From positions 800,001 through 864,000 of the forward strand of contig OZ001293.3 in NCBI GenBank assembly GCA_963921275.4: a stretch of 64,000 nucleotides of DNA, given 5' to 3'. This stretch comes from an uncultured Hormoscilla sp. Lineage in GTDB: Bacteria; Cyanobacteriota; Cyanobacteriia; Cyanobacteriales; Desertifilaceae. The notes beneath the pieces are model-generated. The model ran no database searches, was not told the DNA's origin, and worked only from the letters and a program-made list of their open reading frames with translations. Within the stretch, counting starts at the first letter, position 1. The number at the start of each line of letters is the position of its first letter. Position numbers and translations under genes: made by a program. This document shows positions 1-64,000 of the stretch, in pieces.

Positions 1-828
1 CCTGCTAGACCGGGGCGCGCGCCAGATCAAGATTGTGGGCTACACCATGGGCAGTCACTGGGACCCCACGGATACCTTCCGCGAGATTTTCTATCCGGGT
101 ATGCGGGTGAGTGACCTGGCCAACTTGCTTTGTCTCGACCTGGTATTGATGGTTTCACATTATTTCCGAGAGGTGTTGCTCCATCATGTGGGTGCCTTCA
201 GTACGACAGCAGCAGCGGAACTCGATCGCCGCATCGCCGTCACGGGTTTGCCCATTAACAACGAATTGATGGACCGCGGCTGCACTAGCAGCAAAGCAGA
301 CAAGGTGCAGATTGTCTTCAACCATTCTCCTACACCAGGGAAGCCCCCGAAATTTTCTTCCGCATCATGGAGCAGATATTACCTCACCACGACGTGAGGT
401 TAGTTGTTACCCGTCAGTTTGACGCTGATAGTCCTGGTCAGGAGCAATTGCAGCAACTGCAAGCACGCTATGGCGATCAGGTAATCATCGGGAATACCAT
501 GTCTTTAGCAGATTACTATGAAACCCTGTGGAAATCCCACATCCAGGTCTCGACAGCCGAGCACGAATCCTTCGGCATATCGACCTTAGAGGCAATGTAC
601 ACTCGCAATGCCTGTATCCTGCCCAGTCGCCATAGTTACCCGGAAATCACCGACAATACCAACCTCTATACATCCGAACAAGAACGGCTAGAGATGCTGA
701 CGCACTACATTCAGGACCAACTCTCATGCAGTCAAATGGCCGAAGTCATGCATCAGCAGAGCTGGCGGTACGTTCCCGAGCAGGTCGTAGAACGCATTTC
801 CCAGGCGATCCACGACCTACTCTCCTAA
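1..828 (+). pseudogene. Glycosyltransferase (GT4-like), 5' end outside the window, frameshifted near 345-370
   Basis: Overlapping ORFs 35-397 and 367-828; the second has the GT-B motif ESFGISTLEAM. Confidence 0.6.
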
Positions 829-913
829 CCCCCAAAAGTATGAAACCCAGACCCGCAAGCTGTGTCCCAAGTGCTCTTAGCGCTTCCAGGAGACACTTCA
901 CCGGGGGACACAG

Positions 914-994
914 GGTAGTGGGTAACAAGTAGTGATTTTAGCGCCTGAAACCCTGAGCAGACCGTAGTCAAATCACTACATCTTGACCACTACC
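914..994. mobile_element. 81-bp MITE with IS1-type ends
   Basis: TIRs GGTAGTGG / CCACTACC; 8-bp direct repeat GGACACAG at 906-913 and 995-1002. Confidence 0.8.
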
Positions 995-1198
995 GGACAC
1001 AGAAGGTGCTTGCGGTTTTTGGATCTCCTGGGTTTTGGGGCAAAAATGTATTGTAATATACATTTTTTGCGATCTAAAAGGCTATAATAGTTAATTTTGA
1101 GTGATTGCTTTACTTATCACTCGAAACCCAGGAGACCCGATTTTTGGGGCAGACTTGACAGTAAAGCTAAAATTTGTGTTAAATTATAGATTATGGAG

Positions 1199-1351
1199 AG
1201 TGTGAAGTTCTCACAGAATACGACCTCGTCTAAAAGCTGAAACCCTTGCTGGGGGTAGCTTACAGCCAGTATTAGCCCGCTTATTGCCCATGATCGGTCG
1301 ATCGGACCAAAACCCGCTTATGACAAGCCGTTATCCAAAGAACTTCGCACT
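1199..1351. mobile_element. About 153-bp MITE-like element abutting the truncated intron
   Basis: Inverted ends AGTGTGAAGTTCT / AGAACTTCGCACT (12/13 match); no clear TSD. Confidence 0.55.
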
Positions 1352-2274
1352 GTCCAGATAGATTGAAAGTCTGGTTTGGTTTCATTTGCTAGACAACTCT
1401 GGTTATCATGGGGGTTAAATTCCCTCTCCCCAGGTGTGGGGGGTCGAGAATACTACCGGTCCTTAGTGCTGCGGAGTCACATCGCCGTGGTGCTCCGCTA
1501 GGACTTAAATGTAGGGTAGCTGGCAGCCTAAGCTGGCAACACCGCGCTTGTTAGATGTTCATGGTTAGAACAAGCGAACCTGTGTAAGCCTCGTCACCTA
1601 TAACCAGCGGAATAAGGCTGATACGCTGGCCCAAAAGGGAAATGGTAGTTAGTGTTGGTAATCTGTACTTACTAGCATCGCACTCGAAGAACTCCCGGGG
1701 TATAGCAGGAACCTAAAAGCATCGAGAAATGATACCAGGGAACGAAGTAACCTCTTGTGTGCAGTTCGGCTCAACGGGGCCGAACCAGTTAGATATACGT
1801 CCGCGTAGCGTGCGCGGAGCGCATAGCGCAAGCCACGAGGGGAAGGATGTCCTAAGAAGCAAATGCCCGGGGTAATGCCCGTGGATAAGCTGACGTCGGA
1901 CGGATATGGTAAGAAGCCTTTGGTGAAAGTAGCCCTAATATGTCGCAAAACTTAGGAGAAATCCAAAAGTATGAATATGGACTAGAGTCTCAGCCGGGTA
2001 AAGTTCAGAGCCCCGATAAATCAGGAATGGGGAAATGTTAGTAAAGAGCGGTTAGACCGGTTTGCTGAACTACCCTCCGCGAACCTTCCGGAGCTGAAAT
2101 CATTAACGGTCCAATAGGATTGACCATAAGGGGTAAAATTACAGAGGGTAAGGGGAAACGGGGTGACCTAATTATTGATGATGATATGCCTAAGGACAAG
2201 CCCCAGCGGTGAAAGTCGCAAGTCCGGTTTCGCTCTTGGAGGGTTGGGAAGTGATTCCCAGCTCGACCCCGACC
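1352..2274 (+). mobile_element. ORF-less group II intron, 5'-truncated, degenerate domain V
   Basis: Near-identical over most of its length to 48632-49545; ends CTCGACCCCGACC; GTGCG start missing. Confidence 0.85.
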
Positions 2275-2573
2275 TTGACATATTGGCAAGACGCTAAGTA
2301 GTCAAACTAGGAACTACTTAGGTCCAGGGCCCAGACGAGTACCGGTCTATCCTGTGTGATGGCCAAGCCCAAGCGGCGATAAGAAGCTGCGCATCGCTTA
2401 GCGTGCGCGTAGCGCATAGCTACCTGACTTGCATGAGTAGTTGCTCATACCACAAGTCAATCTTGGTCTGTTTTGTCTAGCTCGCGCTCATGAGCAGCGT
2501 AGTAGTTAGGGCCACGGCGTTGGCGACATAAATGAATCGAGAAAAAGCTATTGGTGTAAGGAGATTAACGTTG

Positions 2574-3677
2574 ATGGAGAAAATTAAGATAGCGATCGCA
2601 GGAATAGGAAACTGTGCGAGTTCATTAATTCAAGGGATTGAATATTACAAGGGGAAAGACTTCTCTGAGGCGATCGGATTGATGCATTGGGAGATCGGCA
2701 GCTATAAGCCCTACGATATGGAAGTTGTCGCTGCCTTTGACATCGATCGCCGCAAAGTTGGGTTCGAGGTGCATGAAGCTATCTTTGCCGAACCAAACTG
2801 CACGGCTGTGTTTTGCTCCGACCTGCCCAAAACTGGAGTGAAAGTAAGTATGGGCAAGGTGCTGGATGGATTCTCGGAGCACATGAAGAATTATGAGGAT
2901 AAATATACCTTCGTCCTCAGCGACGAACCCGAACCGGAGAAAGCAGATATTGTCAAGATATTGAAAGAGTCGGGCACGGAAATCTTGCTCAATTACCTGC
3001 CAGTAGGCTCACAGGAAGCAACGGAGTTCTATGCAGAATGTGCAGTGGATGCGGGAGTAGGATTTATCAATTGCATCCCGGTGTTTATCGCTAGCAATCC
3101 CCTCTGGGCAGAGAAATTCCAACGAAACAACATACCCATCATTGGGGACGACATCAAAGCGCAACTGGGTGCCACAATTACTCACCGCACCCTATCGGAC
3201 TTGTTCAAGAAGCGGGGGGTGAAGGTAGAACGCACCTACCAGATTAATACCGGGGGCAATACTGACTTCATGAATATGCTCAACCGCAGTCGCCTGAACT
3301 CGAAGAAAGAATCCAAAACCGAGGCAGTGCAAGCGGTGATGAGCGCTCACCTGGAAAAGGAGAACATCCATATCGGTCCCAGCGATTACGTGCCCTGGCA
3401 AAAAGATAACAAGGTGGCGTTCATTCGCATGGAGGGCAAACTGTTTGGGGACGTGCCCATGAATCTGGAAATGCGTCTGTCTGTAGAAGATTCACCCAAT
3501 TCGGCGGGAGTCTCGATCGATGCCATCCGCTGCTGCAAGCTAGTCCTCAATGCCAAAAAGGGTGGTATTCTCTATTCACCTTCCGCCTATTTCATGAAGC
3601 ATCCGCCCAAACAGTATACGGATGACGAAGCTTATCGGATGACGGAGAACTTTATTGCTGGCAAGCGTGCCGATTAA
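2574..3677 (+). CDS. ino1: myo-inositol-1-phosphate synthase
   Basis: GIGNCASSLIQG, NYLPVGS, GDDIKAQLGAT, GGNTDF, EDSPNSAG motifs; RBS AAGGAG upstream of ATG 2574. Confidence 0.92.
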   Translation: MEKIKIAIAGIGNCASSLIQGIEYYKGKDFSEAIGLMHWEIGSYKPYDMEVVAAFDIDRRKVGFEVHEAIFAEPNCTAVFCSDLPKTGVKVSMGKVLDGFSEHMKNYEDKYTFVLSDEPEPEKADIVKILKESGTEILLNYLPVGSQEATEFYAECAVDAGVGFINCIPVFIASNPLWAEKFQRNNIPIIGDDIKAQLGATITHRTLSDLFKKRGVKVERTYQINTGGNTDFMNMLNRSRLNSKKESKTEAVQAVMSAHLEKENIHIGPSDYVPWQKDNKVAFIRMEGKLFGDVPMNLEMRLSVEDSPNSAGVSIDAIRCCKLVLNAKKGGILYSPSAYFMKHPPKQYTDDEAYRMTENFIAGKRAD

Positions 3678-3691
3678 GCAGTGATATCCGA

Positions 3692-3706
3692 TTTTTCCGG
3701 AACGGT
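3692..3706 (+). repeat. 15-nt micro-insertion TTTTTCCGGAACGGT after CCGA
   Basis: Identical copies at 7359-7373, 7680-7694, 10672-10686 and 15732-15746 (- strand); variant at 22573-22587. Confidence 0.85.
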
Positions 3707-3838
3707 GGCATCACTGTAGGGTTGAGGCGGGTAATTGTCTCGATATGAAGGAAGTTGTTGCGTGCATTTCGTATTCGCGCAACAACTTCCTATCGATCGG
3801 ATATAGTTGCTCCATTACAAATAATTTACAAAAGTATT

Positions 3839-4520
3839 ATGTCGGACTTACGCTTAAATCTGGGCTGTGGTGCAAAACATCTAGAGGGCTACATCAATGT
3901 GGACAAGTTTGAAAATCCCGACATCAGATTAGACTTGGAGACATTCCCTTGGCCGTGGGAAGACAATAGTGCGATCGAAATTGAACTGTCTCACGTACTG
4001 GAACATCTCGGACAGTAGACAGAAGTCTATCTGAAAATCATCCAGGAGATATATCGGATCTGTAAAGCAGGGGCAAAGGTGCATGTGAGAGTCCCCCACC
4101 ATCGCCACGATGATTTACTCCACGATCCGACCCACGTGCGGGCAATCACTCCCTTTAGTTTGAGCATGTTTTCCCAAAAACTGAACCAAGAGTGGCAAGC
4201 AAACGGAGATGCTACTACGCCACTGGGTCTAGATCTGGGTGTTAACTTCGATTTGGTGGAGACTATCTATATCCCTAGCGAACTTTGGTACTCTCGGGAA
4301 GGCGATCGGGCTGATGATACAGATTATCTCCTGGAACAGAGTACACTGTACAATAACCGGCGTTGCACAATCACGGGATGATGGGTCTCTTTGCATAAGT
4401 CTTAAACGTATACTATAAGCCACTTTTAGTTATGTGCAAACAATGGCATCATCCCCAAAATGTGCAACGCCCAATAACCTAATCAGAGAGATGGACATGA
4501 CCCTAGTGGCAGTCAAGTAA
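3839..4520 (+). pseudogene. SAM-dependent methyltransferase-like protein with nonsense codon (TAG 4016-4018) and MITE insertion
   Basis: LNLGCG and SHVLEHL motifs; removing the MITE restores YNNLIREMDMTLVAVK*. Confidence 0.8.
4359..4471. mobile_element. 113-bp MITE
   Basis: TIRs GGCGTTGCACA / TGTGCAACGCC; 8-bp TSD CAATAACC at 4351-4358 and 4472-4479. Confidence 0.9.
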
Positions 4521-4576
4521 CAGTGGTAAGTTGTAAGTGGTCAGTTGTTAATTGTCAGTTGTGCAACAGCAATCAA

Positions 4577-4792
4577 CCGTTGCACATTTTTGAGATGATT
4601 CCATTTTTGTACAATGGAGGTCGTAAATCTGGTAAGTTTAGATTTAGCGTCGCTACCGCATTATGGTATTAGTCGGTTAAAACCGACTAATACCGAGTTA
4701 CCTGGGTACCGCCTGGTAACGCGGGGGTTTGCAACCCCCGGCGGGATGACAGCGAAGTGAGTATTCCGATCGTCCCATCATTATGCAACGCC
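4577..4792. mobile_element. Second, inverted member of the same MITE family, containing strong hairpins
   Basis: Ends CGTTGCACATTTTTGAGATGATTCC and CATCATTATGCAACGCC mirror the ends of 4359-4471. Confidence 0.6.
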
Positions 4793-4825
4793 CAACCATG
4801 AACCATGAACAATGAACCGTAAAAG

Positions 4826-6178
4826 ATGAACCAACAAACAAATAAAATAGACGCTCGAAGTCTGAAGCTTGCCCTGTCAGGACTGGAAATGATTACAGAC
4901 CCCACTCAGGTGGCTAAGTTATCCCAAGATTACCATACATTTAGCCCAGTTCTCCAACCCCTGCTGTCACCGAAAACGGGGGATATTGTCATTCGTCCTG
5001 CTAACGAAGCGGAAGTCTTGCGCGTTGCTGCTGCATGTGTAAAACATCAAGTCCCCCTAACGGTACGGGGGGCGGGAACGGGAAATTATGGACAATGCGT
5101 TCCCCTCCATGGCGGCGCGATCTTGGAGATGACGCGGATGCAGGAAATCAAAGAAATGAAACCAGGATGGGCCCGGGTGGAACCGGGAGTGAAACTGGCC
5201 CAACTGGATAAGCAAACTCGGTCAATTGGTTGGGAAATTCGCATGGCCCCCTCAACCTATCGTACCGCCACGATCGGGGGATTTATTGGTGGGGGTAGCT
5301 ATGGTCTTGGTTCGATTACTTATGGAGGACTGCGCGATCGGGGTAATCTGTTAGCAGTGCGCATCGTCTCCCTGGAAGAGGAACCCCGGGTTATCGAACT
5401 GCGGGGAGATGATGTCCAGAAAGTGAATCACGCTTACGGTACAAATGGCATTATCACCGAGTTGGAAATTCCCCTCGCCCCTGCTTATCCTTGGGTAGAG
5501 GCGATCGCCACCTTTAGCGATTTTATGGCAGCAGCAAAATTTGGGCAAGCATTAGGGGATGCCGATGGGATAATCAAGAAACTAATCAGCATTCATGCCT
5601 GGCCCATTCCCAAATATTTTACAGCCTTAAGCGAATATATTCCTGAAGGTACCCATGCCGCCTTACTAATGGTAGCAGAATCTGGATTAGAACCCTTGCA
5701 AAAGTTAGTGGGCGAATTTGGCGGTCAGATTACTTATGAAAAAGCAGCAGCATCAGCTGAAAAAGGAGTAAACCTAGGAGAATTTACCTGGAATCATACC
5801 ACATTACATGCCCGGACTGTAGATCCTTCCCTAACATATTTACAGAGTGGATTTCCTGCAGATCGAAATCTCCAGATGATGGAACACATGTATCGCTACT
5901 TTGGAGATGAAGTGATGATGCACTTAGAATTTATGCGGGTGAATAGTCAAGCAGTTCCCATCGGGTTACAAGTAGTGCGGTTTACCACGGAGTCCCGCCT
6001 GAACGAGATTATTCGCTATCACGAAGCACAGGGAGTGTTTATAGCTAATCCCCACACTTATATCTTAGAGGATGGGGGCAGAAAAGAGATAGATCCAGTC
6101 CAGTTCGAGTTTAAGAAACAGGTCGATCCCTACGGACTGCTGAATCCTGGTAAAATGCGGGCATGGGATTTACAGTAG
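4826..6178 (+). CDS. FAD-binding oxidoreductase (GlcD/FAD_binding_4 family)
   Basis: RGAGTGNYGQ, ATIGGFIGGG and C-terminal DPYGLLNPGK motifs. Confidence 0.9.
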   Translation: MNQQTNKIDARSLKLALSGLEMITDPTQVAKLSQDYHTFSPVLQPLLSPKTGDIVIRPANEAEVLRVAAACVKHQVPLTVRGAGTGNYGQCVPLHGGAILEMTRMQEIKEMKPGWARVEPGVKLAQLDKQTRSIGWEIRMAPSTYRTATIGGFIGGGSYGLGSITYGGLRDRGNLLAVRIVSLEEEPRVIELRGDDVQKVNHAYGTNGIITELEIPLAPAYPWVEAIATFSDFMAAAKFGQALGDADGIIKKLISIHAWPIPKYFTALSEYIPEGTHAALLMVAESGLEPLQKLVGEFGGQITYEKAAASAEKGVNLGEFTWNHTTLHARTVDPSLTYLQSGFPADRNLQMMEHMYRYFGDEVMMHLEFMRVNSQAVPIGLQVVRFTTESRLNEIIRYHEAQGVFIANPHTYILEDGGRKEIDPVQFEFKKQVDPYGLLNPGKMRAWDLQ

Positions 6179-6274
6179 GGCACCGGAGATATCCGCCAGT
6201 CGAGTTTTGGGAGGCGATCGCAAAAATGCTATAATCCACAACCTACCTTCGAACGCTAAATAAATTACTTTTTT

Positions 6275-6709
6275 ATGCCAGCTAGAGACACTTATCACGC
6301 TAATTTAATTAACGCTCTGGTAAAAGATGACTGGAGGATAACGGAGGATCCATTTATTATGCGCTGGGGATCGAGAGATTTGTATGTAGATATAGGTGCT
6401 AGTTTACTTATCGCTGCCGAAAAAGCAGAAATAAAAATAGCAGTAGAATTGAAAAGTTTTAAAGGTTATTCTCCCATGAATGACCTATAAAATGCAGTCG
6501 GTCAGTATATCGTCTATAACGATGTACTCGAAAAAATAGATCCTGATAGGGTTCTCTATTTGGCAGTGGATATCGATACTTTTGATGGCATATTTAGCGA
6601 ACCAATAGGTCAACTCATACTGGATAATGACCGCTTAAATATAATAGTTTTTAACCGAAATGAGGAGGTAATTGTAGAATGTATTCCACCGCTGAATATC
6701 AACAATTGA
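6275..6709 (+). pseudogene. xisH: XisH-family protein, in-frame TAA at 6488-6490
   Basis: MPARDTYH..ALVKDDWRITEDP, KIAVELKSF; frame continues AVGQYIVY..RVLYLAV after the stop. Confidence 0.85.
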
Positions 6710-7014
6710 TCGAAAATATTATCGGCGAATATGCTCAATTGCGCTACTCTCACGGGGAAGTAGAGAGACAACCAGTGTTCGACCGAGAAAATCACCAATA
6801 TTTATTAATGCTTGTGGGAATGGATGGTCGTAAAATGGTTCACGGCTGCTTAATTCATTTCGCGATCGTAGATGATAAAATTTGGATTCATAGGGACGGA
6901 ACAGAAGATGGTGTAGCAGGAGATTTGTTAGCAGCAGGGGTGCCCAAAGAGCGCATAGTCTTAGGATGTTATCACCCAGACACGCGCAAGATTACCGATT
7001 TTGCTGTTTGCTGA
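6679..7014 (+). CDS. xisI: XisI-family protein
   Basis: KIWIHRDGTEDGVAGDLLAAGVPKERIVLG; adjacent to xisH. Confidence 0.9.
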   Translation: MYSTAEYQQLIENIIGEYAQLRYSHGEVERQPVFDRENHQYLLMLVGMDGRKMVHGCLIHFAIVDDKIWIHRDGTEDGVAGDLLAAGVPKERIVLGCYHPDTRKITDFAVC

Positions 7015-7120
7015 TTTCAGGGGCGATCGGGCGGCGAGTGGTACTCTATTTTTGCGCTTGTCCCTGATTATGCTATTATAGGGGCGATCGCCTCTATGTT
7101 CGGAGAAAGGAAGGTAAATT

Positions 7121-7710
7121 ATGACGACAGCAACAAAATACGCTTGTGGACTGTAGAGGAATATCATCGGATGATCTCCAGTGGTATTCTTACCCGTGAC
7201 TCCTATGTAGAATTGTTAGAAGGTCGGATTGTAGAAATGAGCCGGAAAGGTCTACTCCATGCAGGTACTACCCAACGCGCTTCCGATTATATCAAAGCTC
7301 GATGACACGATCAAGCTCATGTCAGGATGCAATTGCCCGTTACTTTACCAACTTCCGATTTTTCCGGAACGGTACCGGAACCCGATGTGGCCGTAGTTAG
7401 GATCGATCGGGGTGCCTATGGAGATCATCATCCTACGCCAGACGAAATATTTCTGCTCGTAGAAGTCGCCGATACAACCCTAAGAATCGATCGCCTGGAG
7501 AAAGCGCCCCTCTACGCCAGGGCAAATATTCCAGAATACTGGATTTTAGATGTGAGCGATCGCCAAGCCTATATTTTCCGCGATCGAACTTCCGTTGGCT
7601 ATAGATCGTCTTTTGTTTTGCCAGATAATGCCGCTATTGCACTAAGAGCATTTCCAACAATAGAAATATCCCTATCCGATTTTTCCGGAACGGTGCTTTT
7701 TCTGCCGTAG
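7121..7710 (+). pseudogene. Uma2-family endonuclease with frameshift, TGA and two 15-nt inserts
   Basis: WTVEEYHRM, PEPDVAVV, LLVEVADTT, YARANIPEYWILD motifs. Confidence 0.85.
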
Positions 7711-8090
7711 TGGGTGCATCCTTCTGCCAAGCAAATATCGCTCATAAAAAAATAAAGTGATCGCACTGTTTGCAGTAAACACTTTAGTGTTTACCCGGTA
7801 ACAATATAAATTTGTAGTGCTAATTTATTCTGTGCGATTGGTTTTAAATTTGGGAGGCAAATAGAACATAATCCAGGGGAAAAGCATCCTATAGTTGAAA
7901 TATTTTGGCAGTATTAGTTATAGAATTTGATAAGGATGAATAATAGCTTATACCAAAACTGCAAGCCATGTTGCGCATGTTAAAAACAAGATGAATTTGG
8001 GAAATTACCTCGCAATCGCCGCATTATCACGCGATCGCTCCAAGCAGGAAACCGGGTCCGATTGGGAAAGAGAAAATGCAGGTATATGAT

Positions 8091-8539
8091 TTACAGTATG
8101 GCACCATAAACTGGCGCATACAGCTTCACATATTCATCATTTATTGAGATATCTGAGTTTAATAATTCTGCAATCTTCCTAACCTGAAGGTCTTGGTATA
8201 GCAGAATTTCTTGATATAAAACTCTGGCAGATTCATCATTGCAGATGCGGTAATGGAGGATCTTTGTCCATTCTGGGGCCCGCGCCATCAACTCAGGCAA
8301 AACCTTGACAAAAGCGAGCAATTGTGCTTTCATATCAAAGATTCCAGAAAATGGATCAAATCCCACATCACTTCCTGCTGCTGACAGCGATCGTCTAAAA
8401 CTAGATGCAACTTAGGTAAGCAGCGGTTTTCGGGATTTTGAGCGAGTTTAGTTAAGACATTCTCAAACGCAGCGATTTCAGAAGGCGATCGCATCAATCG
8501 ATTTGCCTGTAATATGTCAATCATTTTATCCGCATTCAT
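8091..8539 (-). pseudogene. Imm30-like immunity protein, frameshifted
   Basis: Two overlapping ORFs (NRLMRS..FENVL..LDD..EVMWDLIHFLE; APEWTKILHYRI). Confidence 0.55.
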
Positions 8540-8551
8540 TGCGAACCAATC

Positions 8552-9487
8552 TTACTCGCGCGACACTGGCACATCATAAGTAAAGAAATCATAAGCCATT
8601 TTCGTGTGGGGGAAAATCGCCCGCGCTTCTTCGAGCAAATTATCCAGCCCGATCGCATTTCCCGGAGCGTAGCGGGGGCTAAAATGAGTCATAATCAACT
8701 GCTTCACCTGGGCTAGATGGGCCACTTGTGCCGCCATTGTACTTGTAGAATGGAGGCGATCGTAAGCCATTTGAGCATCAAGATGAGCAAAAGTCGCCTC
8801 GTGAACCAATACATCTGCCTGTTGGGCCAACTCCACCGCCCGATCGCAGAAGATGGTATCGGTACAATAGACAAACTTGCGCCCCGGTTGAGTCGGACCG
8901 CACAAAGAAGCACCATTAATCTGGCGACCATCTGGCAGTTCTACCCACTCGCCCCGCTTCAACTGACCGTAGACCGGACCCGAGGGAATGCCTAAAGCCC
9001 GAGCTTTTTCCACATTAAAGCGTCCCGGTCGGTCTTTTTCCGCGATCCGATAACCAAAGGCGGGCACCCGATGGTGCAAAGGACCGCAGCTAACCGTAAA
9101 TTCTTCATTCTCAAATATCACTCCCGGCTCCACCGCGTGGACCTTCAGGGGATAAGATAAATGAGTTTGGGAGTAGTGCAGACAAGCTTGTAGATACTCA
9201 TTCAGCTTCGGCGGACCGTAGATATCAATCCGTTCTATATTACCCGCCAAGCCGCAACTGGCCAACAGACCCATCAAGCCGAAAATATGGTCGCCGTGCA
9301 TGTGGGTGATAAATATCCGTCGCAACTGACTGACTCTCAGGTCGCTGCGCAGGAACTGGTGCTGAGTTCCTTCCCCGCAATCAAACAGCCAGACCTCTGC
9401 CTTTTGGGGTAACCGTAAGGCAATCGCCGACACGTTGCGCGATCGGGTGGGTACGCCGGAGCTTGTTCCTAGGAATGTAATCTGCAA
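8552..9487 (-). CDS. rnz: Ribonuclease Z
   Basis: [36 protein letters not shown] motifs. Confidence 0.96.
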
Positions 9488-9664
9488 AACGCTTTTATAT
9501 CTATAATAGAGAGTTGATGTTAGTTCTGAGATGATTGTATCATATTAACCCGAAATCTCCATGGCAAAATCAAGAAACCTGGTTTTTTGCTCATACCGGG
9601 TTAGAGGGCTACGGCGGTCAGAAACCACTGCAGCGAACGGGCCGTCTCAGTTTCTCCGGTTAGA

Positions 9665-10858
9665 GTGAGGGGAAAAACACAGATGATATTCCGACGATAC
9701 TTCCTGTTTGCCCAGCTAAGAAAACACTGGTGGGTGACTCTGCTATTGTGGATAGCGATGTTCAACCCAGCGCTAGCAGCTGCTTTAGAACTGCGAGTCG
9801 CAATAGAAGAAGAAGTCAAGCAAGTGCAAGTGGGCAGTTCCTCGGCGGCCACAGTCAAGAATAGTGCTGGGGAAACCCTCGGAGAACTGAGGGCGATGTC
9901 GGGGTTTGTCGCTCAACATCAGGATAGCACTGTTGCCCTGTCCAAATGGCAAGCTGGTCAAATTTGGATTGAACCCGCAGATAATGGTTTAGTCTGGATC
10001 GGCGATCGCTGGTATCGAGGGCGCGTCCTCCTAGTCCCCAGCGAGTCAGGACTCACTGCTGTCAACTACGTAGACATCGAACATTATCTGTACAGCGTCT
10101 TAGGAGGGGAAATGCCTCCCAGCTGGCCCCTGGAAGCCCTGAAAGCCCAAGCAGTGGCCGCCCGTTCCTACGCCTTGTATCAGCGGGGGAAAACTGCCAA
10201 TAAAATCTACGATCTCGGCGATACCACCGCTTGGCAAGTTTACCAAGGGGTCGAAGATGAATATATCAGCACCCAACAAGCCGTAAATGCCACAGCTGAT
10301 CAAGTTCTCATCCACGATGGTAAGATTATCGAAGCCGTTTTCCACTCCTCCTCAGGAGGGCACACGGAAAACGTGGAAGATATCTGGACAGCGTCCCTAC
10401 CCTATTTGCGAGCAGTCCCCGACTTCGATCAGAATGCACCCGTGTTCGAGTGGAAAAAAACCTTTTCGGGCGATATTCTCAGCAGTTTAATTAGCAGTGT
10501 AGGTAATATTTTATCCCTAACTCCAGAGCGTACCACACCTCACGGACGGATTACCACCATGAAAGTTATCGGTGATAAAGGGGAGAAAGTCGTCACTGGC
10601 AAGGAACTGCGTAAACTGCTAAGCCTGAAAAGCACTTTATTTACTATCAGTCCCCTTGGGGAAAGTGCCGATTTTTCCGGAACGGTGGATGAAAATTCAC
10701 CTCCAAGCAGTTTCCAAGTAGTCGGTCGCGGTTTCGGACATGGACTGGGCCTGTCTCAGTATGGCGCTAATGCCTTAGCTCGACGGGGATACAACTACCA
10801 GCAGATTTTACTGCATTACTATACCAAAACATCTCTTGCTCGCATTGAAGTCGAGTAA
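9665..10858 (+). CDS. SpoIID/LytB-domain protein with an in-frame 15-nt insert
   Basis: EALKAQAVAARSYA, FHSSSGGHTE, GFGHGLGLSQYGA motifs. Confidence 0.92.
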   Translation: MRGKTQMIFRRYFLFAQLRKHWWVTLLLWIAMFNPALAAALELRVAIEEEVKQVQVGSSSAATVKNSAGETLGELRAMSGFVAQHQDSTVALSKWQAGQIWIEPADNGLVWIGDRWYRGRVLLVPSESGLTAVNYVDIEHYLYSVLGGEMPPSWPLEALKAQAVAARSYALYQRGKTANKIYDLGDTTAWQVYQGVEDEYISTQQAVNATADQVLIHDGKIIEAVFHSSSGGHTENVEDIWTASLPYLRAVPDFDQNAPVFEWKKTFSGDILSSLISSVGNILSLTPERTTPHGRITTMKVIGDKGEKVVTGKELRKLLSLKSTLFTISPLGESADFSGTVDENSPPSSFQVVGRGFGHGLGLSQYGANALARRGYNYQQILLHYYTKTSLARIEVE

Positions 10859-10915
10859 TTGAGCAATTGAGCAATTGAGCAATTGAGCAATTGAAAATTG
10901 TTGAATTGAGAATTG
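10857..10915. repeat. Short tandem repeats (AATTGAGC)n, STRR-type
   Basis: Four perfect copies then decay; similar 7-mer arrays near 4520-4560, 4795-4820 and 21514-21556. Confidence 0.8.
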
Positions 10916-11045
10916 ATTCTTCCCTCGTTCCCAGGGTCTCCCTGGATGCATGCGCGGTTGAGCACTGTGCCGCAGGGAGACGCTGGGAACGAGGCCAATT
11001 TTTGATTCTTTATTCATGTCAATTAACAATTGCTCAATTTACTAT

Positions 11046-11594
11046 TTACAAGTAAGCGTCTGGTTCTAAAACCCAGATCAGATAACCTTTTCTAGTTTGG
11101 GTCAACAGGACTCGATCCCCTTCGTTAGTTAATTGTAGAGCAATTTTTAAGGCTTTATCCCGATCGGGAACATTCTTGAGGAAACTGTAATATTTGCCAG
11201 AGACCTCAATAGCGGCCAATGTTTTTTTCACATCGGGCACCCTAATCTTACAGGGTTGATACTGCGATCGGTCTAAGATTGCCGAATTTGCTGAGGAGGT
11301 CGGGGGACTGGCAGGTTCAGAGGGTTTCTGCACAGATTTTAAGTATGCTTTTGCTTCCCACACCCAGATAGCATAGCCTTTTGGTGTAGCGGTCAAAACG
11401 ACCCTATCCCCCCGCTTGACTAGCTTTTCTGCTAATTCTACGGCTTTCTGCTGTGAGGGGACGACTTTCAGCAGACTGTAATACTTGTCCCCGACATTAA
11501 TTGCTGCTAAGGGGTCTGTCAGATCTGGCACCCAGATCTGACAACGGCGATACTCAGAGGGAGATTTTAAGATCGGGTAGTTTGGGTTTGACAC
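11046..11594 (-). CDS. Hypothetical protein made of two homologous halves
   Basis: Repeated Y.PC.I.VPD...LAAI...KYYS..K...KGY.IWV.E module. Confidence 0.75.
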   Translation of the reverse strand: MSNPNYPILKSPSEYRRCQIWVPDLTDPLAAINVGDKYYSLLKVVPSQQKAVELAEKLVKRGDRVVLTATPKGYAIWVWEAKAYLKSVQKPSEPASPPTSSANSAILDRSQYQPCKIRVPDVKKTLAAIEVSGKYYSFLKNVPDRDKALKIALQLTNEGDRVLLTQTRKGYLIWVLEPDAYL

Positions 11595-11674
11595 GATAAT
11601 GAGGGAGATTTCTGCAGAATGCTATGCAAACGGGCGCTTGACTAGCCTTTGAGACTTTTCTTTAATTATAGCCA

Positions 11675-12055
11675 TTAGCCCATATCCAATGACTGATGTA
11701 GAATTAACCGGTTGCCCTGCGGATCGTAGGCGTAGATTTCTCTGCCGTGGGATGCGGTAGAAATCTCTCCAGGTGGTCGATCTCCTAGAGTCCGCAGATG
11801 GGCGATCGCCCTTTCCAAGTCATCCACTTCTAAGCATAAACTCATGCTACCACTGGATTTGCGCTCAAATTCTTGTCGATGGGAGTCTTTCGGCTGAAAA
11901 ATCCCCAAGCGTAACCCCGGCAGATGAAATTCCGCATATACCTGCTCGATGTTCACATCCGGTTGCCGTCCCAGCAAGGGGACATAGAATGCCAGCATTT
12001 TCTCCATATCCTCAGCCGCTAGGGTCACAAATGCTTGACTAAAATTAAAACTCAT
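11675..12055 (-). CDS. VOC/glyoxalase-family protein
   Basis: LCLEVDDLERAI, HGREIYAYDPQGNRL motifs. Confidence 0.85.
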   Translation of the reverse strand: MSFNFSQAFVTLAAEDMEKMLAFYVPLLGRQPDVNIEQVYAEFHLPGLRLGIFQPKDSHRQEFERKSSGSMSLCLEVDDLERAIAHLRTLGDRPPGEISTASHGREIYAYDPQGNRLILHQSLDMG

Positions 12056-12066
12056 GCTACACAGGC

Positions 12067-12456
12067 TCAATCCAACCACTCACTGGGATCGGGTTGTTTG
12101 CGTTCCATTGCTTTGATATAATCTTTCAGCGTCCGCTTATAGTCGGCTGGCTTGGGCCGCTCAACTCGTACTCGGCCCGAATGGCCAGCCCGATTTTTCG
12201 CGCAGCGTTCGCGGGTCTTGGGAGGTTGGGGGGCCCGGGTTGGAGGAACGGTCAGGATCGACCGCAAGCGATCGCGAGCCTCATTGATTTGTCTCATTTT
12301 CTCATGAGCCTTCTGTTGCAGCCGAGGAAACTGGACAAAACGATCGGGGTGCCAGACGATCGCCAAATCCTTATAACCTTGGTGAATTTCCTCTAGGGAA
12401 GCCCCCGGTTCTAGTTCCAGGATTCTATAGTAGTGAGCTGCATCTGTCATATCCAA
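12067..12456 (-). CDS. J-domain (DnaJ-type) protein with an in-frame 15-nt insert at 12194-12208
   Basis: YYRILEL..WHPDRF..INEARDRL. Confidence 0.85.
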   Translation of the reverse strand: MDMTDAAHYYRILELEPGASLEEIHQGYKDLAIVWHPDRFVQFPRLQQKAHEKMRQINEARDRLRSILTVPPTRAPQPPKTRERCAKNRAGHSGRVRVERPKPADYKRTLKDYIKAMERKQPDPSEWLD

Positions 12457-12707
12457 CAGCCCTCACAGGACAAACACATTGCGATCGCAGTTTGCTCTGA
12501 TTTGAGCTGACTGAGACAAGTCAGACAGATATCGTAAAAAAAATATATAATATTAAGGTTTTGTTTAACTTAAGTTAACGTTTTATTAGTTTGCCAGTGT
12601 CCGGAAAGTGCTCAAACAGTTAAAAAACTTTAATCTGAAGCCAGTCTCAAGAGACTCTGGAAAACTAGAAAGCGACAACAGCAAAGGTATATGGGAGTTT
12701 GGTAAGA

Positions 12708-13874
12708 ATGAAGCTGGCAGCAAGAGTAGGTCAGGTAACGCCTTCCTTAACGTTGACTGTGACCGCCAAGGCCCTGGCGATGAAGGCAGAAGGGATTGAT
12801 GTTTGTAGTTTCAGCGCTGGAGAACCGGATTTTGAAACGCCGGCGCATATTAAGGCCGCAGCCCAGCAAGCACTGGATGAGGGAAAAACTAGGTATGGCC
12901 CGGCAGCAGGAGAACCGAGGTTGCGAGAGACGATCGCCCGCAAGCTGCAACATGAATATCAGCTGAACTATACGGCAGAAAATGTGATAGTCACCAACGG
13001 CGGCAAGCATTCTCTCTACAACATGATGATGGCCCTGATCGAACCGGGTGATGAGGTAATTATCCCGGTTCCCTACTGGGTGAGTTACCCAGAAATGGTG
13101 AAACTAGCCGGTGGTACGCCAGTGTTTGTACAGACAACAGCCGCTACTGGATATAAAATCACCCCCGCACAACTGCGTCAGGCTGTAACACCACAAACAA
13201 AGCTGTTTGTGATCAATTCTCCGTCCAATCCCACAGGGATGGTTTATACCGCAGCGGAGATTATTGCCCTGGGAGAAGTGGTGGTGGAGCAGGATATTCT
13301 GGTAGTTTCGGACGAGATTTATGAGAAGATTCTCTATGAGGGTGCAGAACATCTGAGTATTGGTGCAGTTAGTCATAAACTCTTTACCCGCACCCTCGTC
13401 AGCAATGGGTTTGCCAAAGCTTACTCGATGACGGGTTGGCGGGTTGGCTATCTGGCGGGTGCAGTAGAACTGATTAAAGCTTGTAGTACCATCCAAGGAC
13501 ATAGTACATCCAATGTCTGCACATTCGCTCAGTATGGAGCGATCGCGGCCTTGTCAGAGTCGCAAGATTGTGTAGAACGAATGCGCCTGACTTTTTCCCA
13601 ACGGCGTGAGGTAATGCTAGAAAGGATAAATGCCATACCCGGACTCAGCTGTGTAAAACCTTCAGGGGCGTTCTACCTGTTTGTGGATATTAGTAAAACC
13701 GGTTTGACTTCTCTGGAGTTTAGCAATTCTCTGTTAGAGTCGCAACAGGTGGCTGTGATTCCCGGAATTGCCTTTGGCGCTGACGACCATATCCGCTTCT
13801 CCTATGCCACTGACATGACTACGATCGAGAAAGGGATGGATAGGTTAAAAAAGTTTGTGCGATTGCTAAAATAA
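12708..13874 (+). CDS. aspC: PLP-dependent aspartate aminotransferase
   Basis: [30 protein letters not shown] motifs. Confidence 0.92.
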
Positions 13875-14375
13875 TAATATCTGAGCAAATTGTCATAAAT
13901 TAGTTCAGTTGAGATTAAAATAGGAGCCAACATTGGAGCAAAAAAACCATGACTGAAAGTCTCTTAATCCAAGCTGAAGCCTGGGGGTTGGTTTGCAAAT
14001 GTAATCTTGACGGCAACTGGCAGATTATCTCAAAAACTCCCATAGAAAAATGGAAATTACAGCTAGTATATTCCTGATGGTTGCTGCTAATTCGCGAGAT
14101 TCCTCAAGTTAGTTTTTTGCCAGAAGAAGCGCAAGCATTTTTATCCCGTCGCGTCAGTAAATTCAAAAAAAATGGCTCGACGCCATTACTAATTTCAACT
14201 CTTAATTATAGTCATTAAGAGTTGGTAGGCTTGCGCAACAGTTGTTGAGGTTGTAGAATGGGAATACCGATGAGAAACTGGGCCCCCTGCCCTGGTACGG
14301 ACTGACATTTCAAGCTCCCGTGGTACTTTTTGATAATCTGATAGCTAATGGATAACCCCAGACCAGTCCCTTTGC

Positions 14376-14760
14376 CTACAGGTTTGGTGGTAAAGAAGGG
14401 AATAACTGAGAACGTACAGACTCTCTGATGCCAGGACCATTATCCCGAATGGCGATCGCCACCTGATTGCCCTTTACCACCTGAGTGCGAATCAGAATCT
14501 GTCGGCTGTGTCCCCCGGGAGGGCTAGGAGCACGTTCCCAGGCAGAGCCGTGGGAACGAGGGGGGGACACAGATTGTGCCTAGGTTTCTCTTTTTCCTGA
14601 CCAGCAACAACTGACTGTTCTAAGGCATCGATCGCATGAGCGAGGATATTCATAAACACCTGATTGGTTTGCCCTGGGTAGCACTCGACTAAGGACAAGT
14701 TGCCGTATTGTTTGAAGCACCTAAATTTCTGGGTGCCCGCCAGGATCTTTGGCTCTAGCC
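14376..14760 (-). pseudogene. Sensor histidine kinase HATPase remnant with a palindromic repeat insertion
   Basis: NQVFMNILAHAIDAL and IRDNGPGI in different frames. Confidence 0.7.
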
Positions 14761-14880
14761 TGGTTAATGCCCTCTGACTTGCATAAATAAGTCGCCCAGG
14801 GCATCTCCCTCACAGCAGAGTTAGTAAAATAATTTTCTTATAGTTTTGTATAGTTTTTTTAACTTGCAATAATCAAGTCC

Positions 14881-15897
14881 ACGTGAGTTCGACGAAACTA
14901 GAAAATGGCAGGAGGTAGTGCTGGTAAGCCTTTGACCTCCAGAACGAGGCGAGGTTTTTTATCGGCGTCGGTGTAGGCCACCAAGCCGGCCAGCAGGTTG
15001 ACCAAGAAGTTGAAGACACTCCGGTGGCGAGAATGCTCGATTTGACAGATGTTCTTGAGTTGGTCGTTGACCGATTCAATGACGGCCCGCTTCCGGAGCT
15101 GGATTTTATCGCTCGTTTTCATCAAGCGATTTTTCATATTTCGCTTCGATTTAGCAATTTGAGACCTTGTTCGTATAATTTCTCGAATAGATATTGAGAG
15201 ACATATCCCCGGTCTCCAAACAGTTTTCCAAACAAGTCTTGAGCCATCTCTGGTACAGGTTTACGGTCGTCAGTGTTGGCTGGCGTGAGCTTGAAGGCTA
15301 GTAACTCTCCGCGCTCGTTGATAATCAAATGCAATTTAAATCCGAAATGCCAGCCAGTTGAGCTTTTCCCCCAGTGGACTAGCCCTTTGAACACCTTATG
15401 GTTATGAGCACGACGAGGGTGACAAACTTCTATGGGTGTAGAATCAACAAAGGAAATGCCTGTAACTTCTCCTTTTCGAGTATGAAGAAAACAACTTCAT
15501 AGCATTAGACACCACGGCATCAATTCCACAAAGCGATTATAGCTGACCAAGTTGGGAAAGGCTCCGCGCCAATGGGGGAGAACACACAGGGTGTAAAACT
15601 CTTTGAACGTACGGAAGCCCGAGCCATGAAAAGCGATGGCAATCGTCATAATTTCTGAGAGGCTCATGCGCGAACGACAGCATCGTTCCCCAGGCATGGA
15701 GGGCAGTTGCGGTTGTTCTTCCCAGTGGCGCACCGTTCCGGAAAAATCGAACATTTGGCAGAAGTCGTCTAGTTCACAGAAGATGCGGGTGACATCCAGG
15801 CGCGATACAATTTGACTCATGGTGGGTTCAGACTGGGGTGGAATGGTTCAAACCCAGTCTCCGCCTTTTTTTTTTGTCCAGTCCGTCGAACTCACGT
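14881..15897 (-). mobile_element. IS982-family element, transposase disrupted
   Basis: TIR ACGTGAGTTCGACG; 6-bp TSD AAGTCC; fragments [23 protein letters not shown]. Confidence 0.92.
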
Positions 15898-16071
15898 AAG
15901 TCCAATTGCAGAAATCGCATTTTGCCCAGGCGATCGCCTCCCTCTGGTTATGAGGCTCGCCGGTAGTTACCATAGGGTTCCCATTGCTCACCTGACAAAC
16001 AGTAGACTCGGAAGGTGGCTATTTTACAGGAACCGAAAGCTGACAAAGCTTAAACGCTGCTAGAGGTGACA

Positions 16072-16195
16072 AAAACGCTAATATACATAATCAAAACGCT
16101 AGCATATATAGCAAAAAGGCTTGTTGACATAATGAAAACGCTAGTATATATAGTAAAAAGCTAGCATGGGTAATCAAAACGCTAGTATATATCAT
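16072..16195. repeat. Six degenerate direct repeats with about 21-bp period (AAAACGCTAG...)
   Basis: Units start near 16072, 16093, 16114, 16135, 16156, 16176. Confidence 0.7.
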
Positions 16196-16284
16196 ACAAG
16201 TCCGCCTTTTGATTGCTGAAAACCAGTAGGGTGGGCATTGCCCACCATCGTTCACAGGGCATAACGAAGATATGTAGCAGGGAT

Positions 16285-16632
16285 TTAGAAAGTGTAGAGG
16301 ATGTCAAAGCCCTGCAAACCTTGAGGCTGTTCGTAGTCAACCGCGACATCTGTGACCGCAGCATCAAGGGGTCCGTGGTAACACCAGCGAATCATCGCTT
16401 CAACGGCAGGTGCTGGTCCTTCAAAGACAGCTTCGACTCGGCGATCGGGCAAATTGCGTACCCAACCAGCAACACCCAAATGTTTGGCCTGGGAGCGAGT
16501 GGAGAAGCGATAGCCGACGCCCTGGACTCGGCCCGAAATGAAGACATGGGCAAGCTGTGTCCCTCGGGTAGTGCTTTTAGCGCTCCCGGGGGACACAGCA
16601 ATTTCTAGTTCTGGTTGTGATGGTTTTTCCAT
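16285..16632 (-). CDS. acyP: Acylphosphatase
   Basis: GRVQGVGYR, GWVRNLPD motifs. Confidence 0.92.
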   Translation of the reverse strand: MEKPSQPELEIAVSPGSAKSTTRGTQLAHVFISGRVQGVGYRFSTRSQAKHLGVAGWVRNLPDRRVEAVFEGPAPAVEAMIRWCYHGPLDAAVTDVAVDYEQPQGLQGFDILYTF

Positions 16633-16666
16633 AAACTTATCTACAGATGCTCAATCAGTGATAATC

Positions 16667-17191
16667 ATGATCATAGTTCATCGCTTCACGGCGGCATTCT
16701 CCACCATTCCTGATGCCGAAGCTTGGGTCTGGGCGGCATTGCTAGTATGCATATTTACCATAATTTCCCTGCCCGTGGGATTCAAGTTTTATTTTCTCCA
16801 ACTGAAAGTAGAGACAGCATGGGAAATCGTTGTCAGTGTAATGGCAATGACACTGCTAATCCCTGCGCTATTAGAGGAGACAGTGTTTCGGGTTTTACTC
16901 CTGCCTCACCCAGCAGAAAACCCTTCTCTCGGAGTCCAGTTGCTGTGGGGATTGGGCAGTTTAGCAATTTTCATTATCTCTCATCCGCTGAATGGTTTGA
17001 CCTTCTATCGGGCTAGACTGAAGACATTTACCAATCCAGTTTTTCTGTTTTTAGCCGGACTTCTCGGCCTTGTCTGCACGATCGTTTATTGGCAGAGTGG
17101 TTCAATCTGGACGCCCATAGCTATTCACTGGCTAATTGTAGTAATTTGGTTGCTAGGCCTAGGTGGATATGAAAAAATCTATCATTCGTAG
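16667..17191 (+). CDS. CPBP/Abi-family intramembrane protease
   Basis: PALLEETVFR, SHPLN, SGSIWTPIAIHW; hydrophobic. Confidence 0.8.
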   Translation: MIIVHRFTAAFSTIPDAEAWVWAALLVCIFTIISLPVGFKFYFLQLKVETAWEIVVSVMAMTLLIPALLEETVFRVLLLPHPAENPSLGVQLLWGLGSLAIFIISHPLNGLTFYRARLKTFTNPVFLFLAGLLGLVCTIVYWQSGSIWTPIAIHWLIVVIWLLGLGGYEKIYHS

Positions 17192-17194
17192 TCT

Positions 17195-17520
17195 GTCATG
17201 TTTGTGTCATGTTTGTAGTAAGCGCTTTAGCGCTTTCCATGTTTGTAGTAAGCGCTTTAGCGCTTTCTGGGCAGTGGTGACAAGGTTTGCGCTCGCACGG
17301 GTGATGGTGGGCACCGCCCACCCTACGCAGCTTTGATTATAAATTGAAAGAGTTGGTTTTTCCATCCAGGGCCGTAGTGACAAGGTTTGCGCTCGCACGG
17401 GTGATGGTGGGCGGTGCCCACAAAGAGCGCTTTCCATGTTTGTAGTAAGCGCTAAAGCGCTTTCTGGGCAGTGGTGACAAGGTTTGCGCTCGCACGGGTG
17501 ATAGTGGGCGGCGCCCATCA
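17195..17520. repeat. REP-like composite repeat cluster
   Basis: Three copies of GTGACAAGGTTTGCGCTCGCACGGGTGAT and three of CATGTTTGTAGTAAGCGCT. Confidence 0.8.
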
Positions 17521-17734
17521 TACTAACTGAAACCCTTGCAGGGTAAGGATTTGGGCAAAACCAGCTTGCACAAGGACGCTCCGGCTCGCTATAGGTAGCA
17601 ACTTGGGTTAAAATAAGTTGGGTAAATTGCCTGCCGCTAGCTAAATTGCTTGACTCGGAAGGCTGTCTAAGGGTATCATTAGCTTGGCATAAGCTCTACA
17701 TTTTGTCCATTTTGCAAGAACAAACCATTGATAT

Positions 17735-20578
17735 ATGAGAACTAATTCATCAGTACCTCAGGAGAATACCGTCGAAGGAGACAGCGTTACCTTTTCAGAC
17801 ATTGCCAGTTTAGCTGGGATCGACTATCGTCGCATCCCCTCAGCACGAAACGAAATTTTCGATGAAATCAAACTAGGGCCTCCGTTGACGCCAGAAGATC
17901 GGGCCGAAGTACCGCTATTCGCGAGGGGCTTGCCCGGGGTGGCGATTCTGGATTACGACGGGGATGGGGATCTGGACATCTACGTCATAAACGGACCTGG
18001 GGCTGCCAACAGTCTCTACTCCAATCAATTAGAGGAAACGGGTCAGTTAACCTTTGTCGATATGGGGGAGGCGGCAGGAGTCGCAGCGACTGACCAAGAC
18101 AGCACTGGCGTTTCCTATGGTGACATCGATAACGACGGCGACCACGACCTGCTAGTTCTGGGTGCGGGGGAAGCAAATCGACTGTTTGAAAACCTGGGAG
18201 ATGGCACGTTTGTTGATATTACCGAAGCGAGTGAGATTGGTGAGGATAACCGGTACTCCGGTTCGGCCTCTATGGGAGATGTCAACGGGGATGGCTGGCT
18301 GGATATTGTCGTTGCTAATTCTTTCAACTGGGACAACACTTTTGCCATCGCCTTAGAACCCTTTGCCTTGAACGAGCATAACCAGCTATTCCTGAATACA
18401 GGGAACAATACTTTTATAGATGTCAGCGCTACCTCTGGAATAGAAAACCTGACTGGCTTTGGCGAAGATGTACGAGATGGAATGGCTACCATTACTTGGG
18501 CGATCGCCATAGTAGACTACGATCTAGATGGAGACCTGGATATCATCCATGGAGACGACCAAGGGGTTGTTCCAACTGGAGAATTCGGTGGGGTTGATCG
18601 CGGCTTGATCCATGTTCTCCAAAACGACGGTACTGGGAACTTTACCGATGTAACGGCGTCCGCCAACCTGAATGTCCCTGGTGCATGGATGGGTCTCTCC
18701 TTCGCAGACTTTAATGCCGATGGGAATATGGATATCTTTGGCTCCAATTTCGGCGAGTATGGGTTGTTAAGAGATGGCTTAACCCTGCGCTCGGGAAATT
18801 CCCGGTGGTTTTTGGGACAGGACGACGACACCTTCACAGATCCAGGTGTAGGGCCCCTAGTAGCTACAACCTTTGGCTGGGGGAATGGGACGACAGATTA
18901 CGACAACGACGGCGACACGGATATTATCTTTCAAGGTGGTTTAGATGTCGGTCCGTTTGTTGACGCTTCCAATCCAGGCACGCTCCTGAGAAACGATGGT
19001 GCTGGCAATTTTACCTACGACGCCGACGCCTTGGCATCAGCCACCGACCACCTGCGACGCAGCAATAAGGGACTGGCCCTTGGAGATCTAAATCAGGATG
19101 GTTTTGTCGATATCGTTTCGACGTCGAATTTTGACTACCCAGAATCCGTACCCCTCGTCCCTTATCCTGACGAATTTGGTTCACCGTTCGATTCCATAGC
19201 GGCGACTGTGCCCACTTTTATGACTACGGAGAATGGAGAATTTGCCTGAAGTGGATTAGTATTCCCCGATGGCACCCTGTCTGTGGAAATCAATAGTGCC
19301 GATAACGGCAATGGTTGGGTAGAAGTGCAAACCCTGGGTACGGTGGGCCTGACTGGGGAGGGAATTGTCAATCGGGATGGCATTGGCGCGGTGGTCTTCT
19401 TTACTCCCGAAGGGGGCCAGACGGCCATGGAACCGATTCTGGGTGGGTCAAGCTTTATCTCCCAGAATAGTCTAGCTGCTAACTTTGGCCTAGGTTCAGA
19501 AACCCGAGGGACTGTGGAAGTGCTGTGGCCAGGTGGGGTGCGTAACCGACTCTACAATGTTGAGGCGGGAGAAAAGATCTATTTCCCAGAAATTCCAGTC
19601 AGTTTTGATGACAATGACAAAAGCCTGCGAGAGTACGTCATGGAGGTCAGGGATGCTTTGGATCAGTTGGTGGCTTCTGAAGTTTTGACCCCTAGCGATC
19701 GGAGTCGATTCTTGTTCAGCGCTATCAAGGCTTTTCAGGAGGATAATGGCAACAGCCGATTGGACGTCAATGGTTGGGTAGAAGTGCAAACCCTGGGTAC
19801 GGTGGGCCTGACTGGGGAGGGAATTGTCAATCGGGATGGCATTGGCGCGGTGGTCTTCTTTACTCCCGAAGGGGGCCAGACGGCCATGGAACCGATTCTG
19901 GGTGGGTCAAGCTTTATCTCCCAGAATAGTCTAGCTGCTAACTTTGGCCTAGGTTCGGAAACCCGAGGGACTGTGGAAGTGCTGTGGCCAGGTGGGGTGA
20001 GTAACCGACTCTACAATGTTGAGGCGGGAGAAAAGATCTATTTCCCAGAAATTCCAGTCAGTTTTGATGACAATGACAAAAGCCTGCGAGAGTACGTCAT
20101 GGAGGTCAGGAATGCCTTGGAGCAGTTGGTGGCTTCTGAAGTTTTGACCCCTAGCGATCGGAGTCGATTCTTGTTCAGCGCGATCTCTGGTTTTCAGGAG
20201 GATAATGGCAACAGCCAATTGGACGTCCAGATAGGGAGTAGCGGCCGAGACGTTCTGACTGGTGGTGGTGTCCGCCGCGCTTTCCTTTATGGGGGTGATG
20301 GGGACGACTTGCTTAATGGTAATGCTGCTAGTCGCGCTCATCTTGATGGAGGTAATGGTCGCGATACCTTTGTCATCCTACCGGGAAGGGGTCAAGCTAT
20401 TATCCACTTTTTTGAAGATGGGATGGACAGCCTGGGTCTAGTTGGCTTGAGTTTCAGCGAACTAGAAATTGTCCCGCGCGGTAGTGCGACGACTATTAAC
20501 ATGGCGTCTACAGGAGTTACTCTCGCTACTCTGTTGGGTATTGATTCTACATTGATTAGCGAGGCTGACTTTTCTTAG
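17735..20578 (+). pseudogene. FG-GAP + ASPIC/UnbV (CRTAC1-like) protein with RTX-type tail; single in-frame TGA at 19247-19249
   Basis: Many DxDxDGDxD repeats; ORFs 17735 and 19283 share a frame; 459-bp tandem duplication. Confidence 0.8.
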
Positions 20579-21513
20579 CTTCTTGGGATCGGGTTCATGT
20601 TGAATTCGACCTTCGGAGTTCGACCTTCGGAGTTCAAGGTATTCACGTAGCCCTCTAACCCGGTTTTTCTGAAAAACCGGGTTTCTTGATTCTGGCGCTG
20701 TGCCCACTTTTTCCAGATTTGAGGTTGACGGAAAGCGTAGATATCTTTGATTACCTGTACCCAGCTATTGGCCAGGGATGCTAAGATGCGATCGCCCTTT
20801 TCCGGGGAAGCAGTTGTCGGATCCCCCAGGACTCCACTTGCGGTTAAATCTCGCGTCGCCCAAGGGAAAGGCAGCTTACCTTCCATGCTCAGCATACTAT
20901 CTTTTGGCAAACCTTGAGGATATTCAGCTACTGCCGCCTCCATTTTCACCTGTTCTGGTAGCAGGGAAAGGAGTAAGCTAGTTTCCCCATCTCCAGCATG
21001 GATACCCAATTCTGACTCCTTTGCTGTCAGTAATTCCTGAGTAATATTAGGAACGCGCCAGGTAAACAGAGGAAACACCATAAAATCATCATACTTGACG
21101 TGCAAATCCCGCGCTGCTATTTCCAATACCTGGGGTTGTCCCCCGTGGGAGTTCATCAACACCAACTTGCGAAAACCTGCCCGGTAAATACTTTCTGCCA
21201 CTTCGGTAATAACTGCCAATAGGGTTTGTGCACTCAGAGTAATTGTACTCGGGAAATGCCAATGTTCGTTAGATTTGCCGTAATAAAGGGCAGGCAAGGC
21301 ATAAGCGGGGATGCTAGGATCTAGTTGATGCAATGCCTTTCCCAAAACCCCCACACTAATGGCAGCATCGACGATTAGCGGCAAATGAGGGCCATGTTGC
21401 TCAATTGCCCCGATCGGCTGGACGATCGGCACATTTTCTTTCTCCGGCATTGCCTGGATCTCTGTCCAGCTGAGGTAGGGAAAAAAGCGTTCTGGAGGGA
21501 TGAAGCTGTGCAT
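20575..21513 (-). CDS. Creatininase-family amidohydrolase
   Basis: GAIEQHGPHLP, NSHGGQ, HAGDGETS motifs. Confidence 0.9.
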   Translation of the reverse strand: MHSFIPPERFFPYLSWTEIQAMPEKENVPIVQPIGAIEQHGPHLPLIVDAAISVGVLGKALHQLDPSIPAYALPALYYGKSNEHWHFPSTITLSAQTLLAVITEVAESIYRAGFRKLVLMNSHGGQPQVLEIAARDLHVKYDDFMVFPLFTWRVPNITQELLTAKESELGIHAGDGETSLLLSLLPEQVKMEAAVAEYPQGLPKDSMLSMEGKLPFPWATRDLTASGVLGDPTTASPEKGDRILASLANSWVQVIKDIYAFRQPQIWKKWAQRQNQETRFFRKTGLEGYVNTLNSEGRTPKVEFNMNPIPRS

Positions 21514-21559
21514 CATTGCTAATTGCTAATTGCTAATTGTTAATTGCTAATTGCTAACG

Positions 21560-22040
21560 GGGCACGGCCAAGTCAAATAATGCTCCTAGGCTCTTTCGCG
21601 CCTGGGAAGCACTCTTCGTGCTTATTACGAACGGCAGGATCGGAATGCCGTCAGCGATGCTGCTGCGCAGCGCCATTACTATCCACATCCAGCATGATAT
21701 CACGCCCCGAGTCCAGGTAGTTGGTAATTGCATCTGGATTCTTCCGGTTGGCACCCTCACTGATCGCGCCTCCAGTGAGAGCATCAGGGAGCATCTCACT
21801 ATGGGATCTGTATTTGCGAAGGTCAAATGGCTAATTGCGAATGGCTCAGGGAAAATGGAGCAATTGTCAATTAACTCTTGCTCAATTCTCAATGAAACAA
21901 TTTTCAATGAAACAATTTTCAATTGCTCAAGAAGCAAACTTGATACGACTGAGATGCACCCGAGCATCACCTCTAATGTCAAATAGATAACGTAAAGCCA
22001 GAACACCGTCAGTCAGAGCATCTACCTGTGTCCCTTGACA
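21560..22040 (-). pseudogene. Fragments of a dockerin-like C-terminal repeat of a large surface protein
   Basis: DALTDGVLALRYLF and, in another frame, MLDVDSNG. Confidence 0.45.
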
Positions 22041-22557
22041 CGTTCGATATCTTCTGGGAGCGCTACCCGCACAAAAGAGAAGATATCGACATGAGATACT
22101 ATCGCCCAAAATGCGTGTCAAGGGACACAGCTTCCCCATTCTCGTCTATGTCCAGAGTAAACTCAGATGGTTCGATATCTCCAGAAAATTCAAAAGCCCC
22201 AATATAGGAGATCGCTGTGCCATAGGTATAGGCGACCTAGGCTTTCGATGTCTCCTGGGAGCGCTACGAGCACTACCCAGGAGACATCGTTGTGAGATAC
22301 AATATAAACTGCGTCAATCTTCTGGGATTGTTTTTGGACGATCGTGGTAATTTGGTTGATGCCCGGAGCGATCGCCTTCTAAAATATACGCTTCTACGCT
22401 ATCCAGGTATTGGCGTGCTGGTAGCTGGTAGATCACCCTGGATGCATCCGATTTACGAACCGGTTAAATGAACGGCATCATCTTACCTTTGTAATGCTAG
22501 TTGCTGTTGCCTGCTGCCCTCAATCAGCGCTCGCCTATTGCACGATATTTGAGTTAA

Positions 22558-23124
22558 CTAAGTTTTTCCCGAGTTTTCCCGAACGGTACAATCACAAATC
22601 AGGAGATCCATTAACATCTTAGCCGGATTGACTTTTTCGCTACGATTTTCTGCCGTTTCTCTGGTACTAGCCATCAATGCCTCTCGGGTAGTGCGACTAG
22701 CGATCCCGAGAGGCATCGAACGCAGGCGATCGCGAATATTGCCCAGTATGAATTGATTATTGACAGGTAAACGGGGTGTTGGCAGATCTAGATTAGGCCA
22801 CCAAGGCAAATTATTACAGGGACAGCACTGGGGTGGCAGGCCCGCAGTCGGGAGAGGGAGGGGGAGCTCACAACGACAACACATCACCAGTTCCCACTCC
22901 GGCGTCAACAGTTGAGTAATAGTTTCGTCAGTCCCCTCCAGGTAGCAGTCTCTGGAGTCAGGTGAGATAATTTTCTGCCAGCATGCTTCAAACTCCTGAC
23001 TATAACTATCGCCTTTTACTACTGGTTGAGGCAGCAAAGCTTCGTTCCCATTGAGAATCATCACTTTTTTGCCCAATTGTAGCCAATAGGCAAGATATTG
23101 TTTTACTTGCGTTTGAGATGCCAT
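22558..23124 (-). CDS. Conserved cyanobacterial hypothetical protein
   Basis: MASQTQVKQYLAYWLQLGK, CYLEGT, Cys-rich segment. Confidence 0.7.
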   Translation of the reverse strand: MASQTQVKQYLAYWLQLGKKVMILNGNEALLPQPVVKGDSYSQEFEACWQKIISPDSRDCYLEGTDETITQLLTPEWELVMCCRCELPLPLPTAGLPPQCCPCNNLPWWPNLDLPTPRLPVNNQFILGNIRDRLRSMPLGIASRTTREALMASTRETAENRSEKVNPAKMLMDLLICDCTVRENSGKT

Positions 23125-23205
23125 AGTATCTGAGCATTGCCTATTGCTAATATTGTAACGAGGCATCGCCGCCTTTGGGGATCGGAAACTTAAGTTAATG
23201 TAAAG

Positions 23206-23796
23206 TTATCGCTTGATCGCGTAGCGTGCGCGCTGCGCATTCGCTCCTGACAAGGGAGTGCCTAGCTCACTGAGGTTAAGGATATGACCAGCAGTAACCA
23301 GGTAAACTGGATGGGCTACCGCAGCGATGTGGCGCACTAGCGTGCTGAGGCGATCGCGAAACAGCCGACCAATAGGATAAGCTGGAACCAGGCCCCACCC
23401 TGTCTCTTCAGCCACCAAAATCACATCAGCAGCAGTCCGCTGCAAACAGGAAAGCATTGCCTGCTGGGTCTGATTCCAGCTTACATCATCCTGGTGCAAT
23501 AAATTTGCCAGCCAAGTTCCCACTGAATCGATCAATAGACAGCTATTCGCCCCATATAGCTCAATTGTGGCCGCCAACTCGATCGGCACTTCCAGAGTTT
23601 TCCAGCTGGGGGGACGCCGCCGCTGGTGCAGTACAATCCGATTATGCCACTCCCGATCCGTCGGGTCAGTAGCAGCGGTTGCCACATAGACCACCTGTTT
23701 GCCCGTACCCGTGGCCAGGGTCTCAGCCCATTCGCTCTTTCCAGACCGGGCCGGTCCTGTCACCAGGATGAATTGCCTTGCCTGAGAAGATGTCAT
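23206..23796 (-). CDS. cobU: Adenosylcobinamide kinase / phosphate guanylyltransferase
   Basis: TGPARSGKS, EETGWGLVP, GRLFRD motifs. Confidence 0.93.
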   Translation of the reverse strand: MTSSQARQFILVTGPARSGKSEWAETLATGTGKQVVYVATAATDPTDREWHNRIVLHQRRRPPSWKTLEVPIELAATIELYGANSCLLIDSVGTWLANLLHQDDVSWNQTQQAMLSCLQRTAADVILVAEETGWGLVPAYPIGRLFRDRLSTLVRHIAAVAHPVYLVTAGHILNLSELGTPLSGANAQRARYAIKR

Positions 23797-23865
23797 GTAG
23801 TTTGGGAGAGATTTCTGGGCAATATCTAATATAACAGTAAAGGAACTCTCATTACAAATAGCGGC

Positions 23866-26800
23866 ATGAAACCGGAATTGGAGCGGATTGAGGCTACATT
23901 GGCTCAAATTATAGCAGAGCAAAACAATAATGTAAAAAGGGGTGCGATTCGTTTAGTGTAAACCACCGGCGATAAGCCGACGGGGGACCACTAGCAGGGT
24001 TTCATTAGCCCTGATAACTTTTAGATGATGGTGGTGAAAGCCCACCCCTCCAGGTGCAGGAGTGAAAGCGTAACCCCTACGGTAGCGATGGCATCAATCC
24101 GTAAAGCGGGGTTAAAAGGCGCAGTAACTGGTAGCCCTTACCGGTCATCGCCAAGCAAGTAGTCATGGTGAGCGAAAGCAAAGACTCATAAGTGTCGTTA
24201 CACTAAACCAGTGAAAAGGCTGAGAAGCTGGCCCAAAAGGGAAAGGATAATGGTCATTGGCGGTTCCTTTCCCGACCAATAAGCACTGACAATAAACCCG
24301 GCATAAAGAGCCCATCTAAAACTACGACCAATCATTTAGAGGAGCGAAGTAAACCAGATACACACCCTTAACTACCGGTCGATAGGTTGAGTAGCCACCA
24401 CAGGCGCAACATCTGCTCTCATCAGGCAGGTTGTATCTGGGAAAGATTTCGCGGAGAAGCTAACGCCCGTCTGTAATGGATGGGATATGCTGACGCCCTC
24501 ACGGTAACGTCAATTGTGAAGTTGTAAGTAGCAATGCATACGTCATGAGCACGATATCAGAATCGATGAATGAATGGAAGGATATCCCCTGGCCTCGGCT
24601 GGAGCGGGTAGTCTTTAAGTTGCAAAAGCGAATTTACAGAGCGGCAATGGAAGGCGTAATAAGCGACCAGTTCGCAGACTCCAAAGGTTACTGGTAAAAT
24701 CCCGGGCTGCCAAAAGTCTAGCGGTACGACAGGTAACACAAGATAACCAGGGAAAGAAAACGGCGGGAGTGGACGGTGTTAAAGCACTGACCCCGAAGCA
24801 ACGCTTAGAACTGGTAGGACAAATTGAAATCTCAAACAAGGCCAGGCCAACACGTAGAGTATCGATTCCCAAGCCAGGGAGAGAGGAAAAGCGTCCTTTA
24901 GGAATACCAACGATGAACGACCGCGCGACACAAGGATGGGGTCGAGCCGGGAATCGCTTCCCGACCCTCCCTTGAGGAACCGGACTTGCGATTTTCACCG
25001 CATCCGGCTACTGGGTACTAGGCCCTTTTCATAGGTAGACTTAATAGGAATTACTTCCGTTAGCCCTTGCCGCCTGTCTTTTCTTCCCTTTCCTGGTTTA
25101 GCGAGTGGTTGTTCTGATAACCGTTAGTATCACCATTTTCAAGTCAGTTTTACCAGTTATCCATACCTTATCCTCCACTTGCGTTTCGGATTAGTTCCGT
25201 GGCTTTTTAGGATTACTCATTCCAGCAGCTTCCTAGTATCACCGACCCACGTCAGCGCTGGCTACCCAGCATCATCTACATTACTGTAGATGTTATCCCA
25301 GGAATTACCCCGGGCATTCGCTTCTTGGGCCATCCCTCCCCCCGTGGCTTGCGCTTAACATCTAACTTGTCCTGATGGACAGCACACGAGAGGTTACTTC
25401 GTTCCCTAACAACATTTCGCGATACCTTTAGGTCCACACTATACCCCGGGAGCTATTTGAGTACTATATTAGCCAGAGTCTAAAACTAATACTAGCTACC
25501 ATTTCCTTTTTAGGCCAGCGCATATAGCCTTATTTCGCTGGTTCCTTATAACGAGGCTTGCACATGTTTGCCTGCTCTAACCTTGGATATCTTTCCTAGC
25601 GGCGTCACCGGCTTAGGCTGCCAGTTATCCTACATTTGAGTCCTCGCTTAGCACCACGATGATGTCGCTTCGTAGCACCGAGGACCGGTGTCACCCCCGT
25701 ACCTGGGGGGAGGGGAATTTAACCCCCATGCGGTCAGAGTTCCTGGCTAATGAAACCGGGCTAGCGTTCCGTGTTTGACCACGTTAGGCTAGAACGAATC
25801 GCACGGATGGGGTCGAGCCGGGAATCGCTTCCCGACCCTCCCTTGAGGAACCGGACTTGCGATTTTCACCGCATCCGGCTACTGGGTACTAGGCCCTTTT
25901 CATAGGTAGACTTAATAGGAATTACTTCCGTTAGCCCTTGCCGCCTGTCTTTTCTTCCCTTTCCTGGTTTAGCGAGTGGTTGTTCTGATAACCGTTAGTA
26001 TCACCATTTTCAAGTCAGTTTTACCAGTTATCCATACCTTATCCTCCACTTGCGTTTCGGATTAGTTCCGTGGCTTTTTAGGATTACTCATTCCAGCAGC
26101 TTCCTAGTATCACCGACCCACGTCAGCGCTGGCTACCCAGCATCATCTACATTACTGTAGATGTTATCCCAGGAATTACCCCGGGCATTCGCTTCTTGGG
26201 CCATCCCTCCCCCCGTGGCTTGCGCTTAACATCTAACTTGTCCTGATGGACAGCACACGAGAGGTTACTTCGTTCCCTAACAACATTTCGCGATACCTTT
26301 AGGTCCACACTATACCCCGGGAGCTATTTGAGTACTATATTAGCCAGAGTCTAAAACTAATACTAGCTACCATTTCCTTTTTAGGCCAGCGCATATAGCC
26401 TTATTTCGCTGGTTCCTTATAACGAGGCTTGCACATGTTTGCCTGCTCTAACCTTGGATATCTTTCCTAGCGGCGTCACCGGCTTAGGCTGCCAGTTATC
26501 CTACATTTGAGTCCTCGCTTAGCACCACGATGATGTCGCTTCGTAGCACCGAGGACCGGTGTCACCCCCGTACCTGGGGGGAGGGGAATTTAACCCCCAT
26601 GCGGTCAGAGTTCCCGGCTAATGAAACCGGGCTAGCGTTCCGTGTTTGACCACGTTAGGCTAGAACGAATCGCACGGACTCCTCAAGATTACGCTCGAAC
26701 CTGAATGGGAGGCGTATATGAAAGGGAACTCCTACGGGTTCAGACCGGGTAGGGGATGTCACGATGCAATCCAGGCAATATTTGATAGCATCAGATATAA

Positions 26801-28837
26801 ACCCAAGTGGGTAATGGATGCTGATATTGCAAAATGCTTCGATAAGATTGACCACAAAGCGCTAATGAAAAAATTAAATACAACGTCACCAATCCGTAAG
26901 CAAATACGGGCATGGTTAAAAGCCGGGGTGATGGACAAAGGAGAATGGCATGCAACCGAAGCGGGAACTCCCCAAGGGGGAGTCATATCACCACTACTAG
27001 CCAACATAGCCTTACATGGGTTAGAGGAGGCAGTAAAGGAACTCGCCAGGACACAAAGGGAAAAGCAAAAGCTGACGGTAATCAGGTATGTTGATGACTT
27101 TGTGATAATACATGAAGATAGGGAGATAATAGACAGAGCGCAGACAGTGGTGGCAAAGTGGCTAAAGGGAATGGGGCTAGAGTTGAAAGCCGAAAAGACA
27201 AAAATAACTCATACGCTAAAGGGAGAAAAACCGGGATTTGATTTCCTGGGGTTCAACATAAGGCAATATGAGACGGGTAAATACAGAGCCAACAAATCAC
27301 CCCAAGGAATACCCCTAGGGTTCAAAACCCTAATCAAACCCAGTAATAAGTCCGTAGGTAAGCATAAAGAACGGTTATCAGAAATGGTCGCCAGCCATAA
27401 AGCAACACCACAGACAGCCTTGATAAGTAGGCTAAACCCGATAATACGGGGATGGTCAAACTATTACAGAACTGTGGTGAGTAAGGAAACTTACAGCGAC
27501 ATGGATAACTACCTATGGAACATCCTATGGCAATGGGCCAAAAGGAGACATCCCAAAAAGTCAAGTCACTGGATAGCCCGTAAGTACTGGTCTAAAGACC
27601 AGGGTGGTAAATGGCGATTCCGATGCAAGACAGGAGAGGGAGAGATAACGCTGTGCAAACATACTGAGATAATCAGACAAGTAAAAGTAAAAGGCACAGC
27701 AAGCCCATACGATGGGAACCTTACATATTGGAGTACGAGATTAGGCAAAAGCCCCGAACTGAGCAAGAGAGTGGCAACAGTATTGAAGAGGCAAAAGGGA
27801 AAATGTCAATACTGCGGATTAACGTTTATGGACAGTGACAAATGAGAAGTTGACCAGATCAAGCTTCTTTCATTAGCTTACCATTACTCGCATAATTCTT
27901 TACAATCTTAAAACCCTTATGGTACAAAGATTCTGAGACTTAGCATCCTCAACGGGGTTGACAAAAATCCCGACCTCTTTCTTGATAAATTATTTAATTT
28001 ATTGAGAATGACTTAGGAAGTAATCAGGGTTTCACCCCCCATAGTGGCCACAGAGAGAAATGTTAAGAAATATGTGAGTAAAGCATAGTTTCATTAGGGG
28101 GTAAGGACCGGTATGACAACCTACAGTTGCTGCACAAGCATTGCCACGATATAAAGACTGCCAGCGATGGCAGCAAAAACAGCCGTACCCATGACAAAGG
28201 TGGCGTTACTGAGGAGCCGGATGACGCGAAAGTGTCAAGTCCGGTTCTGAAGACGAGTCGAGGTGGTGACACCCTGGCTTAGTTTAATTCCGCTATTCAG
28301 AAAAATCAGACCTACTCCTTTGACTTACTACCCAAAACCCCGCCAGAAATCAAAGCGACAATCCCTCCCATACAGCCCTTGTCGCAAGAGAACCGGTCCA
28401 AGACGCCAGCACTGCCCAAGCTGAAAACTCATAGCTTTAGCTCTCATCAAAACGCAGCCAACCCATATCTGGCAATCAATCTGTTGCAAGAAATTCAGGG
28501 GGTAGTCACCGGCTGGCAGCGGGATTTGCAGCAAGTACATGCAGAAATTCAAGACCTGTACCGAGAAGGACCGATAGTGGATGGCTGGTTAGAGTCCAAT
28601 CCGACAGGAGGAGGTAAGCTTGATGTGGCAGCGGGCTATCGCCTGTGCAGACTAGAGTCCAACGGCAAGTTGTGGTTCTGTCCCTGTCCTCCAGACCAGG
28701 TGGCCACTGTCTCGGTGGCGATCGCCCGCTATCATCAGCTGCGACAACTGCTCAGTCGCAAGCAAGATCTGGAATCTCGTCTGACCCAATTATCTGAAGC
28801 CTTGGTAATTTTGCACGGGCAACTGCGTGAAGCATAG
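23866..28837 (+). CDS. Conserved hypothetical gene split by an RT-type group II intron (exon 1 23866-23941, exon 2 about 28290-28837); probably inactivated
   Basis: MKPELERIEATL before the intron; open frame after it leading into GPIVDGWLES. Confidence 0.6.
24934..25804 (-). mobile_element. ORF-less group II intron (871 nt), tandem copy A
   Basis: Starts GTGCGATTCG on - strand; canonical D5 AGCCGGATGCGGTGAAAATCGCAAGTCCGGTT. Confidence 0.92.
25805..26675 (-). mobile_element. ORF-less group II intron (871 nt), tandem copy B
   Basis: Head-to-tail duplicate; removing both copies restores RT sequence DRATQ|GLLKITLEPEW. Confidence 0.92.
27877..28088. mobile_element. 212-bp MITE
   Basis: 9-bp TSD TTTCATTAG; imperfect 28-bp TIRs; excision restores LSLGGKDRYDNLQLLH. 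Confidence 0.85.
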
Positions 28838-28844
28838 GGAAGAT

Positions 28845-29550
28845 ATGACTGAGCCGAAAATTTCAGCAATTATCTGTACTCACAATCGGGATAATTATCT
28901 GGGAGCAGCCATAGATAGCTTGCTGACCCAGGACTTTCCCGATTTTGAAGTCCTGGTAGTAGATAATGGTTCGAGCGATCGCACTCGTGAAGTAGTAGAA
29001 GCGAGACTATCCGATCCGCGCCTCCAGTATGTCTTTGAGCCAGTCCTGGGTCTATCCGTAGCGCGGAACAGGGGCGCAGGCCAGACAACGGGTGAGATTA
29101 TTACCTATCTGGACGACGATGCCGTTGCCAGTCCCAGCTGGCTGAGCATTCTTTACCAAGCCTATCAGCAAAACGAGAAGCTAGCGATCGCGGGTGGCAA
29201 AGTTACGCTAATATGGCCAGAGGGCATTACCCCTCCCCCCTGGCTGACTCCAGGACTAGCGGGGAATCTAGGAGCCTACGACCTCGGGGACCGCCTGGTT
29301 TACATCGAGAGTCCAGGTCTGACTCCCAGAGGTTTAAACTACTCTATCCGCCGGTCATAATGTGGCCCCAGAGCGCATCAAACGCAGCTGGTTCCTGAAT
29401 CGAGGCTGGTGGCAAGGCATCAGCGAGTGCTATCGAGAACAGCTAGTTAGTAGAGCCGGTCGGGCGCAGCTGGGGCGAGGTGGGGAACGTCTGGTGCGAG
29501 GACTGTACAAAGCCCTGAAATATTTTCCCGACCCGGCCCAGCGGTTTGAT
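28845..29550 (+). pseudogene. GT2 glycosyltransferase with internal deletion and 3' end cut by IS630
   Basis: IICTHNR, VVDNGS, YLDDD; frame breaks after NYSIRR. Confidence 0.85.
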
Positions 29551-30095
29551 ATACTTCACTTGGTCAGGATTTGAGCTTTATCGATAATTTGAAATTTCAG
29601 ATTTAGCAGAGATTTAAGCTCTTCTTTATGGACGGTATGAGCGCTGTCTATTATAGTAGTGATTGCTGATTTGAATGCATCAAAATTCTCATAATATTGA
29701 GAATTTAAACATCTTTTTTTGACCCATTTCCACAATCTTTCTATTAAATTTAAGTTAGGAGAATATGAGGGCAAATATAATAAATCTATATTGAGTTTTT
29801 TAGCTCTTTCCCAAACTAAATTGCATTTTTGATATCGGGCATTGTCCATAACTAATGAAATTGGTATTGACGGCAATTTTCTGCGAATTTTTGATAATAA
29901 TTCACAAACCGTTTCCGCCTTAATATAGGTATCATTAGTTACAGTTATTACTTCGGAAGTAATAGCATTTAAAGCTCCTAAAACATTGAACCGTTTTCGA
30001 CCAAATGGTGTTTTGATAAAAATTATTTTAAAACACCACAAAAATCCCAGAAAAGCTCCCATTACAAAATGCGCTCGCTCGTCAAGAAAGTACAG
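29551..30095 (-). mobile_element. IS630-family remnant (3' half)
   Basis: VMDNARYQ, YLPSYSPNLNLIERLWK; abuts TA. Confidence 0.85.
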
Positions 30096-30214
30096 GCGCA
30101 CGCCCGGGACGTAAGGCAATATTTCGCTAAGAAATCATCGGCGATCGTGTTGTGGTCTGACCATAAGCGCTGGTAATCTATTTATCAGTCCTGCCCACTA
30201 AAGCCCGATTGCCT

Positions 30215-31581
30215 GGGTACATCTCAGTTAGGCGATGAGTAATTATACTTAGTGCTTGTCTCCCTCAAAACGGTACATAATTTAGGCACTGTTGACCACC
30301 CTTGACCCATGAACTCCCAAAAGCAGGCTGAACTCCAGCAACATCTTGACGCGATTGCCGCGATTCTCTACCAGGAAGCCGACCCCACTGAACTCACCAC
30401 CCTTGAAGGCATTGAGAAAAACGTTCGTGCGCTTGCCCAAGAACACGTCTGGCCTCAACTAGGAATTTTTTTATCAACACGGCGACTTCCCGCCGCACCG
30501 GAAAACAGCGTACCCTGACCAGTATCCTGGGCAAACTAACCCTCACCACTGCTCAAGCCCAACAACTGCAAGTTAAACCGGGAACTCGTTGGAGTCCGTA
30601 TGTGGAAAAATGTTGTTGGGTCGTCAGTGCCAATGCCTCTTACCAGAGAGCCGATTTTTCGGGCCGTCCGCGGACCGTACAAGATCTCGCGATGCTGACT
30701 GGGGTGAGCATCTCCACAGTACGCTCCAACGCTTTGTTCAACGAGAGGACTGGTCTGAGGTAGAGATAGCTGAACCGATTCAGGAGCTCAGCTTGGATGG
30801 CGGCATGATTCGCCTTCGTACCGATTTTTCGGGCCGTCCGCGGACCGTGGAGGGTCAACCTGGTGAGTGGCGAGAATACAAAGCCTTAAATGTCCATGAG
30901 CAAGGCAGTGTGGCTTTCTTCAAGGATAATCAAGGGCTGCTTGAGTGGGTGAATGCCCAGCCCCTCGGGGCGCAGTTCACCGGTCTCGGAGATGGTCATG
31001 ATGGGGTGTGGAACATTTTCAGTGGTATCGGGACACCAGAACAACGTATCGAAGTGCTCGATTGGTATCACCTAATGGAAAATGCCAATAAGGTGCAAGG
31101 GACACCGGCTCAATCCGATTTTTCGGGTCGTCCGCGGACCGTGCAGATCCGATTTTTCGGGCCGTCCGCGGACCGTGCACTCCTGTGGCGAGGGGAGACC
31201 CAGAGGGCGATTAGTTATCTGCGCCAACAGCAATGTCGGGGAGCCACAGGGTTGATCAACTACTTGAAGCACCATCAGACGCGCATCATTGACTACCAGG
31301 CTAGCCCTCCTGGCGTCGGGCCGCTGCGCGAACGGGCAGGCAGCTCGGCACTCGATTGGCTCTGGTCGGGTTGAGTCCCTGGTGAAACAAATTGGGTTAA
31401 GGGTGAAATTACCGGGGGCACAATGGCGAGCCGAGAATGTGCCGATTTTTCGGGCCGTCCGCGGACCGTAGGTGTTGAAGCATCGCTGTGCCTACCTGAA
31501 TGGCGCATTAGTTGCCTAATCAGACTCAGTAAATCCACTTTTGCTGAGTAAATATACTCATCGCCTAACTGAGATGCACCC
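30215..31581 (+). mobile_element. ISKra4-family element, decayed, with five 24-nt micro-insertions
   Basis: TIR GGGT(A/G)CATCTCAGTTAGGCGATGAGTA; 8-bp TSD GATTGCCT; LGDGHDGVWN, LDWYHL, IGSGRVES motifs. Confidence 0.9.
30655..31469 (+). repeat. Five copies of 24-nt TTTTTCGGGCCGTCCGCGGACCGT, each after CCGA
   Basis: At 30655, 30825, 31119, 31153 and 31446; the 31119 copy has one substitution. Confidence 0.92.
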
Positions 31582-32712
31582 GATTGCCTAATATACGATC
31601 CAGACAATCTCGACTCGATCAATTGGCGTGGCGACGGGCCAATGCCATTAATCTACTACAACCCTGAGGAAATGGTGTCGCCGATCAAAGACGTACATCA
31701 CGAGTTAGGAAAGAGGCATTTCTTAAACACTGGCGAGCCGAGAACGGGCAAGTCTCACAAATCATCATCAGCGCATCCTGATGACTTTGATTTAGAGAGG
31801 GAGAACGTGCTTCTTGAGCGCAAGAATGGGGAGGTCGAGCAGTGCGGGCACGAGCCAAAGATATGGTATTTGACAAACTCACCTAAGAACCCTACCAATG
31901 CACCATTAGAAGAGAATTTTGAAGCTTTACCATCTTGGGCCGAACGCCTATATGCTGGTGACAAGACAACGCCAAGCGGTCGGAGCTATCATCACTCCCA
32001 TGATGGTAATGGTAAATATGTCCCTATTCCAAACAGCGGCAATTGCGGCAGGGCGGAATCTCACAAAGCGTTGATGGCGCTTGGTTACTCGCATTAAGAA
32101 ACAACAGGACTGCTATGCCCTACCTGTCCGTTTTACGAGCCAGATCCCAAAAAAGCGGAGGATGGCAAACCATCATGCAATTGGGGGATAGGATCGAGAA
32201 AAGTGCGGGATGAGCGCTCGGGTCCGAACGATACAGATTTCCCTTATGGCTTCATATTTCAGCGCTGGAGCAGAATCAAAGATGAGCGGCAAATAAGCTT
32301 GCATCCCAACCAGGCCCCTACACGGCGTCTGCAGGATGGATTGATTGGCATTTCCCCCATTAGTGATGTTGTAGTGTGGGACGATCTTTTGCCGCAGACC
32401 ACGAAAGGTTATTATGTTAACATAGTAGGCGTTAGGGCAGTAATAGCTCAATTAGCGCTTAACGAGCACCGGATGAAGGAGAAAGGTGATGATGAGCAAT
32501 CAGCTATTGCTGGGCAGTTGCCATGGCTCCTTATGCCAATGCTGGGATACTTAATAAAAAACATTGTTGACAAACCAGCCCACCAGAAATTACCTCACGG
32601 CATGGGCGATCGCCAATTCTGGATGGAGTATTGCAAGGCAATACTCCGGACAAAATTAGGAGGCTATGGCCCCGTAGGCAAGCAGGTTCTGGTAGTAGGG
32701 CGTGAGATTTAA
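31582..32712 (+). pseudogene. Remnant of a P-loop (primase/helicase-like) protein
   Basis: Walker-A-like GEPRTGKSH, CPTC, Walker-B-like VVVWDD; stops and frameshift. Confidence 0.4.
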
Positions 32713-32881
32713 TTTTTCGTTGGCTCATACAAGGAAATAAATAAGTTCATGCATATGCTCCCAATCGCGCGTTTATAGGAAGCAAGATTCGAAACTCAAC
32801 TCCGTGGCTGTGTCTTGGGACACAGGTTGCTGGCCCTTGACTGTTGTCTTGCTGTTTTGGCTTTCCGGACTGGCCGTGAAA

Positions 32882-33707
32882 GATATCTCTGCTCCTTGCT
32901 CTTGTCCCAGGGGACATGGGTGGCGCAGCCATGGCTGCGCCACCCATGGCTGCGCCACGCTACGCGATACGCGGACGGCACACAGGAGACATCGAGACTA
33001 GCATTTTCGATATCTCTGCTCCTTGCTCTTGTCCCAGGGTCCATACGGCACACAGGAGACATCGACATGGGAATCTCCTGCTTAGTCGTGAGGGTGCCGT
33101 TCCTACGGCAAGCCCAGTAAACTGACGCCCCTGCGCGGAAAATGAATTTAATCTGGAACCTAGGGTCTCCGCATCGTGTGATCGCATCTTTTTGTCAATA
33201 TCCAGGTCAGCCATCGAACTTGCACCACATAAGCGCCCTTGCTATTGTGCTCAAAGAGCAAATAGACCAACCGAATGCGCCGACAGTATCACTTGACAAT
33301 TGCGTGATCTAACATATTATCACCCATGTCAAGTGATACTGGCTTTCGATATCTCTGCTCCTTGCTCTTGTCCCAGGGGACATGGCTGCGCCACCCATGG
33401 CTGCGCCACGCTACGCGCTACGCGCTACGCGATACGCGGACGGCACACAGGAGACATCGGAGACTCACAGACCACACCACCTTCGAGATCTCTGCCGGTG
33501 CTCTTGTCCCAGGGTCCATACGGCACACAGGAGACATCGTCGTCCCCTTCTTTTCTGTGGTCCGATGCACTTCTTACTTTTCGAGATCTCTGCCGGTGCT
33601 CTTGTCCCAGGGTCCATACGGCACACAGGAGACATCGGCGATAGGTACGCATGGCTGCGCCTCCAGCGAAGATATCTCTGCTCCTTGCTCTTGTCCCAGG
33701 GTCCATA
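32882..33707 (+). repeat. Six co-oriented copies of an about 56-nt element (CGA.ATCTCTGC..TGCTCTTGTCCCAGGGTCCATACGGCACACAGGAGACATCG)
   Basis: Copies near 32882, 33008, 33347, 33484, 33582, 33671; two contain nested repeats. Confidence 0.85.
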
Positions 33708-33989
33708 GGGCCGTGTATTTATAGAGTTCATGGTTGCGTCCCCAGCGCAGCGCTAGGTTGACAAGTGGCTGTACCGACGAGGGGGAGAGTTTAGTTGACA
33801 ATGCCTAATGGCCACGAAAATGGTGGTTATCAATGGTCAAGAACTGGCAAGGGGGTTTGTAGAAATGGCCTGCTGTTTCCAGCAGTGAGGCTAGAAGACT
33901 CTCTGAGACTATCCCAGGAGTGCTTCTTAGATTTGGTTTACTACAACACTCTACAGAGTGGATAGCTTTCGGACCAACTCCCTTTTCAA

Positions 33990-34302
33990 CTGGCTGTCGT
34001 CATACATATGTATGACGATGACTGGATATTAACAATAGTGAATTATAAAAATTCTTCTCAAAACTGTCCGGACTATTGAACAATGTAATTCTCAAAAAAT
34101 GTCATAAACCGGTAGGTAAAGAAACTGGAAAAACTAATCATATTGAAAGGTTAAACAACACATTGAGACAAATAATTAGTCCCTTGGTTCGTCAAACATT
34201 ATCATTCTATAAGTGGAAAATCACGCGATTTGGTATTTTGTGCATAATTACAACAAATGCTTGTCGGGTTAGTTGTGCCATCACTACATGTTTATCACTA
34301 CC
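33990..34302 (+). mobile_element. IS1-family remnant
   Basis: VGKETGKTNHIERLNNTLRQ; right end ATCACTACC. Confidence 0.8.
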
Positions 34303-34603
34303 AAAGAACATAGTGAATTTTGAGCAGATGTATTATCAGAATTGGGCGAACCAACATAATTTCAATTTTTAATCAACTCAGTGGGTGAAAAAATAGCCGT
34401 AGTCCTTGACTTCGACAAACACGGCGAACTCTGGGAATATGTATACGTATACTTTGGTATCATTACTGATGATATAGGAGATGAACCAGACGTTACCCTG
34501 GAATAATTTGAAAGTCAGCTAATGGAGAGAAAAAAGTTGAATGTCTGATTACCAAGTCATTATTCAACCATCAGCCAAAAAAGACCTAAAGGTAATTTTC
34601 TAG
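34303..34603 (+). pseudogene. Decayed duplicate of the adjacent antitoxin and the start of relE
   Basis: Aligns with 34690-34847 and has MSDYQVIIQPSAKKDL; several stops. Confidence 0.7.
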
Positions 34604-34847
34604 ATATCAGATTAGGAGATGACAAGCGATGCGAGGAGTTCAATTTTTAACGGACCATCAAGGCCAGAAAACTGCGGCAATTGTTGACCTAAAAGAACCT
34701 AGTGGTTTTGGGCAGATATATTATCGGAATTGGGCGAACCAACAGACTTCCAGTTCTTAATCAACTCAGTCGGGGAAAAAATAGCCGTAGTCCTTGACTT
34801 CGAGAAACACGGGGAACTATGGGAAGATGTATATGATGGTCTAATTG

Positions 34848-36683
34848 GTGCGATTCGTTCTAGCCTAACGTAGTCAAACACGGAACGCTAGTCTAGGAAA
34901 CTAGAAACTCTGGTACTCATTATTGTTAAATTCCCCTCCCTCAAGTGCGGGGGTGACACCGGTCCTCAATGCGGCGGAGCCACATCGCCGTGGTGTTAAG
35001 CGAGGACTCAAATGTAGGATAGCTGGTAGCCTAAGCCGGCAACTCCGCTAGGAAAGATGTATATGGCCAGAACAAGCAAACTCATGTAAGCCTCGTAACC
35101 ATCAACCAGCGAAATAAGGCTTTAAGCGCTGGCCCAAAAGGGGAAGTAGTTAGGGCGTGTCATCAGTTAAGCCAAACAACAGTAGCAGCCAGGTAGATAG
35201 CACCCAAGAAATTCTGAGCCCTCTTATCGTAACGGGTGGCAATGGCTCGATATTGCTTGAGTTTGGCAAAAAAATTCTCAATCAAATGACGTGCTTTGTA
35301 TAGATATTTGTCATAACGGCGTTGTTCTTTTCGATTGGATTTAGGCGGAATCACAGGTTCGCATTGCTGGGCTTCAAGACGTTTCAAAACCCGTTCGTCA
35401 GCATCAGAAGCTTTGTCTGCGAGTAACGCATCAGCCTTAATATTATCAAGTAACACATCAGCCCCTTCCAAATCGTGAGCTTGACCGGCTGTTAAATGAA
35501 AACCCGTTGGGTTCCCCAATGCGTCACAGGTCGCGTGAATTTTGGTACTCAAACCCCCTTTACGGCGTCCGATGGCTTGGTCGCAATCTTTTTTTTGAGC
35601 ACCTGCACTATGTTGATGAGCCCTTTATATCGTGGCATCAATCATCGCATATTCGTTATCGGCATCGGACGCAAGTACCTTGAATACTCTTTCCCATACC
35701 CCGGATTTTGACCACCTACTATGGCGCGTATGAATTACCCTCAAGTCCCCAAATCGCTCGGGTAAGTCCCGCCAAGGTATCCCAGCTCTATATCGATACA
35801 AGACAGCATAGACAAATAAGCGGTTATCCTTAGCTGTCCCCCCCACATAACCCTCCCGACCTGGCAATAGGTCCCTGATTCTCTCCCACTGGTCATCTCT
35901 TAAAGCATAGCGACGCATTTCTCAAATTCTCCTGCTCTAACCTTTACCCTCTTAGATCACACCAATATATCCTGGTTGTCAACTCAATCATCTTGTTATA
36001 TATTTTTGGTGGGGACCCATATCGTTAATCTAACTGATGACACGCCCTAGTATTGGCTCTTTGATTTTGGGCCAATATCGTACTCAAAGAACTGCCGGGG
36101 TAAAGTGAGGGCCTAAAGACATCGTGAAATGATACCGGGGAACGAAGTAACCCTACGTGTGCTGTCCGTCAGGACCAGTCAGATGTGCGTCCGCGTAGCG
36201 TGCGCGCAGCGCATAGCGCACGCCACGTATGGGAGAGATGGCCCGAGAAGCTAATGCCTGGGCGACGTCTGGAGCATGCCGCGTCCTTCAGGACAAGAGC
36301 ATGCTCCAGACGTCGAAGGTGTCTGGAGCATGCCGTATCCCTTGCGGGAGCGCCAGCCGTGTCCTTCAGGACAAGAGCATGCGGAAGACGCCGAGTAATG
36401 CCCACGGATACGCAGACGCGGGTCGGTGATATTAGGAAACTACTGATGCAAGTAGCCTTAAGACGTCATAAGCCCGTCCATATTGTGGATGAGGAATGAA
36501 TATCAAGGGGCAAACGTGTAAGTAGCAAGGGACAACGGGAGTAATCCTTAGTAATTCTACCCATGATTTGGGCCTGATACCCAGTAGCCGTGTGCGGTGA
36601 AAGTCGCATGCACGGTTCCGTTCGCGCAGCGTGGCGCAGCCATACGGGAGGGTTGAGAAGTGATTCTCAGCTCGACCCCTAAT
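34848..36683 (+). mobile_element. ORF-less group II intron carrying an IS5 and several micro-repeats
   Basis: GTGCGATTCG start; D5 AGCCGTGTGCGGTGAAAGTCGCATGCACGGTT; ends CCCCTAAT. Confidence 0.9.
35153..36047 (-). mobile_element. IS5-family element, two-frame transposase
   Basis: TIR GGGCGTGTCATCAGTTA; TA duplication; WRDLPERFG and YKARHLIENFFAKLKQYR motifs. Confidence 0.92.
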
Positions 36684-36758
36684 CAGACGAGCGAGAAAAT
36701 GAACCTACAATTCCCTGGAAAGAAGTGAAACGATCTCTAGAATCGAAGAGGAAGTTAA

Positions 36759-36970
36759 GTGTCTGATTATCCGATCATTTTTACGCGGTCTGCTCAAAAA
36801 GAACTGAATTCACTACCAATTGAAATCAGTAGTAGACTCAGTTCCAAGATTGATGCTTTAGTCAATGAACCCCGTCCTGTTGGCTGTCTGAAGTTAAAGG
36901 GTAGACAAAACCAATGGCGAATTCGGGTTGGCGATTATCGAATAATCTACAGCATTGATGATGATACTTT
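36759..36970 (+). pseudogene. RelE/ParE-family toxin interrupted by an antisense intron (resumes at 39391)
   Basis: PRPVGCLKLKG..WRIRVGDYRIIY; continues FIIHILV after the intron. Confidence 0.8.
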
Positions 36971-39390
36971 ATTAAACTAAGCCAGTACGTCACCGTACCG
37001 ACTCGTCTTCAAAACCGGACGTGAGACTTTCACCTCATCCGGCTCCTCAGTTTCGTCATCCTTGTCATGGATACGGCCTTTGCTGCCATCCCTGGCAGAT
37101 TTATAATCATGGCAGTAGTCGTGCAGCAACTGTAGGTTGGAGTACCAGTCCTTACCTCCCAGTGAGGTTGGCAGGATGTGGTCCACTTCCCATTTGTCGC
37201 CGTCCTTAAACGTTAGTCCGCAATGCTGGCACTTGCCATCCTGCCTCTTGAGCAGGTTAATCACTCTCATGCTTACGTCCGGGCTCTTTCGTAATCTCTG
37301 GCTCCAGTAGACTAGGTTACCGTCAAGCGGGCTAGCTGTTCCCTTTACCTTTGTGTGTCTGATTATTTCAGTTTCAGAGTGCCGGATTAGCTTTATTTCT
37401 CCTTTCTTGGATTTACCGATGAACCTCCACCGGTCCTTACCGGTCATGGCCCAATAATTTTTGGCAATCCATTCGCCCGATTTATTGGGATGCCTTCTCT
37501 TTGCCCATTGCCACAGCAGCTCCCATAGGTAGCTATCCATGTCGCTGTAAGTTTCCTTACTTACCACCGTCTTGAAGTAGTTGCTCCATCCCCTTATCAT
37601 TGGGTTTAGTTTGACTATCAAGGCTGTCTGTGGTGCCGATTTATGGCGGCGAACTATCTGTGATAGTTGCTCTTTATGATTCCTAATGGATTTATCGCTA
37701 GGCTTGATTAGGGTCTTGAATCCTAGGGGGGTTCCGTTGCTGAGTTTGCCGCTTCTGTGTTTCCCTACTTTGTATTGTCGGATATTGAACCCTAGGAAGT
37801 CAAATCCGGGGTTTTCTCCTTCCAGTGTGTGGGATATCCTGGTTTTCTCGGCTTTTAGCTCTAGTCCTATTCCCTTCAACCACTCCTCAATCACTCCTTG
37901 TGCTCGCTCAATCATTGACCGGTCATCGTGCATTACCACAAAATCATCGGCGTACCTGACTATCGTTAGTTTCTTTTCCTCTCTCTTTGTGCGGGCAAGA
38001 CTCATCACTACCTTTTCCAACCCATGTAGGGCTATATTGGCTAGCAATGGTGATATTACTCCGCCTTGAGGAGTTCCGGCTTCTGTGTCCTGCCATATTC
38101 CCTGGTCCATCACCCCGGCTTTTAGCCATGCCCGTATCTATCTACGGATTGGTGATGTTGTATTCAATTTCTCTAGGAGCGCTGAGTGGTCAATTTTGTC
38201 GAAACATTTCGCAATATCCGCATCTAACACCCATTTTGGTTTCTTGTTGGTGCTGGTGAATATCGTTTCGATCGCATCGTGGCATCCCCTTCCTGGTCTG
38301 AATCCGTAGGAATTGGCTTCCATGTACGCTTCCCATTCGGGCTCAAGCGACTGTTTGACCAATCCCTGAAGTGCGCGGTCGTGCATCGTCGGTCTTCCTA
38401 GTGGCCGCTTTTCGTCCCTTCCTGGCTTAGGTATCCATACACGCAGTGTAGGTTTCGCCTTTGCCTTCCTGGATACTCTGAGCTGACTTACCAGTTCCAG
38501 TCGCTGCTCCATAGTCAGTGCTTTCACACCATCCACACCAGCCGCATTCTTTCCTTGGTTTTGTTGTGTTACCTGTCTCACCGCTATCATCTTCGTGGAC
38601 CATGACCTATTTAGTAACCCTTGGAGCTTGCGAACTTTCCGCTTGTTGCCTTCCTGTGCCGCTCTGTAAATTCGCTTTTGTAGCTTGAAGACATGGCTGG
38701 CGCCACGCTAGCGCGATCGGCGCTCCAGCTCCTGCCAGGGCACCTCCTTCCATTCATACTCTTGCTTTTCGGCTAAGTTCCGTGACATATTAACTACTAC
38801 TCACAACTTCACAATTGACAAAACCGTGAGGGCGTCAGCTTATCCCATCCATTACAGATAGGCGTTTGCTTCTCCACTCAATCTTTCCCAGCTATGACCT
38901 GCCAAATGAGAGCAGATGTTGCGTCTTTGGTGACTACTCCATCTATCGACCGGTGATGGAGAGTGCCTAGCTGGGTTACTTCGTTCCTACAGATGATTAA
39001 TCGTAGTTTTAGATGGATTCTATATGCCGGGTTTGTTGTCAGTGCTTATTAGTCGGATTACAACCGCTAATGACCATTATCCTTTCCCTTTTGGGCCAGT
39101 GTCTCAGCCTTATTACACTGGTTGATGTTGACGACACTTATGAACCTTTGCTTGCGCTCATCATGACTACTTGCTCGACGATGACCGGTTTAGGCTACCA
39201 GTTAGAGCGCCTTTCCTTCCCGCTTTACGGATTGATGCCATCGCTACCGTCGGGAGGATGCTGTCACGAGAGCACATGGAGGGGTGGGCTTTCACCACCA
39301 TCATCTGTAAGTTGTCAGGGCTATTGAAACCCTGCTAGCGGTCCCCTTTCTTGACACGTGTCAAGTCATTTTACCCTAAACGAATCGCAC
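36971..39390 (-). mobile_element. Group II intron with RT ORF
   Basis: GTGCGATTCG at 39390; D5/D6 ending GTTTAAT; EBS1 TGTAAT pairs with exon end ATTATA. Confidence 0.92.
36977..38788 (-). pseudogene. ltrA: Group II intron RT/maturase/HNH with two premature stops
   Basis: YADD and HNH intact; TAG inside a 24-nt micro-insert near 38710 and TAG at 38138-38140. Confidence 0.9.
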
Positions 39391-39689
39391 TATAATACAT
39401 ATCCTGGTGTGTTAAGCTCAAATTCTATCGGACCATCCCGGCCTACGGTAGCGATCACCTCCCGCCAGTAGGTCAGCTTCGTAGTCCGGGCTCGCTGTCT
39501 CCCGACCCTTAGGAGCACAAAAGGGGAGACACCGCCCGCCTGTCAGTCGGCGATGTCTGAGGGGTGCCTGCGTTGCATCCCGATTTTTCGCGCAGCGTAG
39601 ACATCGAAAGCCGATCGCGCCAGAAGGCGGGTCAGCCATGCTTGTAGCTAGTGGAGCGGCGGTTGAACGCCATCCTTGTTGCTATACTA

Positions 39690-40701
39690 ACCTAAGTTGC
39701 GACCTATTAAAAAAAATATGAATTACCCACTTAGACTTTACAGATATTTGGGATATTTCGTAGCTTTTGATACAAAATTATATTTTTTTTGTGCTAGACG
39801 GCGGGTTGGCTGTTTATAGGTTATAATGTACTAAAATAATAGTTAATTGCTGGGGGATGTAGATGATGGAAGATATGATTACAACAATTTTTGTTCTTTG
39901 TGACGAGCTACTAAAAGCGTTAAATATAAAAGAAGATCCACAAGTAAAAATGAACAATGCCGAAGTGATGACAGTCGGATTAGTTGCTGCATATTTTTTC
40001 GGAGGACACCACGATCGCTCTTGTCAATTTATGGTCCAACACAAGTATATAAAAAATCTGTTAAGTAAAAGTAGGTTCAATCGTCGATTACACAATATTG
40101 ACGAACCAATTTGGATGTTTTTCTTCCAAGTTATAGCTCAAACATTTAAAGAGCTCAATCCGGGTCAAGAATATATTCTTGATAGTTTCCCGGTGCCAGT
40201 ATGTGATAATATTAGGATTGATAGATGCCAAATTTATAACAAGGAAGAATATCGAGGGTATATTGCCAGTAAAAAACGTTATTTTTATGGATTAAGAGTT
40301 CATATGTTGGTAAACAAAAATGGAAAGCCAATAGAATTTTATCTAGATACTGGTAGTTATAATGATTTTAAAGTTTTGCAATCTTTTGGCTTTGACTTAC
40401 CATCAAATTCAATAGTTTATGGAGATAAAGCTTATAATGATTATCAATTAGAGGATTTACTAAAAGAGTCGTCAAGTATAATGTTAAAACCTTTGCGAAA
40501 AAAGAACTCAAAAAGAAAAGAATATTCTTGTTTTGAATATATACAAAAAGTAACAAGAAAACAAGTTGAAACCTGTTTTAGTCGAATCACCAATTTGTTT
40601 CCCAAGTCAATTCATGCTGTTACATCTAAGGGATTAGAGTTGAAAATAATTCTCTTTATCATAGCTTTTTGTATCCAATTTTTATAGGTCGCAACTTGAG
40701 T
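39690..40701 (+). mobile_element. IS982-family element, apparently intact
   Basis: TIRs ACCTAAGTTGCGACCTAT / ATAGGTCGCAACTTGAGT; 7-bp TSD TATACTA; AT-rich. Confidence 0.92.
39863..40687 (+). CDS. IS982-family transposase
   Basis: LDSFPVPVC, YFYGLRVH, YGDKAY, RKQVET motifs. Confidence 0.92.
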   Translation: MMEDMITTIFVLCDELLKALNIKEDPQVKMNNAEVMTVGLVAAYFFGGHHDRSCQFMVQHKYIKNLLSKSRFNRRLHNIDEPIWMFFFQVIAQTFKELNPGQEYILDSFPVPVCDNIRIDRCQIYNKEEYRGYIASKKRYFYGLRVHMLVNKNGKPIEFYLDTGSYNDFKVLQSFGFDLPSNSIVYGDKAYNDYQLEDLLKESSSIMLKPLRKKNSKRKEYSCFEYIQKVTRKQVETCFSRITNLFPKSIHAVTSKGLELKIILFIIAFCIQFL

Positions 40702-40837
40702 TATACTAGCAGAGTATCCCTGTTCTGCTCGCAGGACGTTCCGCTAGCGCAGCTAGCGAAACGCCTTCAGGTAAGTTATATCTAATATCAGATCCCATAC
40801 CCCATTTGTCGCTCAAACTATTCATCCCTCACGCATT

Positions 40838-41161
40838 ATGAGTAAAGTTGTTAAACAGGTTCAACTCTCTGGGATTTTAGACAAGACTAAAGCACCTCAA
40901 TTTCGCGCAGACATTACTAAAATTGTCCTTGCTGGGGCAGATGTCGTGCTCATCGATCTTAAAGAAGTGACTTTTGTCGATAGTTCTGGCTTAGGTGCTT
41001 TGGTGTCAGCCCTGAAAACTGTTCGTTCCTCTGGCGGTAAATTATGCATCTGCTCAATCAATGAACATGTGAGAATGTTGTTTGAATTGACCAGTATGGA
41101 CAGGGTGTTCGACGTGTTTAAGAGTCGGGAGTATTTTGAGCAGCAGGTGGTATGCTCATAA
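40838..41161 (+). CDS. STAS-domain anti-sigma factor antagonist
   Basis: VTFVDSSGLGALV. Confidence 0.92.
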   Translation: MSKVVKQVQLSGILDKTKAPQFRADITKIVLAGADVVLIDLKEVTFVDSSGLGALVSALKTVRSSGGKLCICSINEHVRMLFELTSMDRVFDVFKSREYFEQQVVCS

Positions 41162-41411
41162 GATAGCCATTCAGTTATAAGCAAGAGTACAGAGCGCAAT
41201 TCCTATGGTTTACAGGTATTTCCTACTGCTCGAAGGCTTTACTGTGTTAATGCCTATGTTGGTGGAGCCCGTCGATCCCAATGGCTCAGACATAGGCTTA
41301 CTAACGCGGGAATCCCGGAATCCCGAAGCAGTATCACTTGTCAAGTGATACTGGTTGCTGATAGACTAGGCTACAAGCTGCAAGCATGGCTGCGCCCCCA
41401 GCGCAGCGCTA

Positions 41412-43499
41412 TCAGACAAAGTTAATTTGTAGTAAAGATAAATCATCATTTAAGGCTTCTTTAGCGCTCAAATTCTTGATGTGTTGTAACACCAGATCTA
41501 GATTATTGGTGTGGTTGGGCGGTTCGAGGACGCTCACCGCAAGTGGCTGGGATGCCAGTAAATTAGTGAAAGCATCTAGACTCCAAATGCTGCCATCAGA
41601 CTGACAAATCTCGTAAGCTCCATCGCTGAAAACATAGAGGGTGCTGTTGGCGACAATCTGACATTGATAAGAGACATATTCAGCTTCGGGGAACATACCT
41701 ACCGGAAGACCGGGAGTTTTCAGGCTTTGAACTTGGTTGTCTTTTCCCTGGTTCGGAGAAAGTAAGATGGCTGGTGGATGACCTGCGCTCACGTAAACCA
41801 GTTTGCTATCGCTCTGGTTATAGGTCGGGGTCGAGCTGGGAATCACTCCCCAACCCTCCAAGAGCGAAACCTGAAGAGCGACTGGAACCGCACACGGCTA
41901 CTGGTTGGTAAGCTGTTGTCATCAGTAGGATTACTGGGGGTTACCCCCGTTGTCCCTTACCCTTTGAAATTTTACCCCTTATGGTCAATCCTATTGGACC
42001 GTTTAAGTACTGAGCTGCGGAAGGTTCGCGGAGGATAGTTCAGCAAACCATACTCGCCGCTCTTTACTAACATCTTCCCCATTCTGCTTTCCGCTTTTCG
42101 TAAGGGCTCTGAACTTTACCTGGCTAAGATTTGAATCCAAAATTCGTACTTTCGGAATTTCTCCCTAGTTCTGTGACATTAAGGTTACTTTTCCCAAGGG
42201 TGTCTTACCATATCCGTCCTACGTCTGCATATCCACAGGCATTACCCTGGGCGTTAGCTTCTTAGGACATCCTTCTTCTTCGTGGCTTGCGCTTTACATT
42301 TAACTTGTCCAAATGGGGACAGCTCACGAGAGGTTACTTCGTTCCCTAGTATCATTTCACGATGCTTTTAGGTTCCTACTATACCCCGGGAGTTCTTTGA
42401 GTACGTTATTAGCCAGAGGCAAGAGCTAATACTAACTACCATTTCCCTTTTTGGGCAAGCGCATAAGCCTTCTTCCGCTGGTTCAGGTTAACGAGGTTTA
42501 CATAGGTTCGCTTGTTCTAACCATTAGCATCTTTCCTAGCGGCGTCACCGGCTTAGGCTGCCAGTTATCCTACATTTAAGTCCTCGGGAGGCACCACGGC
42601 GATGTGGCTCCGTAGCACCTCCGACCGGTAGTACCCTCGACCCCCGTACCTGGGGAAAGGGAATTTAACCCCCATGATAACCAGAGTTATCTGGCTGATA
42701 GAGCCAGACCCGACTTTCACCTACTGGCTTATGCCGGAACGAATCGCACTACCTCATACCAGATGGTAAAGTATTTATCGGTTTGGGTATTCATCTGAAA
42801 TTTGTCATTTAATGCAGTCAGAACCCGAGCGGGTTCTGAGAAATTGACGCCAGAAAGGGATTGCGATCGCAACACATTCAGCACCGAAACTGATAACAGG
42901 GCTGAGCCTACCCCATGACCGGCGGCGTCTACTACATAAATCACCAACTCATGGGAGTTTAACCAGTAGTAATCAAAGCAATCTCCTCTTAGCTGCCGCG
43001 AGGGGATAAACCGGGCATCGATCGTCACCTTTCCGGTTAAGGAAGAGGGCAGGAGACTGCGGACATAATCAGCAGCCTCGGCCAATTCTGCCTCCATAAT
43101 TTTCTTGGCGGTTTGCAAATCTTGGTTCAGCTGGTGCAACCGGAGTCCAGCTCTCACCTTGGCCCTTAACTCATTCATCTCCACAGGCTTAGAGAGAAAA
43201 TCATCCGCCCCCGTATCCAGTCCTTCAACCCGGTCCTCTACCCCTTCCCGGGCTGTCAACAGTACAAAAAATGTTGTCGCCAATTCCGGATCCGCTTTAA
43301 TGTGATGACAGACTTCCAGTCCATCCATGCGAGGCATCATCCAGTCACACAGGATCAGCGCCGGTCTAATTTCTCGGGCTTGTTGCAATCCCTCTTCGCC
43401 GTTGGCTGCCACCATGACATCGTATCCCTGATTTTTCAGTGATTTGGTCAGTACCAACCTAAACAGCGGATCATCTTCTATAATCAAAATTTGATACAT
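41412..43499 (-). CDS. Response regulator + PP2C/SpoIIE phosphatase (RsbU-like), exons 43499-42750 and 41822-41412, 386 aa if spliced
   Basis: REC domain, DAAGHG, SAGHPP, SDG, DDLS; splice junction FTIWYEV|YNQS is in frame. Confidence 0.85.
41823..42749 (-). mobile_element. ORF-less group II intron (927 nt), sense to the host gene, degenerate D5
   Basis: GTGCG start, CCCCGACC end; EBS1 TGCCTC pairs with exon end GAGGTA. Confidence 0.9.
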
Positions 43500-43851
43500 G
43501 TTACCTGGCGTATAAATAAATTAATTGCTTGACTTGCAAGACCTGACTCTGTATAATCTAACAGACTGGGGGTTCGCTTCGGTCCGATACGAAGTGCGCT
43601 CCCTGTAGCGACGTTGGACGTGTATTGTGTAGCCATAGCCATCAGGATAAAAGATCAACTCACTTGGTTACTCTTCTACAATCTATGTTACGATCGATTT
43701 TATCAATTAAGTCAAATATCTGTGCTCGTCGTGAAAGCTAAACTACGCGGAAAATCACTCTTCAACCGATGGGGAGAACGGGCAATCAGTCGGCGATGTC
43801 TGAGGGGTTGCCTGCGTTGCATCCCTCAGACATTGAAAGCCGTGCGCAGGG

Positions 43852-44319
43852 TTGGAAAAATTGACTAAGCAAAAAAAAACCCATCTTCAAGTTCCTTCAG
43901 ACCTAAAGGCCTTAGACCAAGTGTTGTCGTGGTTCGATCGGTTGATTCATAGCACCATTGACAACGCAACTTGGATGGAGTGTAAAACAGCGTTTGCTGA
44001 AGGTTGGACTAACGCTGCTCGCCACGGTCACAAAGCTCTCCCCCCGAAGACGTAGATAGATATCGAAGTCGCGATTTTCCCTCAATCGATAGAAATTAGG
44101 ATTTTCGATCGAGGACCGGGCTTTGATTTAGAGCACAAGCTCCAAGAGCGCAAAGCTCAAATCAAGCCCGAAGATGATCTAAGCGGACGCGGTTTGTTGC
44201 TGATAGCGGAGATAGCAGATAGGTTAAGTTATACCCGGACAGCAGATAACCGAAATTGCCTATTATATATCAAACATTGTCATATATCACCGAAAGGAAC
44301 AGATATAGACTGTCGCTAA
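43852..44319 (+). pseudogene. Anti-sigma factor kinase (HATPase_c_2), in-frame TAG at 44053-44055
   Basis: AEGWTNAARHGH before the stop; IFDRGPGFD and GRGLLLI after it. Confidence 0.85.
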
Positions 44320-44685
44320 AGTTGGAAACGATAGGTAAAGATGCTCCACTTTCATGGTTCTTGGTCATTCACCAAAGCAGGCCAAAAGCACTCTTCACGC
44401 GGCTGTCAGGCTGATAGCGCTGCGCTGGGGGCGCAGCCATGCAAGTTGGGTGGTGCAAGCCATTTGAACAAACTCAAGGGTGACAAGGCGAAAATATCAG
44501 TCAATAGAAAACTGCTTATCAGAAGGATAATCAAGAGCGCTCCTAACATAAGTTCTCATCCTCCTTTTTTGATGTATTGTGAATGGTTAATTGTTGGTGA
44601 CAATATCGATTTGTGGCAATTCGTAATTTTAAAGTAGTGTTATTATAGCATGTCAATGCGATTTGGACAATCAAGATTAACCTAA

Positions 44686-46683
44686 GAGGCTGTTTGAAAA
44701 GTTTGTGAAGGTATAAAATTAAGCTAAGGGTCGGACCAGAAGTCGAATCATAGCAATATAGACCATCACATAGGGATGTTTACCGAAGGTGTTCATAATC
44801 TTTGCTCAGTCTACGACACCAATTGAGCCAGCCAAAAGTCCGTTCAACAACGAGCGCGTTTTTTGAGCAATACAAACTCTCTTCGGGCCGCAGCACAACA
44901 AGAACAACCCAGCGCAATGTATCCATGACCCATTGCAGAAAAGGATTACCGCACTCCGCCCCCATCGACCCAAATTAAATTTTGACGACTGACTTTCTCG
45001 CCCATAAGCTTGAACTTTCTCCAATACCTGTTGTCCCCCCGATGCTTTCTCGTTCTGGAACACGCTTCTGCCGTCACCAAAACGCGCAAGACCGATAATT
45101 AATCAATCAGTCCCTTAACCTTTTTGCCTGCATCAAAACCAACTATGGCTGCGCCCCCAGCGCATCGCGTAGCGTAGCGATAGCGTGCAGCCATGCGCTA
45201 ACGGAATGCACCATTGTATCAGTGGCAACACTTTGGCTATCCAGAATCGCGAAGGCAAGGACTTTCCTCACGACCAGCAGCAACGCGGGTCCAACTGTGT
45301 AATAGATCCCTAATAGCGTAGTGCCTAAGAGGTGCCAATGGAGAAAATAAGTGTAAACCCTTTGCCAAGCAGGAAAATCTCAAGGGTTCGTCCCGCCATT
45401 TACATCCTTGGGTAACCACATAAAAAATGGCATAATCGACGGATCACATACAGACTTGGAGGGGCAGTATCACTTGCCGATGTCTCCCGGGTTTTCGCCG
45501 TGCGTCCGGGAGACATCGGAATGCGTGATAATATTTTAGATCACGCAATTGTCTTGTGATACTGGGACGGCCTCCCGGTTTCGCCGTTCGATGTCCCCCA
45601 GAGGGGACGCGCTATTCGCACTACCCCAGAGACATCGCGGAATCAGTGGTTCAATCAATTCATACTAGGGCGTGTCATCAGTTAAGCCAAACAACAGTAG
45701 CAGCCAGGTAGATAGCACCCAAGAAATTCTGAGCCCTCTTATCGTAACGGGTGGCAATGGCTCGATATTGCTTGAGTTTGGCAAAAAAATTCTCAATCAA
45801 ATGACGTGCTTTGTATAGATATTTGTCATAACGGCGTTGTTCTTTTCGATTGGATTTAGGCGGAATCACAGGTTCGCATTGCTGGGCTTCAAGACGTTTC
45901 AAAACCCGTTCGTCAGCATCAGAAGCTTTGTCTGCGAGTAACGCATCAGCCTTAATATTATCAAGTAACACATCAGCCCCTTCCAAATCGTGAGCTTGAC
46001 CGGCTGTTAAATGAAAACCCGTTGGGTTCCCCAATGCGTCACAGGTCGCGTGAATTTTGGTACTCAAACCCCCTTTACGGCGTCCGATGGCTTGGTCGCA
46101 ATCTTTTTTTTTGAGCACCTGCACTATGTTGATGAGCCCTTTATATCGTGGCATCAATCATCGCATATTCGTTATCGGCATCGGACGCAAGTACCTTGAA
46201 TACTCTTTCCCATACCCCGGATTTTGACCACCTACTATGGCGCGTATGAATTACCCTCAAGTCCCCAAATCGCTCGGGTAAGTCCCGCCAAGGTATCCCA
46301 GCTCTATATCGATACAAGACAGCATAGACAAATAAGCGGTTATCCTTAGCTGTCCCCCCCACATAACCCTCCCGACCTGGCAATAGGTCCCTGATTCTCT
46401 CCCACTGGTCATCTCTTAAAGCATAGCGACGCATTTCTCAAATTCTCCTGCTCTAACCTTTACCCTCTTAGATCACACCAATATATCCTGGTTGTCAACT
46501 CAATCATCTTGTTATATATTTTTGGTGGGAACCCATATCGTTAATCTAACTGATGACACGCCCTAGTCAAGGGGACGATTACTGGTGTATGCGCTCGCGT
46601 CATGGCTCACAGAGGGCTACTGAGTTCGTATCGGACGCATACGTGAGCTTTTTTACTCCCCTTTTCACTTTTCAAACAGCCTC
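44686..46683 (-). mobile_element. Decayed IS5-family (IS1031-like) element hosting another IS5 and micro-repeats
   Basis: TIR GAGGCTGTTTGAAAAG; TAA duplication; VVERTFGWLNWCRRLSKDYE. Confidence 0.85.
45668..46563 (-). mobile_element. IS5-family element, near-identical to 35153-36047
   Basis: Same TIR and TA duplication; one extra base in the slippery run. Confidence 0.92.
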
Positions 46684-46901
46684 TAATAAACTGGCACCAT
46701 CGGATAAATAATCGCGATCCAGTATCACTTGGCATGACGTGATTTAATAGATCGCGCATGTCAAGTGATACACAGCCGCCCCATGGAATCATTGTCAACA
46801 TAAGTATAATTGCCAAGAGAAGCGGAAAGCGAGATTTTCTTCATAGCTAGAAGTTCGCTAAGATCGACACAGGTTTGTTTCGCCACAATGTGGATATCCT
46901 A

Positions 46902-47672
46902 ATGGTGCTGACTACTCTATTGCTTGACTTTCGGATTATATTCGATCGAGACCCTGCGGCTCGCAACTGGCTAGAAGTTTTGTTTTGCTATCCAGGACTA
47001 CAGGCTGTGGTATGCCATCGATTGGCCCACTGGCTGTGGAAACTGGGAATTCCCTTCATCCCCCGATTAATTTCTCATCTAGCTCGCTTTTTGACTGGCA
47101 TTGAAATACACCCAGGTGCCACGATCGGACAGGGAGTTTTTATTGACCACGGCATGGGGGTGGTGATTGGTGAAACGGCGATCGTGCGAGATTATAGCTT
47201 AATTTACCAGGGCGTCACCCTCGGCGGTACGGGGAAAGAAACAGGTAAGCGCCATCCCACCATCGGCTCAAATGTAGTTGTTGGTGCCGGTGCTAAGGTG
47301 CTAGGTAATCTCCAAATTGGCAATAATGTACGTATCGGCGCAGGTTCTGTGGTACTGCGGGATGTGCCTTCCGATTGCACAGTAGTAGGCATCCCCGGTC
47401 GCATTGTTTATCGTTCTGGCGTCCGAGTCGATCCCCTGGAACACGGACGCTTGCCGGATGCTGAAGCAGAGGTGATTCGGACTTTGGTAGACCGGATCGA
47501 ACAACTCGAACAACAAGTGAAATCTCTGCAACAGCGGCAATCAGCTGTGATGACAACTGTATCATCTTCGGCTTTCCCCTTGGCAGCCAGAGACTGCCAA
47601 GGGGAAATTGGCACCAGTTGCCGCCTAGAGGATAAGGCGATTAAAGAGTTTTTGGATAGTTCTGGGATTTAG
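46902..47672 (+). CDS. cysE: Serine O-acetyltransferase
   Basis: [26 protein letters not shown] motifs. Confidence 0.96.
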
Positions 47673-48271
47673 GGATTATAGCCTCGTTCCCAGGCCGAAG
47701 CCTGGGAACGTTGACCAGAGGAGATCCCGTTCGCGCAGCGTGCGCGCAGCGCAATCACGCAGGAAGATCCGGCGGTTGTGGAGTTCGCCAGTTAATTCCA
47801 GGCCTGAGACCATGACGGGATCTAGTAACAACAAGCAAAAATGTTCCCCTCTTGTCACTTAATATACATGAATTAACGTTTTAGCATGTGTATCAAATGA
47901 CACCACAAGTTCAGCCGGGACTGTTGACAACAGTTCGACCACCTCGTATATGCTCACAGCAAGTGGCAAAAAGGCGTCAGCATTGGGTCTGGCAGAACCG
48001 GCATGAGGTCATAGGAATTGCCGACCAGCCTTGTGGGACAGGTCTTGCCCCAGGTAAACGGAGCCATTTGGAATACAGGATCGGGGCGGCTATTCACCAT
48101 GGCCGATCGCGCAGCTCACACGCTACGCGATCGGCCATAGTGAATAGCTCGCCAGTTTCAGAGCCATATCCGTCGGCTCTAACAGAGACCAGTTGGAAGT
48201 AACGGGGATGAAATTAACCGTGATTACATTCGAGAGCGCGAACCACCAGATCGCCCCAGCCCACAATAAGT

Positions 48272-48287
48272 ACGCTACATATAGTGT
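48272..48287 (+). promoter_or_regulatory. Probable NrdR box, with a weaker candidate at 48314-48329
   Basis: ACGCTACATATAGTGT resembles the consensus acaCwAtATaTwGtg; about 100 bp upstream of nrdJ. Confidence 0.6.
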
Positions 48288-48372
48288 AAATTAGGGGACT
48301 TATCCAGCCTTGACCACTAGATGCAGGATAATCTATACTCATTACACTGACCTAAAAGGAAAAGCAGCAACT

Positions 48373-51300
48373 ATGGAGCAGCAAAAACGAAAACCCCAGA
48401 CTAACCAATTCCCACTAGACGCACCAGTTAGCCTCCCCGTGTTCTTCAGGACTTACAGCCGGCGCACAGCCGACGGCAAACGCGAATCCTGGAAAGATGT
48501 GTGCGATCGGGCGATCGCAGGTTTAACCGAGTTAGGCAAACTAACCCCGAAAGAATCAGACCTGCTCTACCGGATGCAGCTACAGCTGAAAACACTGTCT
48601 TCTGGCAGATGGTTGTGGATAGGAGGTACAGGTGCGATTCGTTCAGGCGTAAACCGGTAACGGAGAAAGCCTGACTGGCATCATTAGCCAGAAACTCTGG
48701 ATATCATGGGGGTTAAATTCCCTCTCCCCAGGTGTGGGGGTAACACCGGTCCTTAGTGCTGCGGAGTCACATCGCCGTGGTGCGGAGCTAGGACTTAAAT
48801 GTAGGGTAGCTGGCAGCCTAAGCTGGCAACACCGCTAGGAAAGATGTTCATGGTTAGAACAAGCGAACCTGTGTAAGCCTCGTCACCTATAACCAGCGGA
48901 ATAAGGCTGATACGCTGGCCCAAAAGGGAAATGGTAGTTAGTGTTGGTAATCTGTACTTACTAGCATCGCACTCGAAGAACTCCCGGGGTATAGCAGGAA
49001 CCTAAAAGCATCGAGAAATGATACCAGGGAACGAAGTAACCTCTTGTGTGCAGTTCGGCTCAACGGGGCCGAACCAGTTAGATGTAAAGCGCAAGCCACG
49101 AGGGGAAGGATGTCCTAAGAAGCAAATGCCCGGGGTAATGCCCGTGGATAAGCTGACGTCGGACGGATATGGTAAGAAGCCTTTGGTGAAAGTAGCCCTA
49201 ATATGTCGCAAAACTTAGGAGAAATCCAAAAGTATGAATATGGACTAGAGTCTCAGCCGGGTAAAGTTCAGAGCCCCGATAAATCAGGAATGGGGAAATG
49301 TTAGTAAAGAGCGGTTAGACCGGTTTGCTGAACTACCCTCCGCGAACCTTCCGGAGCTGAAATCATTAACGGTCCAATAGGATTGACCATAAGGGGTAAA
49401 ATTACAGAGGGTAAGGGGGAAACGGGGTGACCTAATAACCCTACTGATGACAACAGCTTACCAACCAGTAGCCGGATGCGGTGAAAGTCGCAAGTCCGGT
49501 TTCGAAAGGGAGGGTTGGGAAGTGATTCCCAGCTCGACCCCGACCAGTGGATTAAGCAACCTGAAAATTTTCCTGGTGCTTATAATTGTTCATCAACTAA
49601 TATCCTTGACTGGCGATCGTTTGGTTTGTTAATGGATTTGGCCATGATGGGTTGTGGGACTGGTGCGGTTCTCGAACCCCGCTACATCAATCAACTACCA
49701 CCCATTCGCAATCACCTGAAGGTGAAACTTTGGGGCAAAATTGGCGCAACTTCACCAGCAATGCGACGGGAAGAAACTGAGGTGAAAATATCCGGGAACA
49801 AGGTAATAATTTACGTCGGCGACTCTCGCCAAGATTGGGTAGCTTCCTATCAATCTCTGTTAGAATTATCCACTGAAGAGCGATTTACCGACTCAGTGGA
49901 GGTTGATATTGATTTGAGTGATGTTCGCCCAGCTGGGGAACATCTCAAAGGCTTTGGTGGTGTAGCAAATCCAGTGAAATTACCAGTTCTGTATCAACGC
50001 TGTGCAGGGATATTAAATAAAGCTGTCGGACGGCAATTAAATTCCGTGGAATGCAGTTTGTTGATTGATGAAGCAGCCGTGACGATCGTGGCAGGCAATA
50101 TTAGGCGCAGCGCGGGGATTCGTCAATTTGCCTTTGATGATGAATTGGGTGGCAATGCTAAGAATAATCTCTGGCAACAAGATGAAAATGGTAACTGGCG
50201 CATAGACCCCGATCGGGATGCCTTGCGGATGGCAAATCATACCCGGATATTCCACCACAAGCCAACCTTAGAAGAATGTATTGCAGCAGTTCGCAAGCAG
50301 TATTATAGCGGCGAAGGGGCAATTCAATGGGCTGGAGAAGCGATCGCCCGTGCCAATGCAGATCTGCTCAGCAGTTACGAACATAAAACTGACTTTTTAG
50401 CTGCCTACGATCGTGGCGAAGGCGAACAATGGTTGCAGGAAAAATACCCGCAGCTATCGGATGAAGAACGACAGCATCGTTTAGCCCGACTTGGATTAAA
50501 CCCGTGCTTGAGCGACGATACTTGGATTCTTACGGAAAACGGTGCTCAAAAAATCAAAGACTTGTTAGGTAAGCAAGTTGGACTATTTGTTAATGGGGAG
50601 TTATTTTCGACCACAAAGGAAGGATTTTACCAGACTGGTGTTAAGCTTCTTTATCGTTTAACCACAAAGGAAGGTTACGAAATCCGAGCCACTGACAACC
50701 ATCCATTCCTTAAAATTACCGCCCAAACGCAGAAAAAACAATACAGCGAATGGACAGAGCTTAAGGACTTGTCAGTGGGCGACCGTGTTTCTATCCACAA
50801 TCATAAGGGCATTCAACCCTGGTACGGTGACGGAACTTTTGGTGAAGGATGGCTGCTCGGCAGTCTTGTTGGCGATGGCTGTTTTTCGGTCAACGAAAAA
50901 AATTACCAACGAGCGGCTGTACTTCGTTACTGGGGAGGCAATCAAGCTCAAATGGCTGATTATGCAGTGGCGCTTATTGGAAAGGAGCTTGGTTCACAAC
51001 TTGCTTCTATTGCTCTCCCACGCAACCAGTACACCCAAGTGGGAGGGGCGGCGTTGTATGAGCTGGCGGAGCGGTTTGGGATGAAGCAACGTCACAAAAC
51101 TGTGACGGATGCAGTTGAACGAGCGAGCTACGATTTCTATCGTGGCTTTTTGCAGGGCTTCTTCGACGCTGATGGTGGCGTGCAAGGTTGTCAACTAACG
51201 GGAGTCTCTGTCCGCTTAGCTCAAAGCGATCTGGATGTGTTAAAGGCTGTTCAACGAATGTTATTGCGGCTAGGTGTTGCTTCAAGTCTTTATCGGTGCC

Positions 51301-52697
51301 GCCGCCCCGTATCCCTGCGGGACGCGCAGGGCATACACCGGGTTTTACTGCCCGATGGTAAGGGTGGGCAGAAACTTTATGACTGCAAAGAGCAGCACGA
51401 ACTGATTGTTGCTCGCACCAATCTTAAGGAGTTTCACGCGGTTGTCGGATTCAGCGACCCCGACAAAAAGGCAAAACTTGACGCTGCACTGTCAGGCTAC
51501 AAACGTCGATTAAACTGCGAGGGTTTCACTGTGACGGTCTCCAGTATTGAGTTTGACGAAATTGAGCCTGTTTACGATTGTACTGTCCCTGGGGTGTCTC
51601 GTTTTGATGCCAATGGGTTTGTTGTTCACAATTGCGGTGAAATCATCGGGGCGAATTTTTTCTGTAATTTGTCAGAGATTCACCTGAATCAAATTGACCC
51701 GCATAACTACCAGGAACAGGCTGACGCTTTCACCGCTGGGGCCCTTTCGGTGGCGACGCTGCTGAATCATAAATTTGTTGAACCTCGCTACCGGGACAGT
51801 CGGGAATTAGACCCAATTGTGGGCGTGTCTTTCACAGGACTGTTTGATTTCTTTGTTAATGCTTTTGGGGTTGATTGGTTACACTGGTGGGCAGAAGGAC
51901 GCCCTCAAACTGCAGGCGGTTTGGAGTATAAGCAGCGGGAGATAGAATATCTGAGTCGCTGGAAAGAGATCGTACATCGGGTGGTGTGGGATTATTGCGA
52001 TCGCCATTCCTTAAAATGCCCAAATCGCTGTACAACCTGTCAGCCTTCTGGCACGAAATCTCTACTCACAGGCGCTTCCCCAGGATGGCATCCCCCTAAA
52101 GCCCAACGCTTTATTCGGCGGGTTACATTTGCCAAAAACGACCCCGTAGCGCTAGCTTGTATTGACTATGGTTATAATGTGGTTCCTTCTCAGTCAGATA
52201 AAGACGAAAATGGCAATCTTTTGCATGACCCATTTTCTCCCCTGTGCAGTGAATGGCTAGTAGAAATACCTGTGGCTGTACCTTGGGCTGATTTGCCCGG
52301 GGCTGATGCAATTGACATTGCTAAATTTAGTGCGATCGCTCAAATGGATTTCTACTTGACGGTGCAGCGTTACTGGACTACTCACAATTCTTCTGCCACC
52401 ATTGAACTGCGGGAAAACGAAATCGAAGCTTTAGGGACTCGCATCTATGAGGCGATCGCCCTTGATGAAGGATACATCTCAGCTGCCCTGCTAGCGAGGT
52501 TTGACGACCATCAGAGTTTCCCGCGCTTGCCATTTGAGCCCATTGACAAGCAGCAGTATGATAAGCTGATGAAAGAAGTCCAGATGCGACGCCAGTCAGA
52601 TGATTTTCAGGCGGCTTTGAGTCGCTATGATTCAGGCTACGCAGCAGTTGGCCCCGCCGGGTGTGACTCGGATAAATGTCTGTTTCCGCGCCCTTAG
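48373..52697 (+). CDS. nrdJ: Adenosylcobalamin-dependent ribonucleotide reductase, exons 48373-48631 and 49546-52697, 1136-aa precursor including intein
   Basis: VFFRTYSR, SGRWLWIGGT-E-W junction, NP|CGEI, QPSGTKS, C-terminal CDSDKC. Confidence 0.95.
48632..49545 (+). mobile_element. ORF-less group II intron (914 nt) in nrdJ
   Basis: GTGCG start, ACC end; EBS1 CTGTAC pairs with IBS1 GTACAG and EBS2 CCTAT with ATAGG; canonical D5. Confidence 0.95.
50505..51632 (+). mobile_element. 376-aa intein with LAGLIDADG homing endonuclease
   Basis: CLSDDT start, VHN|C end; LGSLVGDG and QGFFDADG motifs; inserted in NP^CGE. Confidence 0.95.
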
Positions 52698-52858
52698 GCG
52701 ATCGTATGAAGGTTCGTAGTAAGGACTAAAGTCCTTGCGCGAGGAAAGCACGCTTCGATGCGCGAGGGGTAGTGCGATGGCGCTACGCTGGGCGCGCAGC
52801 GCATGTAGCGCTCCCCGAGTGCATCAAAGTGCTTACTACAAACTAAGGAGACAGGAAA

Positions 52859-53137
52859 ATGTTTATGGATGAACTGATGCCGATTTTCAAAGAATTAACC
52901 AAGCAGCCGTTCGCCTTTTTGGGCGGCTTTTGCTCTGGGATCCTCGGGCTTTCTCTCTATGAAGACCCACTCTCTAGCTGGCTCGCAAAGCAGGTGGGTG
53001 CTGAGTCGGATGCTTCTTCTGCTAAGGCAGGCAACAGCACCGGCCGATGGCGCTACGCTGGGCGCGCTGCGCAATCGCGTAGCGTGCGCGCTGCGCAATC
53101 GCGCAGCGTGGCGCAGCCATGTGCCGATTTCGATTGA
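52859..53137 (+). CDS. Conserved cyanobacterial small protein; C-terminus shifted by stacked micro-repeats
   Basis: MFMDEL..QPFAFLGGF; PISIE* lies in another frame after the repeats. Confidence 0.65.
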   Translation: MFMDELMPIFKELTKQPFAFLGGFCSGILGLSLYEDPLSSWLAKQVGAESDASSAKAGNSTGRWRYAGRAAQSRSVRAAQSRSVAQPCADFD

Positions 53138-53252
53138 ATAAGAAAAGCCTAGCTAGGCCGGCTAAGAGAGATAGTCTCCAGCCAGATAGCTAGGCCGTCA
53201 AAATGTCCAAAAATCAATCAACCTTTTCATTCTATCACAAGTTCATCTGGTC

Positions 53253-54323
53253 TTAGGGATAAAAACATAATTGGGGTAGGCCTAAAGTTTCTTCCCAACC
53301 CATCATCAAGTTGAGGCATTGAATGGCTTGACCAGCTTGACCCTTGATCAAGTTATCGATCGCTGAGAGGACGATCGCCCGATCGGTGCGGGAGTCCACT
53401 TCGACGCCTATATAACAAAGGTTAGTGCCATAAGCCCATTTAGTCTGGGGATAGACCCCACTAGGCAACACCTTTACCCAGGGACAAGCCCGATAGAAGG
53501 CTGAGTAAATTGTAATCAAATCTTCTCGCTTCAGCCCTGGATCGTTCAGATTGCCATAGACTGTGGCTAAAATCCCCCGTACCATCGGGATCAGGTGGGG
53601 GGTGAATTGAACCATTACCTCATGGCCAGCCAGATCGCTACAGACTTGCTCAATTTCTGGAGTATGCCGGTGATGTGCGACCCCGTAGGCTCCCAAGGAA
53701 CTATCCGCTTCCGCTAGTAAGAGATGGGTTTTAGTTTGTCTCCCGCCGCCAGAGGTGCCCGATTTGGCATCGACGATCGCTGTCTCTGGTACAATTAAAC
53801 CTTGCTTGAATAGTGGTGCGAGTGCTAGCATGCTGGCCGTGGGATAGCAACCGGGACAGCCTACTAATGAAGCTTGAGCGATCCGATCGCGATACAATTC
53901 CGGTAAGCCGTAAACCGCCGTAGCTGCTACTTCATCGTCAGTGCGATCGCCTCCATACCAAGCTTTATAGACTTGCAAATCTGTTAACCGGTAGTCAGCT
54001 GAGAGGTCGAGAACCTTACACCCCTTTTCTAACAGTGTCGGTGCCATCTTATAGGCCAGACCATTGGGTAGACCCAGAAAAACTACTTGGCATTTGCCAG
54101 CAATTATGTTAATGTCTATGGGTTCGACCTTCATCTGGACACAATGACCTAGATGAGGATAAAGAGTACCATAGTATTTACCAGCGCTGCTGTCACCTCC
54201 TAAATAAACCAGTTCTACCCCTGGATGATCCACCAGCAGTCGCACGAGTTGCACACCACCATAGCCTGATGCGCCGACAATCCCAACTTTTATTCGATTT
54301 TTCGCGCAACGTTCTCCTATCAT
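53253..54323 (-). CDS. argC: N-acetyl-gamma-glutamyl-phosphate reductase with 15-nt insert at 54298-54312
   Basis: [24 protein letters not shown] motifs. Confidence 0.96.
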
Positions 54324-54494
54324 GCTTTACCATGAATAAATTACTTGAAACTCAAACGGTTTAACGTTTGATGCATTCTAGTACTAAAGGCGGAATTTGG
54401 CTGTGAGACGCCTCGAAAAACAAGGGACAATTTATAAAGCCCTAGCAGTTAACTGATATAGTGGGCAATGCCCACCCGACGTGGTTGTGTCTTC

Positions 54495-55739
54495 ATGTAC
54501 GCAGAATCTGGAGAGTTTAAGTTTGATTCGATCGACTCAGCCCTGTCAGAACTAAAAGCGGGTCGGGCGATCGTGGTCGTGGATGACGAGAACCGGGAAA
54601 ACGAAGGGGATGCGATCTGCGCGGCCCAGTTCGCAACGCCGGACATGATTAATTTTATGGCAGTGCATGCCCGGGGGCTGATTTGTTTGGCCATGACGGG
54701 CGATCGCCTGGATGAACTGGACCTCCCCCTGATGGTCAACGACAACAGCGAAACTCGCAGCGTGGGGGCGAAAAATCGGAATCAAACGGCTTTTACGGTC
54801 AGCATCGACGCCGATACAGGGGTGACTACGGGAATTTCCGCTGAAGACAGGGCCCGGACGATCCAAGTGGCCCTTAACCCAGCTACCCGTCCTCAAGACT
54901 TGCGCCGTCCCGGTCATGTTTTCCCTCTGCGAGCAAGAGTTGGTGGCGTCTTAAAACGCGCTGGTCACACAGAAGCCGCAGTTGACCTGGCCAGACTCGC
55001 TGGACTCTACCAGGCGGGGGTAATTTGTGAAATTCAAAACCCTGACGGTTCAATGGCCCGCTTACCCCAACTAATAGACTATGTCCAAAAACACGGGCTG
55101 AAAATTATTTCTATTGCCGACTTAATCAGTTACCGACTGCAACACGAACGGTTTGTTCGCCGGGAGACGGTCACCAATTTTCCCAGTCAGTTCGGTTACT
55201 TCCAGATTTATGCTTACCACAACACCCTGGATAATGGCGGTCACCTGGCCATTGTTAAAGGAGATCCAGCGGAGTTCCCAGACCAAATGGTGATGGTGCG
55301 GATGCATTCGGAATGCCTGACTGGTGATGCTTTGGGGTCTCTGCGCTGCGACTGTGGTTTGCAGCTGCAAGCTGCGCTGAAAATGATCGAAAATGCGGCC
55401 CTGGGATGCGTAGTGTACCTGCGTCAGGAAGGTCGGGGCATTGGTTTAATTAATAAGCTCAAAGCCTACTCTTTACAAGATATCGGACTAGATACAGTAG
55501 AAGCAAATACTCGCCTGGGTTTTCCCCCTGACCTGCGGAATTACGGCGTGGGTGCGCAGATCCTTAATGATTTGGGTGTGAAAAAGTTCCGCCTAATTAC
55601 GAATAATCCCCGCAAGATTGCTGGTTTGAAGGGCTATGGTTTAGAAATTGTCGATCGAGTGCCGTTGTTGATTGAGGCGACTGAGTACAATTCCAGTTAT
55701 CTGGCAACTAAGGCGCGAAAGCTGGGTCATTTCTTGTGA
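54495..55739 (+). CDS. ribBA: DHBP synthase / GTP cyclohydrolase II with 24-nt insert at 54752-54775
   Basis: RENEGD, RAGHTEA, HSECLTGD, RCDC, EGRGIG motifs. Confidence 0.95.
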   Translation: MYAESGEFKFDSIDSALSELKAGRAIVVVDDENRENEGDAICAAQFATPDMINFMAVHARGLICLAMTGDRLDELDLPLMVNDNSETRSVGAKNRNQTAFTVSIDADTGVTTGISAEDRARTIQVALNPATRPQDLRRPGHVFPLRARVGGVLKRAGHTEAAVDLARLAGLYQAGVICEIQNPDGSMARLPQLIDYVQKHGLKIISIADLISYRLQHERFVRRETVTNFPSQFGYFQIYAYHNTLDNGGHLAIVKGDPAEFPDQMVMVRMHSECLTGDALGSLRCDCGLQLQAALKMIENAALGCVVYLRQEGRGIGLINKLKAYSLQDIGLDTVEANTRLGFPPDLRNYGVGAQILNDLGVKKFRLITNNPRKIAGLKGYGLEIVDRVPLLIEATEYNSSYLATKARKLGHFL

Positions 55740-55749
55740 TTGAACATTT

Positions 55750-56280
55750 CTACTGCCGGCACATCTCTCTTGCTCGTCTAATCGCATCACTTGCGCCTTC
55801 CAGTGAATACTCGAAGTAAACTTTGCCCTGGCCGAACCAATCAAGTTCCAGTTTGACCATTGTATGGCGTATGAAGCGACGGATAGCCTCAGTGGAGTCC
55901 CTAAAGAATAAGAAATCTGAATTTCTGGATTCCTCCATTTTCATATTTATGACTTCATCATCAAATTTGACCCGGAAGATGAAGATATAGACACTATAAT
56001 CTCGGATTGGTTGGCTGATAAGGTTTAACGAGCTAAAGCCGATGAACGCCCATTCATCGTTTTCGCGGTCGCAACCGAAGCCCAGCCAACTCTTTGTCCC
56101 TGTGTATGGGAAATCCATCGGCGTTGTGCTGGTAACAGAGTCTGAGAATGTATAGATCCGGATTTCGCCCGTCATCTCGTCCCTGCTCGGCCTCGCCATC
56201 TCCCACCCTGCAAGGGCTGCCTGGAAAGGAAATATCATGTAGAGAATGGCAGCGGCTTTGATAATACGGTTCATGTTCAT
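55750..56280 (-). CDS. Hypothetical exported protein
   Basis: Signal-peptide-like N-terminus MNRIIKAAAILYMIFPFQAALA; directly follows tamB. Confidence 0.55.
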   Translation of the reverse strand: MNMNRIIKAAAILYMIFPFQAALAGWEMARPSRDEMTGEIRIYTFSDSVTSTTPMDFPYTGTKSWLGFGCDRENDEWAFIGFSSLNLISQPIRDYSVYIFIFRVKFDDEVINMKMEESRNSDFLFFRDSTEAIRRFIRHTMVKLELDWFGQGKVYFEYSLEGASDAIRRAREMCRQ

Positions 56281-56296
56281 GTTAATGTACGTAATT

Positions 56297-59200
56297 TTAG
56301 AATTTAACTTCGTATTCAAATTGGGCTCGATCGTCCCCAGAGAAATTCGTAGCCCCGCGCAGACGCAGGCGATCGCTTACTGTGACGCGCAGACTGAATT
56401 GGGCTGGTCGATCGTCAGTCAGGATTTTTAAGACGGATGCTCCGAAGTTGTCGGTAATTTTAATGCTGGCTTCTGCTCCTAAACTTAGGGGGAAGTTGGG
56501 ATCTTGCTCGGCTGCTGTGGTTTCGTTGAAGTCCAGGACGGGGAAAAAGCGCAGTGCTGTTAATCCTAGTTTGTCGGCGATTGTGTTCTCGATGTTGGAC
56601 AAGAGGGCGGTTCCTGCTAAGTTGGCTAGGGCTAACGTACTGTCCGATCCACTCAGGGTATCCGCTAAGTTCCCGCCCAGCAAGGCGATAATTTCTGATT
56701 GGCTGTGATGGGGGGAACTGCTGAGCGTTAGGGCGTTACCGGTTTGAATTCCAGAGGCCTGACCTTTTACTCTGGCTTCAATTTCTACGGTTTGCGTCCC
56801 TAAACCACCTAGTACGGCCCGATCGCTAATCTCTGGAGGACTCAAGAAGATTCCCTCCTCTGATGCGCTAGTAATATTGGCGCCCCGAGCACCTGCTATT
56901 TCCGTCACCGCGGTTTCTAAGCGAATATCTAAGTCTGGTTCCAGTCCCTGACGAGGTCTAAACCGCACCTTGTGATCGTAGTTTTCGGTGAGACGAAACT
57001 GGGTGGTATAGAGATTCACATATCCTCGCGGTAAGAAAATGTCTCCATCAGGACGCATGTCTTCTATTGTACCGTTGATGGTCAAATCCCCTGTGGCACG
57101 AATATTCATTAACCCTGGCCAGCGCAATGACACCCGATCGCCCAAACTAATCTGCAAATTCTCCAATTCTGGCACTATGCCCGCCTCTGCGCTAGCTTCC
57201 TGCCCGCTAGCGACTGGGGACCGCCTGGAAATGTTTGCTTCCGCTGCCTGGGATAAGAAGATTTTGCCTTTGGGAATGCGAATGTTTCCTCCGATTTTAG
57301 GGCTCATGACTGTCCCACTTACTACAATATTGCTATTCACTTCCCCGGAAAATATCTCGTTGAAGTCTAGGGCTAGGTTTTCTAGGTCGATCGTCAACGG
57401 GTTGTCCACAGTGCTGAAGTATGCGCTGCGCGCACGCTGCGCGGACGAGAGTAAAGGAAGTTCCCCTGCTACCCGCAGTTGCCCGCCACTGAAATTACCC
57501 TCCCACCGTTCCACAAATATGCGATCGCCATCAAACTTCACCAGTCCCTTCACATCCGTCAAAGGCGGTAAGTGAGGGTACTGCTCTGTTGTAAATATAC
57601 CATTCTCGATCAGCAAACTGCCATCCACCACCGGGCGATCGAAAGTCCCTCGGATCTCAACCAAGACAAACCCACTCCCCCCGCCCCATTTTACCTGTTC
57701 CCTGCTCAGTATATCCAGCACTGCCATACCCTCATCTTCGACATATGCATCTATCTGGATTTCCTGGCTAGTCGGAGAAACTGCTCCTATTGGCGGTAAG
57801 TTAGGTATGCTACCTTTTATTTTCACCAATTCTGCACCACCTGCTCTTACCTGAGAGCCAAACCTCAATAGACCGTTGTCCAATGAAAAACTCCCCTTCG
57901 CCAACTCCAATGCAGTTTTGTTCAGGGTCCCGTCCACAAGCCGCATTTCCCCGATCGCCCGGGGATTTTCTAACGTCCCTCCTCCCAAGGTAGCCGTCAC
58001 ATTTATTTTCCCAGTAATATCAACGGGCAACTTCTGGGGCACAAACCTTTCTATCAATTCTACAGGCAGATTTTCCAGATGAAGTTGGCCTGATTGTTGT
58101 TCTACCCCAACCTGTCCATTAAATGTTAGCAGAGTTGGTCCGGACTGTATTCTGATTGGATCCAGGGAAAGCACATTATCGGCAAAGCTGCCTTTCAGGA
58201 CGATCGGGTTAAAATCATACTCTCCCCAAGACCAATCTGTACCCAAAACATCAAAATCCACTATCATACCCGTAGCGGGTGCTGTTGCCAAATCCACTTC
58301 TCCTTTCATACTACCATCTAACTCGGATAGTTCTGGGGTCGGATTAGACTCTTGCTGAAACGCCCGGCGGCGGACTAAAGTACTAATTTCCGAGAAGCGA
58401 CGCAGTTGCCAAAGGACATCTCTTTCTGTCTCACCGACGGGGAATATTTCCAGATCCGCTGCATTAGCATAGCTAGGAGGTGCTAAACCTCTGGCAATAT
58501 CTGCGAAATTAAACCAATGTAAAGTTTTCAGAATATCCTGGATGTCTCCTTTAACTATCTTAACGTTCCCATCCCCTGTCTCTGTGAGGATGTTGTATTT
58601 CCCTGCAAACTGATATTCACTTTCTGGCAACTGTAAACTAGAACTTTCCAGCGTTGCCAAACCTCTCCCGTATAGAAAAGCTGCTTCCAGACTGTCAGCT
58701 TGCATATGACCCACCGCCGGAGAGTCTATCTTCACGGTGCCTCCCAGACAATTTCCCCGAACAGGAGATCCACTTAACTCATTAATACAATTGTCCGGAT
58801 TGACTTCGAGGCGCCCCGAAAGCAGTCCCGACAGCTCTCCAGGCCCTAACTCTGGCTGTATGTCGAGTAGGCTTAGCTGGAGGTTGGTTATGTCTATTTG
58901 CAGGTGTTCGCTCGCAAGGGCTGTGTCTCTTGAGGTTCTGCCAGTCGCGATCGCCTCATGCACTTTCACCGTGAAAGACTCTGGATAATAATTTGACTTC
59001 AGTACCAAAGCAATTTGGTCTTCATTTCCTTTCAGATCTATACTTACTCCCTCACCTACTTCTGCTATGACTGGACCAGACATATCTGGGTCAAAAGCCA
59101 GATCGTTTACTCCCAAACCCCGCAGCCGCAAATTCCCATTTACCCTTGGGGTGAGAATTTCTCCCCCGATCGCGCCCGCAAAATCCACATTACCTGTCAG

Positions 59201-61705
59201 TTTAACATTTTCTGGCACGGGTAACTCTGCCAGATTCACATCTATCAGGTCCAGATTCAGATCCAAGTTACTAAGAAGTGGGTTCTCTAAATTAGGCAAA
59301 ATTAAACCATTAGCACTCAGTCCCGGAGCCGATACCTGCTCAATTAAAACCCGATCGCCATTCCATGCCCATTTTGCTTTCAGGGGACCTCGCTCTAATA
59401 CTGGTAGTCTTTCCATCACTACTTCTCCTTCACCCTCGATATCGGCTATGGTTTTGGCTTTTACGTCTCCGGCGAGTTTTAACACAGTTGAGCCGGAAAC
59501 CCCCTGTAGCAATGGTGGTATTTCTGAACCCAGGCTACTCAGGCGATCGATCTCCACCCTCGGGGCCTCTACTATTGCTTGCCATTCCCCATTCTTTAGT
59601 CTCCCGGATGCTTCAACTAGGTTGTCTGCTACCCAAAGGCTACCCTCTGCTGTGGCTTCAATGGTGTCAGGTGCGATCGCTTCTGTTAAAGTCCCTGCTA
59701 TTTGCACGGTTCCGGTTAGTGATCCTAGCAAACTGGGTGGTGGGAATATAGGCTCTCGAATTTCCTTTATTTCTAGGCTGTCGATCAGAAGTTGAGATTG
59801 CCATTTTTTTTCTTCTAGGCTGCCCTCTGCTTTGACTATGCTGTTGGCTAAGCCCATTTCGGCTGTGAGTACTGCTTTTATGGTTTCTAGACTGATCTTC
59901 TCTATGGGACTGGTTAGTTTGATTCTGGCGTTCAGGGGTGAGTCTAGTTCTGGTGGTACTTGCGGCGAGATTTTGCTGGGTTGAAGTTCTGTTGCCCGGA
60001 TGTCTGCTTGCATTTCCCCCTCCCTGATGTGGGCGTTGGCTTGCAAGCTGCTTCCTGCTATGTTGGCGGATAGTTTCCCTTGAAGTCCGGTGGGTGGACC
60101 AAATATTTCTCCCTCGGCAGAGATTTCTCCTACGGTGATGTCATCTGTACTGATGCCATAATGTTGGGCGATCGCATCTCCTGGGATCTTATCCATGATA
60201 AAATCCAGAGCCATACCGGCCTTTTCCCCCAGCACCACTTCTCCTTTAGCGGTAAGCACACCCCCTACCCCTGGTTTCACCTCCACTGATTTTACCACCA
60301 GAGTGTTATTGGTGAACATGGCCTGAGCGCTAATCTCCTCAAGGTCTACCTTGTCGATCTGAATTGGTTTTGTAGTTGTCAAGTTTCCCTGCACCACAGG
60401 CCAGTCAAACGGTCCCTCTATCTTCGCCTCTATTTTTACCTCCCCTGTAGTCTGGACGGGGGACTTGACTCCTATGATTTCGATGACCTGCTCTATGTTT
60501 ACAGGGCCTAAGTGCGCTAGGACATCTAGGCCTTTCTCGATATTGACTTTCCCCTGGGCGGTTATGGGTATCTTTCCCCCGTAGAGGGCTGAGATTTCTG
60601 GGATGGATATCGTTTTGCCTTCTAGTTTTAGCTGCCCTTGTGTCTGGGTGACGTGCAAGGGTAGCGGTACTGGAAGCTTTGCAAAGGGTGTTTGATTTTC
60701 TGAGGGTTCTAGGTAGGTGGCCGCCACGTCTCCAAAGCTGACCGCCCCATTTAGAGTCGGCTGGCCATTTTGATATCTAAGGGTGATATTGCTATCTAGA
60801 ATGCCAGTTTGGATAGAGACGGGGACGCGATCAGAGATTAAGCTGCTGAGGGGAGCGAGTGAGAGGGCTTGGGTCTGGAATTGCAAATTGGCTTGCCCTT
60901 GGGTAAGATATATATCTCCTTGGGCCTTAAAATCTCCGCCGGAGTCAAGTTTGCCACTGCTGTCGAACTGAAAGTATTGGTTGCTACCGCTAATGTTCAC
61001 TTTCACATTTACGCTAGACAGGCCAATAGGGGCTTTTTGCGGATATGGCTCTAGCTTAATATGAGCATCTTGGAGGGCTATCTGGACTGTGGATATCTTC
61101 AGCCAGGTTTCTGGTTGTGGGTGGATAGTTAGGTTTGTCCAGTTACCCTCCTTGTCTTCTTTAAGGTAAATCTCAGGTTGGATTAATCTGATAGCAACGT
61201 TAGCTCTGAGTGATCGCTCCCATAACATCGGTCTGAGTGCAACGTTAACAGCCACAGCCTCAGTAGCTGCATAGGAAGCGTCAGTTTCGGTAGGTGGTAA
61301 ATTAGAGCTGCCGAACCGCAGATGGAAATTTCCCGGGGGCAGTTGGGGGACGATGCTTTCCAGTTGACCCATTTGTAGCCTTTTGCTGTCAATCATGCGG
61401 GCGATCACTTCTTCTACTGTCGGTGCCAACTCTTGGTGCAGCCATCTCCATACAGACCAAGCACCAGCACCAACGCCGACTAGCAACAAGCCTCCCAGGG
61501 TAATTAGTAGATTTCGGCGCCACCTCCGGAGTTGATTACGTTGAGGCTGCGTCTCTTGAGTAGTGTGAATAGGCACGCGATCAGTCTCTTGGGTAGTGCG
61601 GGTAGCGCGGCCTTCGCGAGACACCTCATCGGGAGACGCAGAAGCTGGTGCTGGCGGCTGAGGCTTGGGATCCGGTTCGTTATTAGAGTTTGATTCGTTA
61701 GTCAT
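56297..61705 (-). CDS. tamB: Translocation/assembly module TamB (DUF490) protein
   Basis: About 1800 aa, N-terminal TM, beta-rich repeats, C-terminal LSSSP..SQSEIIALLGG..YEVKF. Confidence 0.88.
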   Translation of the reverse strand: MTNESNSNNEPDPKPQPPAPASASPDEVSREGRATRTTQETDRVPIHTTQETQPQRNQLRRWRRNLLITLGGLLLVGVGAGAWSVWRWLHQELAPTVEEVIARMIDSKRLQMGQLESIVPQLPPGNFHLRFGSSNLPPTETDASYAATEAVAVNVALRPMLWERSLRANVAIRLIQPEIYLKEDKEGNWTNLTIHPQPETWLKISTVQIALQDAHIKLEPYPQKAPIGLSSVNVKVNISGSNQYFQFDSSGKLDSGGDFKAQGDIYLTQGQANLQFQTQALSLAPLSSLISDRVPVSIQTGILDSNITLRYQNGQPTLNGAVSFGDVAATYLEPSENQTPFAKLPVPLPLHVTQTQGQLKLEGKTISIPEISALYGGKIPITAQGKVNIEKGLDVLAHLGPVNIEQVIEIIGVKSPVQTTGEVKIEAKIEGPFDWPVVQGNLTTTKPIQIDKVDLEEISAQAMFTNNTLVVKSVEVKPGVGGVLTAKGEVVLGEKAGMALDFIMDKIPGDAIAQHYGISTDDITVGEISAEGEIFGPPTGLQGKLSANIAGSSLQANAHIREGEMQADIRATELQPSKISPQVPPELDSPLNARIKLTSPIEKISLETIKAVLTAEMGLANSIVKAEGSLEEKKWQSQLLIDSLEIKEIREPIFPPPSLLGSLTGTVQIAGTLTEAIAPDTIEATAEGSLWVADNLVEASGRLKNGEWQAIVEAPRVEIDRLSSLGSEIPPLLQGVSGSTVLKLAGDVKAKTIADIEGEGEVVMERLPVLERGPLKAKWAWNGDRVLIEQVSAPGLSANGLILPNLENPLLSNLDLNLDLIDVNLAELPVPENVKLTGNVDFAGAIGGEILTPRVNGNLRLRGLGVNDLAFDPDMSGPVIAEVGEGVSIDLKGNEDQIALVLKSNYYPESFTVKVHEAIATGRTSRDTALASEHLQIDITNLQLSLLDIQPELGPGELSGLLSGRLEVNPDNCINELSGSPVRGNCLGGTVKIDSPAVGHMQADSLEAAFLYGRGLATLESSSLQLPESEYQFAGKYNILTETGDGNVKIVKGDIQDILKTLHWFNFADIARGLAPPSYANAADLEIFPVGETERDVLWQLRRFSEISTLVRRRAFQQESNPTPELSELDGSMKGEVDLATAPATGMIVDFDVLGTDWSWGEYDFNPIVLKGSFADNVLSLDPIRIQSGPTLLTFNGQVGVEQQSGQLHLENLPVELIERFVPQKLPVDITGKINVTATLGGGTLENPRAIGEMRLVDGTLNKTALELAKGSFSLDNGLLRFGSQVRAGGAELVKIKGSIPNLPPIGAVSPTSQEIQIDAYVEDEGMAVLDILSREQVKWGGGSGFVLVEIRGTFDRPVVDGSLLIENGIFTTEQYPHLPPLTDVKGLVKFDGDRIFVERWEGNFSGGQLRVAGELPLLSSAQRARSAYFSTVDNPLTIDLENLALDFNEIFSGEVNSNIVVSGTVMSPKIGGNIRIPKGKIFLSQAAEANISRRSPVASGQEASAEAGIVPELENLQISLGDRVSLRWPGLMNIRATGDLTINGTIEDMRPDGDIFLPRGYVNLYTTQFRLTENYDHKVRFRPRQGLEPDLDIRLETAVTEIAGARGANITSASEEGIFLSPPEISDRAVLGGLGTQTVEIEARVKGQASGIQTGNALTLSSSPHHSQSEIIALLGGNLADTLSGSDSTLALANLAGTALLSNIENTIADKLGLTALRFFPVLDFNETTAAEQDPNFPLSLGAEASIKITDNFGASVLKILTDDRPAQFSLRVTVSDRLRLRGATNFSGDDRAQFEYEVKF

Positions 61706-61987
61706 GCCATCATTGCCTGTAAAAATACTCTTGGTCAGTAGGGACAACTTGCATTGTCCTGCTGTATCCCCGATGCACTTCGATGTCTCCGGAGAGCGCT
61801 AAAAGCACTACTTCGGAGACATCGAGGGATAGTGCGTGTATGATGTCCCTCGGGTTTCGCTGTGCATCCGGGGACATCAAGCGCCCCTATTGCATCGAAG
61901 AGGAGCGCTACACGCACTACCCCGGGGATACAGGGTGATGGTCTAGATTGTTAGATTAACGCACGTGGGTATATTGTGTAAAGAGTA

Positions 61988-62932
61988 GTGCGATTTGTTC
62001 CGACATAAACCTATAAGGGTGAAAGTCGGGTCTGGTTTCATTAGCCAGATAACTTTGGTCATCATAGGGGTTAGATTCCCCTCCCCCAGGTGCGGGGTGA
62101 CACCGGTCTTCAGTGCTGCGGAGCAACATCACCGTGGTGCCGAGCGAGGACTTAAATGTAGGATAGCTCCTAGCCTAAAGGAGTGACTCTGCTAGGAAAG
62201 AGGCTCATGGTTAGAACAAGCGAATCTCTGTAAGTATCGTAAACACGAACCAGCGAAAAGGCTAATGCGCTGGCCCAAAAGGGAAAGCAGTTTGCGTATC
62301 AATGTTTGCTCTCCATTGGTATCGTACCCGAAATGACTGCCGGTATAGAGTAGAGACCTAAAAGCCTCGCGAAATGATACCAAGGAACGAAGTAACCCCC
62401 GTGGTGCTGTCCTCATTTGGACAAGTCAGATGTGCGTCCGCGTAGCGTGCGCACAGCGCATAGCGCATGCCCATGAGGGGAGAGATGGCCCGAGAAGCTA
62501 ATGCCTAGGCGGTGTCTGGAGCATGCCTTGGTGTCTGGAGCACACCAAAGTCCTTCAGGACAAGAGCATGCGGAAGACGCCGGTAATGCCTATGGATACG
62601 CAGACGCGGGTCGGTGATACTAGTAAACTATTGGTACAAGTAGCTCTAAAATGTCATAAGCCCATTTACAGCGTTAGCGAAAGCGAGTTGAGGATTGAGG
62701 AATGTTTAACTGGTAAAACGGAGTGTTAAATGGTGATACTAAAGGTTATCCGGCAGCTCCACTCACCAACCAGGAAAGGGGCGGACGTGCAAGTAGTAAG
62801 GGACAATGGGAGTAATCCCTAGTAATCCTACCCGTGAAAGGGGCCTAGTACCCAGTAGCCGTGTGCGGTGAAAGTCGCATGCACGGTTCCGAAAGGGAGG
62901 GTTGTCCCGCGAGGGACAGCTCGACCCCGACT
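61988..62932 (+). mobile_element. ORF-less group II intron, intergenic
   Basis: GTGCGATTTG start; canonical D5/D6; EBS1 TGCTCT pairs with upstream AGAGTA. Confidence 0.9.
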
Positions 62933-62977
62933 TAAGTTGCTCCAAGAGGTTTTGGAAGGTTACATCAGCACAGAACA

Positions 62978-63391
62978 ATGCGAGTACATGTCTTACTTTT
63001 TAATGCCCGCACGGAAAATGAGGGAATTCACACAATTACCATCGGGGGTCGCAATTATGTCCTCATGTTTGAAGATGAAGACGACGCCATCCGCTATGCT
63101 ATGTTACTAGAAGCCCAAGATTTTGGCTCTCCTACCGTTGAGGCCCTCGAGGACGACGAAATCAAAGAATTTTGCGCCGAAGCAAGTTACGACTGGAAGT
63201 TGGTGCCCAAAAACTTTAGACCTAGTACCCCGGAAGAACGCCTGTTGTTGGCCCCCCCAGAGACGAACCTGGAAAATACTGACTGGGACCAAACTGCCCC
63301 TCCCGAGAGAGTCGAACGCCAACAAGCGCCCCCAAGGACAGAAGATTCAGAACTAGACCGAATTCGCCAGCAATTGGAAAAACTGCTATGA
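62978..63391 (+). CDS. DUF3110-family protein
   Basis: VLLFNA..EGIHT..VLMFEDEDDA.RYA.LLEAQDF. Confidence 0.85.
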   Translation: MRVHVLLFNARTENEGIHTITIGGRNYVLMFEDEDDAIRYAMLLEAQDFGSPTVEALEDDEIKEFCAEASYDWKLVPKNFRPSTPEERLLLAPPETNLENTDWDQTAPPERVERQQAPPRTEDSELDRIRQQLEKLL

Positions 63392-64000
63392 AGAATATCC
63401 AGGACCGGGGGCATCTGTTGACGGAACAGGTTAATCCTGATAGTCTCAACCTGGACCAGCTGAGTTCTCTGGAATTAGTGGAACTCTTCAATCGAGAGGA
63501 CGCCCAGGTACTAACCGCGATCTCGGCTGCTAAAACCCAGTTGGCCCAAGCAATTGACCGCACGGCTGCTTTACTACGTAGGGGCGGACGTCTGTTTTAT
63601 GCTGGCGCCGGGACTAGCGGACGACTGGGGGTCTTGGATGCAGCTGAATGTCCTCCCACTTTTTGTACCCACCCAGATTTGGTCCAGGGGATAATTGCTG
63701 GCGGTGCCGGAGCCTTGGTGCGCAGTTCGGAAGATTTGGAGGACCGGTTTGAAGATGGCATGCAGGCGATCGCCCAGCGCCACCTGACGGCAATGGATGT
63801 GACGATCTCTATTACGGCGGGCGGGACCACCCCTTTTGTCCATGGCATCTTGCAAGGGGCCCGACAGCGAGGTGCTACCACCATCTTTATGGCCTGCGTA
63901 CCCCCAGAACAAGTCAAGGTTGATGCTGACATTGATATTCGCCTTCTAGTTGGTCCAGAAGTGCTAGCCGGTTCAACCAGACTCAAAGCTGGCACAGTTA
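63388..64000 (+). CDS. murQ: N-acetylmuramic acid 6-phosphate etherase (runs off the window)
   Basis: Translated by hand: RGHLLTEQVNP, GAGTSGRLGVLDAAECPPTF, GPEVLAGSTRLKAGT. Confidence 0.95.
   Translation, partial: MKNIQDRGHLLTEQVNPDSLNLDQLSSLELVELFNREDAQVLTAISAAKTQLAQAIDRTAALLRRGGRLFYAGAGTSGRLGVLDAAECPPTFCTHPDLVQGIIAGGAGALVRSSEDLEDRFEDGMQAIAQRHLTAMDVTISITAGGTTPFVHGILQGARQRGATTIFMACVPPEQVKVDADIDIRLLVGPEVLAGSTRLKAGTV

Follow-up and report, generated by a model that had tools for sequence, protein, structure and literature searches.

A diversified family of group II introns with EBS1 and EBS2 matched to their own sites in a 64-kb window of a Hormoscilla-related cyanobacterium

The 64-kb window (the whole stretch of DNA analysed) contains nine copies of group II introns, seven of them ORF-less (871–945 nt) and two with IEP genes, that together make up 19% of its length. 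The variable loop of these introns is EBS1, complementary to exon positions −6 to −1 of the intron's own site. The chromosome of this filamentous Hormoscilla-related cyanobacterium has very probably been invaded by group II introns, which are retroelements, of a diversified family with two lineages, one ORF-containing (I2, I6) and one ORF-less, of approximately 0.9 kb (I1, I3, I4, I5, I7, I8, I9). The window is a real, well-preserved example of a phenomenon already described in Thermosynechococcus, Trichodesmium, and Arthrospira.

The elements are identified as group II introns by matches to Rfam RF00029, which models domains V/VI (DV/DVI), by their 5' ends, by DV/DVI folds, and by IEP domains. 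The RF00029 gathering cut-off of 40 bits is passed by six of the nine copies (44.4–58.5 bits, E from 1.9e-5 to 6.3e-9; Table 1), and I5 falls below it with a match to DV only. I1 and I7 have no match to RF00029, and DV is unfolded in both; these are decayed members, recognised by 80–92% identity to I8. The DV of I2 (55.7 bits) and of I6 also passes the plastid DV model RF04357. The 5' end GTGCGATT(C/T)GTT is seen in 8/9 copies, 8/9 copies start with GTGCG (consensus GUGYG), and DV/DVI folds with a bulged A are seen. A search by nhmmer with profiles of both lineages yields these nine elements only, so that the number given in the initial annotation stands, as does, under the standard code and with stops and frameshifts mapped, its description of seven copies as ORF-less and of both RT genes as dead.

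Table 1. Group II introns of the window. RF00029, score in bits; EBS1/IBS1, loop and exon end; pairing, Watson–Crick + GU pairs out of 6.
Copy	Position	Strand	Type	RF00029	EBS1	EBS2	EBS1/IBS1	Pairing
I1	1352/1357..2274	+	ORF-less, decayed		1663-1668	1597-1601		
I2	23942..28288	+	ORF-containing	55.4 (28211-28288)	24265-24270		TCCTTT/AAAGGG	5+1
I4	24934..25804	-	ORF-less, 871 nt	44.4				
I3	25805..26675	-	ORF-less, 871 nt	44.4	26347-26352	26415-26419	AGACTC/GAGTCC	5+0
I5	34848..36683	+	ORF-less, IS-interrupted	38.6			TGATTT/TAATTG	3+2 (loop 13 nt, not 11, so register uncertain)
I6	36971..39390	-	ORF-containing	58.5	39057-39062		TGTAAT/ATTATA	5+1
I7	41823..42749	-	ORF-less, phosphatase gene		42416-42421		TGCCTC/GAGGTA	5+1
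I8	48632..49545	+	ORF-less, nrdJ	49.3	48952-48957	48886-48890	CTGTAC/GTACAG	6+0
I9	61988..62932	+	ORF-less, intergenic	47.9	62307-62312	62243-62247	TGCTCT/AGAGTA	5+1

Pairwise identity among the ORF-less copies is 65–92.5%, except for I3/I4 at 99.9%. They form a family of at least three subfamilies (I8/I1/I7; I3/I4; I5/I9), older than the family of Thermosynechococcus.

EBS1 occupies positions 4–9 of a loop of 11 nt that is closed by a conserved stem of 7 bp. Over 19 distinct sequences (4 of 23 were dropped for length), 133/133 stem cells are paired, with compensatory changes on both sides at five of the seven pairs (1, 2, 3, 4, and 6); in the loop, positions 4–9 are hypervariable, and positions 3, 10, and 11 are fixed. 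All seven EBS1/exon pairs of the initial annotation are present in the window, and the doubt that it raised, whether these loops are EBS1 at all, is answered by the paired stem and by the covariation of the loops with the exon ends. In a set of 21 distinct ORF-less copies from the window and related loci, cognate EBS1 pairing averages 5.52/6, compared with 2.66 for non-cognate combinations. EBS2, newly found here, is a 5-nt element directly upstream of the conserved AACCAG; it is complementary to exon positions −13 to −9, with an average pairing of 4.24/5 in cognate and 2.25 in non-cognate combinations of the same set. When the exons of these 21 copies are shuffled among introns, the observed total is reached in 0/100,000 shuffles, both for EBS1 and for EBS2; for the five usable copies of the window alone, it is reached only by the identity permutation (820/100,000, about 1/120). 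In the ORF-containing lineage, EBS1 pairs at 5–6/6 bases (GU counted) in 4/4 copies (I2, I6, L011, and L012), and the EBS2 register fails for I2 (1/5) and L012 (1/5, GU counted). The match of EBS1 and EBS2 to an intron's own site is the pattern that would be expected from retrohoming by reverse splicing after EBS divergence. Subclass IIB and the chloroplast-like (CL) lineage, to which these introns may belong, are those in which EBS2 pairs with IBS2 ahead of IBS1, and EBS3 with the first base of the 3' exon. An EBS3 candidate, GGGGTA[N]AGT, paired in 12/16 copies (9 of them Watson–Crick) and was rejected as unconvincing, being the best of approximately 1000 columns scanned.

Two ORF-less copies interrupt intact host genes. 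In this lineage, the 3' splice site is located at branch A + 8 nt; branch A + 7, which coincides with the end of the Rfam match, was rejected, as it leads to early stops in both genes. I8, with intact DV/DVI, sits in nrdJ (class II ribonucleotide reductase). Excision of 48632..49545 yields an open 1157-aa NrdJ, in which RWLWIGGT is joined to EWIKQPENF; P0001 and P0003, orthologues without the intron (90% protein identity), read the same across this point, and a shift of the intron ends by one base either way produces early stops. The junction was settled with the orthologues, since a look-up in PDB did not cover it, giving nothing relevant for exon 1 and, for exon 2, a match to 1l1l only from residue 150. 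I7 splits in frame a response-regulator/PP2C phosphatase gene, whose exons join in frame only if exon 2 starts at 41822; the joined protein is 98.4% identical (380/386) to the intron-free P0260. The exact junctions in both genes, each with a single boundary pair, are thus predicted from reading frames, and both genes would be annotated as fragments unless the introns are removed at these coordinates.

The DV of I7 is destroyed (no DV hairpin in the fold, z = +0.39), hence, this copy probably locks the phosphatase gene. On the other hand, the gene is fully open and has retained its high identity to the intron-free orthologue despite the loss of DV, which suggests the idea that I7 might be spliced with domain V, and a maturase, supplied in trans by sibling introns. 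We consider this very improbable. If it were true, catalytic RNA shared among introns and acting in trans would occur naturally in a bacterium, on the way to a division of labour like that of the spliceosome.

The other single ORF-less copies are in different states. I1 lacks approximately 25–28 nt of the 5' end, as homology starts near 1357 rather than 1352 (nhmmer match 1357-2273, model positions 25-885). It is 92.5% identical to the nrdJ intron I8 and has the same EBS1 and EBS2; the 5' strand of its DV is damaged, and no DV hairpin is seen in the fold. I5 interrupts a small antitoxin-like ORF, carries an 895-nt IS (35153-36047, TA duplication, DDE_Tnp_1) immediately upstream of the EBS1 stem, has DV separated from DVI by a GC-rich insert, and has an EBS2 that pairs at 5/5 (CCATC/GATGG). 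I9 is intergenic, with tamB (−) on one side and a DUF3110 gene (+) on the other; its DV/DVI fold has z = −3.15, and, wobble pairs included, EBS1 and EBS2 pair at 6/6 and 5/5, respectively. The region also contains IS copies and broken toxin–antitoxin genes.

The ORF-containing copy I2 is intergenic, between cobU (−) and a plus-strand ORF, and has a DV/DVI fold with z = −5.08. Domains RVT_1 and GIIM are found in its ORF 26718-27845; the IEP gene, however, is dead, being frameshifted, split by I3/I4, and having a stop and an insertion in the endonuclease part. I6 lies antisense within the 3' end of a ParE-family toxin ORF (36759-36980; ParE_toxin, E = 4.2e-9). Its IEP ORF (38788->36977) is of full length, with RVT_N, RVT_1, GIIM, and HNH, and is dead due to in-frame TAG codons at 38708-38710 and 38138-38140. 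Hence, an intact IEP (RT, maturase X, DNA-binding, and endonuclease parts) is encoded by neither copy of the window; such proteins are found outside it, as six full-length IEPs on a contig of 6,879,066 nt and in the Hormoscilla locus L012.

I3 and I4, the upstream and downstream members of a head-to-tail pair, are nested in I2, antisense inside the RT-domain codons of its IEP gene, between TQG and LLK. They differ by one mismatch in 871 nt and are separated by zero bases, so that I4 is flanked on its 5' side directly by the 3' end of I3. I3 pairs with its own 5' flank at 5/6 (EBS1) and 5/5 (EBS2) positions. Most likely, the second copy would have been reverse-spliced into an already occupied site, whose 5' exon still offered IBS2 (5/5) and IBS1 (5/6) to the newcomer; in target-site selections for Thermosynechococcus, as given in the sections of the report that we used (PMC2882425), none of the bases of the 3' exon was selected, which would leave an occupied site available as a target. 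The alternative, a plain tandem duplication by unequal recombination or slippage on the shared TCC, with no second homing, is a serious contender, although we do not favour it. It agrees with the perfect register of the two copies, lacking any spacer base, with TCC ending both the 5' exon and the intron, and with the 5' flank of I4, which mismatches its own EBS1 (2/6 paired) and EBS2 (3/5). Due to this flank, pairing does not account for all junctions of the window. The antisense insertion of I3/I4 killed the IEP gene of I2.

At least one ORF-less subfamily, by its sequence, apparently descends from an ORF-containing intron that lost its ORF by deletion. I8, I1, and I7 retain the IEP start codon and approximately 13 codons (MSQNLGEIQKYEY vs MSRNLVERQEYEW), in a stretch about 80% identical in DNA (our own count from the alignment). 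DI of the ORF-less copies is 66–68% identical to that of I6 over long matches, with short blocks at 74–81%. I3, I4, I5, and I9 show only weak likeness in the IEP start region, and the clear remnant is confined to the I8/I1/I7 subfamily. When the ORF-less copies were compared with six IEPs by blastx, only the 13-codon start remnant and the tail encoded in DV gave E values below 0.38.

The window is one part of a larger set. The proteins P0002 and P0197, encoded in the window, sit on the contig of 6,879,066 nt, and IEP homologues on a contig of this size form at least 17 clusters (37 sequences) among 120 listed, assigned to the window's contig by the identical length and not by coordinates; the window explains only about 3 of the 17. 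Eight of these clusters contain 27 distinct IEP sequences, of which six are 588–596 aa long and have RVT_N, RVT_1, GIIM, and HNH; most are truncated, 21/27 of those listed being shorter than 588 aa. P0122 shares 92% identity with the IEP of I6. When reference genomes were searched for a 22-nt motif from the ORF-less family, at least 15 places were found; all matches listed were in three Hormoscilla genomes, none of them on the window's own contig. In related Hormoscilla loci, nhmmer finds 38 segments in 278 kb, of which 25 begin at model positions 1–3; these loci include nested copies (L007 and L008), introns that interrupt dnaN and the enolase gene (the latter intron with an intact IEP of 598 aa), and relatives of I3/I4 and I9 at 89–92% identity. 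The literature searched has no mention of Hormoscilla together with group II introns. Thus, the window is not a lone hotspot, and the genome-wide swarm suspected from its intron density is supported by the 17 clusters on the same-sized contig and by the intron-rich Hormoscilla genomes.

By analogy with Thermosynechococcus and Trichodesmium, the ORF-less copies would be unable to move, or probably to splice efficiently, alone, and may depend on IEPs from intact ORF-containing introns elsewhere on the same chromosome. A maturase encoded elsewhere or none at all had been proposed; six full-length four-domain IEPs favour the former, which is the better half of the proposal. We regard it as unlikely that the ORF-less introns splice by themselves or with the help of a host factor, the distant IEPs being irrelevant. 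Such independence would be consistent with the distance to the ORF-containing lineage in long DI matches and with the loss of IEP-coding sequence past the 13 codons, and a review, in its part used here, mentions a single ORF-less intron, from a bacterium whose genome lacks an IEP, that splices by itself. However, the same part states that ORF-less bacterial introns nearly always accompany related IEP-coding ones, and splicing in trans has been demonstrated in Trichodesmium, according to the sections of PMC4649490 available to us. Moreover, in I8/I1/I7 the sequence around the IEP start codon is better preserved than the remainder of the intron. According to work on Ll.LtrB, maturases bind this region (DIVa). 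While dependence on distant IEPs remains the preferred reading, recognition by the surviving IEPs is not assured, since the ORF-less copies are only 65–92.5% alike and their DI is 66–68% identical to that of I6.

The insertions appear to be recent and continuing, since intron-free orthologues with 90–98% protein identity exist for nrdJ and for the phosphatase gene and I3/I4 differ by one base, with decay proceeding in parallel: I1 is reduced to a fragment, I5 struck by an IS, and I7 deprived of DV. As 4/9 copies are impaired (I1, I5, I7, and, through its IEP gene, I2), part of the window is a graveyard. That all nine are old immobile remains in a decaying transposon-rich region, with nothing moving now, seems quite improbable. 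The structural death of I1, I5, and I7, the two local IEP pseudogenes, the IS copies and broken toxin–antitoxin genes around them, and the 21/27 shortened IEPs of the contig would fit such a state; it is difficult to reconcile with the single difference in 871 positions of I3/I4, the existence of intron-free orthologues so close to both host genes, the nrdJ frame fully open across the junction, and the six full-length IEPs.

Among known systems, the closest is that of the TeI3/TeI4 introns of Thermosynechococcus elongatus (Mohr, Ghanem and Lambowitz, 2010; PMC2882425). As far as the sections of that report used here go, the two share many related copies per cyanobacterial genome, more of them ORF-less than ORF-containing (here counted in the window); derivation of the ORF-less copies from an ORF-containing intron (here apparent for I8/I1/I7); families with diverged EBS1, EBS2, and EBS3 matched to sites (here EBS1 and EBS2); and mostly intergenic insertions, some copies being fragmentary or with mispaired DV. 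The copies analysed here are far more diverged, being 65–92.5% identical, compared with 85–100% in Thermosynechococcus, and the IEP ORF runs through DV into DVI, while the Thermosynechococcus stop codon is in DIV (legend to Figure 2 of PMC2882425). The introns of Trichodesmium erythraeum (Pfreundt and Hess, 2015, PMC4649490, citing Liu et al., 2003 and Meng et al., 2005) are, in the part of that paper used here, similarly located within protein-coding, including housekeeping, genes, its ribonucleotide reductase gene also having inteins; 10/17 spliced introns have no ORF and are thought to rely on a trans-acting maturase. Unlike these, most copies here are intergenic or inside other mobile elements. 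Arthrospira platensis, also a filamentous cyanobacterium with a large expansion and CL-type IEPs (a putative class here), has 101 group II introns, the top count given in the portion of the survey by Miura et al. (2022; PMC8919778) used here.

Spliceosomal introns are presumed to descend from group II introns. To our knowledge, the way in which the latter multiply, lose their protein gene, and come to rely on common factors has been documented in very few bacteria. Hormoscilla, as far as we know, is not a thermophile, unlike the Thermosynechococcus host. The lineage would test whether rules from a thermophile hold elsewhere. It offers an old, diverged ORF-less family in which EBS1 and EBS2 covary cleanly across more than 20 sites; housekeeping genes that carry introns (nrdJ in the window, dnaN and the enolase gene in Hormoscilla); and nested and tandem copies with all stages of decay side by side.

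For nesting itself, insertion into IEP genes of other introns is reported in the sections on Thermosynechococcus used above (PMC2882425), but the pair here is antisense to the IEP gene and in head-to-tail tandem; being antisense, I3/I4 cannot be spliced from the IEP transcript. Repeated homing of introns into introns, which serve as standing targets, is also described for Methanosarcina acetivorans (Zimmerly and Semper, 2015; PMC4424553); that case, in the passages used here, concerns an archaeon, where the introns are nested on the sense strand and coding exons are absent, whereas the introns of the window also split two intact host genes. For head-to-tail group II introns and for IEP ORFs overlapping DV, nothing specific was found among the papers listed in the literature searched. 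Several IEP ORFs of the contig start with MEGNSYGF, immediately past the I3/I4 site, so we considered whether IEP genes of the I2 type contain a site of repeated antisense homing. This was rejected, as other IEPs of the same cluster read through the site (MYDRATQGLLK...).

The Rfam scan of the window yields six matches to intron domains V and VI (DV/DVI) at the curated threshold; a seventh, in I5, is sub-threshold (38.6 against 40 bits) and covers DV only. Reading for GTGYG starts and element alignment establish nine group II intron copies, seven of them ORF-less and two carrying the gene of an intron-encoded protein (IEP), the numbers claimed in the initial annotation; profiles of both lineages detect no further copies in the window. 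Summed, the nine copies cover 12,312 of 64,000 bases (19%), and their neighbors are genes usual for a cyanobacterial chromosome (XisI, Uma2, cobU, asd, ribBA, tamB, nrdJ), interspersed with transposases.

Group II intron copies (I1–I9) and occurrences of a GC-rich repeat in the window
Feature	Position	Strand	Content
I1	1352/1357..2274	+	ORF-less
I2	23942..28288	+	carries IEP gene
I3	26675->25805	-	ORF-less
I4	25804->24934	-	ORF-less
I5	34848..36683	+	ORF-less
I6	39390->36971	-	carries IEP gene
I7	42749->41823	-	ORF-less
I8	48632..49545	+	ORF-less
I9	61988..62932	+	ORF-less
CGCGTAGCGTGCGCGCAGCGCA motif	1802, 2395, 23218, 36192, 47732, 53076, 57422(-), 62439		

The hexamers proposed initially as EBS1, the intron loop pairing with exon sequence IBS1, occupy positions 4–9 of an 11-nt loop on a 7-bp stem in the alignment. 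With 4 of 23 stem-loops excluded for differing length, all 133 of 133 stem cells in 19 distinct stem-loops (copies from related genomes included) are standard pairs, with both-side changes at pairs 1, 2, 3, 4, and 6; loop positions 3, 10, and 11 are invariant, and positions 4–9 vary freely. EBS2 is the variable 5 nt preceding the conserved AACCAG, with exon positions −13 to −9 as its partner. Pairing was scored on 21 distinct intron/site combinations out of 27 copies examined; two copies without the loop, three duplicates, and I4, given that another intron forms its 5′ flank, were dropped, and EBS1 of I5 was placed by hand at the position chosen initially. The mean EBS1/IBS1 pairing is 5.52 of 6 for cognate versus 2.66 for non-cognate combinations, and that of EBS2 is 4.24 of 5 versus 2.25 (n = 21 in both cases); each total is matched by 0 of 100,000 shuffles. 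For the five usable copies of the window alone, the identity permutation is the sole one reaching the observed total. Hence, the loops are EBS1. The seven EBS1/exon pairs originally listed are all present as given upon rescoring. The weakest is that of I5 (three Watson–Crick and two GU pairs, 13-nt loop). In the ORF-containing lineage, 5–6 of 6 EBS1 positions are paired, GU counted, in four of four copies, but the placement of EBS2 is tentative, with 1 of 5 positions pairing in I2 and likewise in L012 (GU counted). The assignment of EBS3 is tentative.

The 3′ end of the ORF-less lineage was set by the interrupted genes. The end of the Rfam match, 7 nt after the branch-point A, was rejected, as nrdJ requires 49545: with exon 1 ending at 48631, this intron end alone gives an open frame (1157 codons), while 49544 or 49546 lead to stop codons after 3 to 28 codons. 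The spliced junction RWLWIGGT/EWIKQPENF has the same residues as the intron-free homologues P0001 (Hormoscilla sp. SP5CHS) and P0003. Branch A + 8 nt also joins the response-regulator/PP2C gene split by I7 continuously (exon 2 start 41822), the product being identical to the intron-free homologue P0260 at 380 of 386 residues; it fits I3/I4, whose flanks rebuild codons TQG/LLK of the I2 IEP, and is consistent with a small ORF around I5. In the ORF-containing lineage, the intron ends at branch A + 7; the motif spacing of enolase around the Hormoscilla L012 intron presumably agrees with this end.

Further features were observed in the interrupted genes. Within 49546–52697, nrdJ also encodes an intein (Pfam Intein_splicing) that includes a homing endonuclease of the LAGLIDADG type (LAGLIDADG_3), so that, with the group II intron, the gene is broken up at both the RNA and protein levels; NrdJ orthologues in Hormoscilla range from 761 to 1588 aa. 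In a small toxin–antitoxin pair (34381–34847 and 36684–36980), I5 divides the antitoxin-like ORF, of which a second, unsplit fragment lies at 34381–34506, and the antisense insertion of I6 removes the 3′ end of the ParE-family toxin ORF (36759–36980).

Both lineages share DI–DIII and DV. The IEP start codon and first 13 codons are retained in I8, I1, and I7; this remnant has ~80% DNA identity to I6 (counted from the alignment), versus 66–68% for long DI matches. On sequence grounds, this fits ORF deletion with the surrounding DIVa region kept. In other introns, DIVa is the main maturase binding site. The IEP frame passes domain IV, crosses DV, and enters DVI in I6 (36971–37047), I2 (28211–28288), and L012 (2074–3870). 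In I6, the stop TAG (36977–36979) falls within the stretch matched by RF00029 and supplies the bulged branch-point A seen in the centroid fold. The L012 IEP of Hormoscilla and six full-length IEPs on a 6.88-Mb contig terminate in the same DV/DVI-encoded tail, EEPDEVKVSRPVLKTSR.GD.LA.

DV/DVI of I8, I9, I3/I4, I5, I2, and I6 fold well, with z values between −2.5 and −5.1. In I1, the 5′ end is missing, as is part of DV; I5 hosts an 895-nt IS, with TA duplication, directly upstream of the EBS1 stem, and its DV and DVI are separated by a GC-rich insert. In the DV of I7, both the loop and the 3′ strand are scrambled, and folding is not better than for shuffled sequences; the host gene of I7, otherwise intact save for a junction Glu, has probably been freshly inactivated. 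This Glu, in the penultimate codon of exon 1 (within 42750–42755), replaces a Gly (WYGVY) conserved in five aligned orthologues, and the change turns a U–G wobble with EBS1 into a U–A pair; a dying gene may have acquired it by chance, or the exon may have adjusted to the intron. Both reverse transcriptase genes are indeed dead, as the initial annotation had claimed: the I6 IEP is full-length with all domains present, yet its frame contains two TAG codons, of which one was introduced by a short GC-rich insert, and the I2 IEP has a frameshift, the I3/I4 interruption, and a further break in the endonuclease part.

I3 and I4, each a complete copy of 871 nt, lie head to tail with zero bases between them and differ at one base; being antisense to the IEP gene, they are not spliceable from its transcript. 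Target-site selections in Thermosynechococcus, as far as described in PMC2882425, require no 3′-exon base; therefore, it is plausible that the tandem arose by re-invasion of an occupied site. Plain duplication would yield the tandem as well, and we give it somewhat under an even chance.

The larger swarm, originally a conjecture, is supported. The protein collection includes both the NrdJ and I2 ORFs of the window and assigns them to a contig of 6,879,066 nt; among the best 120 of 6,929 IEP homologues, 17 clusters (37 sequences) list a single contig of this same length, and from the identical length we infer that they share the window's own contig. Eight of the 17 comprise 27 distinct IEP sequences, six of them of 588–596 aa with RVT_N, RVT_1, GIIM, and HNH; one homologue, P0122, shares 92% identity with the IEP of I6. 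A 22-nt motif present in seven of seven ORF-less copies, scanned against one genome per species, occurs in at least 15 places, and the matches listed all belong to three genomes of Hormoscilla; the window's contig is absent from this list, and the listed places match the window in mobile elements alone (75–97%). The surrounding 278 kb contain 38 nhmmer segments, of which 25 begin at model positions 1–3. In Hormoscilla sp. GUM202 (L008, 9846–11641), a complete opposite-strand intron splits an ORF-less intron near model position 320, just 5′ of the EBS1 stem of the latter; Hormoscilla sp. GM7CHS1pb (L007, 6292–8433) has a sense-strand twintron with the inner intron in the domain IV region. A Hormoscilla enolase gene is interrupted by an intron encoding an intact 598-aa IEP, and dnaN is likewise interrupted.

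Thus, the nine-intron observation is confirmed and extended, and its initial interpretation is supported. The kind of system is already known: similar ORF-less derivatives, site-matched EBS families, IEP-gene insertions, and some dead copies are described for Thermosynechococcus (PMC2882425), and a ribonucleotide reductase gene with group II introns and inteins, as well as ORF-less introns served in trans, for Trichodesmium (PMC4649490). According to a review, bacterial ORF-less introns are rare and almost always found alongside related IEP-coding introns; Arthrospira, with 101 introns, holds the record count in one survey (PMC8919778). No paper on group II introns in Hormoscilla was found in the literature searched. 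The new details are the lineage itself, how old and how widespread the family is, a head-to-tail pair in antisense orientation, and a DV-less intron in an open gene.

Other repeats are also present. The 22-nt GC-rich motif CGCGTAGCGTGCGCGCAGCGCA has eight occurrences in the window with at most three mismatches, versus 0 expected; the three in I1, I5, and I9 are at an identical alignment position, and another interrupts the tamB ORF internally. Short inserts of a related kind are seen at ~36620–36645 (I5, between DV and DVI) and ~38700–38730 (I6 IEP gene, adding a stop codon). The motif appears to be a small interspersed insertion element. The ~895-nt IS has two copies (35153–36047, inside I5, and 45668–46563), with inverted ends of 17 nt and a TA duplication of the target; its DDE_Tnp_1 transposase is fragmented into short ORFs. 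On the minus strand at ~32900–33700, repeat units starting with GTGTGCCGTATGGACCCTGGGACAAGAGCA loosely resemble the GTCCTTCAGGACAAGAGCATGC units, two in I5 and one in I9.

Follow-up and report, generated by a model that had tools for sequence, protein, structure and literature searches.

Hairpin-bearing snippets of 15 or 24 nt, identified in a 64,000-nucleotide stretch of Hormoscilla DNA (the window), rank with the smallest mobile DNA known from bacteria and lie even inside essential genes. They form one family of four sequence types, A to D, which share a constant head and an insertion rule and differ in their payload, and the copies are very probably real mobile mini-repeats. Our explanation as a whole, to which we give slightly less than an even chance, is that they are non-autonomous, ultra-small mobile elements of the SDR/REP-hairpin kind, which would be inserted by a trans-acting HUH-like enzyme. 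An earlier note on the same DNA had described a single family with a shared rule, a variable payload and in-frame insertions, smaller than the repeats known from Nostoc; this description stands. The templated mechanism attached to it gained no support.

Copies in the window and their target sites

The window was searched with the bare inserts, leaving the preceding CGA out of the pattern. All 15 copies listed in the earlier note were recovered at the coordinates it had given, 14 as exact matches and one as a variant, well above chance expectation; about 10 of the 15 are 15 nt long and about five are 24 nt long. The string CGATTTTTC occurs 15 times in the window, and 14 of these occurrences are the elements described here; the remaining one, at 15127, looks unrelated to them.

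Type A, TTTTTCCGGAACGGT, is present in five exact copies and in a decayed sixth with two mismatches (GTTTTCCCGAACGGT); it occurs 0.16 times on average in the shuffled window, and six copies were reached in none of 100 shuffles. The first copy (3692..3706, + strand) is intergenic, following tatCCGA, preceding a G and lying 15 nt beyond the stop of an inositol-1-phosphate synthase-like ORF (2532-3677). Two copies share a Uma2-family ORF, at 7359..7373 (+) and, near its C-terminus, at 7680..7694 (+), and both are read as D-F-S-G-T-V. The fourth (10672..10686, +) falls in a SpoIID/LytB gene, the fifth (15732..15746, -) follows gttCGA in an IS982-family transposase fragment (ORF 15497-15820, -), and the decayed copy (22573..22587, +) follows cCCGA at the 3' end of an ORF without family match (22558-23166, -).

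Type B, TTTTTCGCGCARCGT, has three copies, all on the + strand, a number reached in one of 100 shuffles. The copy at 12194..12208, TTTTTCGCGCAGCGT, follows cCCGA, precedes TCGCGG and lies in a DnaJ-domain ORF on the - strand, where it is read as E-R-C-A-K-N; that at 39584..39598 follows cCCGA and precedes an A, with no ORF of at least 80 aa across the site; and the variant TTTTTCGCGCAACGT (54298..54312) follows tTCGA in the fourth codon of argC (-). The 24-mer of type C, TTTTTCGGGCCGTCCGCGGACCGT, occurs five times on the + strand within 30655-31469, against an expectation of zero. Two of its copies (30655..30678 and 30825..30848, the latter read as DFSGRPRTV) lie in a broken ISKra4-family transposase gene; a third (31119..31142) carries a single C-to-T change that leaves the stem with a G.T wobble; the fourth (31153..31176) stands 10 nt after it, at a second CCGA; and the fifth (31446..31469) is directly beyond the stop of the broken transposase ORF. 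Type D, TTTTTCGCCCCCACGCTGCGAGTT, has a single site in the window, at 54752..54775 on the - strand, following tTCCGA within ribBA (+).

As the earlier note had stated, every copy in the window follows CCGA (13 of 15) or TCGA (two of 15), and their contexts contain neither terminal inverted repeats nor target duplication; orientation with respect to the asymmetric target is constant in all 15. Removal of the inserts at 12194 and 54752 yields CCGATCGC, the empty site foreseen for both, and at these two HIP1-like sites the cut separates base 4 of the octamer from base 5. Across 67 unique sites the consensus is ttCCGA^RS: positions -4 and -3 are each C in 60 sites, +1 is a purine in 64 and +2 is G or C in 58. 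In the fetched loci, the pattern used for searching imposed the G at -2 and the A at -1; both were free in the window, where bare inserts were used. Types A and C follow ttCCGA^RS, and the window sites of types B and D are CGA^TC in three of four cases, the fourth (39584) preceding A. The shared targeting rule proposed earlier holds as one rule across the family, but CCGA is strong rather than absolute: in other Hormoscilla genomes, C occupies -3 in 57 of 64 type A copies. One B-like copy in those genomes, 19 nt long, follows GGGA.

Anatomy, coding compatibility and clustering

All four types present a common layout, consisting of a TTTTTC head, one small GC hairpin that differs by type and a final T. 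Both in the window and around the fetched loci the head invariably has five Ts; no T4 or T6 heads were found. Types A and B have predicted stems of 3 bp, at about -1.5 to -2.0 kcal/mol; stems are 3-4 bp across types A, B and D (-1.5 to -2.6 kcal/mol), with variants too few for covariation, and the predicted fold of type C reaches -7.2 kcal/mol. Lengths are multiples of three in all four types, and none of them has a stop in any of the six frames, the joint chance of such stop-freeness being about 0.018 by shuffling and 0.0017 with window k-mers. The earlier claims of a variable payload and of inserts that keep the frame are borne out, as is the assignment of the four types to one family.

The constant head and the near-constant tail (SSGT) could also be read as the two ends of a larger CCGA-targeting element that was excised and left a few bases of each end behind, and the absence of target duplication would fit such footprints. 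We consider this origin very improbable, as no longer element starting with CGATTTTTC and ending in ...CGT was seen in the window, letter identity would be needed at 60 or more sites at least, and nested growth at one site (in ArgC, described below) is unlike the behaviour of a footprint. In types A, C and D, moreover, the payload always comes with the head; that of type B, CGCGCAGCGT, occurs four more times without it, inside other GC-rich repeats.

Genic copies are probably translated as five or eight extra residues and tolerated. Inserts occur in the essential genes argC and ribBA, that of ribBA within a conserved stretch of the RibB domain, and bypassed hairpin inserts exist in yeast mitochondria; removal before or during translation, through a tiny intron or ribosome bypassing, would leave the proteins unchanged. 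Such removal strikes us as extremely unlikely: it needs neither multiples of three nor stop-free frames, and all four types have both; insertions occur in both orientations relative to genes, which a signal acting on RNA would not tolerate; and we saw no take-off and landing codons that match. Of 69 sites, at least 25 lie within ORFs; in the 25 judged coding under a strict rule, the element runs with the host gene in 14 and against it in 11, a roughly even split. An apparent preference for reading frame (16 of 21 in two frames) is indistinguishable from the phase of target sites left unoccupied (42 of 70, P = 0.21), and frame usage therefore offers no independent evidence of peptide selection.

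Copies of a type lie close together. The five type C copies span 791 bp, and a span as short came up in none of 200,000 random samplings of target sites; the six of type A lie within 18.9 kb (P about 0.01). Strands, which in IS200/IS605-type transposition would be biased towards the lagging-strand template, are distributed 13 + to 2 - in the window, or 9 to 2 if the type C cluster is taken as one (P = 0.065), and are about equal on the GM7 contigs; GC skew across the window was uninformative. The window contains no close inverted pairs, its nearest opposite-strand pair (54298/54752) being 440 bp apart and of different types. Strong clustering of each type, the re-use or remodelling of the same sites in sister strains (ArgC, RibBA) and the four headless type B payloads would all suit a process without transposition, in which template switching or short-patch gene conversion copies sequence locally with CCGA microhomology as the seed. 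We regard this as unlikely, since a four-base homology at one border, with no homology at the second, cannot produce identical borders at 67 unrelated sites, identical copies reside on different contigs and in four species, and flanks are dissimilar, with just one alike pair across 62 loci.

Empty sites and allelic states

Alignment with orthologues, which had been set beforehand as a check, revealed clean empty sites in close relatives. Judged by these alignments, all four types are true insertions, with the predicted empty site found in close orthologues or paralogues of SpoIID for type A, ArgC for type B, the ISKra4-like transposase for type C and RibBA for type D. At the SpoIID site the window reads SA-DFSGTV-DEN, an insert common to the SP5/SP12, GM7 and GM102 proteins and to P0536, and P0122, P0123 and P0125 (about 91% identical) are empty (SAE|DEN). 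Residues of the orthologues, such as the E of the empty SpoIID allele, fix the borders of the element. This site, at 10672, was on the list of the earlier note, but without a restored protein text.

RibBA reads NS-ETRSVGAKN-RNQ in the window; the insert is absent in 10 of 10 orthologues, and the alignment gap against PDB 4i14 comprises exactly the eight inserted residues. Eight of the 10 members of the RibBA cluster are empty, and GUM202 carries type B where the window has type D. ArgC is empty in P0518 and P0519, and at the first Uma2 site (7359), where removal gives TSEPEPD, five of five plasmid homologues contain SEPEPD. Removal of the insert restores the protein text put forward in the earlier note for RibBA (NSD|RNQ), ArgC (MGD|RIKVG) and this Uma2 site (SEPEPD). 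The homologue alignment at the second Uma2 site (7680) is consistent with insertion but weak (35-40% identity), and the Uma2 gene has an in-frame stop upstream. In the IS982 ORF, for which the earlier note gave FERH as the restored text, the NCBIfam model matches only downstream of the insert at 15732. For type C, the copy at 30655 is present in a 97%-identical fragment (P0365) and absent in more distant homologues, that at 30825 is shared with P0365 but lacking in P0362 (84% identical), in P0364 and in others, and that at 31119 is absent from P0361, P0363 and P0364. The copy at 31153 is an independent hit on the second CCGA, because removing it together with 31119 restores the homologue length.

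Among the matches listed in a scan of other genomes, type A has at least 64 copies, spread over the genomes of four Hormoscilla species that stem from different assemblies, and is therefore not an assembly artefact; no Nostoc genomes are among the 106 type A matches listed. An error of assembly or polishing receives next to no credence from us: the same SpoIID codon is filled in Illumina-only MAGs, in a PacBio MAG (GM7) and in the 6.88-Mb contig of the window, and strains show structured allele differences. Hormoscilla is a sponge-symbiont cyanobacterium.

The ArgC site presents five allelic states, nested insertions included, with four other occupied states in sister strains. At the protein level these alleles run from HAGKN through H-DPGPLRC-AGKN to a 35-residue form; the first two both occur in proteins with identical ArgC cores, and four proteins with identical cores differ in a nested 7-residue piece. 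Occupied sites are thus able, again at the protein level in ArgC, to receive further nested insertions. Going by such sequence comparisons, the insertion system looks active, given the five ArgC states, the nested piece and the presence of type B in place of type D in RibBA.

Candidate enzymology and relation to known repeats

Under the explanation that we prefer, insertion would take place on single-stranded DNA through an enzyme encoded elsewhere in the genome. The favoured candidate is a tyrosine nuclease-transferase of the HUH type, like those of the IS200/IS605 and REP/RAYT systems, which would cut after the fixed tetranucleotide at the target and at the left border of the element, and after SSGT at the right border. 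We favour this model because a fixed word on the 5' side, no duplication, no inverted repeats and a hairpin are the signature of IS608-type transposition, a single-strand HUH process that inserts 3' of a fixed short word, without duplication or inverted repeats, in dependence on a hairpin. Taken by itself, HUH-like enzymology is a possible but doubtful component. Against it stand the single hairpin of each element, very weak in types A and B, the lack of enrichment of target sites in hairpin loops (23 of 77 occupied vs 49 of 138 unoccupied CCGARS, P = 0.45), and the lack of a Y1 or other HUH transposase, RAYT included, among the window ORFs scanned against Pfam; the R-then-S preference downstream also has no counterpart in the IS608 model. 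We know of no element as small as 15 nt that moves by the HUH route.

The elements resemble IS200/IS605 in that they insert 3' of a fixed word of four or five nucleotides, always the same way round and with neither duplication nor inverted repeats, and in hairpin dependence, which is predicted here. IS200/IS605 elements require a hairpin at each end and measure at least about 100 nt even in miniature derivatives, whereas those of Hormoscilla have one hairpin, 15-24 nt and a purine after the site; to our knowledge, IS200/IS605 place no requirement on the base after the target.

The main rival of the HUH model is RNA-templated insertion. A nicked ...CCGA 3' end would pair with the 3'-terminal UCGG of a small RNA that reads A-hairpin-GAAAAA-UCGG. 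The genome encodes many reverse transcriptases, one of which would copy this RNA once, and the cDNA end would be joined to downstream DNA, in a telomerase-like or target-primed manner by which each copy, with its CCGA, regenerates the template. This scheme accounts for the strict CCGA beside the constant head, the single orientation, the absence of duplication and the type-specific payloads; group II introns contribute a minimum of two reverse transcriptase ORFs to the window, one of them with an HNH nuclease, and more copies of introns are present there; and on the opposite strand an element is a hairpin plus A5, like an oligo-adenylated RNA end. We nevertheless rate it as improbable. Slippage on a homopolymer ought to vary the T-run, which is constant in length; copies truncated at the 5' end are missing; the close grouping of each type better suits a cis-acting DNA process than a diffusible RNA; and we know of no group II intron proteins that act on such templates. 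The templated mechanism of the earlier note gained no support, as neither a template locus distinct from ordinary copies nor a link to a reverse transcriptase or nuclease was found.

A bolder reading, which we hold to have a small chance, is that at 15 nt these are smaller than any other site-specific mobile element known from bacteria, spread by undescribed enzymology, active today and produced by the same process as the Nostoc repeats. Such short inserts might arise by one round of templated addition by a resident reverse transcriptase, primed on a nicked ...CCGA end pairing with the template, much like the alignment-plus-template mode of telomerase; or they might arise by oligonucleotide strand transfer, through a nuclease reading only CCGA and the TTTTTC head, in which case any small hairpin could be payload. 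The family would be active today, on this reading, because identical ArgC cores differ in insert state, and the Nostoc and Hormoscilla repeats would come from one still unsolved process.

The small dispersed repeats (SDRs) of Nostoc are the closest known kind, from which the Hormoscilla family is set apart by length, target and host range as given in secondary descriptions. SDR1-8 were reportedly described by Elhai et al. in 2008 from Nostoc punctiforme and relatives, with lengths of 21-27 nt; we know of no enzyme for either SDRs or the Hormoscilla elements. Both groups are very short dispersed repeats of HIP1-rich cyanobacteria, with precise insertion into a fixed short word and presence or absence between relatives; a hairpin is predicted for both, but in types A, B and D with stems of just 3-4 bp; the ArgC nesting matches, at the protein level, the SDR trait of insertion into earlier copies. 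The Hormoscilla elements differ in their constant TTTTTC head, in the many copies in frame in genes and in their length of 15 or 24 nt, which bears out the earlier claim that they are smaller than SDRs, as far as the described SDR range goes. The four element sequences have no match in the literature searched, a body of texts with the original SDR paper outside it. SDR5 measures 21 nt (PMC13756078) and sits between the third and fourth bases of GCGATCGC, HIP1 (PMC4390886), whereas the Hormoscilla elements insert at CCGA^R or in the middle of CGA^TCG. SDRs are reported only in Nostocaceae (PMC5861425), and Hormoscilla, a member of the Gomontiellaceae (PMC7313196), falls outside that family.

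REPs are imperfect palindromes of 20-40 bp with a GTAG or CGTC tag (PMC3733652), are mobilised, like REPINs, by RAYT transposases (IS200/IS605-like Y1 HUH enzymes) and are mostly extragenic, often as inverted doublets beside a RAYT gene (PMC3116915, PMC3733652), some lying in frame inside genes (PMC3733652). Like the Hormoscilla elements, they are short non-autonomous repeats that form a hairpin and have one unpaired terminal tag, and both presumably move as single strands and leave the target unduplicated. The Hormoscilla elements differ in their tag (TTTTTC), total length (15-24 nt) and stems down to 3 bp, and in being single, frequently within ORFs and without a RAYT gene among the window ORFs. 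Rickettsia palindromic elements (RPEs), roughly 100-150 bp long, are likewise selfish palindromic repeats of a host-restricted bacterium, inserted into protein-coding genes without breaking the frame and presumably translated; they differ in having no CCGA rule and no T5 head. Their tag is CGTC (PMC3733652).

Inserted copies and their empty sites

Searching the window for the inserts alone, in a pattern that did not include CGA, retrieved five exact copies and one two-mismatch variant of the 15-nt type A (TTTTTCCGGAACGGT), three copies of the 15-nt type B (TTTTTCGCGCARCGT), five copies of the type C 24-mer, all inside 30655-31469, and a single copy of the type D 24-mer, compared with means of 0.16, 0.25, 0 and 0, respectively, in dinucleotide-preserving shuffles. 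These are exactly the 15 copies claimed in the earlier note, and its rule that each follows CCGA or TCGA holds for all of them (13/15 and 2/15, respectively). The contexts of the window copies likewise confirmed its statement that terminal inverted repeats and target duplications are absent. The string CGATTTTTC occurs 15 times in the window and belongs to a family element in 14 of these instances, the remaining one, at 15127, appearing unrelated. In the window and in the flanks of the loci fetched from other genomes, the payloads of types A, C and D were found only behind the constant TTTTTC head; the type B payload, CGCGCAGCGT, was also found four times within other GC-rich repeats. No master or parent locus is visible within the window.

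The earlier note had further proposed that clean removal of the inserts restores plausible protein text. Alignment of homologues bore this out at sites of all four types, the predicted empty site being present in a close relative in each case (^ marks the junction below). In ribBA, all ten aligned orthologues, one of them 97% identical, lack the eight residues contributed by type D and read NSD^RNQ, the exact product of clean removal and the very text that had been claimed, and the solved structure of M. tuberculosis RibBA shows a gap at exactly these eight residues. An AlphaFold model of RibBA (11-row alignment) had a mean pLDDT of 32.9 and was unusable. The window RibBA (54468-55739; 423 aa, ending in ...GHFL) is without the C-terminal domain of about 140 residues seen in other cyanobacterial orthologues (550-570 aa), a truncation common to all ten members of the Hormoscilla cluster.

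For type A, three related SpoIID proteins of about 91% identity (P0122, P0123 and P0125) read SAE^DE(N/D) where the window protein reads SA-DFSGTV-DEN, and the insert is shared by proteins of four other Hormoscilla MAGs. Because the empty allele has glutamate, the borders of the element are fixed to the base, with the cut after CCGA and T as both first and last base. In the Uma2-family gene, all five plasmid homologues read SEPEPD where removal of type A predicts it, in agreement with the proposed TSEPEPD. This gene (7090-7710), host of two type A copies, is probably a pseudogene, because its sequence has an in-frame stop between the N-terminal third and the remainder. Two Stanieria plasmid homologues of Uma2 (loci L107 and L110) carry an unrelated in-frame insert of 36 nt with a small hairpin (TCCCG...CGGGA) before SEPEPD, a few codons from the insertion point of the window; inserts of this tiny, in-frame hairpin sort may occur more widely among cyanobacteria. 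Synteny with locus L030 of strain SP12 was discarded as a route to an empty type A site, since homology stops 88 bp before the element.

For type B, the short N-terminus of ArgC is found in 119 of the 120 homologues among the matches listed, and empty alleles reading MGD^RIKVG, where MIGDRIKVG had been put forward, occur within the same 90% cluster as the window protein. Type C resides in a broken ISKra4-family transposase gene, and its inserts are absent from homologues of 83-86% identity; a 97%-identical fragment has two of them. The neighbouring type C copies at 31119 and 31153 are two independent insertions, each at its own CCGA word. Tandem duplication was ruled out as the origin of this pair by length comparison, because removing both copies leaves text equal in length to that of the homologues.

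Target word and element anatomy

Over 67 unique sites, the flanks of type A follow the pattern t-t-C-C-G-A, element, R-S, with C at -4 and at -3 in 60 sites each (mostly T in the exceptions at -3), a purine at +1 in 64 and G or C at +2 in 58. The window, with a G+C content of 48% and 37 HIP1 octamers, contains 87 unoccupied CCGA[AG][CG] words compared with 13 occupied CCGA words. Types B and D together have four sites in the window, and at three of these the element is followed by TC, so that the empty sites of these three copies hold CGATC; removing the inserts confirmed that two of the empty sites are CCGATCGC, as had been claimed.

All types share one build, in which the TTTTTC head leads into a GC-rich stem-loop and a final T. 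The stem-loop is CCG-GAA-CGG in type A, CGC-GCA-GCG in type B and CGGGCCG-TCCG-CGGACCG in type C, the last with a predicted energy of -7.2 kcal/mol; the predicted stems of types A, B and D are weak (-1.5 to -2.6 kcal/mol). The T run is always five, and no T4 or T6 heads were found in the window or in the locus flanks. None of the four types contains a stop codon in any of the six frames; the probability that this holds for all four by chance is about 0.018 when estimated by shuffling and 0.0017 from window k-mers.

Of 21 coding copies, 16 are read in one of two frames (DFSGTV, TVPEKS). Selection for one reading frame was rejected as the cause: unoccupied target sites are equally phased (42/70, P = 0.21), and the bias therefore stems from the target and not from peptide selection. 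At the 25 of 69 sites called coding, the element runs in the direction of the host gene in 14 cases and against it in 11, a roughly even split. Hairpin-loop targeting, an idea first prompted by the sites at 3692 and 39584, was also rejected, as predicted loops contain 23 of the 77 occupied sites versus 49 of the 138 unoccupied CCGARS sites (P = 0.45), with similar mean folding energies for occupied and unoccupied sites.

Distribution, clustering and strain variation

Species-representative genomes were scanned with a 17-base stretch of type A, which matched at least 106 loci. At least 62 loci, with at least 64 type A copies, lie in four species-level Hormoscilla MAGs obtained with different technologies, and the proteins of the window map to a 6.88-Mb contig; together, these results exclude the assembly artefact that the earlier note had considered. 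Among the matches listed, unrelated taxa account for 36 single matches, approximately the chance expectation, and Methanoregula for at least eight loci (10 copies). The latter were rejected as family members, since they belong to a different, longer repeat with no CGA in front. In this repeat (loci L018, L036, L048, L049, L058, L063, L066 and L085), the type A 17-mer lies inside a longer conserved unit laid out as ...AAAATCGATCAGC + 17-mer + TTTTGATCGCGATC..., and the match is probably a chance one multiplied by the repeat family.

Other family members in the flanks of the Hormoscilla loci are copies of type C, a variant of that type with its two mismatched stem bases swapped, type A point variants and one B-like copy of 19 nt after GGGA. 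A single pair (L046/L068) among the 62 loci listed represents a site common to two species. Among the matches listed, contigs of strain GM7 hold several type A pairs within 1-5 kb; the evidence for clustering comes from the window. There, all five type C copies fit within 791 bp, and 200,000 random draws of target sites never gave so short a span; the type A copies, six in number, extend over 18.9 kb (P about 0.01). The strand split of 13 to 2 is only suggestive when the type C cluster is counted once.

Five states of the argC site were observed among Hormoscilla strains (empty; HAGKN; H-DPGPLRC-AGKN; a 35-residue form; and RCAKN, in the window), and four ArgC proteins of identical core differ, at the protein level, by the seven residues of the nested piece. 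At the ribBA site, eight of ten cluster members have no insert, whereas GUM202 has type B and the window type D. The two genes are divergently transcribed neighbours (53253-55739), and argC codon 4 and ribBA codon 95, about 450 bp apart and both with the empty site CGA^TC, are the most strain-variable sites. The element family is real and non-random, and strain polymorphism and nesting, as read from sequence, are signs that it is biologically active.

Possible mechanism and other repeats

At the level of sequence, these comparisons demonstrate that insertion is precise and oriented, follows a fixed four-base word and duplicates nothing, that exchangeable payloads are combined with a constant head, and that copies cluster locally, nest and are polymorphic between strains. 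These features would be the signature of HUH single-strand transfer, and we tentatively rank first a process in which an HUH-type enzyme would transfer the element as a single strand, as in IS200/IS605 and REP/RAYT. The lone, weak hairpin, the base requirement after the site and the lack of such a gene in view argue against this model: no HUH transposase is present in the window, which does contain reverse transcriptases of group II introns, several DDE transposases and one intein. The main rival, RNA-templated addition primed on the CCGA end, would neatly account for the rule joining word and head but fits poorly with the invariant T5 and with the clustering, and we regard it as unlikely, behind HUH-type transfer. 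Gene conversion, excision footprints, RNA-level removal and artefact rank lower still.

The closest described kind of element is the Nostoc small dispersed repeat (SDR), which is likewise tiny, carries a predicted hairpin, nests and inserts at a fixed word, and which is also without a known mechanism. SDR5 is reported to be 21 nt long (PMC13756078) and to interrupt HIP1 after its third base, ahead of the fourth (PMC4390886), and Nostocaceae are the only reported hosts of SDRs (PMC5861425). By these descriptions, the Hormoscilla family is a variant of a kind of element that is already known but whose mechanism is unsolved, set apart by its shorter length, its different target and head and its occurrence in Gomontiellaceae. 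REP/REPIN sequences and Rickettsia RPE, as described, have the theme of an in-frame selfish hairpin in common with it but differ in tag, size and arrangement (PMC3733652, PMC3116915). None of the four element strings was found in the literature searched, and the main text of the Hormoscilla genome papers does not mention such repeats.

To our knowledge, very small cyanobacterial mobile repeats have been without a mechanism since 2008. The question is easier to test here, given a strong four-base target, unambiguous borders, payloads that can be exchanged behind a constant head, alleles that are empty, filled or nested in strains otherwise identical at the locus, and several independent assemblies to compare. 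Such elements are not restricted to Nostocaceae, and in an obligate symbiont they can riddle essential genes (argC, ribBA) with in-frame extra residues, which bears on annotation, protein comparisons and strain typing. The enzyme, if found, would be a natural tool for writing a defined 15-24 nt at a word of 4-6 nt without duplication.

A second family of GC-rich mini-insertions, of about 26-27 nt, was observed at 1798-1826, 23216-23239, 36188-36220, 47727-47753, 53062-53121, 57421-57443 and 62435-62467, with the core CG[CT]AGCGTG[CG]GC and the form (C)GTCCGCGTAGCGTGCGCG..GCGCAT. It is nearer in size to the Nostoc SDRs than types A-D are, and has the module CGCGCAGCGT in common with type B. When six copies of an ORF-less group II intron were aligned, two contained this mini-insertion and the other four lacked it at the same spot. 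This intron, of about 850-900 nt, has six copies in the window, two of them in tandem (1404-2274, 24936-25804, 25807-26675, 41814-42749, 48702-49545 and 62018-62931), and two more introns (26718-28288 and 36971-38590) each have an ORF for a reverse transcriptase/maturase, which in one of them includes an HNH domain. The B12-dependent ribonucleotide reductase gene (48310-52697) is split by a group II intron and also contains a LAGLIDADG intein, and the response regulator-SpoIIE phosphatase gene (41412-43499) is split by a group II intron copy. Short tandem arrays beside gene ends (10857-10902 and 21515-21557), built of AATTGAGC-like and ATTGCTA units, resemble the short tandemly repeated sequences of cyanobacteria.

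Follow-up and report, generated by a model that had tools for sequence, protein, structure and literature searches.

The window analysed here is a stretch of 64,000 nt from the chromosome of an uncultured Hormoscilla sp. (G000:C1:800001-864000), which is assembled as one contig of 6.88 Mb with a G+C content of 47.4%. It contains a pair of ORF-less group II introns of 871 nt each, arranged head-to-tail on the minus strand and nested in the reverse transcriptase (RT) gene of another, decayed group II intron that reads on the plus strand (Table 1).

Table 1. Features at the locus (positions refer to the window; EBS, exon-binding site; IBS, intron-binding site)
Feature	Position	Strand	Remarks
Host group II intron, decayed RT-encoding copy	23942..28290	+	5' GTGCG at 23942; domains V-VI at 28212-28288 (55.4 bits); 3' end +/- about 2 nt
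Host RT frame upstream of the insertion	24769..24933	+	...GVDGV...IPTMNDRATQ; compared with the intact paralogue
Intron copy adjoining the 3' exon	24934..25804	-	871 nt; G61A, common to 6/139 copies; proposed first arrival; Rfam domains V-VI at 24936-25012 (-)
EBS1 AGACTC (intron 324-329)	25476..25481 in the 3'-exon-side copy; 26347-26352 in the other	-	Complement of the IBS1 consensus GAGTCT
EBS2 AAGGTT (intron 221-226)	25579..25584 in the 3'-exon-side copy; 26450-26455 in the other	-	Complement of the IBS2 consensus AACCTT
Intron copy adjoining the 5' exon	25805..26675	-	871 nt; identical to the consensus of 139 genomic copies; proposed second arrival; Rfam domains V-VI at 25807-25883 (-)
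Retained 5'-exon target	26676..26690	-	IBS1 GAGTCC at 26676-26681, IBS2 AATCTT at 26685-26690; 8.5 bits when empty, 9.6 bits with the intron's G at +1
Host RT frame downstream of the insertion	26676..27845	+	RVT_1 (5.8e-38), GIIM (7.9e-25); premature stop inside the HNH region
212-nt small repeat element	27877..28088		In the HNH-coding part of the host RT gene; flanking 9-nt direct repeat TTTCATTAG

The intron pair and its host gene

A repeat search of the window returned a direct repeat with a spacing of 871 at this position, and sequence comparison showed that the two copies abut with zero spacer. Tandem Repeats Finder gave 0 rows for the window, which is no counter-evidence, as its longest period (500) is shorter than 871. 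The sole difference between the copies is a T at 25744 versus a C at 26615, corresponding to A versus G at intron position 61. The original prediction, made from the letters of the window, had reported two spacerless and non-identical copies, and this description holds to the base, with one differing position. Joining 24933 to 26676 (1742 nt taken out) yields a continuous RT frame in which ...IPTMNDRATQ is directly followed by GLLKITLEPEWE..., and an intact RT paralogue reads identically across the insertion site (...IPTMYDRATQGLLKIALEPEWE...), in agreement with the earlier statement that exact removal of the pair restores the frame. Being minus-strand copies in a plus-strand host, the introns cannot be spliced from the host RT transcript, as had been pointed out as well.

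Both the intron and its 5' exon end in TCC, and the 3-nt TCC/GGA microhomology noted in the original prediction is thus real. Despite this microhomology the boundaries of the pair are fixed, because the intron starts with GTGCG and the same ends recur in 139 genomic copies. The plus strand of the retained 5'-exon target codes for GLLKI of the host RT. EBS1 pairs with five of the six bases of GAGTCC in this target (the mismatch is at -1) and does not fit CCATCC at the junction between the copies; on this point, too, the earlier observation was correct.

Besides the dimer, the host RT gene carries an N-terminal frameshift between the MNEWKD... start and the GVDGV frame, a stop codon that follows ...DSDK at the position of a W in the paralogue, and the 212-nt repeat element, for which five genomic HSPs of at least 180 nt were found, the one in the host intron included. 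The host RT is dead or dying irrespective of the dimer. Its intact paralogue (G000:C1:1145513-1147291) encodes 592 aa with RVT_N, RVT_1, GIIM and HNH domains. The RTs nearest to the host RT among named relatives belong to records labelled Hormoscilla sp. (67-72% identity), followed by those of other filamentous cyanobacteria.

Class, copy number and target rules of the 871-nt family

On the minus strand, both dimer copies reach 44.4 bits with the Rfam model RF00029 (domains V-VI), the gathering score being 40. Both copies begin with GTGCG in the intron sense, in line with the GUGYG start of group II introns; genome-wide, GTGCG is found in 138/139 copies and GTGTG in the one other. The last 79 nt are predicted to fold (z = -4.1) into the domain V hairpin and, for domain VI, a helix in which a GA stays unpaired; its A is located 8 nt from the 3' end. 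EBS1 and EBS2 are exact complements of the flank consensus sequences GAGTCT and AACCTT derived from 99 sites; for the domain I segment that carries them, the fold z-score of 0.02 lends no usable support to their positions in loops. The 3' end departs from the AY rule, as the intron ends in ...CCCCATCC and the Rfam model stops 2 nt earlier at ...AU. The CC terminus is present in 138/139 copies, and the RT frame requires these last two nucleotides to be intron. A terminal CC dinucleotide is unusual, which is no reason to doubt the group II class.

The RT/maturase ORF expected in domain IV is absent from the 871-nt intron, and, being ORF-less, it has to rely on mobilisation in trans. Related introns encode RVT_N, RVT_1, GIIM and HNH domains, and the genome contains 54 open frames of at least 350 aa resembling the host RT, 13 of which reach at least 600 aa. 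Helper RTs for the ORF-less intron are available in the genome, and the actual helper is presumably one of these related enzymes.

The genome has 139 full-length copies of the 871-nt element (>=95% identity), every one of them on the chromosome, and 21 partial matches to it; 61 of the 139 are identical to the consensus. A strict domain V pattern gave 308 chromosomal matches and zero in the reversed sequence, and at least 148 domain V-VI matches lay above the Rfam cut-off among the 150 listed of 151 (150 of roughly 867 candidates were scored). From the domain V pattern and the Rfam counts, the genome therefore holds several hundred group II introns belonging to several families. For an 836-nt family with 72 copies in the same genome no tandem pair was found, which is uninformative either way; the 3' boundary of that family is ambiguous by one A, and its preference at +1 cannot be read cleanly. 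A literature search returned no paper on group II introns in Hormoscilla.

Target preferences were derived from the flanks of the 139 copies after removal of downstream array members and collapse of sites whose 20-nt 5' flanks differ by at most four bases, which reduced 136 sites to 100 classes, 99 of them non-array. In the resulting logo (99 sites), IBS2 at -15..-10 has the consensus AACCTT and IBS1 at -6..-1 the consensus GAGTCT. At +1, A occurs in 79, G in 10, C in 5 and T in 5 of the 99 sites (0.97 bit), so that G, the second commonest base, is tolerated at this position. Information at +2..+10 amounts to at most 0.16 bit per position (0.16 at +3 and <=0.04 elsewhere). Target recognition is almost wholly confined to the 5' exon and one base of the 3' exon. 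The preference for A over G at +1 suggests that EBS3 is a U in this family; a IIA-type delta-delta' pair would look alike. A score matrix spanning -16..+1 was built from the 99 sites, one of which is a paralogue of the dimer site (a negligible dependence); scored leave-one-out, the real sites have a median of 11.1 bits and extremes of -3.5 and 17.1 bits.

Proposed re-use of the occupied site and further arrays

The original empty site of the dimer, with a T at +1, scores 8.5 bits. Once a first intron is resident, entry at the 5'-exon/intron junction leaves IBS2 and IBS1 unchanged and alters only the +1 base from T to G, which raises the score to 9.6 bits; the occupied site is a slightly better target than the empty one because the latter had a poor T at +1. 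The junction between the intron 3' end and the 3' exon scores -18.2 bits and the dimer junction itself -17.1 bits. Each of the 99 real sites scores higher than either junction, and some three quarters of all genome positions do at least as well. A second insertion through the junction of intron 3' end and 3' exon, the only route considered in the original prediction, is rejected on this ground (below 99/99 real sites). The prediction had further argued that the misfit of EBS1 at the dimer junction speaks against normal retrohoming; this conclusion does not stand, since entry between 5' exon and intron gives the same product, at 9.6 versus 8.5 bits.

About 3 in 10,000 genome positions score at least 8.5 bits, and because approximately 1.6 such positions are expected by chance per 2.6-kb intron (both strands), the location of the dimer in an RT gene needs no special explanation. 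Insertions occupy 4/31 paralogous RT sites, one of them twice. The four are those with the best 5' exons, and most of the empty ones have GAGCCC instead of GAGTCC/T; three empty sites with an equally good 5' exon indicate that the class is not saturated. One could read the match of the EBS elements to the antisense of the conserved RT stretch GLLKI(T/A)LEP as the mark of an intron that parasitises its own helpers by inserting there in an orientation from which it cannot splice and so knocking out RT genes, a reading we regard as improbable. The dimer site itself is middling: 39/99 real sites score lower, and since many better sites hold just one copy, nothing beyond chance explains why this one was hit.

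The two dimer copies belong to different sub-lineages. The copy on the 5' side represents the consensus shared by 61/139 copies, and the one on the 3' side carries G61A, a variant of 6/139 copies, the five others of which are dispersed. The original prediction had proposed to search the genome for other intron concatemers, and an exact trimer was indeed found at C1:5447656-5450268. In its first copy, one private change accompanies a two-base variant at 830/831 that 21 copies have in common; the second and third copies lack this variant, and each has two private changes. The two-base variant resembles the state in related families of a sister species (G004, same genus) and may be ancestral, so that no conclusion on order is drawn from it. 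As far as sequence variants can tell, the data point to different origins of the copies, not to an order of arrival.

At 17.8 bits, the trimer site lies above all 99 sites and is the highest-scoring one found; with G at +1 it would still reach 15.0 bits. At present, a score of 16 or more is reached at only four positions of the genome. Occupancy climbs steeply as scores increase: it is 0.0007 for 6-8 bits, 0.34 for 14-16 and 0.6 above 16, an estimate that is partly circular as the matrix was derived from occupied sites. On this basis at most 5.3 re-invaded sites are expected, and the two arrays (three extra copies) observed are in keeping with this; the figure of 5.3 assumes that an occupied junction is as good a target as an empty site with the same score and is an upper bound, occupied junctions having existed for less time.

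A 140-nt probe across the dimer junction was searched against 41 genomes. In the Hormoscilla genome studied here it gave only three full-length matches, namely those of the dimer and the trimer, and all three junctions (one and two, respectively) are exact. The sister species G004 showed three matches running past the junction. One of them (L090, 2130-3036 and 3037-3943) consists of two identical units of a 907-nt ORF-less family in exact head-to-tail order, another (L092) is an exact dimer of a different ORF-less family with a period of 903, and the third pair (L091) is less clean. A monomer of the 907-nt family occupies a similar site 1.3 kb from its dimer. No junction-spanning match of the probe was obtained in G001, G002 and G003, the last of which consists of 570 contigs, many ending in introns. 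At C1:6460376-6461611 of the present genome, intron positions 1 to ~838 are joined to ~472-871 behind a good 5' exon; this looks like a former dimer that would later have lost about 500 nt across the junction.

Origin of the pair

We propose that the dimer results from two separate, ordinary retrohoming events at one target, a reading to which we assign a probability of roughly 80%. An 871-nt ORF-less intron, mobilised in trans by the RTs of related introns, would have entered a related intron's RT gene in antisense orientation, with its EBS2 and EBS1 pairing to AATCTT...GAGTCC. This first insertion would leave the 5'-exon half of the target intact, with the intron's first G now at +1. Because recognition is limited to -15..-1 and +1, and the family prefers A and then G at the latter position, the site would have remained open to insertion even when occupied. 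Another intron RNA, of a different donor lineage, could then have reverse-spliced precisely at the border of 5' exon and resident intron, giving the head-to-tail pair. In this scheme the copy next to the 3' exon would probably be the older one, EBS3 would be a U, and the RT of a related intron would presumably have served as the helper. On an antisense transcript, the copies could splice successively, the upstream copy first.

The locus has the hallmark of re-homing, an exact junction of intron 3' end and intron 5' end, preceded by a normal 5' exon. Furthermore, the dimer and trimer copies carry variants common to other dispersed copies, which suggests independent arrival. The original prediction had named RT template jumping, copying of a circular intron RNA and duplication via the microhomology as possible sources of the second copy. 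These proposals are not borne out, given that the copies come from different sub-lineages and that template jumping is not needed.

In the case of template switching, an RT at the 5' end of one intron RNA would jump to the 3' end of a second RNA and thereby place two units in one cDNA. Group II RTs are reported to be prone to such end-to-end switching (PMC3683930; bioRxiv 10.1101/2021.05.13.443781). Switching between the RNAs of two donors would also yield copies of different lineages. However, after full reverse splicing the intron 5' end is joined to 5'-exon DNA, leaving no free end for a jump, and a linear intron together with end-joining repair would be required. Template switching usually leaves extra bases, whereas all five junctions (three in this genome and two in G004) are exact. 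Nor does it predict a trimer on the best target of the genome, and we consider it improbable as the source of the pair. We rate somewhat lower a local duplication of one copy, be it by unequal exchange or slippage at TCC/GGA or by repeated reverse transcription round a circular intron RNA. The 3-nt microhomology does exist at both ends, the copies of the 907-nt dimer in G004 are without differences, and group II intron RNA circles are known (PMC4478347). Yet both variants of this explanation predict a single origin, whereas the dimer copies differ by a variant found in five other dispersed copies and the trimer mixes the 21-copy sub-lineage with another one. Because the copies of dimer and trimer differ in origin, single-origin duplication and circle copying are disfavoured. 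In addition, three bases are very short for recombination, and other arrays are without homology, e.g. L090 of G004 with ...ATGTGG at the end of the 5' exon and ...CTAAT at the end of the intron.

An assembly artefact, with one copy only at the locus, appears to us the least probable of the three. It is true that 139 near-identical repeats of 871 nt are hard for assemblers, and among the contigs of four of the seven public runs that cover part of the stretch, all as short contigs, no listed record bridges 25804/25805 with 31 letters on both sides, which is uninformative as these contigs break inside repeats. Against an artefact, a single 6.88-Mb contig resolves all 139 copies, the dimer copies differ by a lineage-specific base, and the same architecture is seen in the trimer elsewhere in the genome and in the assembly of another species.

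Comparison with known systems

Repeated retrohoming as proposed here has a laboratory counterpart in EcKTE56.groEL, an E. coli intron of subgroup IIB1 for which tandem integration at an occupied homing site has been described (Mob DNA 2025, PMC12584367). In that report, the share of positive colonies with tandems was 22.4% for the ORF-deleted and 4.2% for the full-length intron, and tandems made up ~3% of nanopore reads. The new copy goes in precisely where groEL ends and the resident intron begins, which the authors explain by a wobble pair, EBS3(U)-IBS3(G), formed with the first G of the resident intron. The two systems share the exact junction (intron 3' end followed by GTGCG in the dimer), entry between 5' exon and intron, re-use of IBS1 and IBS2 and tolerance of G at +1. 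Tandems were commoner for the short, ORF-deleted form mobilised in trans, and the 871-nt intron is likewise short and ORF-less. The E. coli work concerns an over-expressed laboratory system with one highly specific site (the groEL stop codon), whereas the dimer involves a natural ORF-less intron with 139 dispersed copies, relaxed targeting and a putative EBS3, located antisense in an RT gene of a cyanobacterium-type genome.

In Thermosynechococcus elongatus, ORF-less TeI3 introns are mobilised in trans and have inserted in TeI4 as twintrons (Mohr et al. 2010, PMC2882425). The parallels with the present family are that related RTs drive ORF-less introns and that the latter insert into other mobile introns. 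Moreover, the T. elongatus RTs are described there as reading only a small part of the target and ignoring the 3' exon; the flat logo of the 871-nt family at +2..+10 is consistent with this. The same source gives 28 introns for T. elongatus, the inner ones lying in sense orientation between two start codons so that the RT can still be made. In contrast, the dimer is antisense and inactivating and the copy number far higher; the word 'tandem' is absent from PMC2882425. In Methanosarcina acetivorans, ORF-less introns home into the RT ORFs of related introns and form nested arrays (Dai and Zimmerly 2003, RNA 9:14, as cited in PMC2882425). The targeting of RT frames of related introns is thus shared on that account, but the arrays are nested in M. 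acetivorans and side by side in the dimer. For the Ll.LtrB group II intron, RNA circles are diagnosed by a head-to-tail junction at the RNA level (PMC4478347, PMC6248898, PMC8266578). These circles are RNA molecules, whereas the dimer consists of genomic DNA copies whose lineage data argue against a single-RNA origin, and the abstracts of the three reports mention no route from RNA circles to genomic tandem DNA copies.

Tandem re-insertion is a known, ordinary behaviour of group II introns, and the dimer is most likely a natural example of a recent laboratory result. Head-to-tail intron arrays can be interpreted without circles or template jumping, and the dimer opens no new question in this respect. 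An occupied homing site is not immune, as insertion spares the 5' half of the target and the first G of the intron can take the place of the 3' exon. The target rules obtained from 139 copies in one genome predict which junction was used and the rough number of arrays. More remarkable than the dimer is the scale of the intron burst in this Hormoscilla genome. If the 871-nt intron were indeed a parasite of its own helpers, the burst would have a built-in brake, and stacked copies would mark sites that were still 'hot' after the first hit.

Tandem copies in the same genome and in a sister species

The dimer in the host RT gene is accompanied on the same chromosome by an exact head-to-tail trimer of the 871-nt ORF-less group II intron, which occupies the site with the highest target score genome-wide (17.8 bits on a matrix built from 99 non-redundant insertion sites) and whose copies differ in sub-lineage. 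At a further locus, a structure of 1236 nt joins intron positions 1 to ~838 to positions ~472-871. It looks like a former tandem dimer that has lost ~500 nt across the junction at a short GGGA(G/T)GG similarity. In the sister species G004, two further families of ORF-less introns each form an exact head-to-tail dimer; there is also a third pair, in which the first G of the downstream copy seems to be missing.

The 871-nt intron also carries an insertion of itself at position 768, just 5' of domain V, at the target AATTCC...AAGTCT|A. The resulting 1742-nt composite was found at five chromosomal loci with four distinct flank classes, reflecting either repeated self-insertion or mobility of the composite as one unit.

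Coordinates of intron structures and associated elements (G000:C1, chromosome of the uncultured Hormoscilla sp.; L090-L092, G004 loci)
Feature	Location	Strand	Remark
Exact trimer	G000:C1:5447656-5450268	+	
1236-nt structure	G000:C1:6460376-6461611	-	good target site in front
Self-insertion composite	G000:C1:1325884-1327625		
Self-insertion composite	G000:C1:4741852-4743593		
Self-insertion composite	G000:C1:5180205-5181946		
Self-insertion composite	G000:C1:6029574-6031315		
Self-insertion composite	G000:C1:6410256-6411996		
Occupied antisense RT-gene sites	G000:C1:614358, 1665451, 3401340; window 26676		
212-nt element	window 27877-28088		9-nt direct repeat on both sides
Dimer, 907-nt family	L090 (G004:C22:55500-63000) 2130-3943		identical copies
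Dimer, period 903	L092 (G004:C32:27000-31000)		
Third pair	L091 (G004:C1:111500-115500) near 1980		
Domain V-VI match	window 36971-37047	-	
Domain V-VI match	window 49467-49544	+	
Domain V-VI match	window 62854-62931	+	

The RT-gene target and the intron 3' end

The antisense site in the RT gene holds the 871-nt intron in 4 of 31 paralogous introns, and these four have the best-matching 5' exons. The intron ends in CC (window 24934-24935 and 25805-25806) instead of the usual AY, an ending kept in all but one of its 139 copies; the Rfam model stops at AU, 2 nt short of it. A 212-nt element bordered by the 9-nt direct repeat TTTCATTAG interrupts the host RT gene where it encodes the HNH region. 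Elsewhere in the genome there are three more copies (95-99% identity) and a few less similar ones, and the element resembles a small, non-autonomous transposon.

Intron load of the chromosome

The window contains three group II intron domain V-VI matches in addition to those of the host intron and both dimer copies. The group II intron load of the chromosome is massive: it carries 139 near-identical copies of the 871-nt intron (61 matching the consensus exactly), 72 copies of a second family of 836 nt and several families that encode an RT. Its domain V motifs number at least 308 (none in the reversed-sequence control). Such copy numbers, together with the domain V count, imply a very recent intron burst.
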